Source of the DNA: Candidatus Nanohaloarchaea archaeon
GTDB taxonomy: Archaea; Nanohalarchaeota; Nanosalinia; Nanosalinales; Nanosalinaceae
Assembly (NCBI GenBank): GCA_041640035.1
Contig: JBEQBC010000002.1
Span: 64,001 to 128,000, forward strand
Reading direction: 5' to 3'
DNA: 64,000 bases
The notes under the pieces are model-generated. The model was given only the letters and a program-made list of their open reading frames with translations. It did no database searches and was not told where the DNA came from. Within the stretch, counting starts at the first letter, position 1. Each line of letters begins with the position of its first letter. A program made the position numbers and the translations under genes. Below, in pieces: positions 1-64,000 of the stretch.

Positions 1-429
1 TAGGTCGAAGTACTGGCTGATTTTCTGTACGAAGAAATCATCTCCATGCATTTTGGGCGGTGCGTTCTGTAGTTCTTCGGATAGGAAACGGATGTTTTCC
101 AGCATTGCGATATCGCCTTCACACATTCTTGCGACTTTTTCTCCCAGTTCGGGTCCGAAGAAGCTTGGTACGAACTCTACCTCCTCATCGATATGTTCTG
201 ACAGTATTTCGGAGTGTTTTTCAAGTGATAGGAAGTCGTTTCTTGCCGGTCTTCCCTGGTGTGCTACTATTACTAGTTTGGCTCCTCTGTCGCTGAGTTC
301 CTGTATTGTTTCTACATATCTTTCGAATCGGACGGTTTTCTGTGGTTCGCCGTCCTCTATTGGAAGGTTTAAGTCTGTTCTCAGAAGTACTCTCTCGCCT
401 TCGACATCTGTTTCCTTAACCGATTTCAT
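1..429 (-). CDS. pgk: Phosphoglycerate kinase, N-terminal part (runs off window start)
   Basis: Hand translation from ATG at 429: MKSVKETDVEGERVLLRTDLNLP...IVAHQGRP...MLENIRF, matching the PGK motifs (R.D.N.P, H.GRP, LEN.RF). Not in the ORF track. Confidence 0.93.
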   Translation of the reverse strand, partial: MKSVKETDVEGERVLLRTDLNLPIEDGEPQKTVRFERYVETIQELSDRGAKLVIVAHQGRPARNDFLSLEKHSEILSEHIDEEVEFVPSFFGPELGEKVARMCEGDIAMLENIRFLSEELQNAPPKMHGDDFFVQKISQYFDL

Positions 430-602
430 CGTGCTATATTACGATGTAATACATTTACTGGTTTTTAATGGTTACAAGCAGATATTTAAAAATCGCCGGC
501 TATACCTTTTTTGTACCAATGAAAGGTGAATGTTTTGGACTGCCTGAGATGGCAGTCAGACGGTAGAATTTACGCGTTTTCAAAATCTTCTAGAGCTTCT
601 GC

Positions 603-610
603 TATAAAAA
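603..610 (+). promoter_or_regulatory. TATA box of glyS (leaderless transcript likely)
   Basis: TATAAAAA ends 22 bp upstream of the glyS ATG at 633; no SD motif. Similar spacing is seen before several other genes. Confidence 0.55.
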
Positions 611-632
611 TTTCCAGTCAAGGTGTTTCTGC

Positions 633-2345
633 ATGAAAGACTTAAGCAGAAAACTGGCTGAGTTATCGAAGAGAAGAGGTTTCTTCTTCCAATCAAGCGA
701 ATCTTACGGCGGCGCAGCAGGTTTCCAGACATTTGGTCCTGAAGGCGCAGAGATAAAGAGAAATATAGAGAACAGCTGGAGAGAAACATTCTCAGATAGC
801 CTAGGCCACAGAGAAATAGAAGCACCCACAATAATGCCAGAAGCAGTCTTCGAGGCATCAGGCCACCTGGACACATTCGACGACATGATAATCGAATGCC
901 CGGAATGCGGCACCAGCTCCAGAGCCGACCACATCGTGGAAGACAATACTGATATAGAAGAAGCGGAAAGCTTCTCCCACGAGAAAGTCGAAGAACTGAT
1001 CAAAGAACACAACCTGGAATGCCCAGAGTGCGGCGAGGATCTGTCAAATGTAGCCGTCGAGGACTTCAACCTGATGTTCAAGACCAGCATCGGCCCTGGC
1101 AGCGGACAGACAGGCTACCTCAGACCGGAGACAGCTCAGGGTATCTTCGTAGAGTTCCCAAGACTGAAAGACTACGCACGCAACCAGCTGCCTTTCGGCA
1201 TCACACAGATTGGCAAAGCATACAGAAACGAGATAAGCCCACGGAAAGGTCTTGTAAGAGTGCGTGAACTGACTCAGGCTGAGCTCGAGCACTTCATCGA
1301 TCCGGAGGAAGATGAGCCTCCGATCAAAGATGTTGAAGATGTAGAGCTGAAGCTGTATTCAAGAGAGCAGCAAAACGCTAAGGACGGTGAAGTCCAGAAG
1401 ATGACTGTGAAAGAGTCAGTTGAACAGGATGTAGTTGACTCCGAATGGATCGCTTACTATCTTGGTATCGCGAAGCAGTGGTATGAGTCTATCGGTGTTG
1501 ATATGGAGCGTTTCCGTTTCAGACAGCACCAGAACGATGAGCTCTCCCACTACGCAAGCGACTGCTGGGATGCAGAGAGCCAGGTCGACGGCGATTGGAT
1601 CGAGATCACAGGTTTCGCTTACAGAGGTTGCTACGACCTGAAGAAGCACGATCAGTACAGCCGAGACGACTATAAGGTCTTCAAGGAATACGACGAACCA
1701 CGGACTGTTGAGAAGAATACCGTTGATCCTGATATGGGTTTCCTGGGTCCTGAGTTCGGTGATAAAGCCGGTGAAATAGCTGACAGACTTGAGGAACTTG
1801 CTGAGGAAGAACCTGAGGCCTTCGAAGCCGACAAGGTATTCGTAGAGATCGACGGCGAAGAATACAGTATTCCTTCTGACAAGTGCAACTTCAGCGTTGA
1901 GGAAGTTACTGAGAACGGCGAGCACATTCTGCCTCATGTAGTTGAGCCGTCATTCGGTATCGACCGTATCGTATACACAGTACTCGCGCACAGCTACGAT
2001 GAGGACGAGGTTGACGATGAGGAAAGAACCGTTATGCGATTCAACGAGACAGTTGCTCCTACTGAAGTCGCTGTCTTTCCGTTGATGGATAAGGACGGTC
2101 TCAGCGAGAAGGCCAGTGAAGTTGCGGATATGCTGCGTGAAGAAGGCTTCTCGGTCAAGTACGACGATACCGGTAACATCGGTAAACGGTACAGAAGACA
2201 GGATGAAGTCGGTACACCGATCTGCGTGACCGTTGATTACGATACACTGGAAAAAGATCCAGAGACAGTAACGGTTAGAGACCGGGATTCGACTGAGCAA
2301 GAAAGGGTTGAGATAGATAAGTTATCCAGAGAGCTGAGAGAATAG
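633..2345 (+). CDS. glyS: Glycine--tRNA ligase (alpha2, archaeal/eukaryotic type)
   Basis: LRPETAQGIF, GKAYRNEISPR, VEPSFGIDR and the C-terminal anticodon domain IGKRYRRQDEVGTP. Confidence 0.97.
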   Translation: MKDLSRKLAELSKRRGFFFQSSESYGGAAGFQTFGPEGAEIKRNIENSWRETFSDSLGHREIEAPTIMPEAVFEASGHLDTFDDMIIECPECGTSSRADHIVEDNTDIEEAESFSHEKVEELIKEHNLECPECGEDLSNVAVEDFNLMFKTSIGPGSGQTGYLRPETAQGIFVEFPRLKDYARNQLPFGITQIGKAYRNEISPRKGLVRVRELTQAELEHFIDPEEDEPPIKDVEDVELKLYSREQQNAKDGEVQKMTVKESVEQDVVDSEWIAYYLGIAKQWYESIGVDMERFRFRQHQNDELSHYASDCWDAESQVDGDWIEITGFAYRGCYDLKKHDQYSRDDYKVFKEYDEPRTVEKNTVDPDMGFLGPEFGDKAGEIADRLEELAEEEPEAFEADKVFVEIDGEEYSIPSDKCNFSVEEVTENGEHILPHVVEPSFGIDRIVYTVLAHSYDEDEVDDEERTVMRFNETVAPTEVAVFPLMDKDGLSEKASEVADMLREEGFSVKYDDTGNIGKRYRRQDEVGTPICVTVDYDTLEKDPETVTVRDRDSTEQERVEIDKLSRELRE

Positions 2346-2362
2346 GCTATCTTCTTCCTTTT

Positions 2363-3622
2363 TTATTCTTCTTTTATCAGAAACCCTGAAACTGTGTTAT
2401 TATTCACTATACACATTTTGTCGCCGCCAATTTCGCCCATACCGTAGAAGCCTGCAATTTTTGCATTCATTCCTTCTCTCATTTTTTCTACTTCTTCTTC
2501 CAGCTCTTCGTCATTCATAACCAGGTTTCGACATGAACAATCAGTTACTATTCCAAATGCGGCATTGTGGACATCAAAAGCATTTTTTCCTGCCTCAATG
2601 ATATCTTTTTTATCTCCTTCAACTACTTTAACAGGTTGATTTTCATTTATATGAGTGGAAGCTAGTAATGCATGGTCTTCTGTCACATCATAGGATACTA
2701 TTGTTCTATATTTGTCGCCCCCTCTCTCTAGAGCAAGTGAGGACTCTAATGTGTACTCAAGGACTTTTTTAGGCAGTATCGTATCTTTTCCTCTCAATTT
2801 CATTCCTATAAAACGGGCTAGCCCTGCCATTTTTTCCTTTAAAGATGTGTCCATAGAGGCTTTTAACTCAGATACTTCTACTCCTATTGCTTCAGAATAC
2901 CATTCAGCTGCTGGTTTTCCACTTATTTTCTCTATCTTTTTACCTTCTGTATCAGTTATGACCCCAGTAGTGATTTCTTTGTTTAGACCGTGTTCCTGAC
3001 CGGTTATAACTTCATTATCAGAGTTCATTAACACCGTGACAAGTCCATCATCATAGGTTTCTCCGTTGTGGAACTGGTATGTCTTCCACAGGCGTATATC
3101 ATCACCTGTAGAACCTCCTACGAGAGGAACATCTGTTCCCAGCACATCAGTAATTCCTTCAAGGACTTCAAACTCTACGCCTTTCTTATCCATAGTTAGA
3201 CCTGAGATAAGAGTGAATATTGCGGTATTGTTATCCTCTTTCCTGTGTTCTTGAAGCTGTTCTGCAACATCACGGCCGGTTTCCTCCGGTGCATCGTGAA
3301 CATTTGCTTCAGAGATAGCATGGAAATCTATAGCGTCTGATTTAATGAGAATTAATACGGCGCCACCGGTTGTAGAACCTTCACTAGAGACTTCTCCAGC
3401 AGTGGTGCCTCCAACCCAGTCTGCCCCTATCTTATCCATTTCTTCATCTACTGAAGATGCAAGTTTGGAGACGCTGAACTCTACTGAGGCGAATAGAAAA
3501 CCGAAATCAGCCTCTTGCATTTCTCCGTCATCCAATGCTTCTTGAACAAGTTTCTTGCCTGCTTCTTTTGATGATGTATCAGCAGAGTTGACAAATGCTT
3601 CTCCGACAGAGACAGATTCCAT
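2363..3622 (-). CDS. Stand-alone FIST N/C domain protein
   Basis: WVGGTTAGE, LVGGSTGD, G+PA.EWY, DCSCR and GFYGMGEIG are typical FIST_N/FIST_C motifs; no output domain. Confidence 0.85.
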   Translation of the reverse strand: MESVSVGEAFVNSADTSSKEAGKKLVQEALDDGEMQEADFGFLFASVEFSVSKLASSVDEEMDKIGADWVGGTTAGEVSSEGSTTGGAVLILIKSDAIDFHAISEANVHDAPEETGRDVAEQLQEHRKEDNNTAIFTLISGLTMDKKGVEFEVLEGITDVLGTDVPLVGGSTGDDIRLWKTYQFHNGETYDDGLVTVLMNSDNEVITGQEHGLNKEITTGVITDTEGKKIEKISGKPAAEWYSEAIGVEVSELKASMDTSLKEKMAGLARFIGMKLRGKDTILPKKVLEYTLESSLALERGGDKYRTIVSYDVTEDHALLASTHINENQPVKVVEGDKKDIIEAGKNAFDVHNAAFGIVTDCSCRNLVMNDEELEEEVEKMREGMNAKIAGFYGMGEIGGDKMCIVNNNTVSGFLIKEE

Positions 3623-3693
3623 ACCTCTTTTATGTGGTTTCTTGCTAATAAGAGTGATGAAAAGTTAAATTCGGGAAAAGTTAATCGTAAGTT

Positions 3694-4749
3694 ATGAGCA
3701 CTGCTTCATCCCACCTACAGAAGATTATCAAACTTCATTTCGATGATGAAAACGGCGCACCCTACTGGATAGAGAAGAAAAAAGAGCTTTCCTTCAATCC
3801 TGAAGAAGATATCCAAACCCTTGAAGACCTACAATTATTTATAGAGGATGATAACTACGACGGATTCCCTTCTGAGAAGCTTAAAGAGAATCCTAAGGAC
3901 CTTATACCTCAGAAACTTGATAGCTCAGAATATGAGATTTATAGTTCCGGAGGCCGTACAGGCAAACCTAAATGGACTGCTTGGAAAACTGAAGGCGGAT
4001 GGAAACGGGTTATGGAAGTAGTAGAGAAACAGTTTGAAGACCATAACATCAGTTTAAACAGAGATATAGCTTACATCGGTCCTACAGGCCCTCACCCTTT
4101 CGGTTATGCACCAAAAAAACTTGCTAACAGGAACAATGTTGACTTCTTGACTATTGATCTAGATCCAAGATGGGTAAGAAAGACAAAGACAGATCCTGAA
4201 CTAAGAAAAAGAAACGCTGGCGACAAATACATAAGCCATCTGAAGGATCAAACACAGACTCTTCTACGGCAGTTTGGACCCGATATTGGAATTCTGATTT
4301 CAACCCCTACAATAATTCAAATGTTACACCAATCTGGAGCACTGGATAAAATGCGTCTTGACGGTATTGTATGGGCAGGTCAAGCCATGAAGCCGGAAAA
4401 CTTCCAGGCATTAAACGATGAACTCGACTGTCCTATAGTAGGATGGTATGGAAACACCCTGCTAGGAATATCACCTCATGTAGAGTTCGAAGAAGGAAAT
4501 ATAGTTTACCAGCCAAATCCAAGACTTGTCCAGTATCAGATTGTTGACGATGAGCTGAAACAGAAAGAATACAGCGAAAGGGGCAGAACCCTGACCCACA
4601 TCCTGAGAGAAGGATTGTTCGCACCGTACCATATGGAAGACGACGCCGGCACACGACTTCAGCCTAGAGAAGGTGAAGAGGTAGATGCAGTTGGAAATCC
4701 AGATGTACCTGAAGAAAGGCAGGAAGATATCGAGTCTGGAGTTTACTGA
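3694..4749 (+). CDS. EhpF/GriC-like short adenylate-forming (phenylacetate-CoA ligase-like) protein
   Basis: PYW, SSGGRTGKPK (AMP-binding loop), GPTGPH, IDLDPRWV, YGNTL and C-terminal ESGVY resemble the EhpF/GriC family. Confidence 0.75.
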   Translation: MSTASSHLQKIIKLHFDDENGAPYWIEKKKELSFNPEEDIQTLEDLQLFIEDDNYDGFPSEKLKENPKDLIPQKLDSSEYEIYSSGGRTGKPKWTAWKTEGGWKRVMEVVEKQFEDHNISLNRDIAYIGPTGPHPFGYAPKKLANRNNVDFLTIDLDPRWVRKTKTDPELRKRNAGDKYISHLKDQTQTLLRQFGPDIGILISTPTIIQMLHQSGALDKMRLDGIVWAGQAMKPENFQALNDELDCPIVGWYGNTLLGISPHVEFEEGNIVYQPNPRLVQYQIVDDELKQKEYSERGRTLTHILREGLFAPYHMEDDAGTRLQPREGEEVDAVGNPDVPEERQEDIESGVY

Positions 4750-6173
4750 TGGTCACGATTAAAGCCAATCTTGGCGGTGAGAAGAGCGAGCCCTATCGTA
4801 CAAAAAATATAGAAAGCTATAGGGGAGAAAAAATCGGGGAGATAGAGCGATTCCCAACTGTCAAGATTAATTCTGCTCTCAAAAAGAACAGAGAATCTAA
4901 GAAAAAACTTCAGGAGACCGACATAGATCAACTAATAGAGATAATGCAGGATGCGGGAGATATATTCAAATCTCGGTCTCTGGGGTCAGGAGAAACGAGT
5001 TTCGATCAGTACGCCGAACAAGTATCTGAATCAACGGGGCTTCCGATAAGAAATGTGTATCGATCTGCGGATATGATCCAAGATTCTTTCAAGCAGGTTA
5101 AATCCTCTCTGAGAGCTCAATCACCTATGGGAGATATCAGTTCACTTGATAAAGGATACTATGAAACATCGTCCGGACAGAAAGCTGGATATATAAGGAA
5201 AGGAGATAACCTCGGTATTTTAGCTCCTGGAAACCACCCTTCCGTTATTTCACTTGCCTTAATTTCCTATGCATCTAAGTATCCGATAGCTATATGTCCC
5301 TCAGATAAAGAACCTTTCACGCCTGCAAGAGTGGTTAATGCTCTTTACAAAGCCGATGCGCCAGAAGATACTCTTTACATGCTTCCAGGAGATCGTGAAG
5401 TAGGTTCAAAAATTGTAGAAGACTCAGACCGCTCTATAGGTTTCGGAGGAGACGCTTTGAAGAAGAAATATTCCGATAGGAACAATATCAAGATTCATGG
5501 CCCGGGCAATAGCAAGATATTTGTGGAGAAAGGTTTTGAAGAGGACGAAGCAGTTTACAGAATGATGGAAGAAGCTATGATGCGTGATGGAGGCAGAGGC
5601 TGTATAAACATGAGCCACATAATAACTAACGGAGACGCCGAGAAGATTGCGGAGAAAATGGCGTCAAGAGTAATCGGAAACGAGATAGTAAAGCCAACTT
5701 CCGAGGATGCTTTCATACCGGCTTCCCCAGACCCACAACGAGCAAAAAGCATCAACAGAATTATTCAGCAAGAAACTAACGGCAAAAATGCGGAAGACAT
5801 CACTCAGAAACTCCGAGACAATAAGAAGAGATTAGTAGAGAAGAAGGGAGCTACATTTTTGAGACCTACAGTTCTACTTTTGGAAGAAGATGTGGCTTCT
5901 AAGAACAGCAGACTTTTCAAGGAATATCCTTTCCAATACTGCACAGTGACAGAGATTTCTGAAGACAAAACTAAGGAGAAGTTATCCGACACCCTAACTC
6001 TTAGCATGTTTACAAACGATGAAGAAAAGATAAAATCTGCTCTCCGAGATCCTTCCATCGAAAAAGTATACGCCAGTCAAGACACTACCTGCGATATTGA
6101 TCTTAGAGAGCCTCACGAAGGCTATCTCCTAGACTTTCTGTTCAAAAAGAAGGCATTCCGACCGCCCAAGTAA
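4749..6173 (+). CDS. EhpG/GriD-like aldehyde dehydrogenase / acyl reductase
   Basis: PGNHP, PS.KEPFTP.R, FGG, HGPGNSKI, GGRGCIN (catalytic Cys) and KEYPF; translationally coupled (TGATG) to the upstream gene. Confidence 0.78.
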   Translation: MVTIKANLGGEKSEPYRTKNIESYRGEKIGEIERFPTVKINSALKKNRESKKKLQETDIDQLIEIMQDAGDIFKSRSLGSGETSFDQYAEQVSESTGLPIRNVYRSADMIQDSFKQVKSSLRAQSPMGDISSLDKGYYETSSGQKAGYIRKGDNLGILAPGNHPSVISLALISYASKYPIAICPSDKEPFTPARVVNALYKADAPEDTLYMLPGDREVGSKIVEDSDRSIGFGGDALKKKYSDRNNIKIHGPGNSKIFVEKGFEEDEAVYRMMEEAMMRDGGRGCINMSHIITNGDAEKIAEKMASRVIGNEIVKPTSEDAFIPASPDPQRAKSINRIIQQETNGKNAEDITQKLRDNKKRLVEKKGATFLRPTVLLLEEDVASKNSRLFKEYPFQYCTVTEISEDKTKEKLSDTLTLSMFTNDEEKIKSALRDPSIEKVYASQDTTCDIDLREPHEGYLLDFLFKKKAFRPPK

Positions 6174-6208
6174 GGAATGATAAAAGAATAGGATGTAACT
6201 CTAGAATT

Positions 6209-7150
6209 ATGGCAGCTTGTTCTGAATGCGGAAAAGAGTCAATGAGTTTCACCTGCAGTTACTGCGGGAAGAGCTTCTGCTCGGATCACCGGCTGCCTGA
6301 GAACCATGACTGCGATAAGCTTGAGGAAGAGCTCGAGAAAAAGCAGGAAGAGGATGGCAAATGGTTCGAGAACAAGGACAAGAAGAGCGAGGAAAAGAGA
6401 CGAGGTAGAAGAGAACCTCCTAAGAAACCAAGTCTCGCGGAAGACATACTAAATGTTTTCAAGGATAATATAAGCTATAGTATAATCGCAGTAACCGTGT
6501 TTTTCTTCGTTCTCCAGCCTTTCCTTCCTGGTGTAAGCCCTCCTATATCACAGGAAGCATTCCAGATGGTTCAGAACAACCCGTTCGAACTAAGTCCTTT
6601 GATACTTTATCCGTCTCTTGAATACCTGATGGAGAGGCCATGGACCTTGTTCACAGTGATGCTGATGCACGGAGGACTACTTCATATATTCGCGAACATA
6701 GTGACCTTCTACTTCTTCGGAAAACCGATAGAGAACATAATCGGCGGAAGAGAAACACTGAAACTGTACCTTGGCGCAGGCCTGATTTCCAGCCTAGCAA
6801 TTGTCGGATTCCAGAACCTGCTCAACATGATTCATGGAGTAGGAATGTCACCGATCGTAGGAGCTTCGGGTGCAGTTGTAGCCTTTATTGGTGCAGTCGC
6901 GATACTTTACCCTGATGCAGAAGTACTGCTTTACTTCGTCGTTCCTATGAAGATCAAGACTGCGGTTTACGCCTTTGGAGCGATCGAAGCTGTGAATATC
7001 GTCCTGAAGCTTTTCAACATCTACCTGCCTTTGATCGGAGGTTTTGCCAGTTCAGCACATCTTGCTGGCCTCCTGATTGGTATCTGGTACGGTAGAAAGA
7101 TTAAGGATGAGGCAGGTCGGATGAGCGTGTTCGATCCTATGCAGTTCTAG
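6209..7150 (+). CDS. Rhomboid intramembrane protease with N-terminal AN1-like Zn finger
   Basis: CSYCGKSFCSDHRLPENHDC; HIFAN, GASG catalytic Ser and AHLAG catalytic His. Confidence 0.92.
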   Translation: MAACSECGKESMSFTCSYCGKSFCSDHRLPENHDCDKLEEELEKKQEEDGKWFENKDKKSEEKRRGRREPPKKPSLAEDILNVFKDNISYSIIAVTVFFFVLQPFLPGVSPPISQEAFQMVQNNPFELSPLILYPSLEYLMERPWTLFTVMLMHGGLLHIFANIVTFYFFGKPIENIIGGRETLKLYLGAGLISSLAIVGFQNLLNMIHGVGMSPIVGASGAVVAFIGAVAILYPDAEVLLYFVVPMKIKTAVYAFGAIEAVNIVLKLFNIYLPLIGGFASSAHLAGLLIGIWYGRKIKDEAGRMSVFDPMQF

Positions 7151-7680
7151 GGAGTAACTCTCTTGTTCTCGAAATATGTTACACCGCTCTCTGAGTCAAC
7201 TACTGCGTAAAGCATCTTGGCGCGTATGTTGTGAGCCAGTCTTACAGTTCTTGACATCTCCTCAAAGCCTTGTTTCTGGCTTTCGTTCACTGCCTGAACC
7301 ACCCACTTGGTATGTGCACGGTTACCTTCCTCATCTGCGTAAGGATTGGCTCCGCGCGGGTAGACCCTGAAATGTGTTCCAAACTTGAAGCCAGATTTAA
7401 CTATGAAGCCGCGCTCTCTGAGATCGTCGTAGACTGTGTATTTCTTCTTAAAGTCTTCGTCTAGTTCAGAAAACTTTGAGAACATTTCTTCTCTGCTCAG
7501 AGTTTCTCCATCTGATTCAACTTCGATTATGTCTCTGTCGTGGAGATGTGCGGCTTCTACTAGCGATAATTCCAGTTTTCCGTCGTTTTTCTTGCCGTAG
7601 TATTTATCTTTGTAGACTGTTTCGATGTCTTCTTCGTCCCAGATGACGGCTTTCTTGTTTACGAGTTCGGCAGTTATCAT
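7147..7680 (-). CDS. endA: tRNA-splicing endonuclease (single-unit, alpha4-size)
   Basis: LELSLVEAAHL, VYDDLRERGFIVKSGFKFGTHFRVY. Confidence 0.9.
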   Translation of the reverse strand: MITAELVNKKAVIWDEEDIETVYKDKYYGKKNDGKLELSLVEAAHLHDRDIIEVESDGETLSREEMFSKFSELDEDFKKKYTVYDDLRERGFIVKSGFKFGTHFRVYPRGANPYADEEGNRAHTKWVVQAVNESQKQGFEEMSRTVRLAHNIRAKMLYAVVDSESGVTYFENKRVTP

Positions 7681-7707
7681 AATACTGTGTTAGTTCGGTT
7701 ACTGTTT

Positions 7708-8367
7708 TTAGAATTCGGATAATCCGCTCTGTGACTCCTCTTCTATTATCTTTTGAGATGAGCTCCATGACATCCGCGTATCTGAAGGTAGCTCACCGTT
7801 CTCAGAGAAGTACTGGCGCAGGAACTCTTTGACAGGCGGGTCATGCGGGTAGCCGGAGCCGAAGTCGTATCCGTACTTTTCGTGCAGTTCCTCTACATGT
7901 CGTTCTCGCCGTGTCTTGGCGACTATTGAGGCTGCTGATACGATCGGGTAGGTGTCGTCTGCTCCATGTTCGGCAATTATCTCGATATCCTGGAGAGATG
8001 TAGGGAGTTCGGCTTTGACTTTTTTGATGTATCTTTCTGCGTTGGGTTCAGGTAGGTCGAGTATTACTTTGTCTGGTTCTGTTCTTTCTATGACATCTGC
8101 GAATGCCTGTGTCTCTATCTCGTTCAGGCTCATGACTTCCCGTAGCTGGTCGATTTCTGAGGCTGTTATCTCTTTCAGGAATTTCTCTCCTTTTTCCTCT
8201 AACTGTTCTTCTATCCTGTCTCTTTTCTTGTCGGACAGTTTCTTTGAGTCCTTTACATCTAGGTCTTCCAGGAAGCTGTTCTTTTCTTCTTCCAGCATGT
8301 AGCCTCCTATGAACATGGAGCCGATTACCGGGCCTCTTCCTGCTTCATCAAGTCCGAGTACTTTCAT
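7708..8367 (-). CDS. rnhB: Ribonuclease HII
   Basis: GLDEAGRGPVIG, DSKKL, VSAASIVAK and GSGYPHDP; start moved to MKVLG. Confidence 0.96.
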   Translation of the reverse strand: MKVLGLDEAGRGPVIGSMFIGGYMLEEEKNSFLEDLDVKDSKKLSDKKRDRIEEQLEEKGEKFLKEITASEIDQLREVMSLNEIETQAFADVIERTEPDKVILDLPEPNAERYIKKVKAELPTSLQDIEIIAEHGADDTYPIVSAASIVAKTRRERHVEELHEKYGYDFGSGYPHDPPVKEFLRQYFSENGELPSDTRMSWSSSQKIIEEESQSGLSEF

Positions 8368-8515
8368 TTTGGATTCGGTCACATCATATGGTTTCATCCC
8401 GTAAGAATAAAACTTGAGTGACTGTCAGAACAGTTTTTGGTATCGGAGTGCAGATTCAGAGCAGAAACTCACACCATTTATAATATTCACTTGTCGATTC
8501 TTACTTACAACCCGT

Positions 8516-8590
8516 AGCGGGGTGGAGCAGCCAGGAGTGCTCGTCGGGCTCATAACCCGGAGGTCCGTGGTTCAAATCCACGCCCCGCTA
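8516..8590 (+). tRNA. tRNA-Met(CAT), initiator
   Basis: AGCGGGG...CCCCGCT-A with an A1:U72 pair, GGG/CCC anticodon stem, CAT anticodon and TTCAAAT T-loop; upstream TTTATAAT box. Confidence 0.95.
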
Positions 8591-8596
8591 TTTTAA

Positions 8597-9136
8597 TCAT
8601 AGGTCGCGGAGTGTTTCTTGACGGCTTATATCATCAGGCAAGGAATCAGTATTATCAGTGGCCTGATTTTTCAGGAATTCTTCTATATCGTCTATCTCCT
8701 CAAAATAATGATTATTGGAGTCCTCCCTCTCTTGTTGTAGTTCTTCTTTGACTCCTAAAGATTCAAGATAGCTGCTTTCCTGTATGTAGAACCCTTCCAG
8801 TATCTGTGCAGTTTTCTCAACCCTTTCAAAATCTGACTGGAGTTCTTCACTTTCACTAGAGAGCTGTTCAAGAATGTTATGAGCTAGTTCATGGACTACT
8901 GTTCCTGCATTGCTGTATTCGTCTTTACTGAAGTCAACATAATGTTTCAGAAAAGGAAATTCATCAGTTGCTTCAACACCATAGACCCTAAGTAAACTCC
9001 GATCTTCAGTCCTAACAAATCTGGATTGGTAGCCTGAATCCGAGAGTTCGTTGTCAAGAAGTCCCAGCATCTCTGTATATACTTCCCATCTGAACTGATC
9101 AACAGACATATCCAGCGATTCATCAACCGGCATCAA
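8597..9136 (-). CDS. Hypothetical protein with HExxH (VHELAH) zinc-peptidase-like motif
   Basis: 179 aa acidic ORF; TVVHELAHNIL followed by downstream Glu residues. Confidence 0.55.
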   Translation of the reverse strand: MMPVDESLDMSVDQFRWEVYTEMLGLLDNELSDSGYQSRFVRTEDRSLLRVYGVEATDEFPFLKHYVDFSKDEYSNAGTVVHELAHNILEQLSSESEELQSDFERVEKTAQILEGFYIQESSYLESLGVKEELQQEREDSNNHYFEEIDDIEEFLKNQATDNTDSLPDDISRQETLRDL

Positions 9137-9176
9137 TCAAAAATTATTTGTCAAAATTTATCAGAATATTCTAGGT

Positions 9177-9509
9177 TTATTGACAGTACTGCCAGAAATC
9201 TGTGCATTTTCCGTTCTCGTTCAGCTTGATCAGATAGATTCCTTTCAGATGGTTTTTCTCTCCGTTTGATCTGTAGGATAGTTCCCACTGTACGGTGTGT
9301 TTGTTTTCACTGCTGGAGAATAGTTCGAGTTCGAGCTGGATATCTTCCTGTTCCTTGACTCCCTCCCATTCTTTTTCTAACTCCTCTGGCGCGAGTTTCT
9401 GATCAGGTGTTTCGTAGTAGGTTACATCGTCGGTGAAGAGGTCGAGTACTTTTTCTACATCCTTTTCTTTCCAGTTCTCCCTGAATTCTTGAAGCCATTC
9501 TTCGATCAT
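9177..9509 (-). CDS. SnoaL/NTF2-like protein
   Basis: W..KD.E.VLDLFTDDVTYYETP...G.C..F.QY pattern; SD-like GGAGG upstream. Confidence 0.8.
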   Translation of the reverse strand: MIEEWLQEFRENWKEKDVEKVLDLFTDDVTYYETPDQKLAPEELEKEWEGVKEQEDIQLELELFSSSENKHTVQWELSYRSNGEKNHLKGIYLIKLNENGKCTDFWQYCQ

Positions 9510-9679
9510 CGTGTTACCCTCCTCTTTTTCTGGATCAACTATAGAGTTCGGTTACCGTCCATTAACTTAAATAAGAATATCTATATACTTTGACTATTGT
9601 GTAAGAGTGCATAATACACTCTGACACATAGGGGATTTTGGGGGAGTGATAAACGAAAAATGAGAGTGATTAATAGAAA

Positions 9680-10033
9680 ATGGATAAAGTCGGTAATGCA
9701 CTGATTAGTTTGATACAGGATCTCTCCAGTATTTCTACAAACGGTTACGCGAAGGTCGAGATAAACGAGAATCTCTGTGACCCGAGGCAGTTTGAACAGT
9801 TATTCGATTACTTCACCCAGGGAACTATCCTGGAAAGAATTGATCTAGATGTTGAATCAGCTCAAACCCAAGTGGACTGCGGATGCGGTTACAAGGAACC
9901 TGTAAACGGAGATCACTCCGGATACATGAGATGCCCGGACTGTGGAAAGTTCGCGGAAGTACAGGACCACGCATACAGCATCAAGAAGCCTGATCCTTCC
10001 AAGGTTGGGAAACGGCAGAGCATCAGGTTCTAG
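9680..10033 (+). CDS. HypA-like Zn-binding protein (degenerate N-terminus)
   Basis: F..GTILE, then CGCG...CPDCG in HypA-like spacing. Confidence 0.6.
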   Translation: MDKVGNALISLIQDLSSISTNGYAKVEINENLCDPRQFEQLFDYFTQGTILERIDLDVESAQTQVDCGCGYKEPVNGDHSGYMRCPDCGKFAEVQDHAYSIKKPDPSKVGKRQSIRF

Positions 10034-10083
10034 AGTATAACTACTAAAGATTCCGTTCTACGAATAACAATTATAGAGGTACT

Positions 10084-10166
10084 GCCGGGGTAGCCAAGTG
10101 GCCAAAGGCGACGGACTCAAGATCCGTTCCCGCAGGGGTTCCCGGGTTCAAATCCTGGCCCCGGCA
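10084..10166 (+). tRNA. tRNA-Leu(CAA)
   Basis: GCCGGGG/CCCCGGC acceptor, ACGGA-CTCAAGA-TCCGT anticodon arm and a long variable arm. Confidence 0.95.
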
Positions 10167-10189
10167 TCTAAGCCCATACTGAACAAGCT

Positions 10190-10960
10190 ATGAGAACGAA
10201 CAAACCTTCAGAAGCCGACCTGATAATCCAGAAACTTCCAAGCGACATGGGAATCCACCGCAACCCGCGAAAAGGCACCCTGAACGCACCAGGAAAAATC
10301 CTGGAAGAATACATTTCCGAAAACAATGTTCTGATAGACGAAGTTTTCCCCAACGAGTTCTCACTTCAGGAAACACATCATAAAATAGAAGAGAACACCG
10401 ATGAAGTCACTGAATACGGTAAACCTGTTCTTTCGCTGGGAGGCGATCACTCAGTAAGTTTCCCAGTCATCAAAGCCCTGAAGGAAGACAATCCAAGTAT
10501 GAAGCTGGTCTGGCTAGACGCACACCTTGACTTGAAGGAAAAAGTCGGCGATAACATATCACACGATGTAGTTGTACGGGAACTACTCGAAAACGGTTTT
10601 TCAGAGAGCGAAATCTACTTCGTAGGGATCACCGAAATTGATCACGATGAAGAAGAGTTTATACAGGGTAGAGACCTGAATATTTTCCGGTACGATGAAT
10701 TGGAAGAATTCAAAAGAGAGTTCCAAAACGATGAACAACCTGTGTATTTGAGCACAGACATCGATGTCTTGAAAGAAGAACTTGCTCCCGGAACAGGTTA
10801 CCCTGACGGAGAGTTAGAGCTGGAAGAAGTTCAGTCAGTGATTGAAAAGGTTGAGCCTGATCACGCAGATCTAGTTGAGGTCGCACCCCCATTGGACGAT
10901 GGAACAACTCTAGAAAACAGCAGGAAAGTTCTGAAATTTATAGAGAAAGAACTCACATAA
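10190..10960 (+). CDS. Arginase/agmatinase (ureohydrolase) family
   Basis: GGDHS, DAHLD, DIDVL, APGTG and DLVEV motifs. Confidence 0.9.
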   Translation: MRTNKPSEADLIIQKLPSDMGIHRNPRKGTLNAPGKILEEYISENNVLIDEVFPNEFSLQETHHKIEENTDEVTEYGKPVLSLGGDHSVSFPVIKALKEDNPSMKLVWLDAHLDLKEKVGDNISHDVVVRELLENGFSESEIYFVGITEIDHDEEEFIQGRDLNIFRYDELEEFKREFQNDEQPVYLSTDIDVLKEELAPGTGYPDGELELEEVQSVIEKVEPDHADLVEVAPPLDDGTTLENSRKVLKFIEKELT

Positions 10961-10969
10961 AATAGTAAT

Positions 10970-11410
10970 ATGAAGAACATCAAAACCTACGCCGCCATCA
11001 CACTGGTTCTCCTTATACCTCTAGCCGCTTTCCTGACCGTCAACAATGGAGATTGCGGCGAGATAACAGGTTTCGATGATATCGATTTGAGACCTGTGGA
11101 AGTCGGCTACAGCGAGGAAAACAGTTCTGTCCGTGTCGAACTAAGGAACTACGGTGAGAAAAATGTGACAGTTGAGGAGCTTGATATCAAGCTGGCGCAC
11201 AGTGACCGTGAAAGCGATGTCCTGATGAATAGCGAGGAGAAACATATCAGAAACGGTACAAAAGAAGTGGTATACCTGGACCAGCTGGCTGAAGTCGAAT
11301 CATCGGATCAGTGTAACCGTTTCGAGATGGAGGTAATGTACGATCAGGAGGTCAAAGTAGGTTTCAGCGACCGCGGTGAGGTGGAGCTGAAGGCCGAAAT
11401 CACCGGTTGA
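10970..11410 (+). CDS. Hypothetical membrane-anchored/secreted protein
   Basis: N-terminal hydrophobic helix followed by a beta-rich acidic domain. Confidence 0.6.
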   Translation: MKNIKTYAAITLVLLIPLAAFLTVNNGDCGEITGFDDIDLRPVEVGYSEENSSVRVELRNYGEKNVTVEELDIKLAHSDRESDVLMNSEEKHIRNGTKEVVYLDQLAEVESSDQCNRFEMEVMYDQEVKVGFSDRGEVELKAEITG

Positions 11411-11453
11411 GGCAGTCAAAATATTAAATCTGTCGTCCCCATTCTAAAACTGT

Positions 11454-13085
11454 ATGAAACAGGTCAAGAGCAAGCTGGCTTCCATACTATCAGAAAAACT
11501 CGATGCAGAAGTAAGTCCAGAGGACATCGAGAGACCGGAGCCAGAACACGGAGACTTCGCCTACCCGGTTATGAAAGCAGCTTCACAGAAGGACGAAAAT
11601 CCACGCCAGCTTGCAGAAACCGTTTCACAAGGTTTCGACGAAGAAATAATTAATTCAGTTTATGTGGCCGGACCAGGATACCTGAACTTCCATCTGGAAA
11701 GAGAAAAGTTCTCAGAACAGGTATTCCAGACACTCGGAAAAGATAATTACGGTTTTGAAGACAGGGATGAGAAAGTGCTAGTCGAGTTCTCCTGTCCCAA
11801 CCTGGCGAAACCTATGCATATCGGCCATGTACGGAACAACTGCATCGGCGACTCACTCCAGCGCATAATGCGCTTCGTGGGATACGATGTGACCTCAGAG
11901 AACTACATCGGCGACTGGGGAACCAAACACGGCCAGGTGATCTATGCATACAAACAGTGGGGTTCAAAGGAAGAGTTCGAGGAGAACCCTATGGAGCACA
12001 TGTACGATCTGTATGTGAAGCTTCACGACCAGGCTGATGAGGAAGATAAGGAGAAGGCCCGTGAATGGAGTAAGAAAATCGAAGAAGGTCATGACGAGGC
12101 CAGAGAACTATGGGAGATGTTCCGTGAAGCCACCATCGAGCACAACAAGAATGATTACCAGCGGATGGATATCAGTTTCGACAGATGGACCGGAGAATCA
12201 GTTGTAGCAGAAGAAGCCGAAGAAATAATTGAAGAAGGAATCGAGAAAGATATCTTCCATGAAGACGATGATGGAAGTGTCTATGTAGATTTCGAAGACG
12301 AAAAATATCCTTCAACGGTCGTCAAGAGAAGCGACGGATCAACACTGTACCTTTCAAGAGATGTAGCAAATATCAGAAAGCGTGAAAACGAAGGATTCGA
12401 CCTAAACCTGTATGTAGTGGCTAACGAGCAGGACCTTCATTTCCAGCAACTGTTCGAAATCGCTGAGGAGTTCGGTATCCAGCTTCCAAGCGAACATATC
12501 TCCTACGGAATGCTTCACCTAGAAGAAGGTTCTATGAGCAGCAGCAAAGGTAACATCATCACCCTGGACGAGGTAATCGACAAAGCAGTTGAGAAAGCCG
12601 AGGAAATCGAAGGAAGAGATGTCGGAAACTCTGAGGAAGTCGGCCTGGGCGCCATAAAGTACGCAAACTTGTCTGTATCCCGTCCGAAGGATATCGAGTT
12701 CAATTGGGACGAAGTACTGACCTTCGAAGGAGACTCAGGTCCATATCTCCAGTATACTAATGTCCGAGCGAAGAGTATACTCCGGGAGTCAGACCGTGAG
12801 GCAGAACTGACAGGAGAATTTACGGATGAGGAATATAGACTGGTTAAGAAGCTTTCAGAATTACCTGAGAAAATAGAAACAGCAGCAAATCAGAGAGAAC
12901 CTGCGAAGATCGCTAACTATCTTTCAGATCTTTGTGAGGATTTTAACAGCTTCTATCACAGCTGCCAGGTAACCGGAACAGCTGAAGAAGTTGAAAAACG
13001 AAGACTGAAGATTGTAGAAGGTTTTGTAGAGGCCACAGACACAGGGCTGGATCTTCTGGGTATTGAATCGCTGGAAGAAATGTAG
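11454..13085 (+). CDS. argS: Arginine--tRNA ligase
   Basis: EFSCPNLAKPMHIGH (HIGH), GDWG, MSSSKG and GPYLQY; DALR anticodon domain. Confidence 0.97.
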   Translation: MKQVKSKLASILSEKLDAEVSPEDIERPEPEHGDFAYPVMKAASQKDENPRQLAETVSQGFDEEIINSVYVAGPGYLNFHLEREKFSEQVFQTLGKDNYGFEDRDEKVLVEFSCPNLAKPMHIGHVRNNCIGDSLQRIMRFVGYDVTSENYIGDWGTKHGQVIYAYKQWGSKEEFEENPMEHMYDLYVKLHDQADEEDKEKAREWSKKIEEGHDEARELWEMFREATIEHNKNDYQRMDISFDRWTGESVVAEEAEEIIEEGIEKDIFHEDDDGSVYVDFEDEKYPSTVVKRSDGSTLYLSRDVANIRKRENEGFDLNLYVVANEQDLHFQQLFEIAEEFGIQLPSEHISYGMLHLEEGSMSSSKGNIITLDEVIDKAVEKAEEIEGRDVGNSEEVGLGAIKYANLSVSRPKDIEFNWDEVLTFEGDSGPYLQYTNVRAKSILRESDREAELTGEFTDEEYRLVKKLSELPEKIETAANQREPAKIANYLSDLCEDFNSFYHSCQVTGTAEEVEKRRLKIVEGFVEATDTGLDLLGIESLEEM

Positions 13086-13086
13086 T

Positions 13087-13539
13087 TCAGTCGATTTCCT
13101 CTATAGGCACGCCACCTACCTTTTCATTCTCTTCTACATCACGGTTGATGAATGACTGAGCGCCAACAGTAGCGTCGTCACCTATATTGATTCCAGGCCT
13201 GTTTGCTGTGCCGTGTCCGATAAGCACATCGTCTCCTACATTTACTTCTCCTTTTATACAGGAGTCGTTATCGAATTCATGGGCTAAAACCTTAGCTCCC
13301 CAGCCTATCAAAGCATTTTCACCGATAGTGATTTCTTCCGGGAAGAATGGGTCGATCTGTACATGAGGTGCTATAACTGTTCCTTTACCGATTTCTGCAC
13401 CTATCATTCGGTACATCCAGTTCTTTACTTTGACAGGCATTATCTTGGCTAGCTCACATACCAGAAGGTTGAATACCAATCGGAACGGATTTCTCAACTT
13501 GTACCATTTCTGAGGTGGTACATCTACTTTTTCTGTCAT
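13087..13539 (-). CDS. Hexapeptide-repeat acyltransferase
   Basis: IGKGT, IGENA, VGDDV, IGDDA repeats and a GGVP end. Confidence 0.85.
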   Translation of the reverse strand: MTEKVDVPPQKWYKLRNPFRLVFNLLVCELAKIMPVKVKNWMYRMIGAEIGKGTVIAPHVQIDPFFPEEITIGENALIGWGAKVLAHEFDNDSCIKGEVNVGDDVLIGHGTANRPGINIGDDATVGAQSFINRDVEENEKVGGVPIEEID

Positions 13540-13599
13540 ATCTACAGGAAGGGTTTTTCAGCCGTATTGAATAAAAGTGTCGATGTTGAAAACTGGAGT

Positions 13600-13806
13600 A
13601 TGGGGGAGGAAAACAACTTCTGGATAATCGAACTCTACAACGATGAAACCGCCAATGTATCAATCATGAGCAAGGAAGAAGCCGAAGCGATGAAGAAAGT
13701 GAACGACGACTTCGAGGAATGGCAGATGGAGCCATGCAGCGACTTCTCCGAGGATGACATGATTGAGAGAGCGGAAGACAAAGGATACGAACACGATCCC
13801 TGGTAA
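13600..13806 (+). CDS. Small acidic hypothetical protein
   Basis: ATG at 13600; codon style and acidity match the genome. Confidence 0.6.
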   Translation: MGEENNFWIIELYNDETANVSIMSKEEAEAMKKVNDDFEEWQMEPCSDFSEDDMIERAEDKGYEHDPW

Positions 13807-13812
13807 AATACA

Positions 13813-14154
13813 TCAGTTATCCAGGTCCTGAAGAATCTTCATGTACGCATCGTTATCTAAATGTACTCTATCAGTTAATTTTCCTGCTAGTTCTTCAAGA
13901 TCGGATTCTTTCATACCGAAGTACGACTCAGAACTTTTGTAGGAAGGCTTGATGCCGATAACATAATCAGATCTATTTCTCAAAGGATGAACTACATCTT
14001 CAAAACTCGGCGGATTCTCGTATATCTCAATCCTGCCAGAAGAACCTTCATAGAAGAGAAGCGGCTTACTATTTCTAGCTGTCCTGCTAAGTGTTTCCCG
14101 AGTTACTGACTGCAGATCTCTTTCGTCAACAGTTTCAAGGAAATGTGATATCAA
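13813..14154 (-). CDS. Hypothetical protein directly downstream of tRNA-Phe
   Basis: ORF-track frame truncated so it does not overlap the tRNA; start (TTG) is uncertain. Confidence 0.4.
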   Translation of the reverse strand: MISHFLETVDERDLQSVTRETLSRTARNSKPLLFYEGSSGRIEIYENPPSFEDVVHPLRNRSDYVIGIKPSYKSSESYFGMKESDLEELAGKLTDRVHLDNDAYMKILQDLDN

Positions 14155-14163
14155 GGTTGGAAA

Positions 14164-14237
14164 TGGCCGAACCCGGATTTGAACCGGGGACAACGTGATC
14201 TTCAGTCACGCGCTCTCCCAGGCTGAGCTATTCGGCC
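14164..14237 (-). tRNA. tRNA-Phe(GAA)
   Basis: Reverse complement GGCCGAATAGCTCAG...CGTGA-CTGAAGA-TCACG...TTCAAATCCGGGTTCGGCCA. Confidence 0.95.
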
Positions 14238-14310
14238 AGACTGCTTGATAGAGTACATTTGAAAGGTGAGTTTTAAGAAATAAAACCTTATCAGAAGTAT
14301 AACTGTTTCA

Positions 14311-14829
14311 GTGCCCTTCACTCCTTTCCACTTCGGACCAGCCATACTCATCGGATTACTGATGCTGAATTACCTTGACTTCCCGACCTTTATACTGGCG
14401 AACATCATAATTGACTGGCGTGCTGCACTCGCCTTCATCGGATTCTTGGACGGTCCTCTTCACGGCTGGGTGCATACTTACCTCGGAGCCCTTCTGATGG
14501 CTGCCTGTCTTTCAGCAGCGATGATCAAAATACGGCCATTGCTAGATGAATCTTTAGAAGAGATGAAGATTGTACAAGAGGTGAATCGCCGGAAAATCGT
14601 ATTGGCAGCGGTTTCAGGTGTTCTTCTTCATGTGACGATTGATGCCATGCATCATCCGTTTATGCAGCCTTTCGCACCTTTCAGTTTCAGGCCTTTGCTG
14701 GGAACTGCGTCGACCACTGAACTGAGAACGGTGCTCTTCGTAATGCTTCTCCTGAGTTATCCTGTATACCTGGCTCATGTGAGCGACCGGTTCGCATTAG
14801 ATCTGGGAGAGCTGTGGACAGATTCTTAA
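14311..14829 (+). CDS. Membrane protein, putative metal-dependent hydrolase (MPFTPFH type)
   Basis: His motifs (FH, LHGWVHT, LHVTIDAMHH) within TM helices. Confidence 0.7.
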   Translation: MPFTPFHFGPAILIGLLMLNYLDFPTFILANIIIDWRAALAFIGFLDGPLHGWVHTYLGALLMAACLSAAMIKIRPLLDESLEEMKIVQEVNRRKIVLAAVSGVLLHVTIDAMHHPFMQPFAPFSFRPLLGTASTTELRTVLFVMLLLSYPVYLAHVSDRFALDLGELWTDS

Positions 14830-14854
14830 AAATCAAGTGAGTTACACATTAAAT

Positions 14855-15715
14855 ATGAAGCTTTCAGAAATCCTGTTGCTATCTGCTATTGTTTTAACGG
14901 CTGGTTGCACCGATCAAATAGTGAGAGAGTATGAAGAGAATACTCCACCAGATATAGATTTTGAAAGTGTTGAAATAAATGGAGAATATGAGATAGTTTC
15001 TGAAGATGAAACTGAGTGGATAGTCTACAGACATGAAGGCGAAAGATATTCCTCACCTCACTTCGCCGGTTTGGAGCCGGCAGCTGGCTGGATCGCCGAC
15101 AACACAGAGGATAATGAGACGGTCGCAAGCTGGTGGGATTATGGGCATGATATCAGAGCTCAGACCGGAAACAAGATGTACCTTGTTGAGCCTTCAGAGT
15201 ATGCCGCAGAAAAAACTGTTGAAGGACCGATTTTCGGGCTACGAGAGAATTACTCTTCACAGAGTAAAATTAACAAGATGTTAGATATATTTAATTCGCC
15301 TCCCGAAGAAGCTATTTCAGTTGCGAGAGAAGAAGGTATCGAATATATTCTCTTCTCCAGGTCTGACTTGTACAAGTTTAATGTGATACAGAAAGCTGGC
15401 AACAGTTCAGATTCTAACGGGAGAATAACTTCAGGAGGATGTGTTTCGAACTGTGCAGGGATTAACCGTACCTTCAGATTTGATAGAGAAACTAGAGTTC
15501 AAGTAAATATGGAGGAAAAAACTGTAGAAGGCGATCTATCCAGGTGTTCCGAGAGTGAAAGTGGTTCAAAATGTGTGGTTGTTGCCTTTGAAGAAGTTTA
15601 CATGGCTGACGAGGAGAGCAAGGACTCGTTTTTCGTGAAAGCTTTATCTGGCAGGACCCGGCTTGAAAAGGTTTACAGCGGGGATTACGCTGTTATTCTG
15701 AGAGTAGATGGCTGA
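14855..15715 (+). CDS. Lipoprotein carrying an AglB/STT3 C-terminal catalytic-like domain
   Basis: Lipobox-like LTAGC, VASWWDYGH and DLYK (DxxK); no multi-TM region. Confidence 0.7.
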   Translation: MKLSEILLLSAIVLTAGCTDQIVREYEENTPPDIDFESVEINGEYEIVSEDETEWIVYRHEGERYSSPHFAGLEPAAGWIADNTEDNETVASWWDYGHDIRAQTGNKMYLVEPSEYAAEKTVEGPIFGLRENYSSQSKINKMLDIFNSPPEEAISVAREEGIEYILFSRSDLYKFNVIQKAGNSSDSNGRITSGGCVSNCAGINRTFRFDRETRVQVNMEEKTVEGDLSRCSESESGSKCVVVAFEEVYMADEESKDSFFVKALSGRTRLEKVYSGDYAVILRVDG

Positions 15716-15754
15716 ACCTGAATTGTATTAAGAATTACCGGATAGTTGACCTGT

Positions 15755-16771
15755 ATGACTGACGAAAAAGATGCTTCTGACACCCGTGAACATGTGATAC
15801 CTGGTACGAAGAAAAAGTATACTGGAGAAGATGTAGAGGGATACGATTTCCGGGGAGACTTCGATCTCTCTGAGATGATTGAAAAGTACTCTACGACCGG
15901 TTTCCAGGCCACACACCTGAAGGAAGCTGTTGAACTGGTAAAGGAGATGAGAGACGAGGATGCGAAAATCTTCCTAACTTTCACCTCCAATATTATCAGC
16001 TCCGGGTTGAGAGAAGTAGTTGCATACCTTGCACGGCAGGACTTTGTTGATGTGATTATTACCTCTGCCGGAAGCCATACAGAGGATGTTATCAAGACTA
16101 ACGATGACTTCCAGATGGGAGAATGGGAGGCTGACGAAGCACAGCTTAGAGACGAAGGTATCAACCGGCTGGGCAATATCTATGTTGAGTCTGATCACTA
16201 TGTCTGGCTTGAGTCCTGGTTGAATGAGGACTTCTTCGATAGTTTCTTTGAAGATGAGAAAATCCGGACTCCGAGCGATCTGGCATACGAGTTGGGTGAA
16301 GCAGTAGGTGAAGATGAGGATCTGGATGAAGCTGATTCGTTCATCTACCATGCATACGATAATGATATCCGTGTTTACTGTCCGGCTATGATCGATGCGG
16401 AAATCGGAGATTTCATGTTTTATTACCGGCAGGAACAGGATGAGGACATCGGTATTGAGATCCTTGACGACTGGGACAGTCTGATCAACGAGGCGATCAG
16501 TGCTGAGAAGACTGGCATCATAGCGGTCGGCGACGGCGTGCCTAAGCACCAAGCAATCATGTCGAATCTGTTCAGAGGCGGCACCGATTACGCTGTATAC
16601 ATCTCCACAGGTATGGAAGGTGACGGAAGTCTGAGCGGGGCGCCACCAAAAGAGGCTGTTTCCTGGGGAAAGATCAAGGAAGAAACCAAAAACTACACAC
16701 AGGTTGAAGCTGAGGCTACATTGGTATTCCCGCTTCTAGTGGCTGAGGCGTTCAAAAAATACGATCCATAA
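15755..16771 (+). CDS. dys: Deoxyhypusine synthase
   Basis: TGFQAT, FTSNIISSGLRE, INRLGNI and GSLSGAPPKEAVSWGKI. Confidence 0.96.
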   Translation: MTDEKDASDTREHVIPGTKKKYTGEDVEGYDFRGDFDLSEMIEKYSTTGFQATHLKEAVELVKEMRDEDAKIFLTFTSNIISSGLREVVAYLARQDFVDVIITSAGSHTEDVIKTNDDFQMGEWEADEAQLRDEGINRLGNIYVESDHYVWLESWLNEDFFDSFFEDEKIRTPSDLAYELGEAVGEDEDLDEADSFIYHAYDNDIRVYCPAMIDAEIGDFMFYYRQEQDEDIGIEILDDWDSLINEAISAEKTGIIAVGDGVPKHQAIMSNLFRGGTDYAVYISTGMEGDGSLSGAPPKEAVSWGKIKEETKNYTQVEAEATLVFPLLVAEAFKKYDP

Positions 16772-16779
16772 AGCAAAGG

Positions 16780-17283
16780 TTATTTGCTGTAGTAACTGCT
16801 TACAGCGGCTGATAGCTTAGGGTTATGTGATTCGTCTACAGGTACGCCGCGGTCCATCTTGTGCATTACTTCTATTGTTTCCGCGAATATGACTACGGGG
16901 TTATTCAGAGCTTTATTCGCGTTTTTACCGTAGTAATGTCTTATTCTTTCAGCTTTGAGTAGTTCTTCTCTGTTTTGTTCATCTCTCAGGAACTCGAGGT
17001 ATTTGTCGAAGTTTTCTGGTTTGCTCCATTTTTCGTGGCTTGATAGAAATGTTTTAACTTCTGTTTTGAAGGCTTGAGACTTTAGATTTGCTTTAAACCC
17101 GTTTTCAGAGCTTTTCATGATTCTTACCTGGACCAGGCGTTTTAGCTCTGCTTTGACTGTTGGACTGAGTACTTTTTCAGGTTCTTCTAGCTGCCAGTTG
17201 TCTGCTACTTCTTCCTGTGTCTTCGGGTATACGAATGAAGAAATGTATACCAGGTTTGCCCAGTTACCTTCTCTGAACTCCAC
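16780..17283 (-). CDS. Hypothetical protein
   Basis: 167 aa ORF filling the gap; no recognised motif. Confidence 0.55.
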   Translation of the reverse strand: MEFREGNWANLVYISSFVYPKTQEEVADNWQLEEPEKVLSPTVKAELKRLVQVRIMKSSENGFKANLKSQAFKTEVKTFLSSHEKWSKPENFDKYLEFLRDEQNREELLKAERIRHYYGKNANKALNNPVVIFAETIEVMHKMDRGVPVDESHNPKLSAAVSSYYSK

Positions 17284-17368
17284 TTTTCTAATTCACTTCC
17301 TCTTGAAACAGTTAATGTAGCTGATAAGTTAAAAATCGTGAACCTGTCCAAAAATATGATTTTCCGAG

Positions 17369-17674
17369 TTATTCAGCTCCTTCCTGTGAATCAAGGAGCC
17401 TTGAGATGAATATTCTCAGGGAGTCGATTCCTCCTACAGCTTCTATGAAGTCCTCGGAGACCTGCTCTGATTCTAGGAAAAGCTCTACCATGTCTTCGCT
17501 TACTTCTTCAGCTTCTCTTCCTTCACCATACTCTGGTTCGAATGAGGCCAGTTCCTGGTCGGAGTCAAATATCTTGATGCTTTCTTCGCGGTTTACCAGT
17601 TTGAACTTGCCTGTTTCCATTTCTTTGTCGAATTCGAAGCCGTTGTCGGTCTTGCTGTAGTAACTGTTGAGCAT
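17369..17674 (-). CDS. Hypothetical acidic protein
   Basis: 101 aa, genome-like composition. Confidence 0.55.
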   Translation of the reverse strand: MLNSYYSKTDNGFEFDKEMETGKFKLVNREESIKIFDSDQELASFEPEYGEGREAEEVSEDMVELFLESEQVSEDFIEAVGGIDSLRIFISRLLDSQEGAE

Positions 17675-17706
17675 TTTCTTACAAAAAGAGAATGTAAAAA
17701 TAAGTT

Positions 17707-18069
17707 TTAAAGTCTTTTAGCGACTTCCTCTGTCAGATCTGCCAGAGCAGGATGTAGTTCGATGGATGAAAGTCTGTGCATTTCTACCCATTCTCCTTGT
17801 TCTGGTTCTCCTTCGATATTTACCTTGTATGGCTGCATCGTGATTTCTTCGCTTTCGTCTTCGAAACTGTTTTTCAGTTTCTTCTTGTATCTCTCGACTT
17901 CAGATCCGCATCCGGTTACTTCAGAGGCTACTCTTTCTGCAGCGTCTGCTGAGAGTTCTCCTTCCTCTCCGTAACCCATCGGGATCTTGTAGTTTTCGCT
18001 TCCCTCCTTTTTCAGAAGCAAGATTTTCTGATCGCGAACAATTAAACTTCCAGAAACCTCATGAACCAT
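17707..18069 (-). CDS. NUDIX-fold protein (degenerate Nudix box)
   Basis: KILLLK...PMGYGEEGE...AAERVASEVTG resembles GX5EX7REUXEEXG. Confidence 0.7.
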   Translation of the reverse strand: MVHEVSGSLIVRDQKILLLKKEGSENYKIPMGYGEEGELSADAAERVASEVTGCGSEVERYKKKLKNSFEDESEEITMQPYKVNIEGEPEQGEWVEMHRLSSIELHPALADLTEEVAKRL

Positions 18070-18099
18070 ATACTATAATTCGTAAGCTTTGCTTATAAA

Positions 18100-18459
18100 C
18101 TAATAGCGGAAATCACCAGAATCCTCCGCATACATACCTGATTCATTATAGAACTCAGCCTCAACATACAGCCCCTCTCCTTCATACTGTGAAAGACCTT
18201 CACATGGAACTATACCGCCCGAATTTCTTACAGGAGACTCTCCAGTACAGACAGATTCATCAGCACTGTTGAAGACTTGGATTTCAGCCTCGCAGCCGCT
18301 TCCCAAGATCCATAGTGGAAGCTTAGACTGGCCAAATCCTGTGATATCGCCCGAACAATTTACAGCTACTCCAGGGCTGGCTCCCAGAGCGTAAGAGAAT
18401 CCGAAAACCATTACAGCAGCACTCACCACCGTAATAAGTAGTGCCAGAAGTCTGATCAT
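18100..18459 (-). CDS. Hypothetical secreted/membrane-anchored protein with 4 Cys
   Basis: N-terminal hydrophobic helix; SD GGAGG upstream. Confidence 0.6.
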   Translation of the reverse strand: MIRLLALLITVVSAAVMVFGFSYALGASPGVAVNCSGDITGFGQSKLPLWILGSGCEAEIQVFNSADESVCTGESPVRNSGGIVPCEGLSQYEGEGLYVEAEFYNESGMYAEDSGDFRY

Positions 18460-18568
18460 ATTTCTCTCCTCCTTAATTCTGTATTCTCAACTATATATTG
18501 TATAACTTCCTTCATCAATTGAGTTTTGATCTGATTCAATTAAAGTGTTGACTCAATAGAAAGGCTAG

Positions 18569-18641
<73 letters not shown>

Positions 18642-18754
18642 ATTCCGTGGTAAACAGATTCCCTGTCAATTTTTTAAACATAAAGTATGACCTCTCCCAG
18701 AAAACCGTGATGCGGTAAAAAGCAAAACCTATTTAATTCTGTTGTTACTAATTA

Positions 18755-19321
18755 GTGAATATGAATTCTGGAGATTATCTTGAAAGAGTTGACGGCGGTG
18801 AAACGGTCAGAGTAAATGACCTGTATCTATCAGGGGATTATGAGGCTCTGGTAGATATATTTGAGCATTCTACAGTGACCGGAGGAACTCTCGAAGTCGA
18901 CTCCAGTTATGCCAATGATGTAATGTATGATGACGAATTCGATCCCATTGAGAAAGTGGAAGACGGAGTGGCCAATCTCCTAGAGAACCAGTACGAAGAA
19001 GGTTTCAACAAGGCCAACGAGAAGATGAAAGAGCTCTACAACAGATTGAGCTGGAACGATGTAAGAGACAGAGCTCTGGACAAGGCCAGCAAGAACGAGA
19101 AGAAGGTTAAAGCAGCGACCGCAGGAATGGGTCTAGGCGCCTTAGGAATAGCAGGCGGAATCGGCCTAGAAAAGGTACACCTTCTGGGCGGAGGCGCAGC
19201 ACTTGAAGTGATATCCGCTAACAGAAGTGCAACATGGCAGGGAATGCGTGAAAGAGAACTGAGAGAAGCCGCAAAAGGCTTGAACCAGGGTTACGCCAAC
19301 CACGAGATCAACATAAGATAA
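18755..19321 (+). CDS. Hypothetical protein with Gly-rich hydrophobic hairpin; paralog of the next gene
   Basis: AATAGMGLGALGIAGGIG...LLGGGAAL; shares motifs with 19334..19993. Confidence 0.65.
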   Translation: MNMNSGDYLERVDGGETVRVNDLYLSGDYEALVDIFEHSTVTGGTLEVDSSYANDVMYDDEFDPIEKVEDGVANLLENQYEEGFNKANEKMKELYNRLSWNDVRDRALDKASKNEKKVKAATAGMGLGALGIAGGIGLEKVHLLGGGAALEVISANRSATWQGMRERELREAAKGLNQGYANHEINIR

Positions 19322-19333
19322 CTGCCCGGAAAG

Positions 19334-19993
19334 ATGATAAGAGATAACCCGGATCAAGTTGACCTTCAGTACAGTGATTTACTGAGTGATTCACCTACAG
19401 AAGCAGTTCTCATGCTAGACGATCCGGAAGTAGAAATCGATAACTACAGTAAACAGATAGTCGTACCTGAAAGCTATGCTGACTCAGGTATTGATTCTTT
19501 CATAAATCAACCTTTGGGAACTGTAAAGAAAAATGTAGAGAACAATTTTCAGGACGCTTACAGGAAAATCAAAGATTCCAATCCTGTAGGAAGCCCTTTC
19601 TACCATTTTGGAAAGGAAAGAGAGGAAAGTGCAGAAGATACGGACAGCAAGGATTTCAGGCACAGAATCTGGGATGCCGAGGACGACCATAGAAAATCAG
19701 CTTACGCCACAACTACAGCATTTACCGGCTTCGGAGCTTCAGTCGCTTCACAGAAGGAAGAAGCCGCAGCAGCATTTGGAGCTGCTACTGCAGGTGTTGC
19801 CGCATTCAATAGTTACTCAAGAGGTAGAAGAGACGATATGCTTGAAGAAGCTGTATCAGGTCTTTCAGAAGCTTATGGCGAATACGATATAGAGTTTAAG
19901 GAAGATGATAGAAGAAGTGAGAGAATTAGAAAGGTGGGCGAAGGAATTAAGGAGAGAACAAACTGGGTTAGAGACACTCTAGAAGCACTTTAA
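19334..19993 (+). CDS. Hypothetical protein with Ala/Gly-rich hairpin; paralog of the previous gene
   Basis: AFTGFGASVAS...AAAAFGAATAGVAAF, followed by LEEAVSGLSEAY. Confidence 0.65.
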   Translation: MIRDNPDQVDLQYSDLLSDSPTEAVLMLDDPEVEIDNYSKQIVVPESYADSGIDSFINQPLGTVKKNVENNFQDAYRKIKDSNPVGSPFYHFGKEREESAEDTDSKDFRHRIWDAEDDHRKSAYATTTAFTGFGASVASQKEEAAAAFGAATAGVAAFNSYSRGRRDDMLEEAVSGLSEAYGEYDIEFKEDDRRSERIRKVGEGIKERTNWVRDTLEAL

Positions 19994-20059
19994 AATAGAG
20001 AATGCAGTTATTCATCGATCTTCGTTAATTTAAAAACGGATCAAGTTTTCTATAACATC

Positions 20060-21367
20060 ATGGATCGGGAACTGCTGACAGTTTTTCTTCTTGCTACTGC
20101 AGTTGTTGGTGGCGTGGTGTATGGATTTTCGGGTACTGATAACAGAAATATTGAGGATTCGAAGACGGTTTCATGTCTCTCAGAATATAATCAGTGCAAA
20201 GCTTTGGAGTTGAAGGAAAGAATTGAGAGTTGTGAATACTGGTATGTAGGAATGAATAGATCCGAACTAGACTGCGAGTATACGGATAAAAATACTGAAG
20301 AAGTAGGGCTCAGAACTGACCCTGCTAACTATGTTGAAGGTGATTTTTCAGATCTCAACTATACTAAAAGTGTTGTTTCCGATATTGGAGGTCTTCTATG
20401 GGATCTGGAGTTTCTCCGGAACGATTCTATGATTTTGACTATGAGAAACGGTACGGTAGTACATTTCGGGGAAGATAATACATCTTACTACAGTGTTGAT
20501 ACGATAGATAAGAATGAAGCGGGTTTAATGGGTGTAGCAGTCCATCCTAACTATTCTGAAAATCGGAAAATCTATCTTTACAGAACATATGAGCGTACGA
20601 ATGAAAGCTCTGGCAACAGCCAGATACTTAGAAGCAGAATATCATCCTTTGTCCTGGGAGAAAAACATTTGAAGAATGAAACTGTTTTGATTGACGATAT
20701 ACCGGCGACCAAGTATCATGCAGGCGGAAGAATTGAAATCGGACCTGATAAAAAGCTTTACGCGACTACAGGAGACGCAGAAAATCTTTCTGCTGCTCAA
20801 GATATCTCTAAACTTAACGGTAAGATTTTACGGATGAATCTTGACGGCTCAATACCAGAGAACAATCCATTTAACGATAGCAGGGTGTACTCCTATGGAC
20901 ATAGAAATCCTCAAGGATTGGCTTGGAACAGTAACGGTACTCTTTTCTCATCGGAACATGGCGACTGGAGATATGATGAAGTAAATAGAATCATCCCCGG
21001 AGAGAACTATGGATGGGGTATAAAGCAGTGCGACGAGTTCAGAGAAAAAGACGACTATAATAAAGATTTCAAAGACCCTGTTTCATGCTACAAGAACTTC
21101 ACATTAGCACCTAGCGGAATGACTTTCGTAAATGACAAGAATCATCCCTGGTACAACAATATGTTCCTCGCCAGTCTAAGAGGAGATCATATACGCAACT
21201 ACCAGTTCAAAGGCAATAAACTAGAGAAAGAATCCATATTCCACTACAGAAATCAAACAAAAGCTCCCTTCTATTCAAGAAGAATGAGAGATGTCGAATT
21301 CCAAAATGACTCGCTATTCATTATAGGAGATTTTGCCGGGATAATCCGGCTTAAACCTCAAAATTAA
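20060..21367 (+). CDS. PQQ-dependent sugar (glucose/sorbosone) dehydrogenase, membrane anchored
   Basis: GLMGVAVHPNY, HAGGRIEIGPDKKLY.TTGD, GKILR, SYGHRNPQGL and DEVN.I.PG.NYGW. Confidence 0.9.
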   Translation: MDRELLTVFLLATAVVGGVVYGFSGTDNRNIEDSKTVSCLSEYNQCKALELKERIESCEYWYVGMNRSELDCEYTDKNTEEVGLRTDPANYVEGDFSDLNYTKSVVSDIGGLLWDLEFLRNDSMILTMRNGTVVHFGEDNTSYYSVDTIDKNEAGLMGVAVHPNYSENRKIYLYRTYERTNESSGNSQILRSRISSFVLGEKHLKNETVLIDDIPATKYHAGGRIEIGPDKKLYATTGDAENLSAAQDISKLNGKILRMNLDGSIPENNPFNDSRVYSYGHRNPQGLAWNSNGTLFSSEHGDWRYDEVNRIIPGENYGWGIKQCDEFREKDDYNKDFKDPVSCYKNFTLAPSGMTFVNDKNHPWYNNMFLASLRGDHIRNYQFKGNKLEKESIFHYRNQTKAPFYSRRMRDVEFQNDSLFIIGDFAGIIRLKPQN

Positions 21368-21394
21368 AGGAGGAAAAAATGTTGGATAGAAGAA

Positions 21395-22525
21395 TTAGTC
21401 GAGGAATTCCTTGTTCTCGATCTTCTCTGGCAGGTATTCGTTGGCTACGAACTCTAGGCTGTTGGCTGCAAGTGCCTGCTGCTCAACTCTTACGCCTTTG
21501 TCAAGCATCTTCTGGAACTGTTTCTGCCAGTCGTCGTTCTGCATCCATTCGTAGTCCATGACATCGTGGATTCTTTTGTAGTCCTTTGTCGGTCCGCCAG
21601 CGTCTTCTGGCTTTCCTTTCAGGTCTTCTGTTACATGTTCTAGTCCGTATTCCTCGATGTCCTCCATTGTCATACCGATAAGCCTGGCTTCTGGAGTCGC
21701 TAAACGGTCTGACTGGAATGCCAAGGACATGGATCCACTTTTGAGGACGCTGTAGATGTAGTATCCCCATGGGTCGCCGTCAGTGAAGACATAGACCGGA
21801 AGTTCCAGTTCGTTGTGCATCATGTTGATGAGTCTTCTTGCTCCACGAGCTGGCTGTCCTCCTGTACCGATGATGATCGCGTCGTGTTCTTCATGGAAGT
21901 CTTCTTCGACCAGTCGGTTGACCATAGCACTTGTCTCGACTACAAGAACGAAATCAGCATTGTGCTCCTCGAACTCCAAGTGGTCAACGATTGACGGGAT
22001 TGCCATTCCGGCACTTCCCATACTCATACCGTCGATGATATCTCCCGAGTCGTTGATCTTGATCGGTCCGAACAGACGCCCTTTTGGCTCTGCGAATAGA
22101 TGTAGGTCTTCTCTGATCGCTCCTGTAGCCGTCTCGATATCGACTACTACATTGTTGGATTCGTCCTGATCCTCAAATGTGTTCTCGTCGAGTCCTGGTA
22201 CGCTGTGCTTCAATTGGTAGTATACTTCTCGGATGGAAGCTGTTCTACCGTTCTCTACTAACTCTTTGGCTTTGTTTGCGACCAATGTTGTCTGCATGAA
22301 CTTTCTTGCGTGGCTGATGTTCAGGAACTTTCTTGTGGAGTAGCTGTCGCCGAGTGATAGTCGGCCTTCTTCTTCATCGTACTCTACATTTGATTTGGAC
22401 CGTACCTGTGTATCAATTGTCAGGTTATCCTGCTCATCGCCGTCCAGTTGTTCTAAGAGCTGTCTTCCAAGCCTTGTCAGTCTTTCCAGTGTTGTCTGAT
22501 CGTTTTTCAGGTCTTTCTTTGGCAT
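21395..22525 (-). CDS. top6A: DNA topoisomerase VI subunit A
   Basis: REVYY catalytic Tyr, FEDQDES, toprim VVE...DGDPWG and EQQAL. Confidence 0.97.
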   Translation of the reverse strand: MPKKDLKNDQTTLERLTRLGRQLLEQLDGDEQDNLTIDTQVRSKSNVEYDEEEGRLSLGDSYSTRKFLNISHARKFMQTTLVANKAKELVENGRTASIREVYYQLKHSVPGLDENTFEDQDESNNVVVDIETATGAIREDLHLFAEPKGRLFGPIKINDSGDIIDGMSMGSAGMAIPSIVDHLEFEEHNADFVLVVETSAMVNRLVEEDFHEEHDAIIIGTGGQPARGARRLINMMHNELELPVYVFTDGDPWGYYIYSVLKSGSMSLAFQSDRLATPEARLIGMTMEDIEEYGLEHVTEDLKGKPEDAGGPTKDYKRIHDVMDYEWMQNDDWQKQFQKMLDKGVRVEQQALAANSLEFVANEYLPEKIENKEFLD

Positions 22526-22601
22526 TTATTTTTCACCTTGATTTTGTGTCATTTCTCTTTTTGTCGTAGTAATGGTTTCCCTCATTTTGGTTTCTCCTCG
22601 T

Positions 22602-24197
22602 CTAAAGCTGTTCAGGGTTGTAGTCCCTCTGGACCATTGCCTGGATTTGATCTTCGATTTCTTCTGGGTCGCCTTCTCCTGCTAGCTGGGCGATTGCTGG
22701 CCCCATCTCTTTGGCGTAGCTTGTAAGCTGTCTTTTCTTCTTCTCCTGGATTTCCTTTCTTTCTTTTCTTTTCAGGTATTTTCCAAGCTTTCTTCCTGCT
22801 TCCTGAAGCGCTAACTTCATCTCTTTCCGGATAGGATCGTAGTTGGCTACGGCTTCCTTTCCTTCTGAGGTGAAAGGTACCCAGACTGATACGATATGTA
22901 CTGAGATGTACAGAGGGCCTTGTGGCCGTCCGCCTGACTGACTAATGTTGTATCTGCTCCAGTCTACAGATTCTATTGCTTTTGTGGTTACGCAGCTGCT
23001 TTTCTTGTATAGTAGCGGTACCTTGTTTGCGTACCGTAGTTCGTTGAAGCTTCCTTCGTCTTCGATGTCTCCTCCCCATGCTAGTCCGACTTCTACCTGG
23101 AATGGATTACCTTGGTAGACTTTCGGTTTGCGTGTAACGGATTCTGTGAATTCTGGATTGAGCTCTTTCTTGAGTCCTTTGAGCATCAGGTCTTCTCCGA
23201 CAGGTGATAGGCAGTCGGTTGGAGGGCTCTGAAGATCTACTCTCTGTGCTGCTTTCAGTACTTGTTCTACCTCGTCTTTTTCGAGTGTGTTCGGTCTTCT
23301 TCCTTCGTCTATATCTGCTTCTTCACATATGGCTTCTGCACTGGTTCTCCCTACACGAGTGAACTCGTTCTGCAGGAAGCTGGAGATTGTGCGTGCTGAG
23401 CTGTTGTCGATCATTCTCAGCATGACTCCTAGTTCCACTCCATGTGGATGTGGTTTGATCTCCTTTGGCTTCTCTGGTAACTGTTTGGATACACGCGGGT
23501 ATTCTATTTTGTTGCCGTCTGGTTCCCGTAGTACGACTCTTGCGTACGGGTTCATGATCGCGGTATGTTTCAGGTAGTTCCTTACGCTGTGATGGCCGTG
23601 TGTGTATTTGGCCTCGATGTTCATTTCGATGGTTGTTCCGTGGTCGAAGTAGTAGTCTTTGTCTCCAGGGAATTCATCGCTGTCTGGGTCGACCTGTTCT
23701 TCTTCGATGATTTCTGGTTCGTTGGTTTCTGTGTCGATCCGTACTACGAACTTGTTGCAGGGTTCTCCTTCCTGTTTTGAGTATACTGTTACGGGTTCTC
23801 CTGTGGTTAGCTGTGCGTACATTGCAGATGCGGAGATTCCGATTCCCTGCTGTCCACGGCTTTGCTGTAGTTTGTGGAATTTGGATCCGTAAAGTAGTTT
23901 TCCGAATACTTTCGGTATTGTTTCTCGGTCTAGTCCAATTGCGTTGTCTCTTATTTCGACTCGGCATTTCTGGTCGTCGTATTCGTCGACTAGGACATGT
24001 ACTTCTGGCAGTATTTCGTCTTCTTCACATGCGTCTAGGCTGTTGTCAACTGCTTCTTTGACGACTGTTATTATTGATTTTTGTGCGTTTTCGAATCCGA
24101 GTAGGTGTTTGTTTTTCTCGAAGAATTCTGCTACCGATATTTCACGGTGTTCAGATTCTTCTGGTATTTCTTCTTCAATTCCGTTTCCGTTTGGCAT
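22602..24197 (-). CDS. top6B: DNA topoisomerase VI subunit B
   Basis: EAVDNSLDA, GKLLYGSKFH, SRGQQGIG and RYANKVPL. Confidence 0.97.
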   Translation of the reverse strand: MPNGNGIEEEIPEESEHREISVAEFFEKNKHLLGFENAQKSIITVVKEAVDNSLDACEEDEILPEVHVLVDEYDDQKCRVEIRDNAIGLDRETIPKVFGKLLYGSKFHKLQQSRGQQGIGISASAMYAQLTTGEPVTVYSKQEGEPCNKFVVRIDTETNEPEIIEEEQVDPDSDEFPGDKDYYFDHGTTIEMNIEAKYTHGHHSVRNYLKHTAIMNPYARVVLREPDGNKIEYPRVSKQLPEKPKEIKPHPHGVELGVMLRMIDNSSARTISSFLQNEFTRVGRTSAEAICEEADIDEGRRPNTLEKDEVEQVLKAAQRVDLQSPPTDCLSPVGEDLMLKGLKKELNPEFTESVTRKPKVYQGNPFQVEVGLAWGGDIEDEGSFNELRYANKVPLLYKKSSCVTTKAIESVDWSRYNISQSGGRPQGPLYISVHIVSVWVPFTSEGKEAVANYDPIRKEMKLALQEAGRKLGKYLKRKERKEIQEKKKRQLTSYAKEMGPAIAQLAGEGDPEEIEDQIQAMVQRDYNPEQL

Positions 24198-24223
24198 GGT
24201 ATCTCCTCAGAAAGTTGTGGTAT

Positions 24224-24727
24224 CTACTTTTTGATTTTGTCTTGGTTTTTTTCAAGGTAGTTATAGGCTGTAGAGTGACTACTGCCCTTCAACAATATGT
24301 TGATGGCTTCGACTGCTACCTCGATGTTCTGTGCGTGTCCTATGACTCCTATGGTTTTTCCGTAGACTGAGATCTGCGTTTCGCTCATCTTTTCGATGTG
24401 TCTGCGTGCTTCGCCGTCTCTTCCGATTACTCTTCCTTTGAGCCTTTCCAGATCGTTGTTGGTGTCTGCGAAACGGTTGAGGTCGATAAGGTGTAGGACA
24501 TGTTGTTCCTGTATCAGGTTGAATGCTTTTTCCGGGTTGAATCCTCGGCCTATAGCTTTGACTATCTGCTGCGCTGTCATTTCGTCGAGCGGGTCGCCTT
24601 CTATCTTGACGGTGTTGCCTTTCAGGCTGATTTCACAGTCTGTTACATCCTGGAACTCTTCCTTGGTCTCTCCTCCGCTTCCGATTACTACCCCGACTCG
24701 TTCCTCCGGGATTCTTACCTGTTTCAT
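24224..24727 (-). CDS. KH-domain RNA-processing protein (Dim2/Pno1-like)
   Basis: Two KH motifs, VIGSGG and RVIGRDG; AIGRGF; conserved rio1-KH-top6 synteny. Confidence 0.92.
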   Translation of the reverse strand: MKQVRIPEERVGVVIGSGGETKEEFQDVTDCEISLKGNTVKIEGDPLDEMTAQQIVKAIGRGFNPEKAFNLIQEQHVLHLIDLNRFADTNNDLERLKGRVIGRDGEARRHIEKMSETQISVYGKTIGVIGHAQNIEVAVEAINILLKGSSHSTAYNYLEKNQDKIKK

Positions 24728-24787
24728 GTGACTATATACATGGTTTCTCTGCCAATCTTTTTATACCTTGGACGGGTTGAAACCGTG

Positions 24788-25567
24788 TTATTCGGGCTGT
24801 AGAACGGTTTGAAGGGCTTCTTCGGTATCGATCTCTGCACCCTGTCTCCTGAAGAAGTTGGCCACATTTTCGATATCTCTTTCCAGAAGTGTTTCAGCTT
24901 CAGGATGTGTCTTGTGAAGACCTTGAGAGAAATCGATAAACACCAGTTCGGCCTCATCAGTTATCAGTATGTTATACTCCGAGAGATCACCGTGAACCAG
25001 CTTTTCCTGATCCCAGAGCCGTTTCATGTCTTTGAGAACTACATTGAACGCTTCTTCAGGGTTCTCTATCTCTACATCCTTCATCTTTGGGAAAGGCGAG
25101 AACTCTCGGCCTATGAACTCCATCACCAAAATGTTTTCTTGGAATGCTATCGGTTCCGGGCAGCGGAGTACATTTGATGCTTTTTTCAGGTTCTTGAACT
25201 CTTTTTTACACCATTCGTTGATTACTGATCTTCTGTCGTCCTTGAAGTTTCTGAACCGTTTATCTCCTCTGAGATACTGCTTCATGTTCCTGAAGTCGCC
25301 GGCATCCGTCATGTAGATCTTTACAATTACGCGTTCATCATCGTAGGTATCTGCGAGGAAGACCAGTGATTCTTTTCCCGACTCTATAGTCCCGTACATC
25401 TTCTTGATGACTTCTCGATCCTTGAGCTCGAGTAAGGCATCCATGGTGCTGTCGTCCAGCACATTTTCGAAGGTCTTCTTCGCCTCTGAACTATCGAACA
25501 TTCGCCGGGATTCTTCCTTCCAGCGTTCGTCAAAGTCTCTTGGATCTTCGTTCAAAGAGGTTTTCAC
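24788..25567 (-). CDS. rio1: RIO1 serine kinase
   Basis: SGKESLVF, VKIY, LVHGDLSEYNIL and IDFSQ. Confidence 0.95.
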   Translation of the reverse strand: MKTSLNEDPRDFDERWKEESRRMFDSSEAKKTFENVLDDSTMDALLELKDREVIKKMYGTIESGKESLVFLADTYDDERVIVKIYMTDAGDFRNMKQYLRGDKRFRNFKDDRRSVINEWCKKEFKNLKKASNVLRCPEPIAFQENILVMEFIGREFSPFPKMKDVEIENPEEAFNVVLKDMKRLWDQEKLVHGDLSEYNILITDEAELVFIDFSQGLHKTHPEAETLLERDIENVANFFRRQGAEIDTEEALQTVLQPE

Positions 25568-25998
25568 CTGTAGTTCCGGTAAATATAGACAGCGCCCGCT
25601 GAGATCGCTAGGGTCGGTATCCAGAAGCTTGCTGCCGCTACAGGGTTATATGTGATGTTATTCAAGAAAATTTCAGGTATCGTGAGACATGCGTCAGTTG
25701 AGGACGGAAGAGCATTCATTCCACCAGTCTCACCCATCGAGCCTGATAGGTCACAGAGTTTGCTGTATACGAATACCTTAGATATACCTGATATACCTAG
25801 ACCGGATAAAAGGAATGCTGTAAATGCTACTGCGGTTTCTTTCAATGTGAGGATGTTTCTGTAGATGTCGTATCCTAGTATGAATATGAGTGATAGCAGG
25901 AATGCCGTTCCTGAGGATCTTGATATCAGGCTTGATACTACCTGGAATAGAACTATGATCGCTACATGTACTGCGAGGTCTTTTTGTTTGGTTTCCAT
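25564..25998 (-). CDS. Hypothetical membrane protein (about 4 TM)
   Basis: Hydrophobic helices; lies between aIF-1A and rio1. Confidence 0.65.
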   Translation of the reverse strand: METKQKDLAVHVAIIVLFQVVSSLISRSSGTAFLLSLIFILGYDIYRNILTLKETAVAFTAFLLSGLGISGISKVFVYSKLCDLSGSMGETGGMNALPSSTDACLTIPEIFLNNITYNPVAAASFWIPTLAISAGAVYIYRNYR

Positions 25999-26031
25999 GC
26001 GTTAAACCAGTGAAAAGATATTCTCTGTTTT

Positions 26032-26343
26032 TTACAGGAATTCTTTGATTTCGTCTAGGTAGTCTTTGTCTTCGAGCAGTTCTGTTTCTGCGTTACTGTA
26101 GCTCTCTACGATGTCTCCTTTTTCGTCTCCCTGGATGTCCCATGGTTCTACGAGTACTACGCTGTCTCTTTTGACCCATAGACCTCTTTTCTTGCTTCCA
26201 GGTATTCTGCAGATTCTTTCTTCGCCGTCTGTGCAGTAGACACGGTATTTTCCTCCTCCTTCTTTTCTGAGGACAATTCCTAGTACTTCTCCGTCGCCCG
26301 GTCTGCGTACTCGGCGTGCTTCTTGTTCTTCGTCTTCTGCCAT
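26032..26343 (-). CDS. eif1a: Translation initiation factor aIF-1A
   Basis: C.DG.ERICRIPG...W....VLVEPW...KGDIV. Confidence 0.95.
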   Translation of the reverse strand: MAEDEEQEARRVRRPGDGEVLGIVLRKEGGGKYRVYCTDGEERICRIPGSKKRGLWVKRDSVVLVEPWDIQGDEKGDIVESYSNAETELLEDKDYLDEIKEFL

Positions 26344-26400
26344 TATATAAAGTATTTATATAGAGAACTCTTTTAAAAACCAGAGCATTTTTTCCGGATT

Positions 26401-27081
26401 TTATTCCATTCTTACTGATACGACATTCCTGTAGACTTCTTCCCCGTTTTCCTCTCCTATCAGTTCGTAGCTACGCTTGATATCCGGGTCGTAGCGGTCT
26501 CTCAGCATGGTCAGTATCTGCTTGTTCATGTCCTCTGTTGATAGGAAGAAGTTGTATCCGTGGTCTGTTTCCTCGATGTTCGATAGAAAGTTCTTCCTGT
26601 TCCGGTTTGTTAGTTCAGCTGCTTTGTCCGCGATAGTATCGGCTACCGAGTCGAGATCTTCATCTCCTCTAAGCTGGATTTTAACCTTGTAGAATCCGCC
26701 CTGGAAACGGGAGCAGTCGCTGCACTGGTCTTTGGTGAAGTTGACGCGTGTATCGTATTCATCAGTTATCTCTCCTTTCCGTGCGTGGACTTTGACATAC
26801 ATCTGGCTTTCTTCTTCCCAGTACTGAAGTTCGAAATGTACCTCTTCCTCTCCGAACTGCTGGAACTTCTCAAGAAGCTGCTCTTCTACAGAGTATGCTT
26901 CTATCCACTGGCCTTCGAATTTCATCCTGCCACAGACTGAGCAGATTTCGATCTCTATTTCATCTGGGATATCCAGTAAATCGTTTTTGTCCGGGAAGCA
27001 GTCGGCGCACAGCTTTTTCTCTTCGCCGTACAGCTGGTCTGTTTCCTTCCCGCATCTTGGACAGAATTTTGAAAGCTCCAT
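26401..27081 (-). CDS. NMD3-family ribosome biogenesis protein
   Basis: Four CxxC pairs (CPRC, CADC, CSVC, CSDC) and GFYKVKIQLRG. Confidence 0.9.
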   Translation of the reverse strand: MELSKFCPRCGKETDQLYGEEKKLCADCFPDKNDLLDIPDEIEIEICSVCGRMKFEGQWIEAYSVEEQLLEKFQQFGEEEVHFELQYWEEESQMYVKVHARKGEITDEYDTRVNFTKDQCSDCSRFQGGFYKVKIQLRGDEDLDSVADTIADKAAELTNRNRKNFLSNIEETDHGYNFFLSTEDMNKQILTMLRDRYDPDIKRSYELIGEENGEEVYRNVVSVRME

Positions 27082-27124
27082 AGTTACAATTTGTGGCTGT
27101 GAATCTTATATTCCTCAAAGAATT

Positions 27125-27478
27125 TTAGGCGTCTTCTATCTCGATACTATCACCCTCTTTGAGGTTCAGTTCCTCGAAGGATTCCAGCAGGTAACTGTAA
27201 CTTTGTTCAGGTCTGTAGAGCTTCCAGGTCTTTGGGTTCCAGCCCCAAGGTTCAGCTTTCTGTACCTCTATCACTTCTTTCTCCTGATTCAGGAAGTACA
27301 GGTAGAGCGGCCTGGATAGAAGCATCATATCGACCTTGGTTCTTGTAGGATTGGAGAACTTGAACAGCATCTTACCCTCTTTTCGAAGGCTGAGACCCCA
27401 GGCTCTCTGTAGAAGGTTTTCCGCTACTTCTACAGCGTGATGTTTGTTTTTAAAACCTATTTTTATCTCTTTGTTCAT
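27125..27478 (-). CDS. DUF192 family protein
   Basis: VEVAEN..QRAWGL...GKMLF...M.....L..FL.....VI...PW; relatively basic protein. Confidence 0.75.
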   Translation of the reverse strand: MNKEIKIGFKNKHHAVEVAENLLQRAWGLSLRKEGKMLFKFSNPTRTKVDMMLLSRPLYLYFLNQEKEVIEVQKAEPWGWNPKTWKLYRPEQSYSYLLESFEELNLKEGDSIEIEDA

Positions 27479-27538
27479 TATTTCGATGAGAGATATCTCA
27501 ATTTTGATAATACAAATTTTTGTTGAAACATTGCTTCT

Positions 27539-28420
27539 TTAGAGTTTCGGTCCGAGCCAGCCCTCCTCTCTAAGACAGTCTTTAATCTTGAGCTCTTCGT
27601 AAACCCCTCTGAGATCTTCTTCGAGGTCATCCTCGGTACGGTATATTTCAGGTTCTTCAACCCAGCCCTTCTCTATGAATCTTTTCTCGTAGAACCGTTC
27701 CTTGTTCAGGGCTTCCAGTCCTTGCTGAGCCGGTTCAAATGAAACAACTTCTTTACCCCAGCGAAGGTTGTCCAGATCGTCGAGCATCATCATAGTCAGA
27801 ATCACCAACGGAGGCATCACGGACGCTAGTGCGTTGAAGAACAGAGAGCCGTCTCTAAGAAGAATTACACTGGAAGTTATTATGGTAGACAGAGAGGTGA
27901 GTACAATCCATTCTAGCCGCATCAAGCTTGATTTTCCCAGAGAAGCCAGTTTTCCTCTCGCATCTCCAGCCTGGCTTTCCGCATCCAGTATCTGTACATA
28001 TGTACTGCTATTCTTGTCGTTAACAGGATGGATCTTGTCCAGAGTGCTGCTGACGGCGTTAAAGTACTTGTCTTCTTCCTCCACACTGTCCCATGAGATC
28101 ATGGTGAACGCGATTAGGAAACGCTCCATACGGTCCTCAAATTCTTTCTTTACCCCTTCATTACCTTCAAGCCTATTCACATTGGTAATAAGTCCCTTTA
28201 TCGCCGAGTGAAGAACAGCACTCTCACTTCTAATTGACGAGAACTTGTTCCACATCTGAGTGATGAAAAAACCGATTAGAAGTCCGAACAGGATGCTAGT
28301 AACGCTTAAAGCCAAGCTCAACAGCTGCGTTGCTCCTTCATAAATAGGCAAGAAATATGCAAGGCCTGTAAATACAAGCACGCTTAAGATAAAGATTTCC
28401 CATGTTCTCTCGTTCTTCAC
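27539..28420 (-). CDS. Membrane protein (4 TM, DUF4239/bestrophin-like topology)
   Basis: Two TM pairs with LFGLLIGF and LDDLDN; start moved to GTG 28420 because the longer ORF overlaps tRNA-Arg. Confidence 0.6.
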   Translation of the reverse strand: MKNERTWEIFILSVLVFTGLAYFLPIYEGATQLLSLALSVTSILFGLLIGFFITQMWNKFSSIRSESAVLHSAIKGLITNVNRLEGNEGVKKEFEDRMERFLIAFTMISWDSVEEEDKYFNAVSSTLDKIHPVNDKNSSTYVQILDAESQAGDARGKLASLGKSSLMRLEWIVLTSLSTIITSSVILLRDGSLFFNALASVMPPLVILTMMMLDDLDNLRWGKEVVSFEPAQQGLEALNKERFYEKRFIEKGWVEEPEIYRTEDDLEEDLRGVYEELKIKDCLREEGWLGPKL

Positions 28421-28476
28421 AAACAATTTTTGAGAAAACCGCGTTAAATAAGTTCCAGCCGAGAAATCTGTGTAAG

Positions 28477-28548
28477 CGCCCGCACAGGGATTTGAACCCT
28501 GGATCTGCACCTCCGCAAGGTGCCGTCTTTCCACTAGACCATGCGGGC
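28477..28548 (-). tRNA. tRNA-Arg(GCG)
   Basis: Reverse complement GCCCGCATGGTCTAGTGG...GCACC-TTGCGGA-GGTGC...TTCAAATCCCTGTGCGGGCG. Confidence 0.92.
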
Positions 28549-28782
28549 AGTATTCCTTATGTAGGAGTGACCCGTCTGATTCTTAAATAATGATTCAGAG
28601 AATAAAGTGATTTTGCAGCTTTTTTGTTCCAAACCAGATAGTATTCTCTAATGCCGAGTTTCAGAAAACGATTGACATAGCACAGTTGTATTGATGGCTA
28701 GTTAGATTACCTTGTTATCTCCATCTGGGAAGAGTTTTTAAGATAAAAACCGGTTTATGTTGTGATAGAGGTGTAGTGCTGT

Positions 28783-28830
28783 ATGGAGCTGATTGAAAAA
28801 CTCAAAAACAAGTTGGATAGCCTGTTTTGA
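28783..28830 (+). CDS. Candidate 15-aa amphipathic micropeptide MELIEKLKNKLDSLF
   Basis: GAGGTG SD at 28768-28773 and an AT-rich TATA-like box near 28736. Confidence 0.35.
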   Translation: MELIEKLKNKLDSLF

Positions 28831-28905
28831 GAACCAGAAAGTACTTTCGCCCCCAATTTCTCTACTACTTATTTTTAAATCTTCATTTCCAGTTTACAGA
28901 TTATT

Positions 28906-29160
28906 ATGGGAAAGATTTCTTGTGTATACAAAGTTATGCCAGAAGATGCTGAAACCGATTTAGAAGAGATAAAGGACCAGATCAGAGACTTGATCGATGT
29001 CCAGGACATGGGCGAGGAAGAAGTCGCTTTCGGACTGAAAGCAGTCAAGGTTTCATGCATCACAACCGATGAAGAAGGCGGAACAGACGCAGTAGAAGAA
29101 GAACTCGGGAAGCTGGATAACATTCAGAGCATCGAGCTAGAGCACTTTGACAAGATGTAG
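28906..29160 (+). CDS. ef1b: Elongation factor 1-beta
   Basis: KVMPE...EEVAFGLKA...EGGTDAVEE. Confidence 0.95.
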   Translation: MGKISCVYKVMPEDAETDLEEIKDQIRDLIDVQDMGEEEVAFGLKAVKVSCITTDEEGGTDAVEEELGKLDNIQSIELEHFDKM

Positions 29161-29206
29161 AAAACACCTTCTTTTTCCCTTCTACTTTCTAACTTTAGTT
29201 TTTTCC

Positions 29207-29338
29207 TTAGAATTTCCGCTCACCACCTTCACATACATCACAGCCATAATCTCTGTGGTGTTCCTGACAGATCATCGAACCGCACACCCCGCACTTGGTG
29301 ACAGCTTCCTGTTCCTGACAGTAGTCGCATAGAGCCAT
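29207..29338 (-). CDS. 43-aa Cys/His zinc-finger micro-protein
   Basis: Hand translation MALCDYCQEQEAVTKCGVCGSMICQEHHRDYGCDVCEGGERKF; below the ORF-track cutoff. Confidence 0.8.
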   Translation of the reverse strand: MALCDYCQEQEAVTKCGVCGSMICQEHHRDYGCDVCEGGERKF

Positions 29339-29377
29339 GGGTACTGTTTAAATCTTGAGACAGTTATTTCTTATTAC

Positions 29378-30400
29378 ATGGGCGTAGACCTGGGCGATCT
29401 AGTTGAAAGAGAAGAGATCGATTTTGCAGATCTCAACGATAAAGAGATCGCTGTAGACGCCATGAACACGCTCTACCAGTTTCTGTCGATTATCCGGCAG
29501 AGAGACGGAACACCTTTGAAGGACTCCTCAGGAAATGTTACTTCACACCTTTCAGGGTTGTTCTACCGGAACATCAACCTTTTGGAGAACAATATCAGAC
29601 CTGTGTATGTTTTTGACGGCAAAGCTCCCGAACTGAAGGAGAAAGAAACTACAAAGAGAAGAAAGAAACGAGAAGAAGCCAAGAAAGAGTGGAAAAAACT
29701 GAAAGAGGAAGGTAAGATATCTGAAGCATACTCAAAAGCCACTCAATCATCAAAAGTCACCGGAGACATGATCGAGGAATCAAAGGAACTTCTTGAAGCT
29801 ATGGGCCTCGCCTATGTACAGGCCCCGAGCGAAGGAGAAGCTCAGGCAGCTCAAATGGTTAAAAACGGAGAGGTTTATGCTGTTGGAAGCCAGGACTGGG
29901 ACTGCCTGCTCTTCGGAGCCGATAGAATGGTTAAAAACCTGACAACCCGTAAAAAGAGGAAGACCTCTTCCGGCGGCCAGAAAGAGATATCAACCGAGTT
30001 AATCACACTTGAAGATGTACTAGAGCAACTGGAGATCACACATGAAGAACTCATATGGATGGGCGTCCTGATGGGAACCGACTTCAACCCCGACGGAATT
30101 CACGGAATCGGCCCAAAAACAGCTTTGAAAATTGTAAAGCGGAATGATAGCTGGGAAGAGATTACTGAAGAGGATAAGTTTGAATGGGAGTCTGATAACA
30201 GTCCTGAAGCTATCATCGAGTTCCTGAAGAATCCACCTGTAGTCGATACAGAGTATAGTTTCAAAGATCCAGATACTGAAAAGATAAGAGAGATACTAGT
30301 CGATAAACACGAGTTCTCCGAGGACCGTGTAAACTCAGGTATAGAAAAACTTGAGAAAAGTTTGCAGAGCCGGCAATCCGGTTTAGACAGTTTCGTCTAG
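29378..30400 (+). CDS. fen: Flap endonuclease 1
   Basis: MGV, DAMN.LYQFL, VFDG, APSEGEAQA, GTDFNPDGI.GIGPK and PIP box QSGLDSF. Confidence 0.97.
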   Translation: MGVDLGDLVEREEIDFADLNDKEIAVDAMNTLYQFLSIIRQRDGTPLKDSSGNVTSHLSGLFYRNINLLENNIRPVYVFDGKAPELKEKETTKRRKKREEAKKEWKKLKEEGKISEAYSKATQSSKVTGDMIEESKELLEAMGLAYVQAPSEGEAQAAQMVKNGEVYAVGSQDWDCLLFGADRMVKNLTTRKKRKTSSGGQKEISTELITLEDVLEQLEITHEELIWMGVLMGTDFNPDGIHGIGPKTALKIVKRNDSWEEITEEDKFEWESDNSPEAIIEFLKNPPVVDTEYSFKDPDTEKIREILVDKHEFSEDRVNSGIEKLEKSLQSRQSGLDSFV

Positions 30401-31894
30401 CTGGCTTCCACGGGTCTCACGAAGCTCTTTCAGGATAAGCTGCATCATCTCGCTGTGCTCCTGGTATCCTTCACGCAGTTCATCAATCTGATCCTGCTGA
30501 TCCTCTAACTCATCAAGAAGAGCCTTTACATCGTTTTCATCTACTCCAGAGCTTTCTTCTTCATTATCTATCGCGTCAGCCAGGTTCTCATTCAGTACTT
30601 CAAGTTCCTGAGACATCTTGTTGACGAACTCTGCTACTTCTTCCTGCTCTCTTTCTACTTCATCGTCTTCTTTCTTTAGTTCTTTGTATTCTTCCTGTGT
30701 CAGCAGTTTGAGCTGCGCCAGGTCATCGAAGTCGTTGAACAGCCATTTGAAGTCAGATACCATGTCTTTCAAGGCCTGTACCTCTTTCTCCAGTTTGGAG
30801 ACATCCCGCTCTTCATCCTGTTCCTGCAGTTTCTCTACATTGTTCTGCAGGTTCTCGACATCGATAAGTAGATCATCGAATTTCCGTTTTTCAACTTCTT
30901 CTAAGCGTTCCTCAAGTTCTTCCTGCTGGTCTTCAAGAGATTGAACTTCCTCGCTGAGACTTTCTATACTATCAATTTTGTCTTCAAGCTGGTCAAGTCT
31001 TTCAGAATCTACATCAGACTCGATACTGTCAAGATCCTGATCGATATCCTCCCTGAGGTTTTCGATATCAGAGTTGAACTCTTCTTTCAGTTCCTCGATC
31101 TGTTCCTGAAGATCCTCAACATGATCATTAAGCTCCTGCTGATCAACTGTTTCTTGCTGTTCGACATCTTCTATTTTCTCTTCCAGCTCGTCTCTCTGCT
31201 CATCAGTTTTTTCTTTGAGGTCCTTCAGAAGGCTTGTTTTCTCGGCTAGTGTATCTTTGACTTTTTCAAGTTCGTTCTCCAGGTTCTTGAGCTTTTCCTG
31301 CTCCTCTACATCGTTTAGACGGCTTCTGATATCTTCGAACCGGTCCGTGAAGTCTTCCTCGATTCTGTCCAATTCCTGTTCAAGACCTTGATCCTCGGCA
31401 TCCATATTTTCGATCTCTTCTTCAAGCTCTTCGATTCTGTTGAGATCTTCTTTCAGAGTCTCTACTTCGTCTTCAAGTTCGTCTACGGATTCAGGTTCTT
31501 GATCAATCTCTTCCTTGATATCATCTATATCGTAGGATACCTCCTGTTCCGAGAATTTCTGTATCTCGTTTTCCAGGCTTTCGATCTTGGATTCAAGTTC
31601 TTCTATACGCTGATCTTTTTCTTCAGTCATTTCTTTGTCTTCTGTCTCTGTTTCTGGTTCTTCTGAACTGTCTTCAGATTCTTCTACTTCTTCTGTTTCT
31701 TCAGTATCGTTTTGCTGTGTTTCCTCCTTGGCTGCCGTTTCTTCGTCTTCTTGTTCGTCGTCTCCGGAGAAAAGTGTCTGGTTTTCGGGTTCATTACTTT
31801 GTTCTTCCTGTTCCTGTTCTTCTTGCTGTTGTCCAGTGTTTTGTTCTTCGTCTTCTTCGTCCTCGTCGCTTCCGAATATTACATTTTCAGCCAT
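30383..31894 (-). CDS. Very acidic long coiled-coil protein
   Basis: Heptad-rich E/D/L/K over about 400 aa with a disordered acidic N-terminus; no ATPase motifs. Confidence 0.75.
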   Translation of the reverse strand: MAENVIFGSDEDEEDEEQNTGQQQEEQEQEEQSNEPENQTLFSGDDEQEDEETAAKEETQQNDTEETEEVEESEDSSEEPETETEDKEMTEEKDQRIEELESKIESLENEIQKFSEQEVSYDIDDIKEEIDQEPESVDELEDEVETLKEDLNRIEELEEEIENMDAEDQGLEQELDRIEEDFTDRFEDIRSRLNDVEEQEKLKNLENELEKVKDTLAEKTSLLKDLKEKTDEQRDELEEKIEDVEQQETVDQQELNDHVEDLQEQIEELKEEFNSDIENLREDIDQDLDSIESDVDSERLDQLEDKIDSIESLSEEVQSLEDQQEELEERLEEVEKRKFDDLLIDVENLQNNVEKLQEQDEERDVSKLEKEVQALKDMVSDFKWLFNDFDDLAQLKLLTQEEYKELKKEDDEVEREQEEVAEFVNKMSQELEVLNENLADAIDNEEESSGVDENDVKALLDELEDQQDQIDELREGYQEHSEMMQLILKELRETRGSQLDETV

Positions 31895-31972
31895 TTTTGG
31901 AGGTTCTCCTCGTGTTAAAGAATTACCGGTTAAGAGTTAAAAGTGTTTATTTACTTGACCGCAACAACACGC

Positions 31973-32410
31973 TTAGCGTTGACTTAACTGTGTTTTCAAG
32001 CCCTCTGATAGAGTTGACATGTCAGAAGTAAGTTCGGCGACATTCTCTTCCAGGTTCTCAAGTCTTTCATCTATATCCGGAGCTGTGTTCTCATTCACCT
32101 TATCAGCTACCGACTCAACATCGTTCTCAAGTTCTTCCAGACGCTGCTCGAAGTCCTCTACAGTATCTCTACGATCAATCTCATCTTCCAGTTCTTCCAG
32201 TCTGTTGCTCATCGCTTCCTGGTGCAGAGTCTCGTTGTGGTAGTTGATCTCCAGTTCCTCGATTCTTTGCTCCATCTCGGCAATCTTCTCCTGAAGCCTC
32301 GATTCCTTATCTACTATCATTTCCTCCAGGTTCTCCAAGGTCTGCTTCTCCTTAGAGTCGTGCTCGTCGATGTGCTGTTTCACTTCCTGGATGTTGTCGG
32401 AGATAGCCAT
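31973..32410 (-). CDS. Acidic coiled-coil protein
   Basis: Repeated RLEELE-type heptads. Confidence 0.7.
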   Translation of the reverse strand: MAISDNIQEVKQHIDEHDSKEKQTLENLEEMIVDKESRLQEKIAEMEQRIEELEINYHNETLHQEAMSNRLEELEDEIDRRDTVEDFEQRLEELENDVESVADKVNENTAPDIDERLENLEENVAELTSDMSTLSEGLKTQLSQR

Positions 32411-32471
32411 CTTCTAATTTAGTACTGGTTAGGCGTTGTTAATAAATCCTCCAGAAACAAAAATACTTTGT

Positions 32472-33905
32472 ATGGAAAAGACTCTCTTGGTAGTCATAGA
32501 CGGATTCGGAGTAAGAGAAGAAACACAGGGAAACGCAGCCAAGCAAGCAGACACACCAAACCTCGACAGATTGAAGGAACAATACAACTACACCGAGCTA
32601 GAGGCCTCCGGACCTGCCGTAGGACTGCCCGAAGGATACACAGGCAACTCAGAGGTCGGCCACCTACACCTAGGTGCCGGACGAACAATACCACAGAGAC
32701 TCACCCGGATCAACCAAGCAATCGAAAACAACGAACTGAGGGAAAAAGAAGCACTGAAAAACGCCTTCCAGAGAGCCGAAGAAAAAGAAGTACCAATCCA
32801 CCTAGCAGGAATTATCAGCGACGGAGGAATACACGGACACATCAATCACCTCAAAGCACTGCTTCAAATATCTACTAATTATGATGTAGAGGTTAAGATC
32901 CACTGCTTCACAGACGGACGAGATGTCGCACCAAAAAGCGCAGAGAATTTCCTAGACCAGATAGAAGACTGGACAGAACAGTATGGTGGGCAGATATCTA
33001 CCGTCATGGGTCGTTACTACAGTATGGACCGTGATCACAACTGGGAGCGAACGCATAAAGCATACCAGGCTATGGCGCAGGCAGAAGGATTCGAGTTCAC
33101 CGACCCGCGTGAAGCGCTCGATGAGACTTATGATGAGGGTGACTACGATTACTTTGTTATCCCTTCAGTGAACGAAAACTACTCAGGTATGAAGGATGAC
33201 CACGAGGTGGTTTTCTACAACTTTAGAGCTGATCGTGAAAGACAGATTGAGGAGGAACTAGTTTCAGATGTTGACCCTGATGAGTTTGACGAACCGGTTC
33301 ATCCAAAATTTACTTCGATGTTCCGTTACGAGCATGAAATCGAGAACCCTGCGATCTTCGAGAAAAAGATAGTTGAAAACACCTTGGGAGAGAAGCTTGA
33401 AGAGAAAGGTTATTCGCAGCTGCGTGTAGCGGAGAGCCAGAAACGACCTCACGTAACATTCTTCTTCAACGGTCAGAGAGAGCTCAAGTTCGAACACGAG
33501 GAACGCCACTTCGTTGAATCCGACAAGATTAAGGCCTATGATCAGAAACCGGAGATGCACGCAGATGATATTACCGATGTAGTTCTGGAAGCTATGGAGG
33601 AAGGTGAGAAAGACTTCATACTACTGAACTTTGCGAACTGCGACCTAGTCGGTCATACAGGCGATATGGAGGCTGCAGTAACAGCAGCCGAAACAGTTGA
33701 CAGAAATATCGGAAGATTAGTAGATAAATTAGAGGAAACTGAGTACAGATTCATCATAACCTCTGATCACGGGAACTGCGAGGATATGGGGACTAAAGAC
33801 AGTCCTAACACTTCTCATACAACGAATCCTATTCCCTTGTTCTCCGATATAGATATAGAGAGTGATTTGGAAGGTATTACTGATGTGAGGAATTTGATTA
33901 CATGA
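32472..33905 (+). CDS. gpmI: 2,3-bisphosphoglycerate-independent phosphoglycerate mutase
   Basis: IDGFG, GNSEVGH, FTDGRD, GRYYSMDRD, NFRADR, DLVGHTG and SDHGN. Confidence 0.96.
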   Translation: MEKTLLVVIDGFGVREETQGNAAKQADTPNLDRLKEQYNYTELEASGPAVGLPEGYTGNSEVGHLHLGAGRTIPQRLTRINQAIENNELREKEALKNAFQRAEEKEVPIHLAGIISDGGIHGHINHLKALLQISTNYDVEVKIHCFTDGRDVAPKSAENFLDQIEDWTEQYGGQISTVMGRYYSMDRDHNWERTHKAYQAMAQAEGFEFTDPREALDETYDEGDYDYFVIPSVNENYSGMKDDHEVVFYNFRADRERQIEEELVSDVDPDEFDEPVHPKFTSMFRYEHEIENPAIFEKKIVENTLGEKLEEKGYSQLRVAESQKRPHVTFFFNGQRELKFEHEERHFVESDKIKAYDQKPEMHADDITDVVLEAMEEGEKDFILLNFANCDLVGHTGDMEAAVTAAETVDRNIGRLVDKLEETEYRFIITSDHGNCEDMGTKDSPNTSHTTNPIPLFSDIDIESDLEGITDVRNLIT

Positions 33906-35160
33906 TTCTAGGGATATCTTCGGGCCAGCATCTTGTTAGGATTGGATTATCTTGTACATAGTCCGTGGTAGGTGTCATTTCCTCAATCTGCCAGTCAACA
34001 GGAGAGTTTACCGTTGCAGCATCTTCATCAGTGAACTCTTCTCTCACCTGTAGGAATAATTTCGTTATTTCCCAGTCGTCTTCCTGAGGTGTGGAGCACG
34101 TAGGCAAGTTTGCCTGCTGCTGCAGGTCAATAGTAGCATTTAGAGGGCATATATCTCCGCAGTTCTCCCCTACCGTCACATTATCTAAGACCATTTCCTC
34201 CATAGCTCCCAGATTATCTTCAGAGCCGTTAGGATATACCATCAGCAGACTCACATTTTCCACATTTCTCCGATCATTGGAGAGATCCACTGTAATGTTA
34301 ATCTCTTCCTCTTGTCCGATCATGAAGTTATTCTGATCTACCTCCATTTCTCTAAGGAACATCTGTCCATTGCTGAAGGACGGTAAAGCATTACCTGTCC
34401 AGCAATCGTTGAACCGGGTATCTCTCAGATTCAAAGATTGATTCATTACCGTGACCCAAGCCTGCTTGTTCTGGAAATTGTCTCCGTTTCTATCCTCAAA
34501 TACCTGGATGAAAACTCTTTGACTGAACTGAGATTGATCTCCATTTAGGTGATCTTGACAAGGTGTCAGGTCTTCAGACATGTTTCCTGGTTCCGAGTAT
34601 GTGAAGTTGTTGCTTACTTCACAGGTTTCTTGATCATGGCAGACATTCCCTACATCTCCACCCCAGTGAATCGTACTATCTGTGCTGTCTGCGCTTTTCG
34701 GATAGGCAACCTGAAAACCTACGGTATAGTAGTAATCAGAATTATACTCGAATGTCCCGTCATTCCACTCGCTTCCGCCATATTCATCAAGATATTCTTG
34801 TCCATCCAGCTCCTCAAGATTTATTTCATAATTGTAGTTTTCCTCAGAATCGTATACTACATATGAAGGCCATGCACCTATCGCTATACCATCCATTTTG
34901 GTAACGCCGTTATCTGCATCTTCTATCTCGAAATTCTGGATATTACCATATATCTCGCCGCAGCCCATCTCTTCGTATTCTTCTTCCTGACCTGTTTGAC
35001 CTAATCTAGTACATTCTGACTGGTTCTGAACACCTGAGGAGTATCCTGATAGAAAGTTGGTTTGTCCAAATACAAATGTAGCAGCAAAGGCTGCTGAAAT
35101 AAATGTGACGAGCAGAACCACCATAGAAGAGGTTACTTTATTCAATTGTATCACCCGCAA
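33898..35160 (-). CDS. Large pilin-like/adhesin protein with N-terminal hydrophobic helix
   Basis: Last gene of the pilin-like operon; single N-terminal TM and a Cys-containing extracellular domain. Confidence 0.6.
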   Translation of the reverse strand: MRVIQLNKVTSSMVVLLVTFISAAFAATFVFGQTNFLSGYSSGVQNQSECTRLGQTGQEEEYEEMGCGEIYGNIQNFEIEDADNGVTKMDGIAIGAWPSYVVYDSEENYNYEINLEELDGQEYLDEYGGSEWNDGTFEYNSDYYYTVGFQVAYPKSADSTDSTIHWGGDVGNVCHDQETCEVSNNFTYSEPGNMSEDLTPCQDHLNGDQSQFSQRVFIQVFEDRNGDNFQNKQAWVTVMNQSLNLRDTRFNDCWTGNALPSFSNGQMFLREMEVDQNNFMIGQEEEINITVDLSNDRRNVENVSLLMVYPNGSEDNLGAMEEMVLDNVTVGENCGDICPLNATIDLQQQANLPTCSTPQEDDWEITKLFLQVREEFTDEDAATVNSPVDWQIEEMTPTTDYVQDNPILTRCWPEDIPRIM

Positions 35161-35411
35161 GATATGTCGACATTGTCACAGTCCTGAAGGTTATCCCAGA
35201 GGTCTGTATCTCTTCCTTCAGTTATCATCTCGCCATCTTCACAGAACTTTCTCTCGTAATTAGATTCCCATAAAGAACACTGAGCATTGGAAGTGGTGTC
35301 GTTAGAAAAATTCGTAAACCCCTCTGTTTGACCGGTCATAAAACCTATCACCACTACCGCACCGATCATCAAGACCATGAGAACTACCACTATCTCCATG
35401 GTCTTGTCCAT
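35151..35411 (-). CDS. Pilin-like protein (no leader)
   Basis: MDKTMEIVVVLMVLMIGAVVVIGF, then C...C. Confidence 0.7.
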   Translation of the reverse strand: MDKTMEIVVVLMVLMIGAVVVIGFMTGQTEGFTNFSNDTTSNAQCSLWESNYERKFCEDGEMITEGRDTDLWDNLQDCDNVDISCG

Positions 35412-35417
35412 GACTCT

Positions 35418-35663
35418 TTACACCGACACTCGATTTATTTGAGAGTTTACTTCCTCAGTTATCTCATACATTTCATATCCCTCTTCCTGATAAGAGGTTG
35501 GGATGTCATTAAGTTCATCAGATAAGTTTCCTTCAACATCCCCTCTCTGTTCATCTATTGAGTCTCCAAATCCTCCTATCTGAGTGTTAGCCATGGCTAT
35601 GACTATTACAGCAGCCACCATCAGTACCATCGCGACTAACACTAACTCCATGGTTTTATCCAT
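35418..35663 (-). CDS. Pilin-like protein (no leader); paralog of 35151..35411
   Basis: MDKTMELVLVAMVLMVAAVIVIAM. Confidence 0.7.
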   Translation of the reverse strand: MDKTMELVLVAMVLMVAAVIVIAMANTQIGGFGDSIDEQRGDVEGNLSDELNDIPTSYQEEGYEMYEITEEVNSQINRVSV

Positions 35664-36020
35664 CTAGCTATCATCTTCTCCTGTACCTTCTAAACCGGAT
35701 GAATCAGACTGTGCGCTCGCAGATGCACATGTAATTGTAGAACTTCCTCCACCCGAGTCTACTGCATTATAACTATTGATTGTCGTACCAGCTACTCCTT
35801 GACACTGTGTAGGTTTACTTATAGATCCTCCAGGGTTCAAAGAGCATTTGGTCTCAACCTGTGCTTTGCATCCCTGTGAACTGGTGCTGTCGAAGAGATC
35901 TGTTAGGCTTCCTTGTGCCATGAATACGATTATCAGTGCTGTCATCATCAGTACGGATGCGGCTACGATTAGGGTTAGTATTTGTGACATTCCTTTGTGA
36001 GAGGAAAGTTTATCCATCAT
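35664..36020 (-). CDS. Type IV pilin with class III signal peptide (candidate major pilin)
   Basis: HKG|MSQILTLIVAASVLMMTALIIVFM followed by Cys pairs. Confidence 0.8.
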   Translation of the reverse strand: MMDKLSSHKGMSQILTLIVAASVLMMTALIIVFMAQGSLTDLFDSTSSQGCKAQVETKCSLNPGGSISKPTQCQGVAGTTINSYNAVDSGGGSSTITCASASAQSDSSGLEGTGEDDS

Positions 36021-36113
36021 ATAGGTTGGTTATGAAGGGTTGAATAAAAATGCTTCCCAGTTAACCCTGTTTTTCTAGAAAAATAAGAGAGAAAAATATG
36101 TGGTTGACAGGCT

Positions 36114-36407
36114 TTATGCCTGGGATAGGTTCAGTTGGATACTTGAGACATTGAGTTCTTCTCCTTCATCGGTCTCAATCTGGTCGGTTCCTGTCTCGAT
36201 GTCATCTACTTGTACATCTTCGAGGAAACGGTTCTTCACAATTTCTACTACATCTACTGCTCGGCTGATTGCTTTTCCACGAGCCTTTACATGAACCGTT
36301 TCATGTCCTTCTGTGAACTGGGTTACTACTGCCAGTACATAGCTGTAAGCTGGCTTGGAACCGACATATACTGTGTTGTCGTCTTCTTCTACTTGGTCGT
36401 CTGCCAC
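36114..36407 (-). CDS. albA: Chromatin/RNA-binding protein Alba
   Basis: [27 protein letters not shown] and VSSIQL. Confidence 0.96.
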
Positions 36408-36455
36408 TACTAAATCACCTATACAGCTATAGAATCTAAAAGGATAAAAAACCTG

Positions 36456-37718
36456 CTAGTATGGCCATCCTGCATTAATAGTATGGTTGTATTGGAAATT
36501 GAACGGAATGTTGGTCTCTCCATCATGTGTTATTACAGGCTCTTCATTGTCAGTCATGTCTATTTCAGCTTCGTATTTCGCCAAGCTGACATTGTAATCA
36601 TAATCTATCTGAACTAAGACATCGGGATCGCTTTCATGATCATGAGTGTGACTTACACATGTATCTCCTGGGGGAACATACCCTGTGCAGTCCCAAGATG
36701 GATCTTGGTAGGTATCACCGAATGAATCACTGTCCGAGTGATCGTGGTCACCGGTACAATCCTCGTTATCACAGGTGGTATTTAGATGAGAGTGAGTCAA
36801 ATCACATTCCACCTCAGTCGCATTGTTAGGGTTATCCTCTCTAGGCCACCAAGATGAGGATTCGTCGCTTTCTACATCTATATAGTCGGATTTATCAGTT
36901 CTATCTACAGCGCCTTCAACAACTCCCTGTATGTTATCAACTGCGTTCTGTCTGGCATCCTTGTGAACAGATTCTCTCTTAGACTCTCTTTGGTCGCTTG
37001 TAGGGTCACAGTTTGAAGTTGTTCCTGAATCAGTTCCCCAGGTCTGTGTTTGAGTCATTTCTTCTCTTATGGCCATTGTCAGGTTTCTTGCATATCTTGA
37101 AAGCTCAATATAGTTGTGCGGTATTTCTTGGTCATCGTCTACATCTGGTCCTCGGATGCTATTCATTTCTACTTCTTGGAAGGCTTTTGTCTCCCATCTG
37201 CTTCCTCCGCAGGCAACTATCTTTTCATCTACACTATATTCGAAGACCCAGTCTCCTCCAAAGGTCGATTCTTCTATATCGTAGTAATCAACATTTGGTG
37301 TTTTACTACAGCCTAAATAGTAATCATTAGATCTTAACCCATATTGAGAATGTGCAACTATAGTTTCATTGAACCTGTGCATCAAATAATCCCTGCTGGG
37401 CATGTGAGTTTTGTTCCAGTCCGCATATGAACCGTTTTCGCCTAAGACTAAAGCAGCATTATTTATGGCAAACTCTGCTTGATTATGCATGTAACCCGGG
37501 AACTCTTGAGAGCGCATCTGGGTTTCAGCTACCACCCCCATATCACCCTCGAAATAACTGAACACGAAGTTCATCTGCGTTCTTGCAAAGAGTGTTGTGA
37601 ATAGAGATCCGCCCGAGATAAAAAGCAGCGTTACAACCACGAGTATACTTAGGAACTGGCCTTTGCTGACTTCTGATCTTTCGTAGAGGTTTTTCAACTT
37701 ATTAATGATAATCACCAT
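36456..37718 (-). CDS. Large minor pilin/adhesin with class III signal and His/Cys-rich C-terminus
   Basis: SKG|QFLSILVVVTLLF; start moved to MVIII. Confidence 0.7.
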   Translation of the reverse strand: MVIIINKLKNLYERSEVSKGQFLSILVVVTLLFISGGSLFTTLFARTQMNFVFSYFEGDMGVVAETQMRSQEFPGYMHNQAEFAINNAALVLGENGSYADWNKTHMPSRDYLMHRFNETIVAHSQYGLRSNDYYLGCSKTPNVDYYDIEESTFGGDWVFEYSVDEKIVACGGSRWETKAFQEVEMNSIRGPDVDDDQEIPHNYIELSRYARNLTMAIREEMTQTQTWGTDSGTTSNCDPTSDQRESKRESVHKDARQNAVDNIQGVVEGAVDRTDKSDYIDVESDESSSWWPREDNPNNATEVECDLTHSHLNTTCDNEDCTGDHDHSDSDSFGDTYQDPSWDCTGYVPPGDTCVSHTHDHESDPDVLVQIDYDYNVSLAKYEAEIDMTDNEEPVITHDGETNIPFNFQYNHTINAGWPY

Positions 37719-38262
37719 AACCTGGATGCCGGTTTGTAGAGGGTGTCGTCGATCCAGAAGGCTCATACGCCTGTGCTACAGATCCATCGATATTAAGAGT
37801 GACATAGACTGTATCGCCCTCAGGGGAAGCTATATTTGCTCTTGCGTGATCGCTTCCCATCCATACCTGCGAACTGCTTACATTATAATCATCGTGATCT
37901 GGATAGTTGATGTGGAAATCATACTCGAAGTTGTCTCCTCCAATAGGCATATATCTACGGACCACTGTACGGATTTCATCTTCCTTATCACTTCTTGAAT
38001 CAGCGTAAGGAAGTTCTCGTATTTCTGATCGAGTTAAATTTGATTCAAGGATTTGATTTAGCATTATTTGGGCTTGGAAACCCTTCTGATTCTTATTGAG
38101 TTCTGCATTTAGACCTGCGTCAAGTTGTGAGTCTTGAAGCCAGTAACCAGCTAGCAACATCATTAAAATCATAGGCACCATTCCTACCGCCAAAGCTGCT
38201 ATTCCTATCTGGCCTTGTAGTCTTTCAGACATCTTTCTTGTGATTATATTTTCTTTAATCAT
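37702..38262 (-). CDS. Pilin-like protein
   Basis: RLQG|QIGIAALAVGMVPMILMMLL. Confidence 0.65.
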   Translation of the reverse strand: MIKENIITRKMSERLQGQIGIAALAVGMVPMILMMLLAGYWLQDSQLDAGLNAELNKNQKGFQAQIMLNQILESNLTRSEIRELPYADSRSDKEDEIRTVVRRYMPIGGDNFEYDFHINYPDHDDYNVSSSQVWMGSDHARANIASPEGDTVYVTLNIDGSVAQAYEPSGSTTPSTNRHPGYGDYH

Positions 38263-38696
38263 TTTTCCACCCCTATATACAGAGGATGATCATCATTAGA
38301 TATTCTTAAAGGCGCTGAACGGACATAACCGGACGGATTTACGCATTCTGATTTCATGGACATATCTACTTGTTCTAAAGAATTCCAAAAACCAATTTCA
38401 AGCGGTCCAGAAGGTTTAAAGTGGCCCTCCCCATCTACCGTACACTCGCTTCCTGTATCTCTCAATGCATTGTCTAAATCTTGACCATCTGAAAAGTGGC
38501 CAAAGCTATCTGCATTGTCGTGAGAAAATACATGCATTAAGCCGGCAGTTTCCCATGTTGCCTCTGTGTAGGTTGTGCTTACTCCGCCAGCAGCTTCTCT
38601 GACCATTGCTGTTTGCATCTGCACCACTGCATTTATTATGAAAAGAAGGAATACCGTTCCAGCGATTAAGGCAAAGACATTACGATCCATCAGCAC
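38259..38696 (-). CDS. Pilin-like protein
   Basis: N-terminal hydrophobic helix; coupled within the operon. Confidence 0.6.
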   Translation of the reverse strand: MLMDRNVFALIAGTVFLLFIINAVVQMQTAMVREAAGGVSTTYTEATWETAGLMHVFSHDNADSFGHFSDGQDLDNALRDTGSECTVDGEGHFKPSGPLEIGFWNSLEQVDMSMKSECVNPSGYVRSAPLRISNDDHPLYIGVEK

Positions 38697-39121
38697 TTAG
38701 ACCTGTATATGTGTACTACGGGATCTCCTGAGGTTTTATTTAGGCAGTAAAATCTTGAGGGTGATTCGGACTCTTCATTTCGTAGATTGAAGGATCCTGG
38801 CGAGTCTGGAGGATCGAAGGGGGATATCTCTCTTTCTCCATTGAAGGTGAACGATATGTAATACTGTTTGTTCTCTTTGAATAGTGCATAGCCTCTACCA
38901 TAGTCTAGTTGTAGCTTTATATCATCCATAGCCGATACACCATAGACAGTTCTTTCCATCCTCTCTGAAGCCATTCCAACCGATTCACTTCTTATTACTC
39001 CTCCAACATCCACAAGCATTGAATTTGCTATCGTTGCTATCAATCCTACCAGCATAAATGTAACTATTGCAACTGCCATTGTTTCAAAAGTTCCTTTCCT
39101 GGAGTTGGAGGATATTCTCAT
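38690..39121 (-). CDS. Pilin with class III signal peptide
   Basis: SRKG|TFETMAVAIVTFMLVGLIA. Confidence 0.75.
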   Translation of the reverse strand: MRISSNSRKGTFETMAVAIVTFMLVGLIATIANSMLVDVGGVIRSESVGMASERMERTVYGVSAMDDIKLQLDYGRGYALFKENKQYYISFTFNGEREISPFDPPDSPGSFNLRNEESESPSRFYCLNKTSGDPVVHIYRSKC

Positions 39122-39522
39122 TGTCCTTCGGATATATCGTATAGATCTTCCCCATCATCGTTTTCTTCAGATTCTATCGTGTAGCCACTCCATGAGCTGT
39201 CTATAGTGGTTCTTGAATCTACCTTACAGGCCATTTTTCTTTCTTCCAGTGTTTCACCTTCTGGGTTTGTCAGTGTGTAATTATCGTAATTAAGTGTTAA
39301 TTCATAGCCATCCTGTAGATTTATCGTATTCGTGACCTCGTCTTCGTTTCCACAGACATTTCCTATGTCTTCAACGAGATTATTGGTAGAACTTCTGACA
39401 GCACCTTTCTGCTGGGCGCTCACTGAGCCTATTATTATCTGAGGCATGATAATGAGAGCCACTGTCAGCCCAATAGCTCCCGCCACCACATTAGACATTG
39501 TAACCGGACTTTGATTGGTCAT
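39118..39522 (-). CDS. Pilin-like protein
   Basis: Hydrophobic N-helix, then L...I..VC typical of archaeal minor pilins. Confidence 0.65.
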   Translation of the reverse strand: MTNQSPVTMSNVVAGAIGLTVALIIMPQIIIGSVSAQQKGAVRSSTNNLVEDIGNVCGNEDEVTNTINLQDGYELTLNYDNYTLTNPEGETLEERKMACKVDSRTTIDSSWSGYTIESEENDDGEDLYDISEGQ

Positions 39523-39749
39523 AGCTGCACCTCTATTCTTTTAGATTCTGTCTTAGGATATACTTCATCATTTTCATCACTAATAATAAAATCTAGATTT
39601 TGGCCTCTGCTATCGTCCTCTGCTCTTTCTGTAATATTGCCTACACCTTGTTCTCCTAGGTCAATTCCTCCGGAAATCATGCTGTAGATTATGGTTATGA
39701 CTATTACTGCTAATACTACTGCCATTGCAACTGCGGTTTCATGATTCAT
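39519..39749 (-). CDS. Small pilin-like protein (no leader)
   Basis: MNHETAVAMAVVLAVIVITIIYSMI. Confidence 0.65.
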   Translation of the reverse strand: MNHETAVAMAVVLAVIVITIIYSMISGGIDLGEQGVGNITERAEDDSRGQNLDFIISDENDEVYPKTESKRIEVQL

Positions 39750-39764
39750 TCATTAACACCATTT

Positions 39765-39896
39765 TTATTCTAAGGTCATGAATTCCGATAGGAATCCTTC
39801 AAATCCTCCTGTGTTTTGTTGTAAAAGCATAACTATCATCAAGAGTATCATTGCTCCAAGTAAAAGTGATACTACAAATCGGAGGGAAAAATCCAT
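39765..39896 (-). CDS. 43-aa pilin-like micro-protein
   Basis: Hand translation MDFSLRFVVSLLLGAMILLMIVMLLQQNTGGFEGFLSEFMTLE; fills the operon gap. Confidence 0.7.
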   Translation of the reverse strand: MDFSLRFVVSLLLGAMILLMIVMLLQQNTGGFEGFLSEFMTLE

Positions 39897-39927
39897 GTAT
39901 CTAGATAGGGTTTCGCCAGTTTTTATT

Positions 39928-40140
39928 CTATGGGTCCGGACCTACTGTAGATGCATCTTCGCTAAACTGGTTTAGGGCGTTATCTAGCCAGCCGGAAACC
40001 GATCCAAAGTAGACCGAGACAAATATTACTGCTAATGTTATAGCTGCGACAATGAAAACCGGTTTGTCAAGACCATATCTGTCTTTTTCTTTGGAGAGTT
40101 TGTAGTAGTTCTTCGAGACGCGATAAATATTTTTCATCAT
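39928..40140 (-). CDS. Small pilin-like protein
   Basis: Basic leader ...DRYG|LDKPVFIVAAITLAVIFV. Confidence 0.65.
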   Translation of the reverse strand: MMKNIYRVSKNYYKLSKEKDRYGLDKPVFIVAAITLAVIFVSVYFGSVSGWLDNALNQFSEDASTVGPDP

Positions 40141-41643
40141 CTAATTATCTACCTCTATAGTTTCATGGTACTCTATTGTGACCCTTTCATCTATTTCAAC
40201 ATAGTTGCCTCCATCAGTTACACATGAATCGGGATCCCCACCAGTTACCATGATATAGGTGGTAATTTTTGTGGCATCAATAGAAGGCATGTGATCCTGA
40301 TCAACGGTGTGCTCTCCTCCACTTCTTCCACCATCGTCTCTGTTGGTTTGAATATAACCTTCTGTTCCCGGACAAAGGACATATTTAGCTTCTGCACCGA
40401 AGTTAATTCCTCTTTCATCATCTCCTGGATCTCCTACTTCTATATCACCTTCATCTCCAGGTTCAAGTACCACAGGGGCATCTACAACTACATGACCTAA
40501 TTTGAGATTTATTCCAGGCCAGTTGGAATCTCCATCAATCACATCCACGCTGTAAGGAGCATATCTTGCAAACTGTAGTCCTGCGAGAGAAGGAATAATC
40601 GCTATATCACCGGAGCCCCATTCATGACTTGTGACGACGCCTGCACCTACGACAGCGATGGTTGAACCTGCCCATGGATTTCCTGTAGCTGACGCACCTA
40701 CGGCAGCTGCGCCAAATCCTACAGCAGTTACTGCTCCAGCCACGTAACCTTGCCAGCAGGTGTCATCCTGTTCGCCAACGACATAGTTAGCTGTCCATAC
40801 TGCATCCCTTCTTACCTCTCCTTTATTGTCTCTTGCCAGTATTATTGGTCTTTCTAGATCTTCAGAAAGTTTGAAAGGTACTCTTCCATATCTTCCTTCC
40901 ATATCGTTACCTGATCTTTTTGCCCATCCTGGCGTACTTTTACAGCTGAAGTAATTCCATACATCTGCTGAGGCAGATAATACTGTATCGATTGTTCCTC
41001 CAACAGTATATCCTATTGGATCGCTTAAGAAGCCGTTAATCGCTCCAGCAAATGCACTACCAGGTATGACCGAGTCTGCATTTTGTACACCTACGCATCT
41101 TGGAGTGTAATCTGTAAACTGGACTGCGTAGTTTGGAGCCTTTTCATAGAAAGGATTCTGTGTTGCTCTTCCAGGGAAGGTGTGCCAAGGAATTGTTTTC
41201 CAGGCATCATCATCGTTTGTAGCTTCTGTTATTCTTTCTTTAGTATCATCAGGTATTGTTATCAGGAATCCTCTATCCGAGTTTCCTGTGTCGTCCCTTG
41301 TAACTTCTTCAGAGTTTGGTACGGTATTTGCATAGAGCATTTGTCCAGATATTAGTTGTCCGGTTTTTGTACAGCTTATTGCTGATAGTTGACTTACTGC
41401 TATTACATCTCTAAACATTTCTGTACCTGGATATTCTGAGGTGAAGTCATCGTGATCTATTGCTCTTTGAATAGTACTATTATCTATGTATAGTCTGTTG
41501 TTTTCTCTTTCTAGAAGCATATCTACGGTGTCATATTCTTCATCTACTGACTCCGTCTTCATTGTTTGAAGTGATCCTAGCACTGCCGAGCCAATCATTA
41601 AGGGAATAATTACTAACCCTATTACTTTTGTGAGGGACCACAT
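40141..41643 (-). CDS. Large pilus-associated protein, paralog A
   Basis: N-terminal TM; shares PGW...GNDMEGRYG with the next gene; internal Ala/Gly hydrophobic hairpin. Confidence 0.7.
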   Translation of the reverse strand: MWSLTKVIGLVIIPLMIGSAVLGSLQTMKTESVDEEYDTVDMLLERENNRLYIDNSTIQRAIDHDDFTSEYPGTEMFRDVIAVSQLSAISCTKTGQLISGQMLYANTVPNSEEVTRDDTGNSDRGFLITIPDDTKERITEATNDDDAWKTIPWHTFPGRATQNPFYEKAPNYAVQFTDYTPRCVGVQNADSVIPGSAFAGAINGFLSDPIGYTVGGTIDTVLSASADVWNYFSCKSTPGWAKRSGNDMEGRYGRVPFKLSEDLERPIILARDNKGEVRRDAVWTANYVVGEQDDTCWQGYVAGAVTAVGFGAAAVGASATGNPWAGSTIAVVGAGVVTSHEWGSGDIAIIPSLAGLQFARYAPYSVDVIDGDSNWPGINLKLGHVVVDAPVVLEPGDEGDIEVGDPGDDERGINFGAEAKYVLCPGTEGYIQTNRDDGGRSGGEHTVDQDHMPSIDATKITTYIMVTGGDPDSCVTDGGNYVEIDERVTIEYHETIEVDN

Positions 41644-41682
41644 AACTATAGAATTGCTTTCTCTATTGTAAAAGGTACCGGA

Positions 41683-43158
41683 TTAGACAGGCATCCAGCC
41701 TATTTCCCATATATGTGTAAGTAAATCTTCATCTCCACCCGTACCGCCTTCGTGGTTCCATCTATATCTTCTAGTCACACATTCATATTCTTCGCCTAGG
41801 TAATCTACGACCTGCCCCTCATTTGCGTCCGATAGACTGTCACAAGAGTAGGTGGTTCCACCGGAGCTAAGATCTCCATGGTATTCCAGATCAGGGTCAG
41901 GATAGAAATGCCGATTCTGGAGGCAGTTTGTTGCATTTACTTTTACTCTGATGAAGGTGAATGTGCGGCTTTCGAAACCACGGTACTCTCCAACAATCTT
42001 ATTGTTTTTACCCCATACGGCTTCACCCTCATTCCATATGGTGTTCGCGTTTGTCTTTACATACCCTGATGCGCCTTCACATATGGCATACCAAACATCT
42101 CTTCTTGGAAAGTCTCCCCATCCGTCCCCACCATTATCGCCATAGTCACTTCCATCAACTTCTTCATCTATATTTTCTTTTGTCAAGATAGGTGCCTCTA
42201 TGATGGCATCGCTTTCAGCGCTTTGATGCTCATTAAATGGAGGACTATTACCATTAACTCCGTAATTAAGATCTTGAGGGGACCCAGCTCCATCATCTGG
42301 GTAGGGAAGATAATCCATCCATTCGTTGGCCTCATAGAATTCAGGGCCTACATACTCCTCGTTATCAGCAGGACAGTTACCAACATAATTCAGGAATTGT
42401 GCTGCCCATACTCGACTACCTGAGTCTCTTCCGGGAAAGAATGTCTGAGCTGCTTCGAAAGTAATCTGTCCGTAACGACCTTCCATGTCATTTCCACGGT
42501 TCGATAGCCATCCCGGCTCTAATTTACAGGTCGCCATGTTCCATAGATCTTCCAAACCTCCCATCAGAGTTCCGAAAGTGAATTGGAAGGCAATACCTAT
42601 CAAGTCGCCTTCTCTCAGTGCTTGAGATCTTTTATCTACAATATGATGACTTATCTCGTTACCTGTTCCCACGCATGTAGGTACGAAGTTGGATCTTTCC
42701 AAATAATTGAAGGGGCGATACCATCCTTCTCTGTCACCACTGGAGCGGTGTTGACGGCCAGGTATAGAATATTTGATCTTTTTTTCACTGTTTTGAGCTA
42801 TCTTACTTGGCCATTCCCATCCTGATACATATTCAGAAACTCTTTGTCCCCCTATATCATCCTGACCGCTTTCTACCTCACCATGAATCCAGTATAGAAG
42901 CTGGCAGTTAACAGCTGATATCTGACTATATATCACTAAATCCCTAAATTGTTCCTTCGCTCTTCGCTGACGCAAAGTCTCTCCCTCAGGAGATTGACCT
43001 ATCACAATATGCCGAGCTTCCTGATTTATGTCCTGTCTCGCATTTTCCTGCCAGAAGTTGAGTTCATTCTCCTTCATTTGCTGGAGACCGGCTAATATGA
43101 CTCCTCCAAACATCAGCGGAATCATTACTATAACAACAATCTTCTTTACAGATAACAT
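41683..43158 (-). CDS. Large pilus-associated protein, paralog B
   Basis: N-terminal TM; GNDMEGRYG motif; Cys-rich. Confidence 0.7.
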   Translation of the reverse strand: MLSVKKIVVIVMIPLMFGGVILAGLQQMKENELNFWQENARQDINQEARHIVIGQSPEGETLRQRRAKEQFRDLVIYSQISAVNCQLLYWIHGEVESGQDDIGGQRVSEYVSGWEWPSKIAQNSEKKIKYSIPGRQHRSSGDREGWYRPFNYLERSNFVPTCVGTGNEISHHIVDKRSQALREGDLIGIAFQFTFGTLMGGLEDLWNMATCKLEPGWLSNRGNDMEGRYGQITFEAAQTFFPGRDSGSRVWAAQFLNYVGNCPADNEEYVGPEFYEANEWMDYLPYPDDGAGSPQDLNYGVNGNSPPFNEHQSAESDAIIEAPILTKENIDEEVDGSDYGDNGGDGWGDFPRRDVWYAICEGASGYVKTNANTIWNEGEAVWGKNNKIVGEYRGFESRTFTFIRVKVNATNCLQNRHFYPDPDLEYHGDLSSGGTTYSCDSLSDANEGQVVDYLGEEYECVTRRYRWNHEGGTGGDEDLLTHIWEIGWMPV

Positions 43159-43159
43159 G

Positions 43160-43375
43160 TTAACAAAGCTCTAAGCGGCCTCCAGTCATGTCTGCAATTA
43201 CTGATGCTAGGTTGGTACATCCTGAGGCGGCTTCTCCTGATTTTTGGATTGCTGAGACAGTCATTGTTCCCAGAATAAGGAGCAAGAGTAAAGCAATTAT
43301 TAGCCCTATTATAAATGGTACAGCCTGTACCCCTTTCCTGTGTGCTTTTACTTTCAGGGAAGGGTTGATTGCCAT
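43160..43375 (-). CDS. Pilin with class III signal peptide
   Basis: HRKG|VQAVPFIIGLIIALLLLLILG. Confidence 0.78.
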   Translation of the reverse strand: MAINPSLKVKAHRKGVQAVPFIIGLIIALLLLLILGTMTVSAIQKSGEAASGCTNLASVIADMTGGRLELC

Positions 43376-43461
43376 GTTGACATAAACGCGGCGATCAGTA
43401 TTAAAGCTAATGCCAGCCCTATCATCGCATTTATCCCAAGTTCTGCTTTTCTAGACTGCAC
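43354..43461 (-). CDS. 35-aa mini-pilin
   Basis: GTG start overlapping the platform stop; MQSRKA|ELGINAMIGLALALILIAAFMSTWQSTLP. Confidence 0.6.
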   Translation of the reverse strand: MQSRKAELGINAMIGLALALILIAAFMSTWQSTLP

Positions 43462-45634
43462 CCATCTCACCCACCATTCCACCGAACATCAGAGACACTA
43501 TAAGTAAAGTCATGGTATAGAACATGAGTCCGGCAATCATAACTTTTCCGATAAACATATTTCTGTAAGTCTCGTTCTCTCCCTTCGTAATCTTCATGTA
43601 GAAGGTTCCAAGCAGGTATAGAAGTTGAATTAAATACAACCCTACAACGAGCTGCAGAAGTTCTGGCGGGATAGCCTCATCCAGATTTCCTAGGATCCCT
43701 CCGAAGCTGGATACACCTCCGCCTCCAGGAGCTCCGGCAGGGCCGCCACCTGAACCTATACCCGCGTTAGCTTCTTGGAAGGATGATGATAATCCAAACA
43801 TAGAGGTTATGATTGTCTGGCTCATTCCTACCGCTACTCCTGATACAACTGGTGCAAGCATGTATGCAAGCATCTGGATAGTGGTTGTAGTATCTTCCAT
43901 CAAATCGTTAAGCTTTTCCTGCGTCTCATGGATGTTCTCCAGATATCTCGAAATCGTAAGCATCGCCTGAGAGGCCATCTTATTTCCTTTCTCTGATGAA
44001 CGGATTATAGCCCGCATTACTGTCGATATTAGCTGGCTTGGGAACTCATGTACTGCTCCGTACTGATCATCAAACAGAGATTCCTCAAATGTCATACCCA
44101 TTCTGTGAATATTTGCTGATGCCGAGTTGAACAACTGAGAGATCTCCATATCTGATGTTGCCTCCGCTGCATCCTCCAATGCGACTTCTATAGGTGTTCC
44201 ACCCGATATCTTGTTTCCAAGCTGGAACAGTGCTGTTGGGAACTGTTTCTCGATGCTATGGATTTCCTCTTCAGCTGCCTTACGCTCCATGTTCCCAAGT
44301 ACTTTAGAAACCCCTATCCCAAGCCCCAAACCTAGTGTTATTGAAACACTCCTGAGCAACATCGGTAGCGGCGCCAGAGAACCATCCGATACAAAAATAC
44401 CTGGAACAGCTGCAGGATCAATATCCGAGACAGGATAGAAAGCCGGGAATGCCAGATATCCTAGGAACCCATAGGCTGATATAACCATGAATATTGCTGC
44501 ACCTATCATCCAAGTGGGTATCTCCAGTTCAGAGTCGATAAGTTCTATCCTGTAGATCCCACGCTCAGGAAGCCGTTCCTCATCAGTTGAAGAGCTTGAT
44601 GATACCGTTGGAGGTCGGGAGCTAAGCACTCTCTGCATGAATACATACAGGGAGGCAGGAAGCATGATGTTAAATAGTATAATTAGATGCATAGGCGTTA
44701 TAGCGTCCCCCATAAAGACCGAGATAAGTGGGAGCATAATCATCGCAAGTACAGGCAGCATAGCTCCTAATGCGTTCAGTATCATGACCGGCGTTTTCAA
44801 CCCCTGAGCGTAGTGCTTCATCTCTTCCCGGGTTCCATCCAGAATGGTATCAATAGCGTCCTGAAGCATATCATTCCTTCTTTCCGCGTTTGGTTCATTC
44901 ATTGAGCCTTTGATCAGGTTCAGAGACTGCAGGAAGTCGTCATTGTAGTCTTTCCATTTCTTGGTGTAGTTCTCGAGAGATGTCTCTACATTTGAGTATT
45001 CTCCAACCTCTACATTCCATAGCACCTCTTTCAGATCGTCTGAGATAGGTCCATCTAAGTTCAGTGCCGCAAAACGTAGAGCTCCTTCCAAATTTGGACT
45101 CGAACGCATGTATACAACCATGTAGAGTATTGCAAGGATCATCTCTCCGCTGCTCCGGATCACCTTGTTTTTGGCCTCGAATTTAGGCTTGTAGAAGATG
45201 AATACTGCTACGCCAAACGGAATAATAGCCGATATCGCCATCAATGAAACAGGTATAATAGCTCCAAGTAGCATGTTTACCGCAAATACGAACATCCAGG
45301 TAAGAAAACCTATTATTGCAGCTCCTACAGTTCCTGAGAGAACCTGACCTGGCGTAATCTGCCATCCAAGAAGATTGATAGCTGGATTCAGTTTATTAAT
45401 TGTGCTTTCGTCTGCTTCAAGATTGAGGTAGCCTGCCATTCTGTGGCAGAACTTTTCATATTTAGATATCTGTCGGGCGTCTTTCTCTTCTTCCTTAAAT
45501 TCCTTGTATCTTTTTGAGTACAGGCTGTGACGGTTGTTGTCGTATGGAGGGAGTTGGAGATCTTTGTCTATATCGTTGATGATGTTCTCTATATCTTCTT
45601 TTTCTTCTTCTCCTATTCCCTCTTCATCTCTCAA
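43451..45634 (-). CDS. Type IV pilus/T2SS membrane platform protein (two T2SSF domains, TadB/TadC/FlaJ-like)
   Basis: Two cytoplasmic T2SSF-like segments (LEGALRFAA...; FPTALFQLGNKISGGTPIEVAL) between TM bundles; adjacent to the ATPase. Confidence 0.85.
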   Translation of the reverse strand: MRDEEGIGEEEKEDIENIINDIDKDLQLPPYDNNRHSLYSKRYKEFKEEEKDARQISKYEKFCHRMAGYLNLEADESTINKLNPAINLLGWQITPGQVLSGTVGAAIIGFLTWMFVFAVNMLLGAIIPVSLMAISAIIPFGVAVFIFYKPKFEAKNKVIRSSGEMILAILYMVVYMRSSPNLEGALRFAALNLDGPISDDLKEVLWNVEVGEYSNVETSLENYTKKWKDYNDDFLQSLNLIKGSMNEPNAERRNDMLQDAIDTILDGTREEMKHYAQGLKTPVMILNALGAMLPVLAMIMLPLISVFMGDAITPMHLIILFNIMLPASLYVFMQRVLSSRPPTVSSSSSTDEERLPERGIYRIELIDSELEIPTWMIGAAIFMVISAYGFLGYLAFPAFYPVSDIDPAAVPGIFVSDGSLAPLPMLLRSVSITLGLGLGIGVSKVLGNMERKAAEEEIHSIEKQFPTALFQLGNKISGGTPIEVALEDAAEATSDMEISQLFNSASANIHRMGMTFEESLFDDQYGAVHEFPSQLISTVMRAIIRSSEKGNKMASQAMLTISRYLENIHETQEKLNDLMEDTTTTIQMLAYMLAPVVSGVAVGMSQTIITSMFGLSSSFQEANAGIGSGGGPAGAPGGGGVSSFGGILGNLDEAIPPELLQLVVGLYLIQLLYLLGTFYMKITKGENETYRNMFIGKVMIAGLMFYTMTLLIVSLMFGGMVGEMGAV

Positions 45635-45640
45635 TCCGTA

Positions 45641-47905
45641 TTACACCTGTCTTTCCAGCCATTCTTCCCATCGAGCCATTATTCTCTCGGTTTCTTGCCC
45701 GCCATATTCTTTCCTTACGTCTTCAGCTATAGTATGGTACTTCTGATTTGCTTTTACAACGAACTCTGCTTCCAGAAGCTCATCGTTACCTGTTTCATCT
45801 GCTTTATCAGCGATTTTCTGCTTCATGTCTTTTCTCAGTTGGATATTGTCCCATACTGCTTCCCAGTTGTTCTTCCATTCACGGATATTGGAGGCGATAC
45901 GGTTCAGGATAAGTGATTCGCCGTTCAGAAGTGTATCCGTTGGAACGAGTTCGTCCTTGTTGCTGTCATAACGCATAAGTTCAACGAAGGCATTCTCTTC
46001 TTGTGGGTCGTCTGTCCAGGATTTTCTGACCTCTGTGATACCTGTTACTCTTCTATATGTTTCCAGGCCGTCAGGGCTTCTAATCTTGTTGACTGATACG
46101 ATGATATCTGTAGCTTTGAAAGAAGTTTTCGGTACATTTAGGTCGTTGACCACTCGGTCGAATACGGAATATGCGTCTTCTCCGTGGATTGTTCCTCCAA
46201 CGAAGTTCGCGACTGCTCCTACACGCATAGCCTCGTAAAGTGCCTGAGCTTCATCCGATCTTACTTCTCCGATGACAAGTGCTGAGTCTCCTAACCGGAG
46301 TGATGTTCTGATTGCTTCATCTGCTCCTAACTCACTTTCGTTCTGAGTAATTACGGACTGTGATTTCATCCTTTCGATGTTGTATCCGAGGTCTTTCATC
46401 TGCGGAATCGGTAGCTCTAGAGTGTCCTCTACTGTGACTATACGGTGGTTTTTCATGATTTCGAGCATGGATGCTGATAGTATGGATGTTTTTCCTGCTC
46501 CTCTTGTCCCTGCGAATAGTACGGACCGGTTTCCGTCGACGATGAATGATAGTAGTGCGGCTCCGAGTGCATTGATCATGCCGTTGTTGACGAATAATGG
46601 TAGTGTCCATGCTCTTGATCGGTGTCGTCGGAAAGCGAACGCTAATCCTTCGGGTGATAGGCTTTCCTGGATGACTGCTACTCGTGCTCGTCCTCCTTCG
46701 ACCTCTGTCTCAGTGTCCAGTACCGGGTTGGCTTCGTCGAGTGGTCGGCCTGACTGTATTCTGAACCGGGTTGCCCATGACTCTGCCTCGTCTCTTGTCG
46801 GTATCAGGTTGGTTTTGCATTCCTCGTAGTCCTGATGGCTGATGTACATCGGTGAGTCTCCGATCGGGGAGTTGATGTAGACATCCTGCACTTTCGGGTC
46901 AGAAAGCAGAAGTTCGAGTACTCCGAGTCCGGAGGTGTACCTGTTTAGTATGCTTGTTAGTTCTTCGAGTTCTTCCATCTCTAGGTTCATGTCCATTTGT
47001 GCGGCGATATCTCTGAGCATGTCTTTTCCGATGTTCTCGAATACATCACGCATTCTTTCCGGCTGAGCGAACTCTCCGGACTCCGGTTTATGTGACGCCA
47101 TATATCTCCTGGCTGCGTCAAGCAGCTTGTACTTCTCTTCAGAAAGGTTGAACTCCGGCGGATCGATGTGGTATACTGGCCGGGTTTTTCCTGGTACGCG
47201 GTAGATGGTTACTTCTACATCGTTCCGAGCTTCGTACCGGTCGATCTCCTCTCCTTTTTCGGGAGGGAGGCTCATGAACTTCGTAAGCATGAAGTTAGGC
47301 CGAACCAGAGGGTGGAAGAACTCTCTGTATACATCCCTGTCCCCTACATGGAATCCTGTAATGTACTCTTGTGCCTGATCGATTATCTGGCAATCTTCTA
47401 TTCTTTCTCTTATAGGCTTGAGAACATCCTGTACGAAGTATTTGTTGCATCTCTTCTGCTGTGGGTAACCTTCCTTCATTTTCTGTTTCATGTGGCGCTC
47501 TTTTCTCTTTATCTTGACATATGCGCCGACAGGATCTCTTCTAAGCCTGTCTAGCACTATTTTCTGTACTTCAGGTAGTTCTTCTGAGTAGAGTTCCTGG
47601 CATTTCTTTCTGTCGATGTCCTGTGACAGGTAGCCCTGATTGGCTATGTCTTCTATGGCTGTTGAGATTTCTTTCAATAGTTCTATCTGTTCTTCGGTGT
47701 ATTCGTAGTCTCTGGATTCTGATAGTACTACGGAGCTGGCTCCTGGTACTTCTTCTAATATGTCTACTACTCTTCCCATTACTTCGGGGTAGTCCTCTAT
47801 TGAGGCTCCGTAGACTGATCCCAAGGTGTTCACTTCTATTGTGCCGGATTCTTCGTCGTATTCGTAGTCGAAGATGTCTTTGTCTGAAGGGGGCATACCA
47901 AGCAT
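45641..47905 (-). CDS. Type II/IV secretion/pilus assembly ATPase (VirB11/TadA/FlaI family) with long N-terminal extension
   Basis: Walker A GTRGAGKT, TVEDTLEL, SLRLGDSALVIGEVRS.EA and GTIHG. Confidence 0.93.
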   Translation of the reverse strand: MLGMPPSDKDIFDYEYDEESGTIEVNTLGSVYGASIEDYPEVMGRVVDILEEVPGASSVVLSESRDYEYTEEQIELLKEISTAIEDIANQGYLSQDIDRKKCQELYSEELPEVQKIVLDRLRRDPVGAYVKIKRKERHMKQKMKEGYPQQKRCNKYFVQDVLKPIRERIEDCQIIDQAQEYITGFHVGDRDVYREFFHPLVRPNFMLTKFMSLPPEKGEEIDRYEARNDVEVTIYRVPGKTRPVYHIDPPEFNLSEEKYKLLDAARRYMASHKPESGEFAQPERMRDVFENIGKDMLRDIAAQMDMNLEMEELEELTSILNRYTSGLGVLELLLSDPKVQDVYINSPIGDSPMYISHQDYEECKTNLIPTRDEAESWATRFRIQSGRPLDEANPVLDTETEVEGGRARVAVIQESLSPEGLAFAFRRHRSRAWTLPLFVNNGMINALGAALLSFIVDGNRSVLFAGTRGAGKTSILSASMLEIMKNHRIVTVEDTLELPIPQMKDLGYNIERMKSQSVITQNESELGADEAIRTSLRLGDSALVIGEVRSDEAQALYEAMRVGAVANFVGGTIHGEDAYSVFDRVVNDLNVPKTSFKATDIIVSVNKIRSPDGLETYRRVTGITEVRKSWTDDPQEENAFVELMRYDSNKDELVPTDTLLNGESLILNRIASNIREWKNNWEAVWDNIQLRKDMKQKIADKADETGNDELLEAEFVVKANQKYHTIAEDVRKEYGGQETERIMARWEEWLERQV

Positions 47906-47938
47906 TATTATTCGGGGTTTCCTAAATTAAAAGATACG

Positions 47939-48349
47939 ATGCCAGATCAAGACCTGATCAACCAGATTATTAACCGGGTGAACGATTTCAACCGGCGGAT
48001 GAGAGACCTGGAGGAGAAAATCCGGAACCTGACTGCCCGAGTTAATACTCTTGACGATACGATTATGAACAAGACCAAGACCCTGAATAATGACTTACAG
48101 GAACTGGATGACGAGATAGGAGAGCTCAGCGATCGTATCGCAAACCTAGAGGTCGATGTAAAGGAAATCAACCGTGAAAAGCGTAAGTATGTGAGCCAGC
48201 AGGAACTTGAGGAGATGGAGAACTACATGGATCTCATGAACCCTGTGAATTCTAATTTCACGACTGAGAAGCAGGTTGATCAGAAGATCGAGAACAATTC
48301 ACTAAGCCAAGAGGAAGTTGAGAAACTGATTGAGCAGAAGATGAATTAA
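47939..48349 (+). CDS. Coiled-coil protein divergent from the pilus ATPase
   Basis: Continuous heptads; ends with Y.DL.NP..S.F.T. Confidence 0.75.
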   Translation: MPDQDLINQIINRVNDFNRRMRDLEEKIRNLTARVNTLDDTIMNKTKTLNNDLQELDDEIGELSDRIANLEVDVKEINREKRKYVSQQELEEMENYMDLMNPVNSNFTTEKQVDQKIENNSLSQEEVEKLIEQKMN

Positions 48350-48408
48350 AGTGTGTATGATTTAATAACGGGCGGAACCAAAATGTTTTCTAGAGGTAAT
48401 CCTGATAA

Positions 48409-49332
48409 ATGAAATTTGAACTTTTTGGACGCCTCGGCGACGACAACGAGACCGGAGATCAGCAAGCAGAAGACTCAGGAGGATTTAATGCCGGATACGA
48501 TGACGAAGGAGGCGACTTCCAGACAGGCGGAGACCTAGATAGAACGGTTCAGAACCTGTTCGACCAGGGTTACTCGGAAGACGAGATCAAGAATGAACTG
48601 CAGGGACAATACTCTGCGACAGAAGTTTCTCAGGCAATTAATCGCGTTGTAACTTCTAACGCCACAGGAAACGCCAATAATAGTGGTGGCAGCGGAAATA
48701 GTGATGGACCTGAGCCTATGACTCCTTATCAGGGAGATGAAGATGCGGTCAGTCCTATGGACGAAGGTTATGACGGAGATGACCAAAATGGTGGTGGAGG
48801 CGGAAACAGTATGGAAAACAATATGAACCAGAACAACAATCAGAATACTATGATGCAAGGGCAGCAAAACCAGCAGTCTCAACAGCAGCAACAGCAACCT
48901 CTGCAGTCAGGAGGTCAGAGCCAGAAAGGAAGCGCTAACTCTGGTAATGTAGATCCTGCTGTAGAAGAACTTATTGAAACTATAATCGCAGAGAACTTCG
49001 AGAAGGTTGAAGCAGAGTTCCATAATGTTTACGACGAACTTGATACCTTCGCAGATGAAATCGAAGACCTGAAGCAAAGAGTGCACGATCTTGAGGTCAG
49101 AGATGACGAGGATCAACAGCAGTTCGTTCAGAAGATCGACGAGGTTGAAGAACATATCGATGAGTACGAGTCCCGTATCGGAGGACTTGAGAAAGCCTTC
49201 CAGCAGGTACTTCCATCACTCGTTGACAATGTAAGAGAGCTTACAGACCTTGTCCAAGATCTGAAGGATGAAGGAGATGTGAGCGAAGGAGACTTCGAGG
49301 ACATGGACATGGAAAGTCTCAAGAACGAATAA
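48409..49332 (+). CDS. Protein with a small helical domain, N/Q/G-rich linker and C-terminal coiled coil
   Basis: QGYSEDEIKNEL domain; QQNQQSQQQQQQ; VEELIETII...LEKAFQQVLPSLVDNVREL. Confidence 0.75.
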   Translation: MKFELFGRLGDDNETGDQQAEDSGGFNAGYDDEGGDFQTGGDLDRTVQNLFDQGYSEDEIKNELQGQYSATEVSQAINRVVTSNATGNANNSGGSGNSDGPEPMTPYQGDEDAVSPMDEGYDGDDQNGGGGGNSMENNMNQNNNQNTMMQGQQNQQSQQQQQQPLQSGGQSQKGSANSGNVDPAVEELIETIIAENFEKVEAEFHNVYDELDTFADEIEDLKQRVHDLEVRDDEDQQQFVQKIDEVEEHIDEYESRIGGLEKAFQQVLPSLVDNVRELTDLVQDLKDEGDVSEGDFEDMDMESLKNE

Positions 49333-49426
49333 GAATTCCTTCTCGTTTTCTATTTCCCAAATTTTTCTCTTTCTAAACAATTCTTTCTAAATAAAATCTA
49401 GTTGAGAGAAGAAACTAGAGTTTTTC

Positions 49427-49939
49427 CTATTCTGACTGTCCTGCTGTCAGAGCCACGAGAGCTACTATCATCAGCAGTATAAGTATTGGCATGACTACTT
49501 CCTCGAATATCTTGCTCCAGTTCTCTATGTCCGGAATGATGTTGGGTATTCCGAAGAAGTTAGATATTATAGCAAGTAGTGCTACTACAAATATTCCTGC
49601 ACCAAGAATGAGAGGTAGGGATCTATCATTATCCTGAAGGTTCTCCAAGTCATATCCTGCTACTCCGAGCACGATCATCAGGCCGATTACCGCGAAGATG
49701 CCGAAAGTAGCTGCTGCAACTACATTAGTCAGAAGTCCTGCCGGAATAAACATGTAAGCTCCTCCACCAGCCATGAAAGCTATAGCTAGAGATATCGAGC
49801 CATTGACAAACTCATCTTCACTTATGAAATGGTATTTCTCTAGCACACCGTAACTTACTGCTAGTACGAGTAACCATGGGAAGAAGAATCTGAATATCTG
49901 CATTTCTGCCATGGTCTGGATTATCTGCTCGAAAACCAT
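49427..49939 (-). CDS. Multi-pass membrane protein (paralogous family)
   Basis: FFPWLLVLAVSYGVLEK...NGSISLAIAFM; about 5 TM. Confidence 0.75.
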   Translation of the reverse strand: MVFEQIIQTMAEMQIFRFFFPWLLVLAVSYGVLEKYHFISEDEFVNGSISLAIAFMAGGGAYMFIPAGLLTNVVAAATFGIFAVIGLMIVLGVAGYDLENLQDNDRSLPLILGAGIFVVALLAIISNFFGIPNIIPDIENWSKIFEEVVMPILILLMIVALVALTAGQSE

Positions 49940-49946
49940 GACTGGT

Positions 49947-50558
49947 TTATCCTCCTCCGGAGCCGCCGGCTAGTTCATCGAACAGTTTTCCAGGCGAGAA
50001 ACTACTACCGGCGTCAGGATCTGACAGTGTCCAGTAGATCAGCCCTGCTACTACCAGTACCCATATTAGTCCTGAATCAACTGTGAAGTTGATGAACTGT
50101 TCCAAGCCCTCACTGTTGATGTTATCCGGTATGAATATTCTTCCTCCTCCTGTTACGAAGAAGGCCAGTACTACGATACCAGTTAGTATCAATCCGTAGA
50201 TACCTCTGGACTCACTGTCTCCAGTGCCGATATCTAGGCCGATGAATGCTAGTACGACCAGTAACCCGAGCAATCCTATTACGGATACTGCTATTGCTCC
50301 AAGGTACTCTACGAAGAAAGTCTGGTAGGCTGGGTTCCTTACGAGGAACTGTGCTACGAAGAATGCGAATACTACTGAAAGCGTCGCTGCGAACTTGTTG
50401 TCTCCGTCCTCTTCCTCGAATAGAGGTATTCGTTTGAGTGTGAGGAAGAAGAGTACATATGCCACTACGAAGGGCAGGAGACCTGAGAAGAATCCGTTCT
50501 CCGCCATTATTTCTAGGAGGTTGTTGAACCCTCCTGCACCTGCGTCGTGGCTAGTCAC
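49947..50558 (-). CDS. Multi-pass membrane protein (paralogous family)
   Basis: LLPFVVAYVLFFLTLKRIPLF...NKFAATLSVVFAFF. Confidence 0.75.
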   Translation of the reverse strand: MTSHDAGAGGFNNLLEIMAENGFFSGLLPFVVAYVLFFLTLKRIPLFEEEDGDNKFAATLSVVFAFFVAQFLVRNPAYQTFFVEYLGAIAVSVIGLLGLLVVLAFIGLDIGTGDSESRGIYGLILTGIVVLAFFVTGGGRIFIPDNINSEGLEQFINFTVDSGLIWVLVVAGLIYWTLSDPDAGSSFSPGKLFDELAGGSGGG

Positions 50559-50564
50559 TTTCTA

Positions 50565-50822
50565 TTATTCACCTTGTTGATCTAGGTAGTGGCTTACTTT
50601 TCGGTTTAGTAGCCATAGTTCTCTACCTATGATCATTAGTCCAAGCATGACGATCCATGGCTGGATGTCTCTTCCGAATGATACCATGGTTGCTTCCTGT
50701 GATGAGTAGAATGCTGTCCATAGAGCTACCGCGATCGCTCCGAATGATAGGATTACGATTACGAGTTCGTCTAGGATGTTTTCTACATTGTATAGGTAGT
50801 TTCGGAATCTTTTGGAGTCCAT
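50565..50822 (-). CDS. Small 2-TM membrane protein
   Basis: Two hydrophobic helices; operonic spacing. Confidence 0.7.
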   Translation of the reverse strand: MDSKRFRNYLYNVENILDELVIVILSFGAIAVALWTAFYSSQEATMVSFGRDIQPWIVMLGLMIIGRELWLLNRKVSHYLDQQGE

Positions 50823-50825
50823 AGT

Positions 50826-50966
50826 TTAGAAACCTCCTCCGCCCATGCCGCCCATTCCTGAGCGCATTCCTAAGAGTTTTGCGATTACAAATCCTGCTAC
50901 TAGGCCCACTACGGCGGCTTCTGGTTCAGCCATCAGGCCGTTCATTATTTGGTCAGGTAATGCCAT
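50826..50966 (-). CDS. 46-aa single-TM micro-protein with Gly/Met tail
   Basis: Hand translation MALPDQIMNGLMAEPEAAVVGLVAGFVIAKLLGMRSGMGGMGGGGF; first gene of the operon. Confidence 0.75.
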   Translation of the reverse strand: MALPDQIMNGLMAEPEAAVVGLVAGFVIAKLLGMRSGMGGMGGGGF

Positions 50967-51017
50967 TGTTGTTTTAAGCCTCTGATAAAGTTCATTATGA
51001 ACTACTTGTTTAAATAA

Positions 51018-52064
51018 TTAAACCGATGTTGCCTTCTGCGTTGTTTCTGATTTCGCTGGAGTTTCCGGGGTTTGAGGTGTTTCTCTGGTCTGCTGTACTT
51101 CCAGATGCTCCATATATCTATTTTCTGCTGGAGCGTATTCTTGGTCTTCTGATCTGGCTGCTATGTAGTCGGAGATCTCTTGGTTTACATCTACTTCTTC
51201 AGAGTACATTTCATTGATAGCAGTACCTGGGTCAGAATTAACTTCTAAGCCGACTATCTCGCCATCGGGAGTCTTCATGTAATCGAATGCGGCTACCTCT
51301 AAGCCTTCAGTTGCCTGTATTGCTGCATCGATTTCATAGTCAAATATATCTCCCGGATCTGTGTATTCTCCGCCGTTAGCTATATTGTTAGCAATTCCTT
51401 CTCCATCTTCACGGGCAGCTATCTCTAGCACGGTGGCATCTTCTCCATCACCTAGCACTAGTGCACGACAGTCTTTGAAGCCTTCTTCATGCGGTACAGA
51501 TTCTTCTAACCTGTATTCTTCTCTATCAAATTCCTCAAGATATTCTTCCAAGGTCTCGGATTCTTCTATTTCCGTGATTCCGTTCCCAAAAGAGCTTCTC
51601 GCTGGTTTTGCGATAACCTGATCGTCTTCAAGCACCTCAAAAGCTCCTTCTTCAGAATAGCTTTCAGCCATTCGGACATTTTGGAGGTTACTAAATGATT
51701 CTTCCAGCATTTCAGAAGTCCTGTTCTTATCGTTATGGAACCAAGACATCAAAGGATCTTGTATAAAATCTATATCCTGGTCTTCTACTGCCGCAGAAAC
51801 CTGCTCAGCTATTTCTCTGCTTTCTTCATCATCCATTCCTGAAGTAAATTTTTTGTGGCGATAGAAAACTGTTTGATCATCTATTTTTTCTAATTCGTCT
51901 ACAGATGATACATCGGTTACATCGTACCCCTGTTCATCCAGTTCTTCAACAGTCTTTTTCCTGGTCGGTGTATCTACTTCGCCTGCGTACAGTATATCTG
52001 CCTCTTCAACATCTGTTTCTCTTATTATATCATGTACGGTTCTGTCGAAGAGCCATCCAAACAT
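51018..52064 (-). CDS. RimK-like ATP-grasp ligase
   Basis: NDK, VIAKPARSSFGNGI, DCRALVLG, NNIANGG, FDYM and LEVNSDPG. Confidence 0.85.
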   Translation of the reverse strand: MFGWLFDRTVHDIIRETDVEEADILYAGEVDTPTRKKTVEELDEQGYDVTDVSSVDELEKIDDQTVFYRHKKFTSGMDDEESREIAEQVSAAVEDQDIDFIQDPLMSWFHNDKNRTSEMLEESFSNLQNVRMAESYSEEGAFEVLEDDQVIAKPARSSFGNGITEIEESETLEEYLEEFDREEYRLEESVPHEEGFKDCRALVLGDGEDATVLEIAAREDGEGIANNIANGGEYTDPGDIFDYEIDAAIQATEGLEVAAFDYMKTPDGEIVGLEVNSDPGTAINEMYSEEVDVNQEISDYIAARSEDQEYAPAENRYMEHLEVQQTRETPQTPETPAKSETTQKATSV

Positions 52065-52098
52065 AGAAACAGATTTGTTACATGAAAGTTATAAAATT

Positions 52099-53709
52099 TT
52101 AGAAGGAGTCCTTCCAGTTCTCGAGACCCTGAATAGCGTCATCTATCGCTGCGATCAAGTCCTGATCATCATCAATCTCGTGGTTGTTTGCGTTATGAAG
52201 AGCTCTGAGATCGTCTCTCAGATCTGCGAGTTCGTTCGGTATATGAGTATTCACCAGTTCGTTTACATCACTGTCCGGGAATTCAGGGTTGTTGCATCCT
52301 GTATCCGTGTTCAGGTCGTCGATGATATCACGGATATCTGAAAGGTATGCATGTATATCACCGGAGTTGGAGTGGTTCTGTATGTCTCCAATACGGGATT
52401 CGATTTCGGTCTTCTCTGAATTGCTTATCTGCAGCTCGTCCTTGAGTACAGATTTCAAGTCCTGTAACTGTCTCTTTATAGTTCCTTTGCGGTTCTTGAG
52501 TTGTTCAAGAGAGTTCTCCAAGGCTTCTTCGTGCTCTTCCATTCTACGGGCTCTGTTGAAAAGTCCTTCGTTGTCCAGTTCCTGTGCATAATCTTCTATC
52601 CTCTGTTCGTAGTCCTCAACCTGATCTACATCCTGCATCAGAAGGTTGATGCCTTTCAGTGATTTTGTGACGGTTTCGGCTTCAGCTATCAGTTTGTTTA
52701 GTTCATCGTCCAGGTTTGAGGTTACATGTTCCTCTTTCGTTTCTATCCTCTCGACTGCATCTATTATTGTTTCAAGCTCCTCCTTTGCATCAATCAAGCC
52801 GAATTCTTGATACCGGGATGGAAGGTCCATCGTACCGAGGTCAGTGTTCTCCAACAGTCCTCCTCCGCCTAGAATCATGTCCGGATGCAGGTTGTCTAGG
52901 TTTGGGTTGGATCCGCTGGAGGAGTTGTTTTTGAGCTTGGTGAGTTTTCCACGCATATGGTTAACTCCGGCTGTCAGGTACTTTATCCGGTTATTTACAT
53001 TTTCGTAATCTCTGCTTGCGTTCTTAACACCGTTGATAGCATCGTTGATGTGATCTATCTCCGAGCTCAGGTCTTTGGCTGCGTTGTTCATCGCTCCTTC
53101 TATATGGTCATCTGAGTCGTCTATTTCTTCTACTATCGATTCGATTTCTGCTTCTGTCTGTTCAGGTTGGTCCTGTACATTTCCGTCACCGACATTTCTT
53201 AGTCTCTGACCTGCTTCCCTTGCTTCCTCTATACCGTAGTTCAGGGCCTTGCCTGTTTTTCCTGCTGTCCAAGCTGCACTTGCTGCTCCACCTCCTACTA
53301 CTGCAATCAGGAGGGCGATTACTCCGAAGAAGAGTGCTCCTACTAGCATCATCTGGATGTCCCAGACGAATCCCATAGCGTGACCGGTGCCTAAAATAGA
53401 CAACACTGTCAGAAGCGCAAGTACCGCCAGAAGATTCTTTTTATCGTCATCCTGAACCCCTGAAGATTGAAGGTTGAATAGCTCTTCTATCTCGAGTTTG
53501 ACGACGATTTTCTTCATGATCATGTAGACAGAGAGCCAGATCAAGCCAAAGGTAGCAGCAAGGCCTAGATTGTGAACCATATCTCCCTGTGTAAGTCCAA
53601 GTGCACTTATTATGCCGGTAATATCTGTTAGAGAAGTGCTTCCGCCATGATTTGCTGCTGCTAAAGGTGTTGCTAAAAGGGTCAAAGTTGAAAGTAGTTT
53701 TTTCTTCAT
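52099..53709 (-). CDS. Signal peptide + 3-TM + long acidic coiled-coil protein (paralog 1)
   Basis: AAANHGG, ATFGLIWLSVYMIMKK, GGGA..GK..KA..YG..E, then about 370 aa of helical tail. Confidence 0.78.
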   Translation of the reverse strand: MKKKLLSTLTLLATPLAAANHGGSTSLTDITGIISALGLTQGDMVHNLGLAATFGLIWLSVYMIMKKIVVKLEIEELFNLQSSGVQDDDKKNLLAVLALLTVLSILGTGHAMGFVWDIQMMLVGALFFGVIALLIAVVGGGAASAAWTAGKTGKALNYGIEEAREAGQRLRNVGDGNVQDQPEQTEAEIESIVEEIDDSDDHIEGAMNNAAKDLSSEIDHINDAINGVKNASRDYENVNNRIKYLTAGVNHMRGKLTKLKNNSSSGSNPNLDNLHPDMILGGGGLLENTDLGTMDLPSRYQEFGLIDAKEELETIIDAVERIETKEEHVTSNLDDELNKLIAEAETVTKSLKGINLLMQDVDQVEDYEQRIEDYAQELDNEGLFNRARRMEEHEEALENSLEQLKNRKGTIKRQLQDLKSVLKDELQISNSEKTEIESRIGDIQNHSNSGDIHAYLSDIRDIIDDLNTDTGCNNPEFPDSDVNELVNTHIPNELADLRDDLRALHNANNHEIDDDQDLIAAIDDAIQGLENWKDSF

Positions 53710-55298
53710 TATAGATCAGCGAATTTGTTCAGTAGTCGTTCTTCGGCTGCTTCTTCCTGTTCGTTCTGCTGTTCGATTTTCTCTAGGTGCTCTCCAATCT
53801 TGTTGAGATTGTCTTGCATGTTCTCCATTCTTCTCCAGGCTTGCGGTGCATAATCACTGTCTCCGATGTTTTCCAAGACATTCTTCTCGAGAGCTTCTAT
53901 CTGATTGAGTATTCTGCCGTCTTCTTTTACGAGCGTTTGAAGCTGCTGAATCTCTTCCTCTTCAAGTTTTATTTCATTCTTGATTAGGTCTTTGGCTCTC
54001 TCGATGAGTTCTTCCAGTCTCTGTTCTTCGCTCATTAGTTCTTGGTAGTAGCTCTTCATCTGCTCGATTTCTTTCTCTTCCTGTTCAGCTTCTTTGTATA
54101 CTTTCTCGCTCCCCATCTCTTGAGAGATGCTTTCGAGATATTCATCTAGCTGTTCAGCCTCGCCTATCTCCTGTTTAATCCTGCTGAGAAGATTCTGAAG
54201 GACGATAAATTCTTCAAGCTTGTTGACTAGGATATGGACCTCATCTTCCATTTCTTCCTCTTCTTTGGTTTCCAGAGATTCGATAAGTTTGATATCCTCT
54301 TGGACTCCCTTTAGTTCTTCATCTATTGTCTTGAGGCCTTTGAAGCTGTCTACAAACCCTCCTGGCGCTACCTGGTTTTCTGTTGCTCCTTTTCCTAACC
54401 CTGAAGCGGAAAGATTGTTCTCATGCGAGTTCTCCAACGAACTATTAGCTTTGTTTAGTTCATTATTGACATCATCCAGTCTTGCTTTAATATCCTTGAC
54501 GCCTTTCTCTTCTTTCTGATCCTGCTTAAGAATCCTTTGTGCGTCCTCAATAGCCTGCTCGAACTCATCCAGATCCTTCTTCATCATTCCGGAAAGAGTT
54601 TTTTCTGATGATTCCACAAGTTCGATTACTTTCTCTACATCATGGGCGGCTTGATCTGATTCTTGCTCGGGATCTTCACTTTGACCCGAAGTCACATCTT
54701 CTTCTTCATGTTCTGCTCTTGTTGCTACATCCTGAGCCTGAGTGGTCCGGTCTCTAACCGCTTCAATATCCTGATTATCGTACTCATCGCTGCCTGCGTT
54801 AGCCCCTTCATCAAGTTCATTAAGTCCCCATGCACCTGCTTTGGCAGCTTTACCGGTGGAGAACATGAAGAGACCTGCTCCACCACCTAAAACCAGAATT
54901 ATCAGAGAAGCTACCAAGAAGCCTACTGCTAACAGTAGTGTTTGTTGAATAGTATCTATTGTGAATCCGAGGTAGGTGTGTGATGCACCTGCTGCAGAAA
55001 CAACTATTAGAAGAGATAGTACTGCTCCTAGGTTTCTGCCGTCATCTCCGTATGTGCCACCTCCCATGTTGAAGAGGTCTTCGAGTTCGAATCGCATGAT
55101 CAGTTTCTTGGTTATCATGTAGACTGTGAACCAGATCAGTGCGAAGGTTGCTGCGGAGATTGCGATCTGTCTCCAGTTATCTACAGGGAATGGAAAGTTG
55201 GAGATTAGACCGATTAGTCCTCCGGACCCTCCGTGGTTCGCGGTTGCGATTGATGTGAAAGCCAGTAAAAGTGAGGAGAAGATGGCTTTTTTGTTCAT
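53709..55298 (-). CDS. Signal peptide + 3-TM + long acidic coiled-coil protein (paralog 2)
   Basis: ATANHGG, ATFALIWFTVYMITKK, GGGAG..GKAAKA..WG..E, then a coiled coil. Confidence 0.78.
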   Translation of the reverse strand: MNKKAIFSSLLLAFTSIATANHGGSGGLIGLISNFPFPVDNWRQIAISAATFALIWFTVYMITKKLIMRFELEDLFNMGGGTYGDDGRNLGAVLSLLIVVSAAGASHTYLGFTIDTIQQTLLLAVGFLVASLIILVLGGGAGLFMFSTGKAAKAGAWGLNELDEGANAGSDEYDNQDIEAVRDRTTQAQDVATRAEHEEEDVTSGQSEDPEQESDQAAHDVEKVIELVESSEKTLSGMMKKDLDEFEQAIEDAQRILKQDQKEEKGVKDIKARLDDVNNELNKANSSLENSHENNLSASGLGKGATENQVAPGGFVDSFKGLKTIDEELKGVQEDIKLIESLETKEEEEMEDEVHILVNKLEEFIVLQNLLSRIKQEIGEAEQLDEYLESISQEMGSEKVYKEAEQEEKEIEQMKSYYQELMSEEQRLEELIERAKDLIKNEIKLEEEEIQQLQTLVKEDGRILNQIEALEKNVLENIGDSDYAPQAWRRMENMQDNLNKIGEHLEKIEQQNEQEEAAEERLLNKFADL

Positions 55299-55336
55299 GC
55301 AGTAGTTAATCCTCTCCTTCTTTAAATTAATTCACC

Positions 55337-55783
55337 TTAGAAGATGGCTTTGAATCCCCAGTAGAGAACTAGGAGTCCTACCCCTATGAATATTATGTAG
55401 GTGAGTCCTCCGAAGACTACGAATATCAGTTCGTTGATATCTTGGAATAACTGGGTTGGAACCAGCATGAGTGAAACTGCCAGAGCGATTAGTGTGGCGT
55501 ACTTGTTTCTCTGTTTTCTGGCCTGTTCTCTTTCACTGTGCCATTCGTCTTCAGCGCTTAATGCGAATTTTAGGGCTTGTTTCAGTCCGATCTGGAAGAT
55601 GAAGAATATCAAGAGGAATGGTGCTACAAGTTCCGTTAGTATCTCTGCCTGAGAATCGTAATGCGGTATCTGGAGGTTCTCGTATGGGTTTCCTCCACCA
55701 CTGTGAAATGAAGCGGCTGCTGTTGAAACAGTGATAGTTAGTAGTAGAATGATTGAGAGGTATTTAGTCAAAGTCGAAGTCAT
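55337..55783 (-). CDS. Signal peptide + 3-TM protein (short family member)
   Basis: AAASFHSGG, LVAPFLLIFFIFQIGLK...NKYATLIALAVSLM; start moved to MTSTL. Confidence 0.72.
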   Translation of the reverse strand: MTSTLTKYLSIILLLTITVSTAAASFHSGGGNPYENLQIPHYDSQAEILTELVAPFLLIFFIFQIGLKQALKFALSAEDEWHSEREQARKQRNKYATLIALAVSLMLVPTQLFQDINELIFVVFGGLTYIIFIGVGLLVLYWGFKAIF

Positions 55784-56033
55784 CGCCGCCACCTCCCATG
55801 TCGCCGCCTCCGCCGATATCTCCTCCACCACTTCCGCCGCTACGGGCGTGTTTGATGTAGGCCGGCAGCATATCATCTATTACGAAGCCGACTATGAGTC
55901 CAACTATTGCGGCTGCTGCGTATTCTCCTGGCAGGGGGAGTAATGAATCAAAGCTTCCTCCTAGCATATCTGCTGCTCCGACTGCTGCGATAGAGGCTAC
56001 GGGATAGGCGACGAATTCCCAAGGGTCCTTCAT
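55764..56033 (-). CDS. Small membrane protein with Gly-rich acidic tail
   Basis: AAIVGLIVGFVI...RSGGSGGGDIGGGGDMGGGGDDFDFD. Confidence 0.72.
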   Translation of the reverse strand: MKDPWEFVAYPVASIAAVGAADMLGGSFDSLLPLPGEYAAAAIVGLIVGFVIDDMLPAYIKHARSGGSGGGDIGGGGDMGGGGDDFDFD

Positions 56034-56136
56034 ACAAAAATTGTTTTTGAAGGAGAGTTATTAAATTACTTGGAGCCTGGCTACGGCGTCTGTAAGCAAA
56101 ATTTATATAAGCAGAAAACGGGTTATTACGGTCTAT

Positions 56137-57312
56137 ATGGGTCTACTTTCAAGCGCTAAGAATCAGATCAACAAAGCGAAAAAATCTATGGGAAATGTAA
56201 AAGACAGGCTAAGCCGTGTAGCAAAAGGCGAGCAAGAGCTTCAAGACGAGATGAACCACTACCAGGATCTTGAAGGACAGGTGGAGGATGACCTTAGACA
56301 GGGAGATAGAAATGTAGCAGATGAAGAAGCTCAGAAACTTGAAAGCGGAGAAATGGAAGCTGCAGAAAGACTGGAAAACCTAGATGAGGAGATGCTGGAG
56401 ATCTTCAAGCAAAACATGAGAGAGGTAAAGTTGACCGCGAATGCCATGAAGGAAAGAGATCAGTTTGAGGAAAGGACTAGGAAGAAGGTGCGACAGATCG
56501 CGAACGAACATAAGGAATTTGATGAGAGACTAAAGCAGGCTTCTCAAAATCTTGAAAGATATATTCAGGAGTCCAAACAGAATAGCAATAGAATGACTAG
56601 AGGTGAAGTCGGTAGAGAAGCACAGACCGACCAAGGTAAGAACTGGCAGGACCTAGAAGAAGAGGCCGAGCACATGAGAGATAGTATCAACGATGTGGTA
56701 AGAAGAGAGAACAACATGCTTGAGCTCTTGAATGCTGAAGAAAAAAGCATGGAAGAATTCAAGGAAGAGTGGGAAGAAAGCCTTAAAGAAATGAAAAAAC
56801 TCAGAAACGAGGTTCAAACTTTCTATGGTCAGGAGCAGGAAATGGAGAAAATTGCAGAAGAGCTTGGCGACAGCGATTTAATGCAGAAAGTAGCTCAGGG
56901 AGAGGAAGAAGCTAAACAGATCAAGCAGACATTCAAGGAACTTGATAGCCGTATCGAAGAAATCGAACAGATGCTGGAGAAGATGGAACAGGAAGACGAT
57001 TCAATCGTAAAGCACCAGAGTAATGTCACCAATAGAGCTGAAGAAATCCTTGAGATGTCTAAAAACGCTAGAAGGCAAGTTGCAGAGGTAGAGAACATAG
57101 TTGAACGAGATAATTATGAGCATCTGGAGTTCACCAGCCCTGAAAAATGGGAGAAAGAGATAGAGGTCATCAACAAATCTCTCAACAATGTTGAAGAACT
57201 TGTGCAGAAGTTCGAGGAAATCGAAGATCAGGAAATTAAGATTGAGGAACAGGAAGAACAGGTTATTGAAACCGAAGCACAGGAGGGCGCTCAGGCAGTC
57301 GGAGACGACTAA
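56137..57312 (+). CDS. Soluble long coiled-coil protein
   Basis: 391 aa of E/Q/K-rich heptads with an amphipathic basic N-terminus; TTTATATA box upstream. Confidence 0.75.
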   Translation: MGLLSSAKNQINKAKKSMGNVKDRLSRVAKGEQELQDEMNHYQDLEGQVEDDLRQGDRNVADEEAQKLESGEMEAAERLENLDEEMLEIFKQNMREVKLTANAMKERDQFEERTRKKVRQIANEHKEFDERLKQASQNLERYIQESKQNSNRMTRGEVGREAQTDQGKNWQDLEEEAEHMRDSINDVVRRENNMLELLNAEEKSMEEFKEEWEESLKEMKKLRNEVQTFYGQEQEMEKIAEELGDSDLMQKVAQGEEEAKQIKQTFKELDSRIEEIEQMLEKMEQEDDSIVKHQSNVTNRAEEILEMSKNARRQVAEVENIVERDNYEHLEFTSPEKWEKEIEVINKSLNNVEELVQKFEEIEDQEIKIEEQEEQVIETEAQEGAQAVGDD

Positions 57313-57333
57313 AAAACATCTAACAACTATTTT

Positions 57334-57570
57334 TTATTTCTCTTCAAACTTACCTAGTCTTTCCAGAGTTTCTAGTATACCCCATGCGTAGATTACAGCT
57401 TCCCAGGCGCGTATATAGTCTTCCTCCTCTAGAAAATGATATGTGTCATCTCTGTATGCCTTTACATTCTCCATCTGTTCGACTTCACTGTCTCTCTCCT
57501 CCATTCTACTTTCCAGTTTCTCTAACCATTCCCTGGTTTCTTCCTCAAGTTTCTCCTGAGTCTTGTTCAT
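57334..57570 (-). CDS. DUF357 family protein
   Basis: AYRDDTYHFLEEEDYIRAWEAVIYAWGILE; coupled to dph5, as is usual in archaea. Confidence 0.85.
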   Translation of the reverse strand: MNKTQEKLEEETREWLEKLESRMEERDSEVEQMENVKAYRDDTYHFLEEEDYIRAWEAVIYAWGILETLERLGKFEEK

Positions 57571-58265
57571 TAGAAGTCCTCCAAGTTTTCGTCCTCTACA
57601 TGGGAGGTTTCCCCTAATATAATAATGGAGTGCGGTGTCTCACCGGTGATATCTAGGTCGCCTAACCTGCCGCAGCTTATGTTTTGATCATCGAGATTAG
57701 CTCTTTCCAGGAAAATAGCGTCCTTATCCGCTAGTTCTTCGTCCATTTCAACCAGTTTATCCCTCGCCTCATCGGCCGGATAATCGATATCAAGAAGTAC
57801 TAATGTGTGGAGGCCTACAGAGAGGTTATCTTGAATGTACTCTGTGATTGATTCCGGTTTCATATCCTTGGGAAGAGTTACTGTTCTTCCGAACTTGTAG
57901 ATGCTTAAACCAGTCTCTGCGATGGATGTGAATATAGAAGGTGCGTGAACAACATCGGTTTCGATCCCTTTCTTTTCTGCTCTTCTCTTGATATCATAAT
58001 GGGTTGTAGCGGTTAACGCATCTCCCGAAACAAGAAAGGCTGTTTCCTGTTGTTCAGCTGATTCTACAATAGTATCCTTCTGCTCTACTTCATCGCGTGA
58101 AAGCTTCTGGATATCCTTACCTGTTTTTTCCTCTAATTTCTTTAGATCAACTGTTTCTGTATTTGTGTAAAACTCTGCGAATACTTTTTCAGAGTTTTCT
58201 ATCCCTTTCAGGCCTTTTACGGTTATTTCATCGTCGTCGAGACCCAGTCCAATAAGGTGAAGCAT
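57570..58265 (-). CDS. dph5: Diphthine synthase
   Basis: MLHLIGLGL, EFYT, GDALTATTH, YKFGRTVTL and GLHTLVLLDI. Confidence 0.95.
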   Translation of the reverse strand: MLHLIGLGLDDDEITVKGLKGIENSEKVFAEFYTNTETVDLKKLEEKTGKDIQKLSRDEVEQKDTIVESAEQQETAFLVSGDALTATTHYDIKRRAEKKGIETDVVHAPSIFTSIAETGLSIYKFGRTVTLPKDMKPESITEYIQDNLSVGLHTLVLLDIDYPADEARDKLVEMDEELADKDAIFLERANLDDQNISCGRLGDLDITGETPHSIIILGETSHVEDENLEDF

Positions 58266-58322
58266 CTTAACTAAACAGGTTGATGTAACTGTTTTTAATT
58301 AGTTGGAAGACATTTCGATTTC

Positions 58323-59354
58323 ATGAAACAGGAAAAACTAGAGAAAAAGGCTGAAGAACTGTTTGAAAGACAGGGATTCAGAATTAAGAGAGAAGACGAT
58401 GTCTTCAAGGCCTGTAATGAAGGAGACGAATTAGAATTCCAAGTATTCAGCTCTGAGAAATACAGTGTAGAAGAAGCAAGAGAAAGAATTGAGAATGATA
58501 CAGATGCAGTATTTGTAGATGAAAGCCTGAGAGAAATCAAAGAAGTGGCGGAAACTGATGTATCTGTCTTGAAAGAGGAAGAAGACGGTAAAAGCTATGA
58601 TTTACCTAGTTTTGAGTTGATCGGAGATATCGCAGTAATAAACGATCTGGACGGAAAAGATGAGGAAGAAGTGGTTGAGGGAATCACTGAGAACCATCCT
58701 CACATTGAAACTATTCTATTGAAATCAGAGCAGCTGTCAGGCGAATTCAGAGTTGGCGGATACAAGAAGCTGTATGGACAGGATACCGAAACAGTGCACA
58801 AGGAGTTCGGAGTGGATATCAAAGTGGATCCGACCAAGGCTTACTACTCCGAAAGGTTCTCTACCGAAAGAAAAAGAGTAGCCGATCAGATCAAACCAGG
58901 AGAAAAAGTACTGGTGATGTTCGCAGGAGTAGGACCTTTCGCACTGATCGCAGCCAGGCACTCAGAGGCGGAAAGAATAGTAGCAGTGGAGAAAAACCCT
59001 GAAGCGTGCGAATACCTGAAGGAAAATATCAAGCTAAACAACTTTACAGAACGGATCGAAGCTAGGTGCGGAGATGTTGAGGAGATACTTCCAGAGCTAG
59101 AAGACCGTTTTGATCGGATAATAATGCCTCTACCAGGAAAAGCCGATGAATTCCTCGACCTTGCAGAATCTGTCGTATCTAAAGACGCAGTGATTCATTA
59201 CTACCGTTTCATGGAGGAAGACGACAGAGAGGGTTTAGAATCAGAGATAGAAAGTATTTTAGAACATGATTTCAGAGTGAGGGAGATGGTGAAATGCGGG
59301 GAGAAAAGTCCATCTACGGACAGAGTTTGCGTTGATATTGCTTTAACTTCTTGA
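58323..59354 (+). CDS. trm5: Trm5/Tyw2-family class I SAM tRNA methyltransferase
   Basis: IGDIAVI, GEFRV, ETVHKE.G, YYSERFSTER, MFAGVGPF and DRIIMPLP. Confidence 0.88.
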   Translation: MKQEKLEKKAEELFERQGFRIKREDDVFKACNEGDELEFQVFSSEKYSVEEARERIENDTDAVFVDESLREIKEVAETDVSVLKEEEDGKSYDLPSFELIGDIAVINDLDGKDEEEVVEGITENHPHIETILLKSEQLSGEFRVGGYKKLYGQDTETVHKEFGVDIKVDPTKAYYSERFSTERKRVADQIKPGEKVLVMFAGVGPFALIAARHSEAERIVAVEKNPEACEYLKENIKLNNFTERIEARCGDVEEILPELEDRFDRIIMPLPGKADEFLDLAESVVSKDAVIHYYRFMEEDDREGLESEIESILEHDFRVREMVKCGEKSPSTDRVCVDIALTS

Positions 59355-59500
59355 ATAGAACAACCATTTAAAACTTTGTAGTTATTGTATAGTTGTAAAA
59401 ATCTGAGAGCGAGCGATTGAGTCAGCAAAGAGTTCCAAAAATTAGTGATCTGGAAGCTCTCTAAAATCCAAAAACAATCAAAAAAAGAGGTGAATTTATT

Positions 59501-59875
59501 ATGAGCGCAGAAGACGCATTTGAAGTCCTTGAACTAGCAATGGACGATCACTACACAGCAGCAGAGCTTAAGGACCAGTATGATGATGAACTGGTAGATC
59601 AGGCATACGAAGCAAGAGACAAAGCAGTTCAGATGGCAGATGAGTACGGAGACGCACTTGAAGCTACAGAAACAGAAGCAAGAGCAGTTGCAGATTACCT
59701 GATGAAGCACAGAAGCCACATGGACGAAAAGGCACTCGAGCTAAGCAACGCTGCTGATGAGATTCAGGAAGATCTAGAAGATGTCGACGAACCAGATGTA
59801 GATACAGACAACCTTCTTGACATGGCGAACGATCTAGAGACCCGAGTCGAGAACGAGTACGACTTTAACTTCTAA
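59501..59875 (+). CDS. Acidic helical protein; stand-alone copy of the N-domain of the next gene
   Basis: GAGGTGA SD; MSAEDAFEVLELAMDDHY...YLMKHRSHMD. Confidence 0.75.
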   Translation: MSAEDAFEVLELAMDDHYTAAELKDQYDDELVDQAYEARDKAVQMADEYGDALEATETEARAVADYLMKHRSHMDEKALELSNAADEIQEDLEDVDEPDVDTDNLLDMANDLETRVENEYDFNF

Positions 59876-59979
59876 GATCTTTCACATACTTTCCTATCCC
59901 CTATTATTTCTTCTCATTTTATCGATCATGAACAGAAACATCAAAACATTTAAAATGTTGTCACCATAAGGTAAACAAT

Positions 59980-60714
59980 ATGAGTGCAGAGGATTCATTC
60001 GAAACCCTAGAACTAGCTGTGGACGATCATTATAGAACAGTAGAACTGTTCGAGGAAGCAGTAGATGATGCCGCAATGGGCAGAGAAGTACTGACACAGC
60101 TGATAGATATAACACAGGAGTACGAAGAATTCAGGGAAAGCACAGCGACAGTCAACACGGCCATAGCATCCTACCTTATGGATCATAGAGATCATATGGA
60201 TGCAAGAGCAGTAGAACTGAAGAACGACCACGATCGCCTCGAAGAAGTTATTGAAAATTACAGCCCTGACGGAGCCACAGGTGGAGGAAGCAGTGACGAA
60301 ATAGACATCAACATAACATTTGAAGACGACAGAAGAGGCTTCCTGAAAACAGTAGCTGCAGGCGGCGCATTACTTGCAGGCGGAGGCCTAGCATACGGAA
60401 CATGGCAGAACAGCGGCGACGATATCTACATCGCAGAAGAAAATATAGGGGAAACACCTGGAGACTATACACAGGATGTGGCTAGCAGCGAAGTCATAGA
60501 AAAGTATGTATCAAACATGATGGACGAGGAAGCGTTCTCCGATACATTCACCGAGGTCGGCCAGGATATTGACGGAAAAGACCTCAGCATGGGTTATATG
60601 GATAGTGAAAACCGTATTGACTTCTACGGCGACCAGGTAGTCAGCTCGGTAGAGATGGAAGACCAGCTTTACAATGAGGCAAAAGACGAACTCAACGAAG
60701 TACTACAAAACTGA
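59980..60714 (+). CDS. Duplicated N-domain + internal twin-arginine/TM segment + acidic C-domain
   Basis: MSAEDSFETLELAVDDHY...YLMDHRDHMD; DRRGFLKTVAAGGALLAGGGLAYG. Confidence 0.75.
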   Translation: MSAEDSFETLELAVDDHYRTVELFEEAVDDAAMGREVLTQLIDITQEYEEFRESTATVNTAIASYLMDHRDHMDARAVELKNDHDRLEEVIENYSPDGATGGGSSDEIDINITFEDDRRGFLKTVAAGGALLAGGGLAYGTWQNSGDDIYIAEENIGETPGDYTQDVASSEVIEKYVSNMMDEEAFSDTFTEVGQDIDGKDLSMGYMDSENRIDFYGDQVVSSVEMEDQLYNEAKDELNEVLQN

Positions 60715-60774
60715 ATTGTTGTTACTATCCAATAACTATAAAAAACATGAGTGTTAATACTATAGTGTGATAAC

Positions 60775-61926
60775 ATGGTAAACTGGACTAACCTAAAGAA
60801 CACGCTTACAGGCGGAGCAAGTACCGCCAAAGACGAGATGACCAAAACCACAAGAAGAAAATTCCTAACCGGGACAGCAGCCGCAGGAGCAACAGTACTA
60901 GGGGCAGATGCCCTGAGCGACGGAGCAGTCTCTGAAACAGCAGGAAACTGGTGGGAAGAGATTGTAGAAGATCCTATCGGAATGAACATCGATACAGTTA
61001 ACGAATACAATGAAGCAGTGACTGACTTCGAGAACAACTTTGAGGACATGTATCGGTCCGAACTACATTCAGCCAGAGGAACAGACGATGTAGGAAGAAT
61101 GCCCGGCAACCTAGAAGCAGGAGATTCCCTAGACGACGGACAGTACAAAGCACTAGGATTCAACGATGACGACATCAACAACTCCGACGGAAGAAATGTA
61201 GTAGAAAGAGTCGTAGATGATGAAGAATTCACAGTTCTCACACCTGACGCAGTCAGCATGGAAGACAGCAGCTTCGGAGACGAGTTCGGAGCACTAGCAA
61301 TCAACCAGGATCAGAACGAGTTCGATGCTTCTGATCTAAGACAGATGAGAGATGCATACCAGGAAGCAGCTCAGGTAACTCAGGACTGGATGGTCCGAGT
61401 AAACGAACTGCAGACAGAAGGAGAAAGCCTCGACAGACTCTCAACCGAGTACGAAGATGAGGAAGAAGTTCCAGCAGTTCAACAGGCAAGAGAGAACCAG
61501 CAGTACCTCGGAGATGTACAGAACACACTTACAACCGACCACCTCAAGTTCCGAGCACAGGCTAACCTGTTCGACCACGCACTTCAGAACAGCCCTTACA
61601 GCGATGGTGACGAAGTAGGAGTAGACTACGAAGAAGAAACTCAAACACCTGAAGACACTGCTACGGACACACCTGACGATGATACTCCGACAGAAACTCC
61701 AGGCGATTCCTACGGAGAGCACGACACTTACGGAGATCTTTCAGGTTACTGTGAATGGGAGGACGACACGATCAACGAGATCCATGAGTACATGGACGAG
61801 AACGACATCGACAGCTATGATGAGTTCGATGTTGACATCAGCTCAACAAACGGGGACTTCACAGTTGAGCTTACCTACGATGGTAACACCATCAGCGCTG
61901 ACAATGTAGAAGGCTGCGGGGCATAA
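60775..61926 (+). CDS. Acidic protein with Tat-type signal peptide
   Basis: TRRKFLTGTAAAGATVLGADA; T/P/D-rich linker and a small C-terminal 2-Cys domain. Confidence 0.75.
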   Translation: MVNWTNLKNTLTGGASTAKDEMTKTTRRKFLTGTAAAGATVLGADALSDGAVSETAGNWWEEIVEDPIGMNIDTVNEYNEAVTDFENNFEDMYRSELHSARGTDDVGRMPGNLEAGDSLDDGQYKALGFNDDDINNSDGRNVVERVVDDEEFTVLTPDAVSMEDSSFGDEFGALAINQDQNEFDASDLRQMRDAYQEAAQVTQDWMVRVNELQTEGESLDRLSTEYEDEEEVPAVQQARENQQYLGDVQNTLTTDHLKFRAQANLFDHALQNSPYSDGDEVGVDYEEETQTPEDTATDTPDDDTPTETPGDSYGEHDTYGDLSGYCEWEDDTINEIHEYMDENDIDSYDEFDVDISSTNGDFTVELTYDGNTISADNVEGCGA

Positions 61927-61978
61927 ATACCCCCTTCCCCCTTTATTGTATTATTGTAGAGGTGTTTACCCTTAATCT

Positions 61979-64000
61979 ATGAAACTAAACAAAGGCTTGA
62001 TAATCGCATTCTTCATAATTTTCGCAGCATCAGCTGCAGCTAACCCAGATGTTTCAGTAAACAACCTTCCTGACACCGCAACACTTCAGGACGGCATAGA
62101 TATAGAGGGAAGCGCCAGTGGAGAAGATCTCGACGAACTCAGCATCAGAATGAGAGACGCAGGAGACAGCCTCTGGACCACATATGTAGAAACCAAAGAC
62201 TGCCAGGGATTACCGGACTGCAGCGTAAACATAAACGACTACAGCCCAGACAGCACTGGAGAAAAAGAATTCTCAGTATACATAGACAATAATAATGGCG
62301 AAGGCAACCACACCGAACCTCAAACCGTAGAGTTTACAGACGGATCCGGAGACGCACAATTAGATGTTTCAATGGATAATCTAGATAGCCAGGCTCCGAC
62401 AGGAGAAGACTTCACATTTGGAGCTAGCGCCAGTGGAGAAAACCTTGACACTCTAGAAATCCAGTATAGAGAGGAAAATGGCGACTGGGAAACACTAGGA
62501 GCAACCAAAAACTGCGAAGGACTACCAGACTGCTCTATTGACTCAAGAACATATAATACAGATACAGCACAGAATGTAGACTTCAAAGCAGTTGTAACCG
62601 AGGAGAGCGGAGACACAGACGAAACAAGTATTCAGACAGTAGAATTTACAGAGTCATCAGATGCACAGCTAGAAGTAACCATGGACAACCTGGACAGCCA
62701 GGCACCAGTAGATGAAGACTTCAACTTTGATGTATCAGCGAGCGGTGAAAACCTTGATACACTGACCGTCGAGTACCGTGAAGAAGGTGGCAGCTGGGAA
62801 CCCCTTGACTCCAAGAACTGTGAGGGACTTCCAGACTGCAGCTTCAACCCGGTTACTTACACACCTACAGAAACACAGGAAGTAGACTTCAAGGCAAACA
62901 TCGAGGAAGAAAGCGGCGATACTGACGAAACAAGTTCTCAATCAGTTGATTTTGTTTCAGACACAAGGATTGACTCCAAAAGCATGAACGATCTTCCAGA
63001 CGAACACTTTACAGATACAGACCTCGAGGTAGAGGGAAGCGTATCTGGAGAGAACCTTGACAGGCTTGAAATACTTGTAGATGATGGAGACGGGTTCTCA
63101 GAATGGGAAGACAAAGACTGCAACGACGCACTGGACTGCTCTATAGACAGAGACTACCAGACCTCTGAAACAGGAGATGTAGAGTTCAAACTGAAGGCTT
63201 ACGCCGGAACTCATGAGGAAGAAACTGATGGAAAGACAGTAGAGTTCGTTGAACCACAGATCTCATTAAGCGCAGACTACCCTATCAACACCCCGGAAGT
63301 AGAATCACCTGTCGATATCAACTGGTTCGTCGATAACCCGGAAGATGTAGATATTGACTACACATTGACGGTAGAGGATGAGGACGGCGACCAGGTGTTC
63401 TCAGAAGATAATATAGACGAGACAAGCTACAGCCTCGACGAAGACTTGGATGAAGGAACATACACATGGACCGTAGAAGCAGTAGACAACGACGGAGATG
63501 TAAGAGCAGATGCAGACGGATCATTCGACCTACAGAACGCTTACATAGACGGAGTAACGATGAATGATCTGCCGAACCAGCAGCTTACAGATGAAGACAT
63601 GGAGATAGAAGCAAGCGCAAGCGGAAGAGACCTCCAAGAACTAATGATAAAACAGAGAGTGCACGGTGACTGGGATACTTACCATGACAAGGACTGTGAA
63701 GGATTGCCTGACTGCAGTATCGATCTACCGGATTACAGCAGAAGTACAGAAGGAGAAGTAGACTACAAAGCAGTAGCAGTCGCAGGAACAGGAGATGACG
63801 AAGAAGAACAGGAATCAGATATACAGACAGTAGAGTTCGTTGACGAAGTTTACCTTGAAGCAGACTTCGACTACCATCCGGAAAATCCGGAGGTAGATGA
63901 AACAGTAGAGTTCGAATCTGAAAGTTCAGGTGATATCGAGGAATGGACCTGGGACTTCGGAGACGGAGAAACAGCCAGCGGACAGGAGGTAGAACACGAG
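61979..64000 (+). CDS. Large secreted surface protein with ~100-aa Ig-like repeats and a PKD domain (runs off window end)
   Basis: Hand translation: signal peptide MKLNKGLIIAFFIIFAASAAA, repeated SASGENLD...C.GLPDC...QTVEF units and WTWDFGDG near the end; open to 64000. Confidence 0.88.
   Translation, partial: MKLNKGLIIAFFIIFAASAAANPDVSVNNLPDTATLQDGIDIEGSASGEDLDELSIRMRDAGDSLWTTYVETKDCQGLPDCSVNINDYSPDSTGEKEFSVYIDNNNGEGNHTEPQTVEFTDGSGDAQLDVSMDNLDSQAPTGEDFTFGASASGENLDTLEIQYREENGDWETLGATKNCEGLPDCSIDSRTYNTDTAQNVDFKAVVTEESGDTDETSIQTVEFTESSDAQLEVTMDNLDSQAPVDEDFNFDVSASGENLDTLTVEYREEGGSWEPLDSKNCEGLPDCSFNPVTYTPTETQEVDFKANIEEESGDTDETSSQSVDFVSDTRIDSKSMNDLPDEHFTDTDLEVEGSVSGENLDRLEILVDDGDGFSEWEDKDCNDALDCSIDRDYQTSETGDVEFKLKAYAGTHEEETDGKTVEFVEPQISLSADYPINTPEVESPVDINWFVDNPEDVDIDYTLTVEDEDGDQVFSEDNIDETSYSLDEDLDEGTYTWTVEAVDNDGDVRADADGSFDLQNAYIDGVTMNDLPNQQLTDEDMEIEASASGRDLQELMIKQRVHGDWDTYHDKDCEGLPDCSIDLPDYSRSTEGEVDYKAVAVAGTGDDEEEQESDIQTVEFVDEVYLEADFDYHPENPEVDETVEFESESSGDIEEWTWDFGDGETASGQEVEHE
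62050..63845 (+). repeat. Five diverged ~300-bp intragenic repeat units
   Basis: C(E/Q)GLPDC or CNDALDC codons at 62201, 62513, 62819, 63119 and 63695; units 2 and 3 are clearly similar at DNA level. Confidence 0.8.

Follow-up and report, generated by a model that had tools for sequence, protein, structure and literature searches.

A FIST gene and a putative two-part carboxylate reductase form an exchangeable cassette at a conserved locus of nanohaloarchaea

The window analysed here is a stretch of 64,000 nucleotides from Candidatus Nanohaloarchaea archaeon (GCA_041640035.1, JBEQBC010000002.1:64001-128000), in which three genes at positions 2363-6173 make up a cassette within a genome of 0.98 Mb. 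A stand-alone FIST protein of 419 amino acids is encoded on the minus strand (2363..3622) and is separated by a divergent intergenic region of 71 bp (3623..3693) from two plus-strand genes. The first codes for an EhpF/GriC-type stand-alone adenylating enzyme of 351 amino acids (3694..4749) and the second for an EhpG/GriD-type reductase of the aldehyde dehydrogenase (ALDH) fold of 474 amino acids (4749..6173). On the left lies the glycyl-tRNA synthetase gene glyS (633..2345, plus strand; Pfam tRNA-synt_2b and HGTP_anticodon) and on the right a gene for a rhomboid protease with an N-terminal AN1 zinc finger (6209..7150, plus strand; Pfam), which represent the conserved borders of a variable site. 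The original prediction, made from this DNA alone, described a translationally coupled enzyme pair head-to-head with a FIST gene in a reduced archaeon, and this layout was borne out. The stop codon of the adenylase gene (TGA, 4747-4749) and the start codon of the reductase gene directly downstream (ATG, 4749-4751) overlap by one base (TGATG), the open reading frames diverge from the 71-bp gap, and the genome amounts to 978,572 bases. The motifs that it quoted are likewise all found in the translations (SSGGRTGKPK, GPTGPH, IDLDPRWV and a C-terminal GVY for the adenylase; GNHP, EPFTPAR, GPGNSK and GCIN for the reductase).

The intergenic region contains a tandem 10-mer, GAAAAGTTAA, at 3658-3667 and 3675-3684. 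Of its 71 bases, 65 are identical in genome G002, and the adjoining FIST and EhpF-like genes each share 79.9% identity (DNA) with their counterparts there; the region probably serves as a promoter or operator shared by both directions. Besides glyS and the rhomboid gene, open reading frames and Pfam searches revealed endA, RNase HII, SnoaL_2, HypA-like and arginase-family genes as neighbours, and none of the phenazine or grixazone scaffold genes (phzA-G; griH/griI) was found in the neighbourhood, as had been claimed. The three-gene block is a low-GC3 island, which agrees with the A/T-rich third positions described initially. GC3 values are 0.312, 0.378 and 0.402 for the FIST, adenylase and ALDH-like genes, whereas glyS and the rhomboid gene reach 0.550 and 0.525. 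The three genes thus fall at percentiles 1.2, 6.1 and 11.1, and the two flanking genes at 93 and 84, among the 738 open reading frames of at least 150 amino acids in the whole 0.98-Mb genome. Insertion borders inspected by eye for repeats or target duplications displayed none.

No Pfam family matched the adenylating enzyme. Its similarity to EhpF in the PDB (3l2k/3hgu) extends over residues 5-331 with an E-value of 1.4e-32, and it is 30% identical end to end to the Pantoea protein (residues 8-351, E 7e-38). With 351 amino acids compared to 366-369 for the EhpF chains, and GVY at the terminus of both, it comprises only the ANL N-domain; EhpF, described by Bera et al. in 2010, is reportedly devoid of the ANL C-terminal domain. 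The phosphate-loop motif SSGGRTGKPK is present, and G86, G87, T89, G90 and P92 are invariant across 13 sequences. The second enzyme matches Pfam Aldedh (1.2e-14) and is 25% identical to Pantoea EhpG (E 9e-39) with the catalytic cysteine aligned. Residues Asn162, Cys285 and Glu392 are invariant, the first two having been checked over 26 sequences. GPGNS is a further invariant stretch; it lines up with the CoA-acylating succinate-semialdehyde dehydrogenase 8cei, at a position that we take to be the site of the general base in hydrolytic ALDHs. Since the EhpF-type adenylase of the metagenome locus L079 contains no cysteine anywhere in the protein, the adenylase cannot be the carrier of the acyl group.

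Together with the PGAP name "arylcarboxylate reductase" given to Streptomyces relatives, the EhpF and EhpG matches support the proposal that this is a candidate two-part carboxylate reductase of the GriC/GriD and EhpF/EhpG type. EhpF/EhpG from the D-alanylgriseoluteic acid (phenazine) cluster of Pantoea agglomerans exhibit the same short adenylase of about 350 amino acids with a GVY end, the same 1-base gene overlap and an ALDH-fold partner with the same cysteine. They differ in sharing only 25-30% identity with the window pair, which falls in a separate archaeal clade, and the ehp cluster contains no FIST gene, whereas the window pair adjoins one and lacks phz/ehp scaffold genes. For the grixazone pathway of Streptomyces griseus, the available part of PMC10179220 describes that the AMP-binding protein GriC makes an acyl-AMP, which the ALDH-like GriD reduces to the aldehyde. 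The window pair is likened to this two-protein logic by description, Streptomyces homologues being approximately 26% identical. In the one Streptomyces-type locus inspected, L111, the surrounding genes are those of menaquinone and futalosine, and no ALDH-like gene is annotated next to the homologue. An ALDH-like gene is present in 53 of the 68 bacterial loci retrieved with the adenylase. The fatty acid reductase proteins LuxE/LuxC (PDB 7XC6) offer a further parallel, as these proteins combine ATP-dependent acid activation with a cysteine-dependent ALDH-fold reductase to yield an aldehyde, according to the accessible portion of PMC9157457. A LuxE/LuxC-type pair fills the same cassette position beside FIST in other nanohaloarchaea. 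Unlike the LuxE/LuxC system, the window contains neither luciferase nor LuxD; its proteins do not match Pfam LuxE (PF04443) or LuxC (PF05893) at E ≤0.1, nor do they show BLASTP similarity to nanohaloarchaeal LuxE/LuxC-type proteins at E 1e-3. A genome-wide search of G000 retrieved no LuxE or LuxC match, and the reductase homologues in L079 and L080 reach the LuxC model weakly (2.9e-5 and 9.7e-6, respectively). The open reading frames flanking locus L077 had no match in G000.

The FIST protein is made of FIST_N (PF08495; E 4.9e-31, 108.5 bits versus a gathering score of 23.2) and FIST_C (PF10442; E 3.7e-16, 59.9 bits versus 28.5) without any third domain by Pfam, in line with its initial description as output-less. 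The same architecture, likewise lacking an output domain, is found in the bacterial haem/NO-sensing protein NosP. Identity with NosP was rejected, the protein scoring 102.3 bits against an NCBIfam equivalog cut-off of 450 and no kinase or cyclase gene being located nearby. To our knowledge, the ligand of FIST domains has been an open question since the domain was defined. Cys362 is present in all 33 aligned FISTs and Glu397 in 31 of them, including FISTs away from any pair; Arg365 and Gly396 are invariant, as are His211, Asp174 and Glu77. A search of the PDB with a FIST profile aligned Cys362 and Glu397 with Cys326 and Glu362 of FBXO22, a weak match (E 0.0044, 67 columns) in which residues were paired by counting along the printed alignment. 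A phmmer search of the PDB with the single FIST sequence found nothing, and only the profile reached FBXO22. In turn, the predicted FIST model (pLDDT 90.1) has FBXO22 as its top fold match (E 3e-9). The Cys362..Arg365 and Gly396-Glu397 motifs align with the aldehyde-reactive site stretches of the human FBXO22 FIST domain (PDB 8ua6, 8s7d), which differs from the window protein in its sequence (12% identity) and in that the latter carries no F-box. As stated in the consulted part of a preprint (bioRxiv 10.1101/2025.08.29.673087), FBXO22 Cys326 forms a hemithioacetal with aldehydes, with support from Glu362. Because both residues are also conserved in aligned FISTs that lie next to no pair, the alignment indicates that the Cys/Glu pair is a general FIST feature and is not specific to the cassette.

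We surveyed 70 nanohaloarchaeal genomes, in which 2 EhpFG-type pairs, 5 strong LuxC loci and 6 LuxE loci resolved into 8 pair loci. As the predicted co-occurrence would have it, a FIST gene is directly adjacent to the adenylase and reductase genes at 8/8 of these loci, a count drawn from related genomes rather than independent samples, and the metagenome locus L079 adds one further FIST-linked pair. These loci span at least four genomic contexts and three families, and include two outside the hot spot, one by argS (G028) and one by V4R and CYTH genes (G033). Moreover, FIST subclades track the pair type. Left out of the count, as ordinary ALDHs, were six weak matches to the LuxC model (E 1e-6 to 9e-5); they are not FIST-linked, four being in genomes devoid of FIST and two on other contigs, and those genomes contain no LuxE. 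Two haloarchaeal plasmids bearing a distant-clade pair have no FIST, and none was detected in bacterial adenylase loci (0/68 by tblastn) or among bacterial neighbours (0/35 by Pfam). FIST itself occurs in 20 of the 70 genomes, and about 40 of the 49 FIST matches in the phylum are without a pair. A functional coupling of FIST to the pair is likely in our estimation. A literature search returned no description of a FIST-linked reductase module.

The site between glyS and the rhomboid gene is variable across the lineage. Both genes are directly adjacent in G001, G006, G017 and G029, and the empty site in G001, which belongs to the same genus as the window, upholds the view that the three genes behave as one module. 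The rhomboid-endA-RNase HII synteny is kept in G001, G006, G017, G008, G053, G015 and L079. Within genus g7, the site carries FIST alone in G008, a complete genome, FIST with LuxE and LuxC in G053, and FIST with the EhpF-like and ALDH-like genes in L079. In G015, the FIST gene at the site is broken. FIST stands alone there in G008 and hence does not require the enzymes to function. The flanks of L079 and G008 are 81-88% identical but their FISTs only 36%, from which it follows that FIST and the pair were exchanged together. The L079 cassette shares only 37-40% identity with the window cassette at the same site and, consequently, the cassette must be old. As FISTs of the same clade as the window protein hold the site without a pair (G008) and with a LuxE/LuxC-type pair (G053), the cassette is an old, exchangeable unit at a hot spot rather than the product of a single acquisition. 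It provides a clear case in which, at one conserved locus of a reduced symbiont genome, a complete functional unit is replaced in an allele-like manner.

On balance, we consider it probable that the pair makes an aldehyde and is coupled to a FIST partner that binds it. This explanation builds on what was observed: the homologies, the conservation of catalytic residues, the strict linkage of FIST to the pair and the exchange at one locus. The EhpF-like protein would adenylate a carboxylic acid at the expense of ATP, and we infer that the acyl group would be handed to Cys285 of the ALDH-like protein as a thioester and reduced by NAD(P)H, the reaction running towards release of the aldehyde. The pair would constitute a two-protein analogue of LuxE/LuxC that follows GriC/GriD and EhpF/EhpG logic, and we regard this conversion of acid to aldehyde as likely. 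FIST would be a dedicated partner that reversibly binds the aldehyde through Cys362, helped by Glu397, as in FBXO22, a mechanism that we put forward only tentatively. As for an output, the aldehyde-bound FIST might feed back on the module or pass a signal on.

The original prediction favoured a recently imported three-gene island converting an aromatic acid of the host or environment into an aldehyde toxin or signal, which would then be sensed. The GC3 percentiles, the absence from same-genus G001 and the finding of a true orthologue in only 2 of the 70 genomes of the phylum speak for recent import, as do the nearest named relatives of the enzymes, which are haloarchaeal (Halobellus 54% and Haloarcula 50% for the adenylase; 46% and 41% for the reductase), and the characterised relatives do act on aryl acids. 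Haloarchaea are the hosts of the nanohaloarchaeal lineage. This reading is nevertheless unlikely given the divergence of the L079 cassette, the 20-28% difference in module DNA between the window and G002, and the FISTs of the same clade that other genera carry at this site. The relatives of FIST are further nanohaloarchaeal FISTs; beyond the genus, the nearest show 41-43% identity, and the single named match belongs to a Nanohaloarchaea MAG. The horizontally acquired module was thus rightly seen as one unit and as a low-GC3 island, but the import does not hold for FIST, which is, judging from its relatives, native to the nanohaloarchaeal lineage. That the pair releases no aldehyde, and either activates an acid for another acceptor or oxidises an aldehyde, as ALDH-fold enzymes usually do, deserves little credence: GPGNS occupies the presumed general-base position, as in thioester-handling ALDHs, and the cassette includes no gene for an acceptor. 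The tight coupling of the adenylase gene also fits GriC/GriD as portrayed in the available part of PMC10179220.

Other readings bear on FIST itself. It may be coupled to the pair and sense another ligand, such as the acid substrate or an amino acid, or the linkage may be mainly positional and reflect a recombination hot spot. The lone FIST of G008 and the broken one of G015 speak for such readings. In G005 and G002, other FIST paralogues lie beside genes of citrate-lyase-like or CoA-ligase-like type, which suggests a general link to carboxylate metabolism, and the invariant Arg365 next to Cys362 could bind a carboxylate. We nonetheless find these options rather unlikely; they are at odds with the 8/8 adjacency that includes G028 and G033 off the hot spot, and with FIST types that follow pair types. 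It is more doubtful still that FIST is a pathway enzyme making or processing the substrate. Next after FBXO22 in the fold search come cyclic amide hydrolases and chorismatases of the Toblerone fold (E 2e-5 to 8e-4), and the invariant residues include a cysteine, an arginine, His211, Asp174 and Glu77. These superpositions are however poor (TM 0.33-0.38, rmsd >10 A), we know of no catalytic FIST, and we deem an enzymatic role highly improbable.

Returning to the aldehyde-binding partner, the linkage of FIST to an aldehyde-forming pair and its FBXO22-like Cys/Glu site point to a concrete, testable ligand class. It is conceivable, albeit doubtful, that aldehyde reception is the root function of FIST domains and that the cassette is a self-contained maker and receiver of an aldehyde signal. 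If so, the alleles at the site (EhpF/G-type, LuxE/C-type, FIST only or empty) would amount to chemical "dialects" of related nanohaloarchaeal strains, perhaps based on acids obtained from their haloarchaeal host, and the Cys326 site of human FBXO22 would have survived as a remnant of this role. The enzyme genes are shared with haloarchaea, the presumed hosts, which has implications for how accessory functions come and go in DPANN archaea. We make no claim of two separate acquisitions on the strength of an AU test, in which the grouping of the window-genus and L079-type ALDH-like proteins as one clade, chosen after the tree had been seen, gave a borderline p of 0.049.

The block at window positions 2363-6173 comprises three genes, with the head-to-head arrangement, 71-bp gap and coupled pair described in the original prediction, and all motifs quoted there are found in the translations. 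On the minus strand, 2363-3622 encodes a 419-aa FIST protein in which the Pfam scan gives FIST_N (4.9e-31) and FIST_C (3.7e-16) and no other domain. Across the 71-bp gap lies the plus-strand gene of an EhpF-like adenylase (3694-4749; 351 aa), for which no Pfam family was found, joined by the one-base overlap TGATG to the plus-strand gene of a 474-aa ALDH-like reductase (4749-6173; Pfam Aldedh, 1.2e-14). Third codon positions are A/T-rich, as anticipated: the GC3 values of 0.31, 0.38 and 0.40 (FIST, adenylase and ALDH-like genes) correspond to percentiles 1.2, 6.1 and 11.1 among the 738 ORFs of the 0.98-Mb genome, whereas the flanking glyS and rhomboid genes reach percentiles 93 and 84. Between the window and G002, a genome of the same genus, the 71-bp region is identical at 65/71 bases and the adjacent FIST and EhpF-like genes each share 79.9% DNA identity; the region also contains a tandem 10-mer, GAAAAGTTAA, at 3658-3667 and 3675-3684. 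Comparison of these two sequences fits a shared control region for the divergent genes. The downstream gene (6209-7150) encodes a rhomboid protease with an N-terminal AN1 zinc finger, kept across the family. Genes for a SnoaL_2 protein, a HypA-like zinc-ribbon protein and an arginase-family protein lie near the cassette (9177-10960).

The proposed EhpF/EhpG kinship is supported by both enzymes. Over nearly its full length, the adenylase aligns with the EhpF structures 3l2k and 3hgu (E 1.4e-32); it is 30% identical to EhpF of a Pantoea agglomerans plasmid, both proteins ending in GVY. The ALDH-like protein shares 25% identity (E 9e-39) with EhpG, encoded next to EhpF in Pantoea, and the GCIN cysteine of the window protein aligns with that of EhpG; moreover, ehpF and ehpG of Pantoea display the same one-base overlap. 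Adenylases of this family are rare: among 5.8 billion proteins, a word-indexed search recovered 13. With each prokaryotic species represented by one genome, a pattern scan revealed 69 loci, one in a nanohaloarchaeon of the same genus and 68 in bacteria, in the main Acidobacteriota and Actinomycetota. Because an ALDH-like homologue is present in 53 of these 68 bacterial loci, mostly directly downstream, the two genes constitute a conserved unit. The Paenibacillus and Amycolatopsis pairs are flanked by chorismate-binding enzymes and short-chain dehydrogenases, those of Planctomycetota and Acidobacteriota by an iron alcohol dehydrogenase, a radical-SAM enzyme, glycosyltransferases and PQQ-type propellers. 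The window pair lies outside any phenazine or grixazone cluster; it extends the EhpF/EhpG and GriC/GriD kind by a new archaeal member.

Asn162, Cys285 and Glu392 of the window ALDH-like protein are invariant in 26 relatives, as is a G-P-G-x-S motif aligned with GPGNS of a CoA-acylating succinate-semialdehyde dehydrogenase. We take the position of this motif to be the site of the hydrolytic general base in ALDHs, and we read the window protein, from its sequence, as a thioester-reducing ALDH devoid of that base. GriC is described as making the acyl-AMP of 3-amino-4-hydroxybenzoate, which GriD reduces to the aldehyde (PMC10179220, citing Suzuki et al. 2007), while EhpF-O turn phenazine-1,6-dicarboxylate into the final product, with a hydroxymethyl group at the 6-position, no finer assignment being given (PMC3175449). 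By analogy, the window pair would work like LuxE/LuxC, although it fails the Pfam test of that family. The EhpF-type adenylase of L079, a metagenome contig with the same cassette type, contains zero cysteines; therefore, unlike in LuxE, the acyl group cannot ride on the adenylase in the EhpF-type pair.

The archaeal clade of EhpF-like adenylases has a member without an ALDH-like partner on a GC-rich metagenome contig (L078:7977-13108), where it adjoins pentapeptide-repeat, YcaO and nitroreductase genes, a setting that points to a different use of the enzyme, possibly in peptide modification. In the nanohaloarchaeal genome G008 (L138:2229-7220), a 416-aa protein without a Pfam family resembles the first 95 residues of the EhpF-like protein (41% identity); its gene follows those of an Arf-like GTPase and a Roadblock/LC7 protein and precedes that of a full-length AMP-binding enzyme.

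Phylogenetic analysis placed the adenylase of the window genus in a 14-row archaeal clade (SH-aLRT 99), itself part of a 16-row clade (98), and the reductase in a 20-row archaeal clade (support 100). Both archaeal clades include Halobellus sp. EA9 and Haloarcula salinisoli (54 and 50% identity for the adenylase, 46 and 41% for the reductase) along with many metagenome proteins; proteins of Aenigmatarchaeota MAGs adjoin. Pantoea EhpF/EhpG fall in the actinobacterial part of the trees, and the Streptomyces 'arylcarboxylate reductase' and the pairs of Halalkalicoccus and Halomarina plasmids are distant. True orthologues of the pair occur in 2 of 70 Nanohaloarchaeota species genomes, that of the window and G002; G029 supplies a third match, of 434 aa and 27% identity. 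From this pattern, the pair is thus common to nanohaloarchaea and haloarchaea, the latter being the hosts of the nanohaloarchaeal lineage. The AU test of one single nanohaloarchaeal clade was borderline (p 0.049), and the direction of transfer cannot be assigned from the trees. On Halalkalicoccus jeotgali plasmid 2 (L110:5514-10338), the distant-clade pair comes directly after a gene for a sodium:solute symporter, and both an SDR gene and an IclR regulator are close by; this context looks like uptake and catabolism, not biosynthesis.

The rhomboid protein was used as query in five nanohaloarchaeal genomes. The gene order glyS, AN1-rhomboid, endA and RNase HII was found without a cassette in G001 (same genus, 96% complete), G006, G017 and G029; the contig of G022 ends at the rhomboid gene, so the site is cut there. 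Since glyS lies directly beside the rhomboid gene in four genomes, the 3.8-kb window block is an indel spanning all three genes. Other contents of the site are a lone FIST in the complete genome G008, a truncated FIST in G015, LuxC-like, LuxE-like and FIST genes, in this order from glyS, in G053, and FIST, EhpF-like and ALDH-like genes before the rhomboid gene in L079. The genes flanking the site are 81-88% identical between L079 and G008 and their FISTs 36%; therefore the whole FIST-plus-pair unit has been replaced within one genus. All site-linked FISTs belong to one 15-row clade (support 95/94) of three unresolved subclades, namely the window genus and the L079 type, both EhpF/G-linked, and a LuxE/C-linked group, which includes the lone G008 FIST. 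Of the 70 genomes, 20 contain FIST, the maximum being 7 matches in one genome; the nearest relatives outside the window genus are 41-43% identical, the sole named match being a Nanohaloarchaea MAG. The interval between glyS and the rhomboid gene is consequently a variable site to which FIST belongs. The suggestion of a horizontally acquired three-gene module is partly supported: the three genes behave as a unit, but FIST belongs to the site and has nanohaloarchaeal nearest relatives.

Pfam LuxC detected 5 strong loci (E 1e-33 or better) and Pfam LuxE 6 loci in the 70 genomes, and in every one the gene immediately upstream of LuxE, read in the same direction, is a FIST gene. Together with the window genome and G002, 8 of 8 adenylase-reductase pairs adjoin FIST; this count omits six weak LuxC-model matches without a LuxE partner, which are not FIST-linked. 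L079 is a ninth case. FIST-linked pairs also occur off the hot spot, beside argS in G028 and beside V4R and CYTH genes in G033. The EhpF/G-type and LuxE/C-type pairs share no BLASTP similarity at E 1e-3, and FIST is thus tied to function rather than to a single gene family. The converse does not hold, most FIST genes having no pair nearby. FIST is absent from the two haloarchaeal plasmids with the distant-clade pair and, by tblastn, from all 68 bacterial adenylase loci, and a scan of 35 bacterial neighbour proteins of the pair gave no FIST domain. Equal contig sizes (4601, 17376 and 7767 bases) suggest that several metagenome FIST and ALDH-like matches may share contigs. What is unusual in the system is the coupling to FIST and the allele-like exchange of the cassette, and our literature search, with subscription journals and bioRxiv supplements outside its scope, found no description of either.

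In G033, a 152-aa orphan ORF and a gene for a V4R-domain protein come after the LuxE/LuxC-type triad (locus L131:399-1352). FIST genes of G005 (L124:3491-8262) and of G002 contig C5 (L135:3483-7709) lie beside ATP-citrate-lyase-like or citryl-CoA-synthetase-like genes (ATP-grasp_2 with Citrate_bind, CoA_binding with Ligase_CoA, a HAD hydrolase and a citrate-synthase C-part). These FISTs belong to two different clades of the FIST tree, and the two loci represent a second link of FIST to carboxylate-activating enzymes.

The window FIST does not qualify as NosP, its score lying below NCBIfam's own threshold. Cys362, Arg365 and Gly396 are invariant in 33 aligned FISTs, and 31 of them have Glu397. 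A profile of 27 of the 33 had human FBXO22 as its only PDB match (E 0.0044), the Cys..Arg and G-E-I-G motifs being aligned with the FBXO22 stretches that hold Cys326 and Glu362 (hand-counted from printed positions). FBXO22 is also the best fold match (E 3e-9) of the AlphaFold model of the window FIST (pLDDT 90.1). With both alkyl and aryl aldehydes, Cys326 of FBXO22 is reported to form a hemithioacetal, its reactivity being supported by Glu362 (bioRxiv 10.1101/2025.08.29.673087). Most simply, a FIST with an FBXO22-like site, locked to a probably aldehyde-forming pair, would be an aldehyde-binding partner acting as sensor, feedback element or carrier. The Cys/Glu site is a general FIST feature, not specific to the cassette. 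After FBXO22, the fold matches of the model are weak (TM 0.33-0.38) and comprise Toblerone-fold cyclic amide hydrolases and chorismatases, which hints that FIST may be built from RidA/YjgF-like repeats binding small acids.

Follow-up and report, generated by a model that had tools for sequence, protein, structure and literature searches.

The question raised by this locus is whether a cluster of pilus-type genes and the coiled-coil and membrane-protein genes next to it encode one machine. The window, a 64,000-nucleotide stretch of DNA, is part of a nanohaloarchaeal genome of ~1 Mb, in agreement with the DPANN assignment made from the sequence. The original prediction read all 23.4 kb between positions 33898 and 57312 as a single envelope apparatus. 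The region at 36.4–47.9 kb proved to be an archaeal type IV pilus-like locus with an ATPase, a platform protein, and ORFs having an N-terminal hydrophobic helix. None of the 28 ORFs of the block matched archaellin, FlaH/KaiC, or chemotaxis families in the Pfam search, as had been predicted. We put at roughly 60% the probability that the block encodes a non-archaellar archaeal type IV filament (pilus-like) assembly machine together with a conserved accessory module, of the kind present in cluster-2 DPANN.

Family matches and orthologues place the 754-aa ATPase (45641–47905, minus strand) in the PilB/FlaI/VirB11 family, and its residues 422–595 matched Pfam T2SSE above the cut-off (E 3.9e-16). 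Since its two nearest paralogues in the genome (513 and 565 aa) align solely from ATPase residue 244–278 onward, the ATPase carries ~190 additional N-terminal residues, which confirms the long N-extension originally noticed. This conserved extension consists of an alpha/beta domain and a helical bundle (AF2 model, pLDDT 80.8), and its alignment (A4) contains 30 sequences from two phyla with a mean column identity of 54%. A fold search against the PDB gave no convincing match and no informative structural relatives of the extension. ATPase orthologues were found in 61 of 70 genomes of the class.

The adjacent gene (43451–45634, minus strand) encodes a TadC/FlaJ-type polytopic platform protein of 727 aa with two T2SSF-like halves, identified by Pfam and orthologues. 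Residues 470–597 matched T2SSF above the cut-off (E 2.4e-6), and the second match, at residues 169–301, was full-length but weak (E 0.036, 14.5 bits, under the cut-off). The two halves aligned only weakly with each other (hhalign probability, 4%). Platform orthologues occurred in all 20 relatives compared, with 32–62% identity. A gene for an A24 peptidase (E 1.4e-10, above the cut-off) is located on another contig, and this prepilin peptidase could cleave the class III signals of the pilin-like ORFs.

About 15 co-oriented pilin-like genes had been counted; we found 14 that encode an N-terminal hydrophobic helix, and the fifteenth co-oriented gene (36114–36407, minus strand) encodes the chromatin protein Alba (PF01918, E 5e-21). 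Alba is found at the identical position in relatives with 63–81% identity and, though co-oriented and embedded in the cluster, is unrelated to the machine. Four of the 14 ORFs (118, 436, 143, and 71 aa) have a canonical class III [KR]G motif with a hydrophobic core after it; this motif was not found in the other 10. The 71-aa prepilin-like protein (43160–43375, minus strand), encoded directly 3' of the platform gene and recognized by its motif and family profile, has the cleavage motif RKG followed by VQAVPFIIGLIIALL... Its profile has 13 members in three families of the class, and it showed a weak match to DUF7299 (E 0.002, below the cut-off). This Flp-sized protein is a candidate for the major subunit.

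The genes for three small pilin-like proteins (86, 81, and 118 aa; 35151–36020, minus strand) were identified as ORFs with N-terminal helices. The 118-aa protein, whose canonical class III motif would be cleaved between HKG and MSQ, is more conserved than the other small subunits; its family profile matched 40 ORFs in the loci of relatives, where the members typically adjoin Alba. Seven more ORFs that begin with a hydrophobic helix (436, 186, 145, 143, 134, 76, and 70 aa; 36456–40140, minus strand) are fast-evolving, with nearly no tblastn matches in relatives, in which the same position is filled by an equal number of similar genes. Two large paralogous pilin-like proteins of 500 and 491 aa with 6 and 8 Cys, respectively (40141–43158, minus strand), share 26% identity (BLASTP, E 3e-21); their relatives, found in eight genomes from the window's own family, have a canonical KG motif at their N-terminus. 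These proteins are candidates for adhesive or minor subunits.

At the end of the block lies the gene for a Cys-rich 420-aa protein (10 Cys; 33898–35160, minus strand), which has an N-terminal hydrophobic helix, lacks a canonical class III motif, and was assigned to no family in Pfam and NCBIfam searches. No counterpart was found in the syntenic regions of 20 relatives. Among four close genomes the gene was present in one; in a member of the genus with 99% identity in the ATPase, the counterpart showed only 74% identity and contained an in-frame TAG, and a search of the other same-genus genome did not find the gene. The gene is thus strain-variable or strain-specific and not a conserved machine part; its product is a possible surface or tip subunit.

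Upstream of the ATPase gene, an AT-rich divergent intergenic region of exactly 33 bp (47906–47938), as originally described, separates it from two coiled-coil genes. The corresponding gap is 31–48 bp in same-family relatives and ~47–107 bp in Aenigmatarchaeota, a second phylum. CCP1 (136 aa; 47939–48349, plus strand) opens with a conserved RRIRxLEE sequence and has an NPxxSxFVT motif close to the C-terminus; its alignment (A5) holds 24 sequences from two phyla, and its Pfam matches are to generic coiled coils only. CCP2 (307 aa; 48409–49332, plus strand) begins with a tandem three-helix region of UBA/RecX-like type, which a linker rich in Q/N/G joins to a conserved coiled-coil domain at the C-terminus. 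Among its 25 aligned members (A6), 14 matched FlaC_arch (best E 1.9e-6), 10 matched RecX_HTH1, and 10 matched DUF7310; these matches are weak and may reflect just coiled-coil or helical composition. TM helices, signal peptides, and class III motifs were looked for in CCP1 and CCP2 and none was found, and both proteins are predicted to be cytoplasmic.

Beyond CCP2, two paralogous ~5-TM membrane proteins of 170 and 203 aa (49427–50558, minus strand) form one family (alignment A1) and constitute a conserved accessory membrane component. This unnamed family is large (2760 cluster representatives at E≤1e-3 among 1.84 billion) and is present in 60 of the 70 class genomes. The AF2 model had a pLDDT of 73 and gave no PDB match and no informative structural relative. 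The next gene, encoding a small membrane protein of 85 aa (50565–50822, minus strand), was found in 9 of 11 genomes of the window's own family and in none beyond that family. Paralogues of 536 and 529 aa (52099–55298, minus strand; 27% identity, BLASTP E 2e-28) each combine a signal peptide and an HGG motif with three TM helices and a coiled-coil tail of ~380 aa; their family matches are generic (coiled-coil/SMC-type). K/R-rich loops border their TM helices, and by the positive-inside rule we read the tail as cytoplasmic. They are accompanied by a 179-aa protein, which likely starts at Met32 (about 55783), and an 89-aa membrane protein with a Gly/Asp tail (55337–56033, minus strand). The 179-aa protein corresponds to the N-terminal membrane domain of the 536/529-aa family without the tail (hhalign 91%, E 9e-7). 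Thus, of the two operons of related membrane proteins that had been proposed, kinship holds inside each operon, and none was detected between them (hhalign probability, 1.6–2%).

Two genes in this part of the block are poorly conserved. The predicted ATP-grasp ligase (348 aa; 51018–52064, minus strand) is indeed RimK-like, with a PF08443 match of 34.8 bits (E 1.6e-8; cut-off, 21 bits) and a sub-threshold TIGR00768 match of 45 bits, and it occupies this position in 3 of 11 same-family genomes; it is a sporadic accessory gene and not a conserved machine part. The 391-aa coiled-coil protein (56137–57312, plus strand) showed only weak SMC/Rad50-type matches. Its gene had no counterpart in the loci of 20 relatives and was not found in four close genomes, two of them of the same genus; it is strain-specific, and its belonging to the system is unsupported. 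Neither end gene of the block, of 420 or 391 aa, is conserved.

The original prediction named as refuting evidence that the genes at 47.9–57.3 kb be unlinked to the pilus genes in other genomes. For 47.9–50.6 kb (CCP1, CCP2, and the 5-TM pair), the comparison did not refute the prediction. The ATPase and the 5-TM family were both present in 59 of the 70 class genomes, both missing in 8, and discordant in 3 fragmentary genomes, although a single lost contig can explain the joint absence of adjacent genes from draft genomes. In 50 of the 59 genomes having both, the genes were on one contig, at most ~3 kb apart. Of 18 relatives with a contig extending past the ATPase gene, 16 have CCP1 and CCP2 diverging from it, and the 5-TM genes then follow in 15 of these 16. 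In Aenigmatarchaeota, we assessed 12 loci that extend ~9 kb or more upstream; all 12 had CCP1 and CCP2, and 11 had an ATPase with the same N-extension. The gene order there is platform-ATPase, then divergently CCP1-CCP2-(small membrane proteins)-5-TM, with three to four 5-TM genes in tandem arrays next to CCP2; intergenic gaps at one such locus (L062) are 0–54 bp. Hence, CCP1, CCP2, and two to four copies of the 5-TM family accompany pilus genes in two phyla.

Rearranged loci were also found. In G010 and G001 the motor has moved away, and CCP1-CCP2 and the 5-TM genes stay joined beside 8–10 pilin-like genes (in G001, 38 bp separate the last of these from CCP1); the motor is thus physically separable from this module. 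In G020, two 5-TM genes adjoin another platform gene.

Linkage was narrower at 50.6–56.0 kb. Nine of 11 same-family genomes, the window counted, have the 536/529-, 179-, and 89-aa genes at this position, and the membrane domain of the 179- and 536/529-aa proteins gave weak to moderate jackhmmer matches (1.5e-13, 9e-9, and 6e-7, in a small database) to signal-peptide/3-TM proteins of Aenigmatarchaeota loci. The outer parts of the block are thus narrower in distribution than the core, and the reading as a single apparatus holds for the core only.

Extending that reading to all 23.4 kb, as a pseudopilus plus a membrane channel/scaffold that includes the ATP-grasp, 391-aa, and 420-aa genes, appears very unlikely. 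The genes are tightly packed and lie on one strand except three, eight complete genomes of the family keep the gene order between phosphoglycerate mutase and diphthine synthase, and the 179-aa and 536/529-aa membrane domain has its weak relatives in Aenigmatarchaeota. However, flanking housekeeping genes are equally syntenic within the family, Alba sits inside the block, the ATP-grasp, 391-aa, and 420-aa genes are not conserved, and nothing channel-like was recognized in Pfam/NCBIfam or PDB comparisons. Conversely, CCP1-CCP2, the 5-TM proteins, and the signal-peptide/3-TM/coiled-coil proteins might form an independent membrane skeleton, remodelling, or division system whose adjacency to the pilus genes is merely ancient gene order. 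The housekeeping neighbours of the locus (diphthine synthase, a 78-aa gene, and a Trm5-like gene) likewise keep their place next to it in both phyla, so that gene order alone is no proof of shared function. In G010 and G001 the module also stands apart from the ATPase and platform, and searches of Pfam, NCBIfam, and PDB gave no sequence or fold link to known pilus components. Yet every rearranged case still adjoins pilin-like or platform genes, the module in G001 seems to be co-transcribed with pilin-like genes across the 38-bp gap, the divergent control region shared with the ATPase is short in relatives too, and the ATPase and the 5-TM family are jointly present or absent in 59 and 8 genomes against 3 discordant ones. 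We therefore regard independence as unlikely.

Two other explanations concern what the machine does. Hamm et al. 2024 (PMC11291902, section 8) suggested that the coiled-coil proteins form an attachment fibre like reovirus sigma-1; in this reading the pilus machine would serve as their secretion or display system. That work reports predicted structural resemblance and detection in proteomes, and the CCP2 profile matched sigma-1 (6GAO; 22 bits, E 0.0012). This match ranked fifth among designed helical proteins, a spike HR1 mimic, keratin, and haemagglutinin HA2, the PDB matches of CCP2 being generic coiled coils, and thus represents generic coiled-coil similarity. With neither export signals nor a TM helix in CCP1 and CCP2, and with three-helix repeats typical of cytoplasmic proteins at the N-terminus of CCP2, an exported fibre is highly improbable. 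A short, non-adhesive Com- or T2SS-like pseudopilus, taking up or secreting DNA or protein to obtain nutrients or nucleic acids from the host, would suit 14 diverse minor-pilin-like genes with no one clear abundant major pilin, and genes of this sort are discussed among candidate interaction mechanisms in Hamm 2019 (PMC6642349). We consider it quite unlikely: no nuclease, ComEA/ComEC-like DNA-binding, or secreted-substrate gene was recognized in the block (Pfam, NCBIfam), adhesion better fits the large Cys-rich, fast-diverging ectodomain proteins, and SEM showed pilus-like stalks between nanohaloarchaeal and host cells (PMC11803251).

The favoured reading, a filament assembly machine, is drawn from gene content and gene order. 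In the mechanism we propose, the ATPase hexamer would dock on the platform and push prepilin-like subunits from the membrane into a filament, the bulk of which would most likely consist of the 71-aa and 118-aa proteins. The exposed, host-contacting subunits would most likely be the large Cys-rich, fast-evolving proteins of 420–500 aa. CCP1, CCP2, the 5-TM proteins, and the signal-peptide/3-TM proteins would form a membrane-anchored scaffold around the motor at the cytoplasmic face, rather than an external attachment fibre; in the window's family, the 3-TM proteins would be lengthened by long cytoplasmic coiled coils. This role is assigned from location and analogy only, since the N-extension and 5-TM proteins have no informative structural relatives and the CCP2 matches are weak.

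A pilus-type surface-filament cluster common to nanohaloarchaea and other DPANN is already known in outline. For cluster-2 DPANN, Hamm et al. 2024 (PMC11291902; section 8 and legend to Fig. 4) describe two conserved loci for type IV pili that include coiled-coil proteins, which were also seen in proteomes; our core locus matches their "Locus 2". According to Makarova et al. 2016 (PMC4858521), halobacterial subclade 4F includes an intracellular coiled-coil protein as a component, and its ATPase clade is found in nanoarchaea too. The proposed scaffold would correspond in function to ArlX or ArlC/D/E of the archaellum, or to PilMNO/GspLM in bacteria.

The block comprises 28 ORFs, 25 of which encode strongly acidic proteins (pI 4.0–5.3), and its source genome amounts to 978 kb in 24 contigs (89% complete). 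In a homologue search, the closest homologues of the secretion ATPase had names including Candidatus Nanohaloarchaea, Ca. Nanohalobium constans, and Ca. Nanosalina. Together, the acidic proteins and these names bear out the DPANN (nanohaloarchaeal) origin. Genes on the minus strand encode, in order, proteins of 420 aa; 86, 81, and 118 aa; Alba (97 aa; family match at 36114–36407); 436, 186, 145, 143, 134, 76, and 70 aa; 500, 491, and 71 aa; the platform (727 aa); and the ATPase (754 aa). Past a gap of 33 bp (47906–47938), the plus strand carries two coiled-coil genes, CCP1 (136 aa) and CCP2 (307 aa), which confirms the predicted coiled-coil pair diverging from the ATPase. The minus strand then resumes with genes for proteins of 170, 203, and 85 aa, an ATP-grasp protein (348 aa), and proteins of 536, 529, 179, and 89 aa, and the final gene of the block encodes a 391-aa coiled-coil protein on the plus strand. 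No block ORF beyond the ATPase, platform, Alba, and ATP-grasp genes matched a family above any cut-off. In BLASTP within the genome, the 500-aa protein paired with the 491-aa protein and the 536-aa protein with the 529-aa protein, and the 86- and 81-aa proteins paired over their first 32 residues; iterated profiles over the loci of relatives placed the 170- and 203-aa proteins (49427–50558, minus strand) in one family of membrane proteins, here called the 5-TM family. The core is the region 36456–50558 and, leaving out Alba, the three small pilin-like genes at 35151–36020.

The ATPase (45641–47905, minus strand) is a secretion ATPase of the PilB/FlaI/VirB11 family (PF00437; E 3.9e-16; 59 bits against a cut-off of 24.9), in whose sequence a Walker A motif (GTRGAGKTS) is visible. 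Its best NCBIfam models were FlaI (141.4 bits; equivalog cut-off 550) and TadA (TIGR03819; 121.5 bits; cut-off 373). Both scores lie far under the cut-offs; the protein is a member of the secretion-ATPase superfamily but not an equivalog of either the archaellum or the Tad ATPase. The platform (43451–45634, minus strand) has several TM segments and is of the polytopic TadC/FlaJ type. It had been predicted to be a double-T2SSF protein; its C-terminal half (residues 470–597) matched T2SSF (PF00482) above the cut-off (27.9 bits against 25.2), but the match of its N-terminal half (residues 169–301), although spanning practically the full profile (positions 2–124 of 125), stayed below the cut-off at 14.5 bits (E 0.036). 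The two halves aligned only weakly with each other (probability 4%).

The long N-extension predicted for the ATPase (approximately 190 aa) is real and recurs in full-length orthologues, which were found in 61 of the 70 class genomes with 44–99% identity; the remaining nine had paralogue-level matches only. Conservation of the extension is high, with a mean column identity of 54% in an alignment of 30 sequences from two phyla (A4), and nanohaloarchaeal proteins were among the 120 matches listed in its homologue search. The structural model, an alpha/beta domain plus a helical bundle, was confident (pLDDT 80.8). Foldseek gave no match to this model in the PDB at E ≤ 1e-3, the profile of the extension found nothing meaningful among PDB sequences, and residues 1–240 of the ATPase matched no Pfam family. 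The best VIA-align match (Z 8.7) covered the helical bundle only and is within the range of generic bundles.

Inteins occur at the P-loop region of the orthologous ATPase in approximately 11 of the 70 class genomes, with open frames of 1125–2013 aa. Their site would split the window's ATPase, which carries no intein, at residues ~491–496. The Pfam domains Intein_splicing and LAGLIDADG were confirmed in both loci checked, L036:4447–10458 of the class relative G001, whose ATPase contains two inteins, and L034:12679–16461 of the relative G007. In G010 (loci L030/L031) and G001 (loci L036/L037), the ATPase gene is located between two divergent platform genes (690 and 737 aa; 686 and 707 aa), each then followed by pilin-like genes, and one motor may serve two platforms in these two genomes.

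About 15 co-oriented pilin-like genes had been proposed. Fourteen minus-strand ORFs start with a hydrophobic helix, and four of them have the canonical class III motif ([KR]G followed by a hydrophobic core), the other ten being non-canonical; in the 500/491-aa family, a KG motif is present in relatives. An A24 prepilin peptidase of the PibD/FlaK type (PF01478; E 1.4e-10, above the cut-off) was found outside the locus on another contig of the source genome, at C1:167470–167811 within a 277-aa ORF (C1:167005–167838). Within C1:167000–170500, a third ATPase gene (513 aa) adjoins the A24 peptidase gene and a 343-aa coiled-coil/HTH-like gene. The 420-aa Cys-rich, N-anchored gene (33898–35160) has a counterpart in only one same-genus genome, 74% identical and with an in-frame TAG, though the ATPase of that genome is 99% identical; the other same-genus genome yielded no counterpart. 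This fast divergence fits an exposed, host-facing protein, and large subunits that diverge rapidly are candidates for what determines host specificity.

To compare gene neighbourhoods, approximately 30 kb around the ATPase was taken from 20 class relatives, in 18 of which the contig continues beyond the ATPase start. CCP1 and CCP2 diverge from the ATPase in 16 of these 18, and 2–3 copies of the 5-TM family come next in 15 of the 16. In the other two, G010 and G001, the position of the coiled-coil genes is taken by a second platform gene and further pilin-like genes. The 5-TM family was present in 60 of the 70 class genomes; 59 had both it and the ATPase orthologue, eight had neither, and the three discordant genomes (G062, G008, and G016) are all fragmentary, with 72–81% completeness. 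Where both occur, they lie on one contig within ~3 kb in 50 genomes and are truly separate in three (G010, G001, and G020); in the other six, contig ends come between them and prevent a judgement. Co-absence is weak evidence because a missing contig removes adjacent genes together, and the rearranged genomes are more telling than these counts. In G010 and G001, the CCP1, CCP2, and 5-TM genes are together on another contig, flanked by 8–10 pilin-like genes; in G001, only 38 bp separate the end of the last pilin-like gene from CCP1 on the same strand. In G020, another platform gene adjoins two 5-TM genes.

Loci of a second phylum were found using a seven-sequence subset of the 5-TM family, the reach of which was Aenigmatarchaeota only. 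Twenty loci were retrieved: 19 archaeal, those with an organism name being Aenigmatarchaeota MAGs, and one chance bacterial match. Twelve archaeal loci had at least ~9 kb upstream of the match and were assessable, and the other seven had less than 5 kb. CCP1 and CCP2 were present in all 12, the ATPase with the same N-extension in 11 (profile E 1e-55 to 1e-71; the twelfth locus is cut at its edge), and the platform in seven, the others being cut at the edge. The gene order is platform–ATPase, then in divergent orientation CCP1–CCP2, 0–4 small membrane proteins, and three to four 5-TM genes; intergenic gaps in the locus L062 are 54, 37, 4, and 0 bp. Thus, part of the linkage on which the original prediction depended holds: CCP1 and CCP2 adjoin the ATPase in 16 of 18 assessable class relatives and were present in 12 of 12 assessable Aenigmatarchaeota loci.

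At 57334–59354, a 78-aa gene and the genes for diphthine synthase and a Trm5-like methyltransferase adjoin the locus, as they do in the retrieved loci L056, L059, L062, and L066. This order is common to nanohaloarchaea and Aenigmatarchaeota and is unusually deep for unrelated housekeeping genes. The regional gene order is anciently conserved whatever the function of the genes. At 59501–61926, neighbouring acidic ORFs of 124 and 244 aa have a similar N-terminal stretch (MSAED.FE.LELA.DDHY), and they are followed by a 383-aa ORF whose start is twin-arginine-like. The ORFs of this stretch look like a small paralogous family.

CCP1 (47939–48349) has conserved terminal motifs in addition to heptad periodicity, and the alignment of CCP2 (48409–49332) shows three parts, with a low-complexity linker between a tandem GYSxxEI region and a conserved C-terminal domain. 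Both proteins lack signal peptides and TM helices. In hhalign, the two matched each other at 57% (E 1e-4; 61 columns), possibly through coiled-coil similarity alone. Among 25 members of the CCP2 family, matches at E ≤ 0.01 were obtained to FlaC_arch in 14 (best E 1.9e-6), RecX_HTH1 in 10, and DUF7310 in 10; the window's CCP2 itself is under every family cut-off, including that of FlaC_arch (19.5 bits against 27.8). DUF7310 (PF23991), which may correspond to arCOG07564, was matched at E ≤ 0.01 in 8 of 24 members of the CCP1 family, and its cut-off of 40 bits was not reached by CCP2 (23 and 19.2 bits) or CCP1 (19 bits). The profile of the N-terminal region of CCP2 matched designed three-helix proteins and Cbl UBA domains among PDB sequences, and the comparison of CCP2 with named ESM Atlas clusters (0.83) was uninformative. 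A complex prediction for CCP1, CCP2, and the ATPase N-extension scored 0.00 against a mark of 0.32 and speaks neither for nor against binding.

The model of the 5-TM protein is all-helical (pLDDT 73), and Foldseek found no match to it in the PDB at E ≤ 1e-3. The nearest ESM Atlas clusters are unnamed Woesearchaeota/Nanobdellota proteins (0.90), which serve as a lead only. Among 1.84 billion, the family profile matched 2760 cluster representatives at E ≤ 1e-3, of which 1297 also passed E ≤ 1e-10; many are non-acidic. By hhalign, the 5-TM family showed no relation to the 179-/536-aa family or the 85-aa protein; the probability for the 170-/203-aa proteins with the 536/529 family was 1.6–2%.

The genes farther out are distributed more narrowly. 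Those for the 85-aa protein, the 536/529 family (52099–55298, minus strand), the 179-aa protein, and the 89-aa protein are in position in 9 of 11 same-family genomes, the window's included, and these four gene families were not found in G037, G061, or other families of the class. Over 73 columns, the 179-aa protein aligns with the part of the 536/529 family that spans the signal peptide and the first TM helix (hhalign 91%; E 9e-7). A jackhmmer search of a small database with the 179-aa/N-domain profile retrieved signal-peptide/3-TM proteins in Aenigmatarchaeota (E 1.5e-13, 9e-9, and 6e-7). These proteins sit between the CCP2 and 5-TM genes, the matches are weak to moderate, and they suggest that a shorter form of the 3-TM component may be ancient. 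Segments rich in K/R follow TM 1 and TM 3 of the 536/529- and 179-aa proteins, from which we read the long coiled coil of the 536/529 proteins as probably cytoplasmic. Within 52099–55876, an H-G-G motif (ANHGGS, ANHGGSGG, and SFHSGGG) common to the 536-, 529-, and 179-aa proteins lies immediately past the predicted signal-peptide cleavage site, and this His near the mature N-terminus could bind metal.

The ORF at 51018–52064 encodes a RimK-type ATP-grasp protein (PF08443; 34.8 bits against a cut-off of 21; profile positions 2–188 of 188), which, at 45 bits against a cut-off of 143 for TIGR00768, is not a member of the RimK subfamily by NCBIfam. This gene is in position in 3 of the 11 same-family genomes, and the 391-aa coiled-coil gene had no counterpart in 20 relatives or four close genomes. 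The suggestion that both are parts of the apparatus is therefore not upheld. The ATP-grasp, 391-aa, and 420-aa genes and Alba are best left out of the list of conserved parts.

From its genes, we predict that the core encodes a type IV filament machine, with a probability of about 0.85. CCP1, CCP2, and the 5-TM family probably belong to this machine. Judging from location and analogy, they might form a scaffold at its cytoplasmic face, a tentative reading to which we give somewhat less than even odds, and the family-specific coiled-coil extension would plausibly be part of the same scaffold. A bolder proposal, which we consider unlikely as it stands, is that CCP1, CCP2, the 5-TM family, and the signal-peptide/3-TM(-coiled-coil) proteins constitute an undescribed stator- or scaffold-like complex at the cytoplasmic face of the motor, which would be specific to cluster-2 DPANN, be read by the ATPase N-extension, and adapt the pilus machine to a stable host junction. 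At this junction, the symbionts would keep hold of their hosts and exploit them. For the attachment of DPANN archaea to hosts and the drawing of resources from them, this locus is among the few candidates conserved across phyla. The candidate machine is now narrowed to the N-extended ATPase, the platform, the pilin-like genes, two cytoplasmic coiled coils, and the large 5-TM family, set apart from family-specific and strain-specific additions. The analysis argues that the coiled-coil proteins are internal parts and not surface fibres, which would change the choice of sensible experiments in cultivated nanohaloarchaea.

Two known machines come close to this plan. An archaellum likewise has coiled coils (ArlC/D/E; ArlX) cytoplasmic to a FlaI-type ATPase and a FlaJ-type platform, and FlaC_arch is matched by 14 of 25 CCP2 members; ArlX is a membrane-anchored coiled coil, as are the 536/529-aa proteins here. 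Among the 28 ORFs, however, there is no archaellin, ArlF/G, ArlH/FlaH/KaiC-like, or chemotaxis family, and the ATPase reaches 141.4 of the 550 bits set for the FlaI equivalog, in agreement with the earlier statement that this is not an archaellum. A bacterial Tad/Flp system would share the CpaF/TadA-like ATPase match, the TadC-type platform, and the 71-aa pilin-like protein of Flp size, but the locus has one fused two-domain platform instead of TadB and TadC and is without a secretin or other Tad accessory genes; its TIGR03819 score is 121.5 against 373 bits, and no Flp family match was obtained at E ≤ 0.01. What the genes do provide is the set of an archaeal type IV pilus-like system, namely an ATPase, a platform, class III subunits, and a prepilin peptidase.

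Cluster-2 DPANN have been described as carrying two conserved loci of type IV pilus-like genes together with coiled-coil proteins; the latter were detected in proteomes, and a resemblance to reovirus sigma-1 was predicted for them (Hamm et al. 2024, Nat Commun 15:6449, PMC11291902). As presented in its main text, Locus 2 of that study has a CpaF/FlaI-like ATPase, a TadC-like platform, and adjacent coiled-coil proteins in Nanohaloarchaeota and Aenigmatarchaeota; the same combination is found here, a correspondence set by gene content. A second pilus-like locus of the source genome (contig C3, 26000–42000) contains GatE, thermosome, P-loop NTPase, and coiled-coil genes, three archaellin-like pilins, a 565-aa ATPase, and two TadC-like genes. 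It matches Locus 1, and therefore the window's locus is Locus 2. In the main text and Fig. 4 legend of the paper, filament proteins are confined to Locus 1, whereas 14 pilin-like ORFs (four canonical) lie past the platform here. The coiled coils regarded there as sigma-1-like are taken here as cytoplasmic; against PDB sequences, the CCP2 coiled coil gave no more than 22 bits for sigma-1, alongside HA2, keratin, and designed proteins, and the published resemblance is thus generic. The main text has no mention of the 5-TM family, the signal-peptide/3-TM/coiled-coil family, or the ATPase N-extension, which its supplements may cover.

Other reports touch on the same machinery. FlaI-, FlaJ-, and archaellin-annotated proteins were detected in a proteome (Hamm 2019, PMC6642349), and upregulated archaellum/type IV pilus genes and pilus-like stalks were reported in a nanohaloarchaeon (2025 iScience, PMC11803251). 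'Dark-matter' pilins have been noted beside ATPase and TadC genes in DPANN (Makarova et al. 2019, PMC6393860). Literature searches gave no description of the accessory membrane families; that study and Hamm et al. (2024) were the only relevant ones and, in the text available, do not mention such families. Subclade 4F of halobacteria includes an intracellular coiled-coil component, arCOG07564, and its ATPase clade was noted in nanoarchaea as well, there with no identifiable pilins (Makarova, Koonin and Albers 2016, PMC4858521). The likeness concerns the overall plan only, a secretion ATPase, a TadC-like platform, several pilins (PilA-like and minor ones), and an accessory coiled-coil protein in the cytoplasm, and the 5-TM family and N-extension are absent from that description as far as we have it. 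The kind of system is thus already described, and what is added here is a set of defined accessory families and the argument for internal coiled coils.
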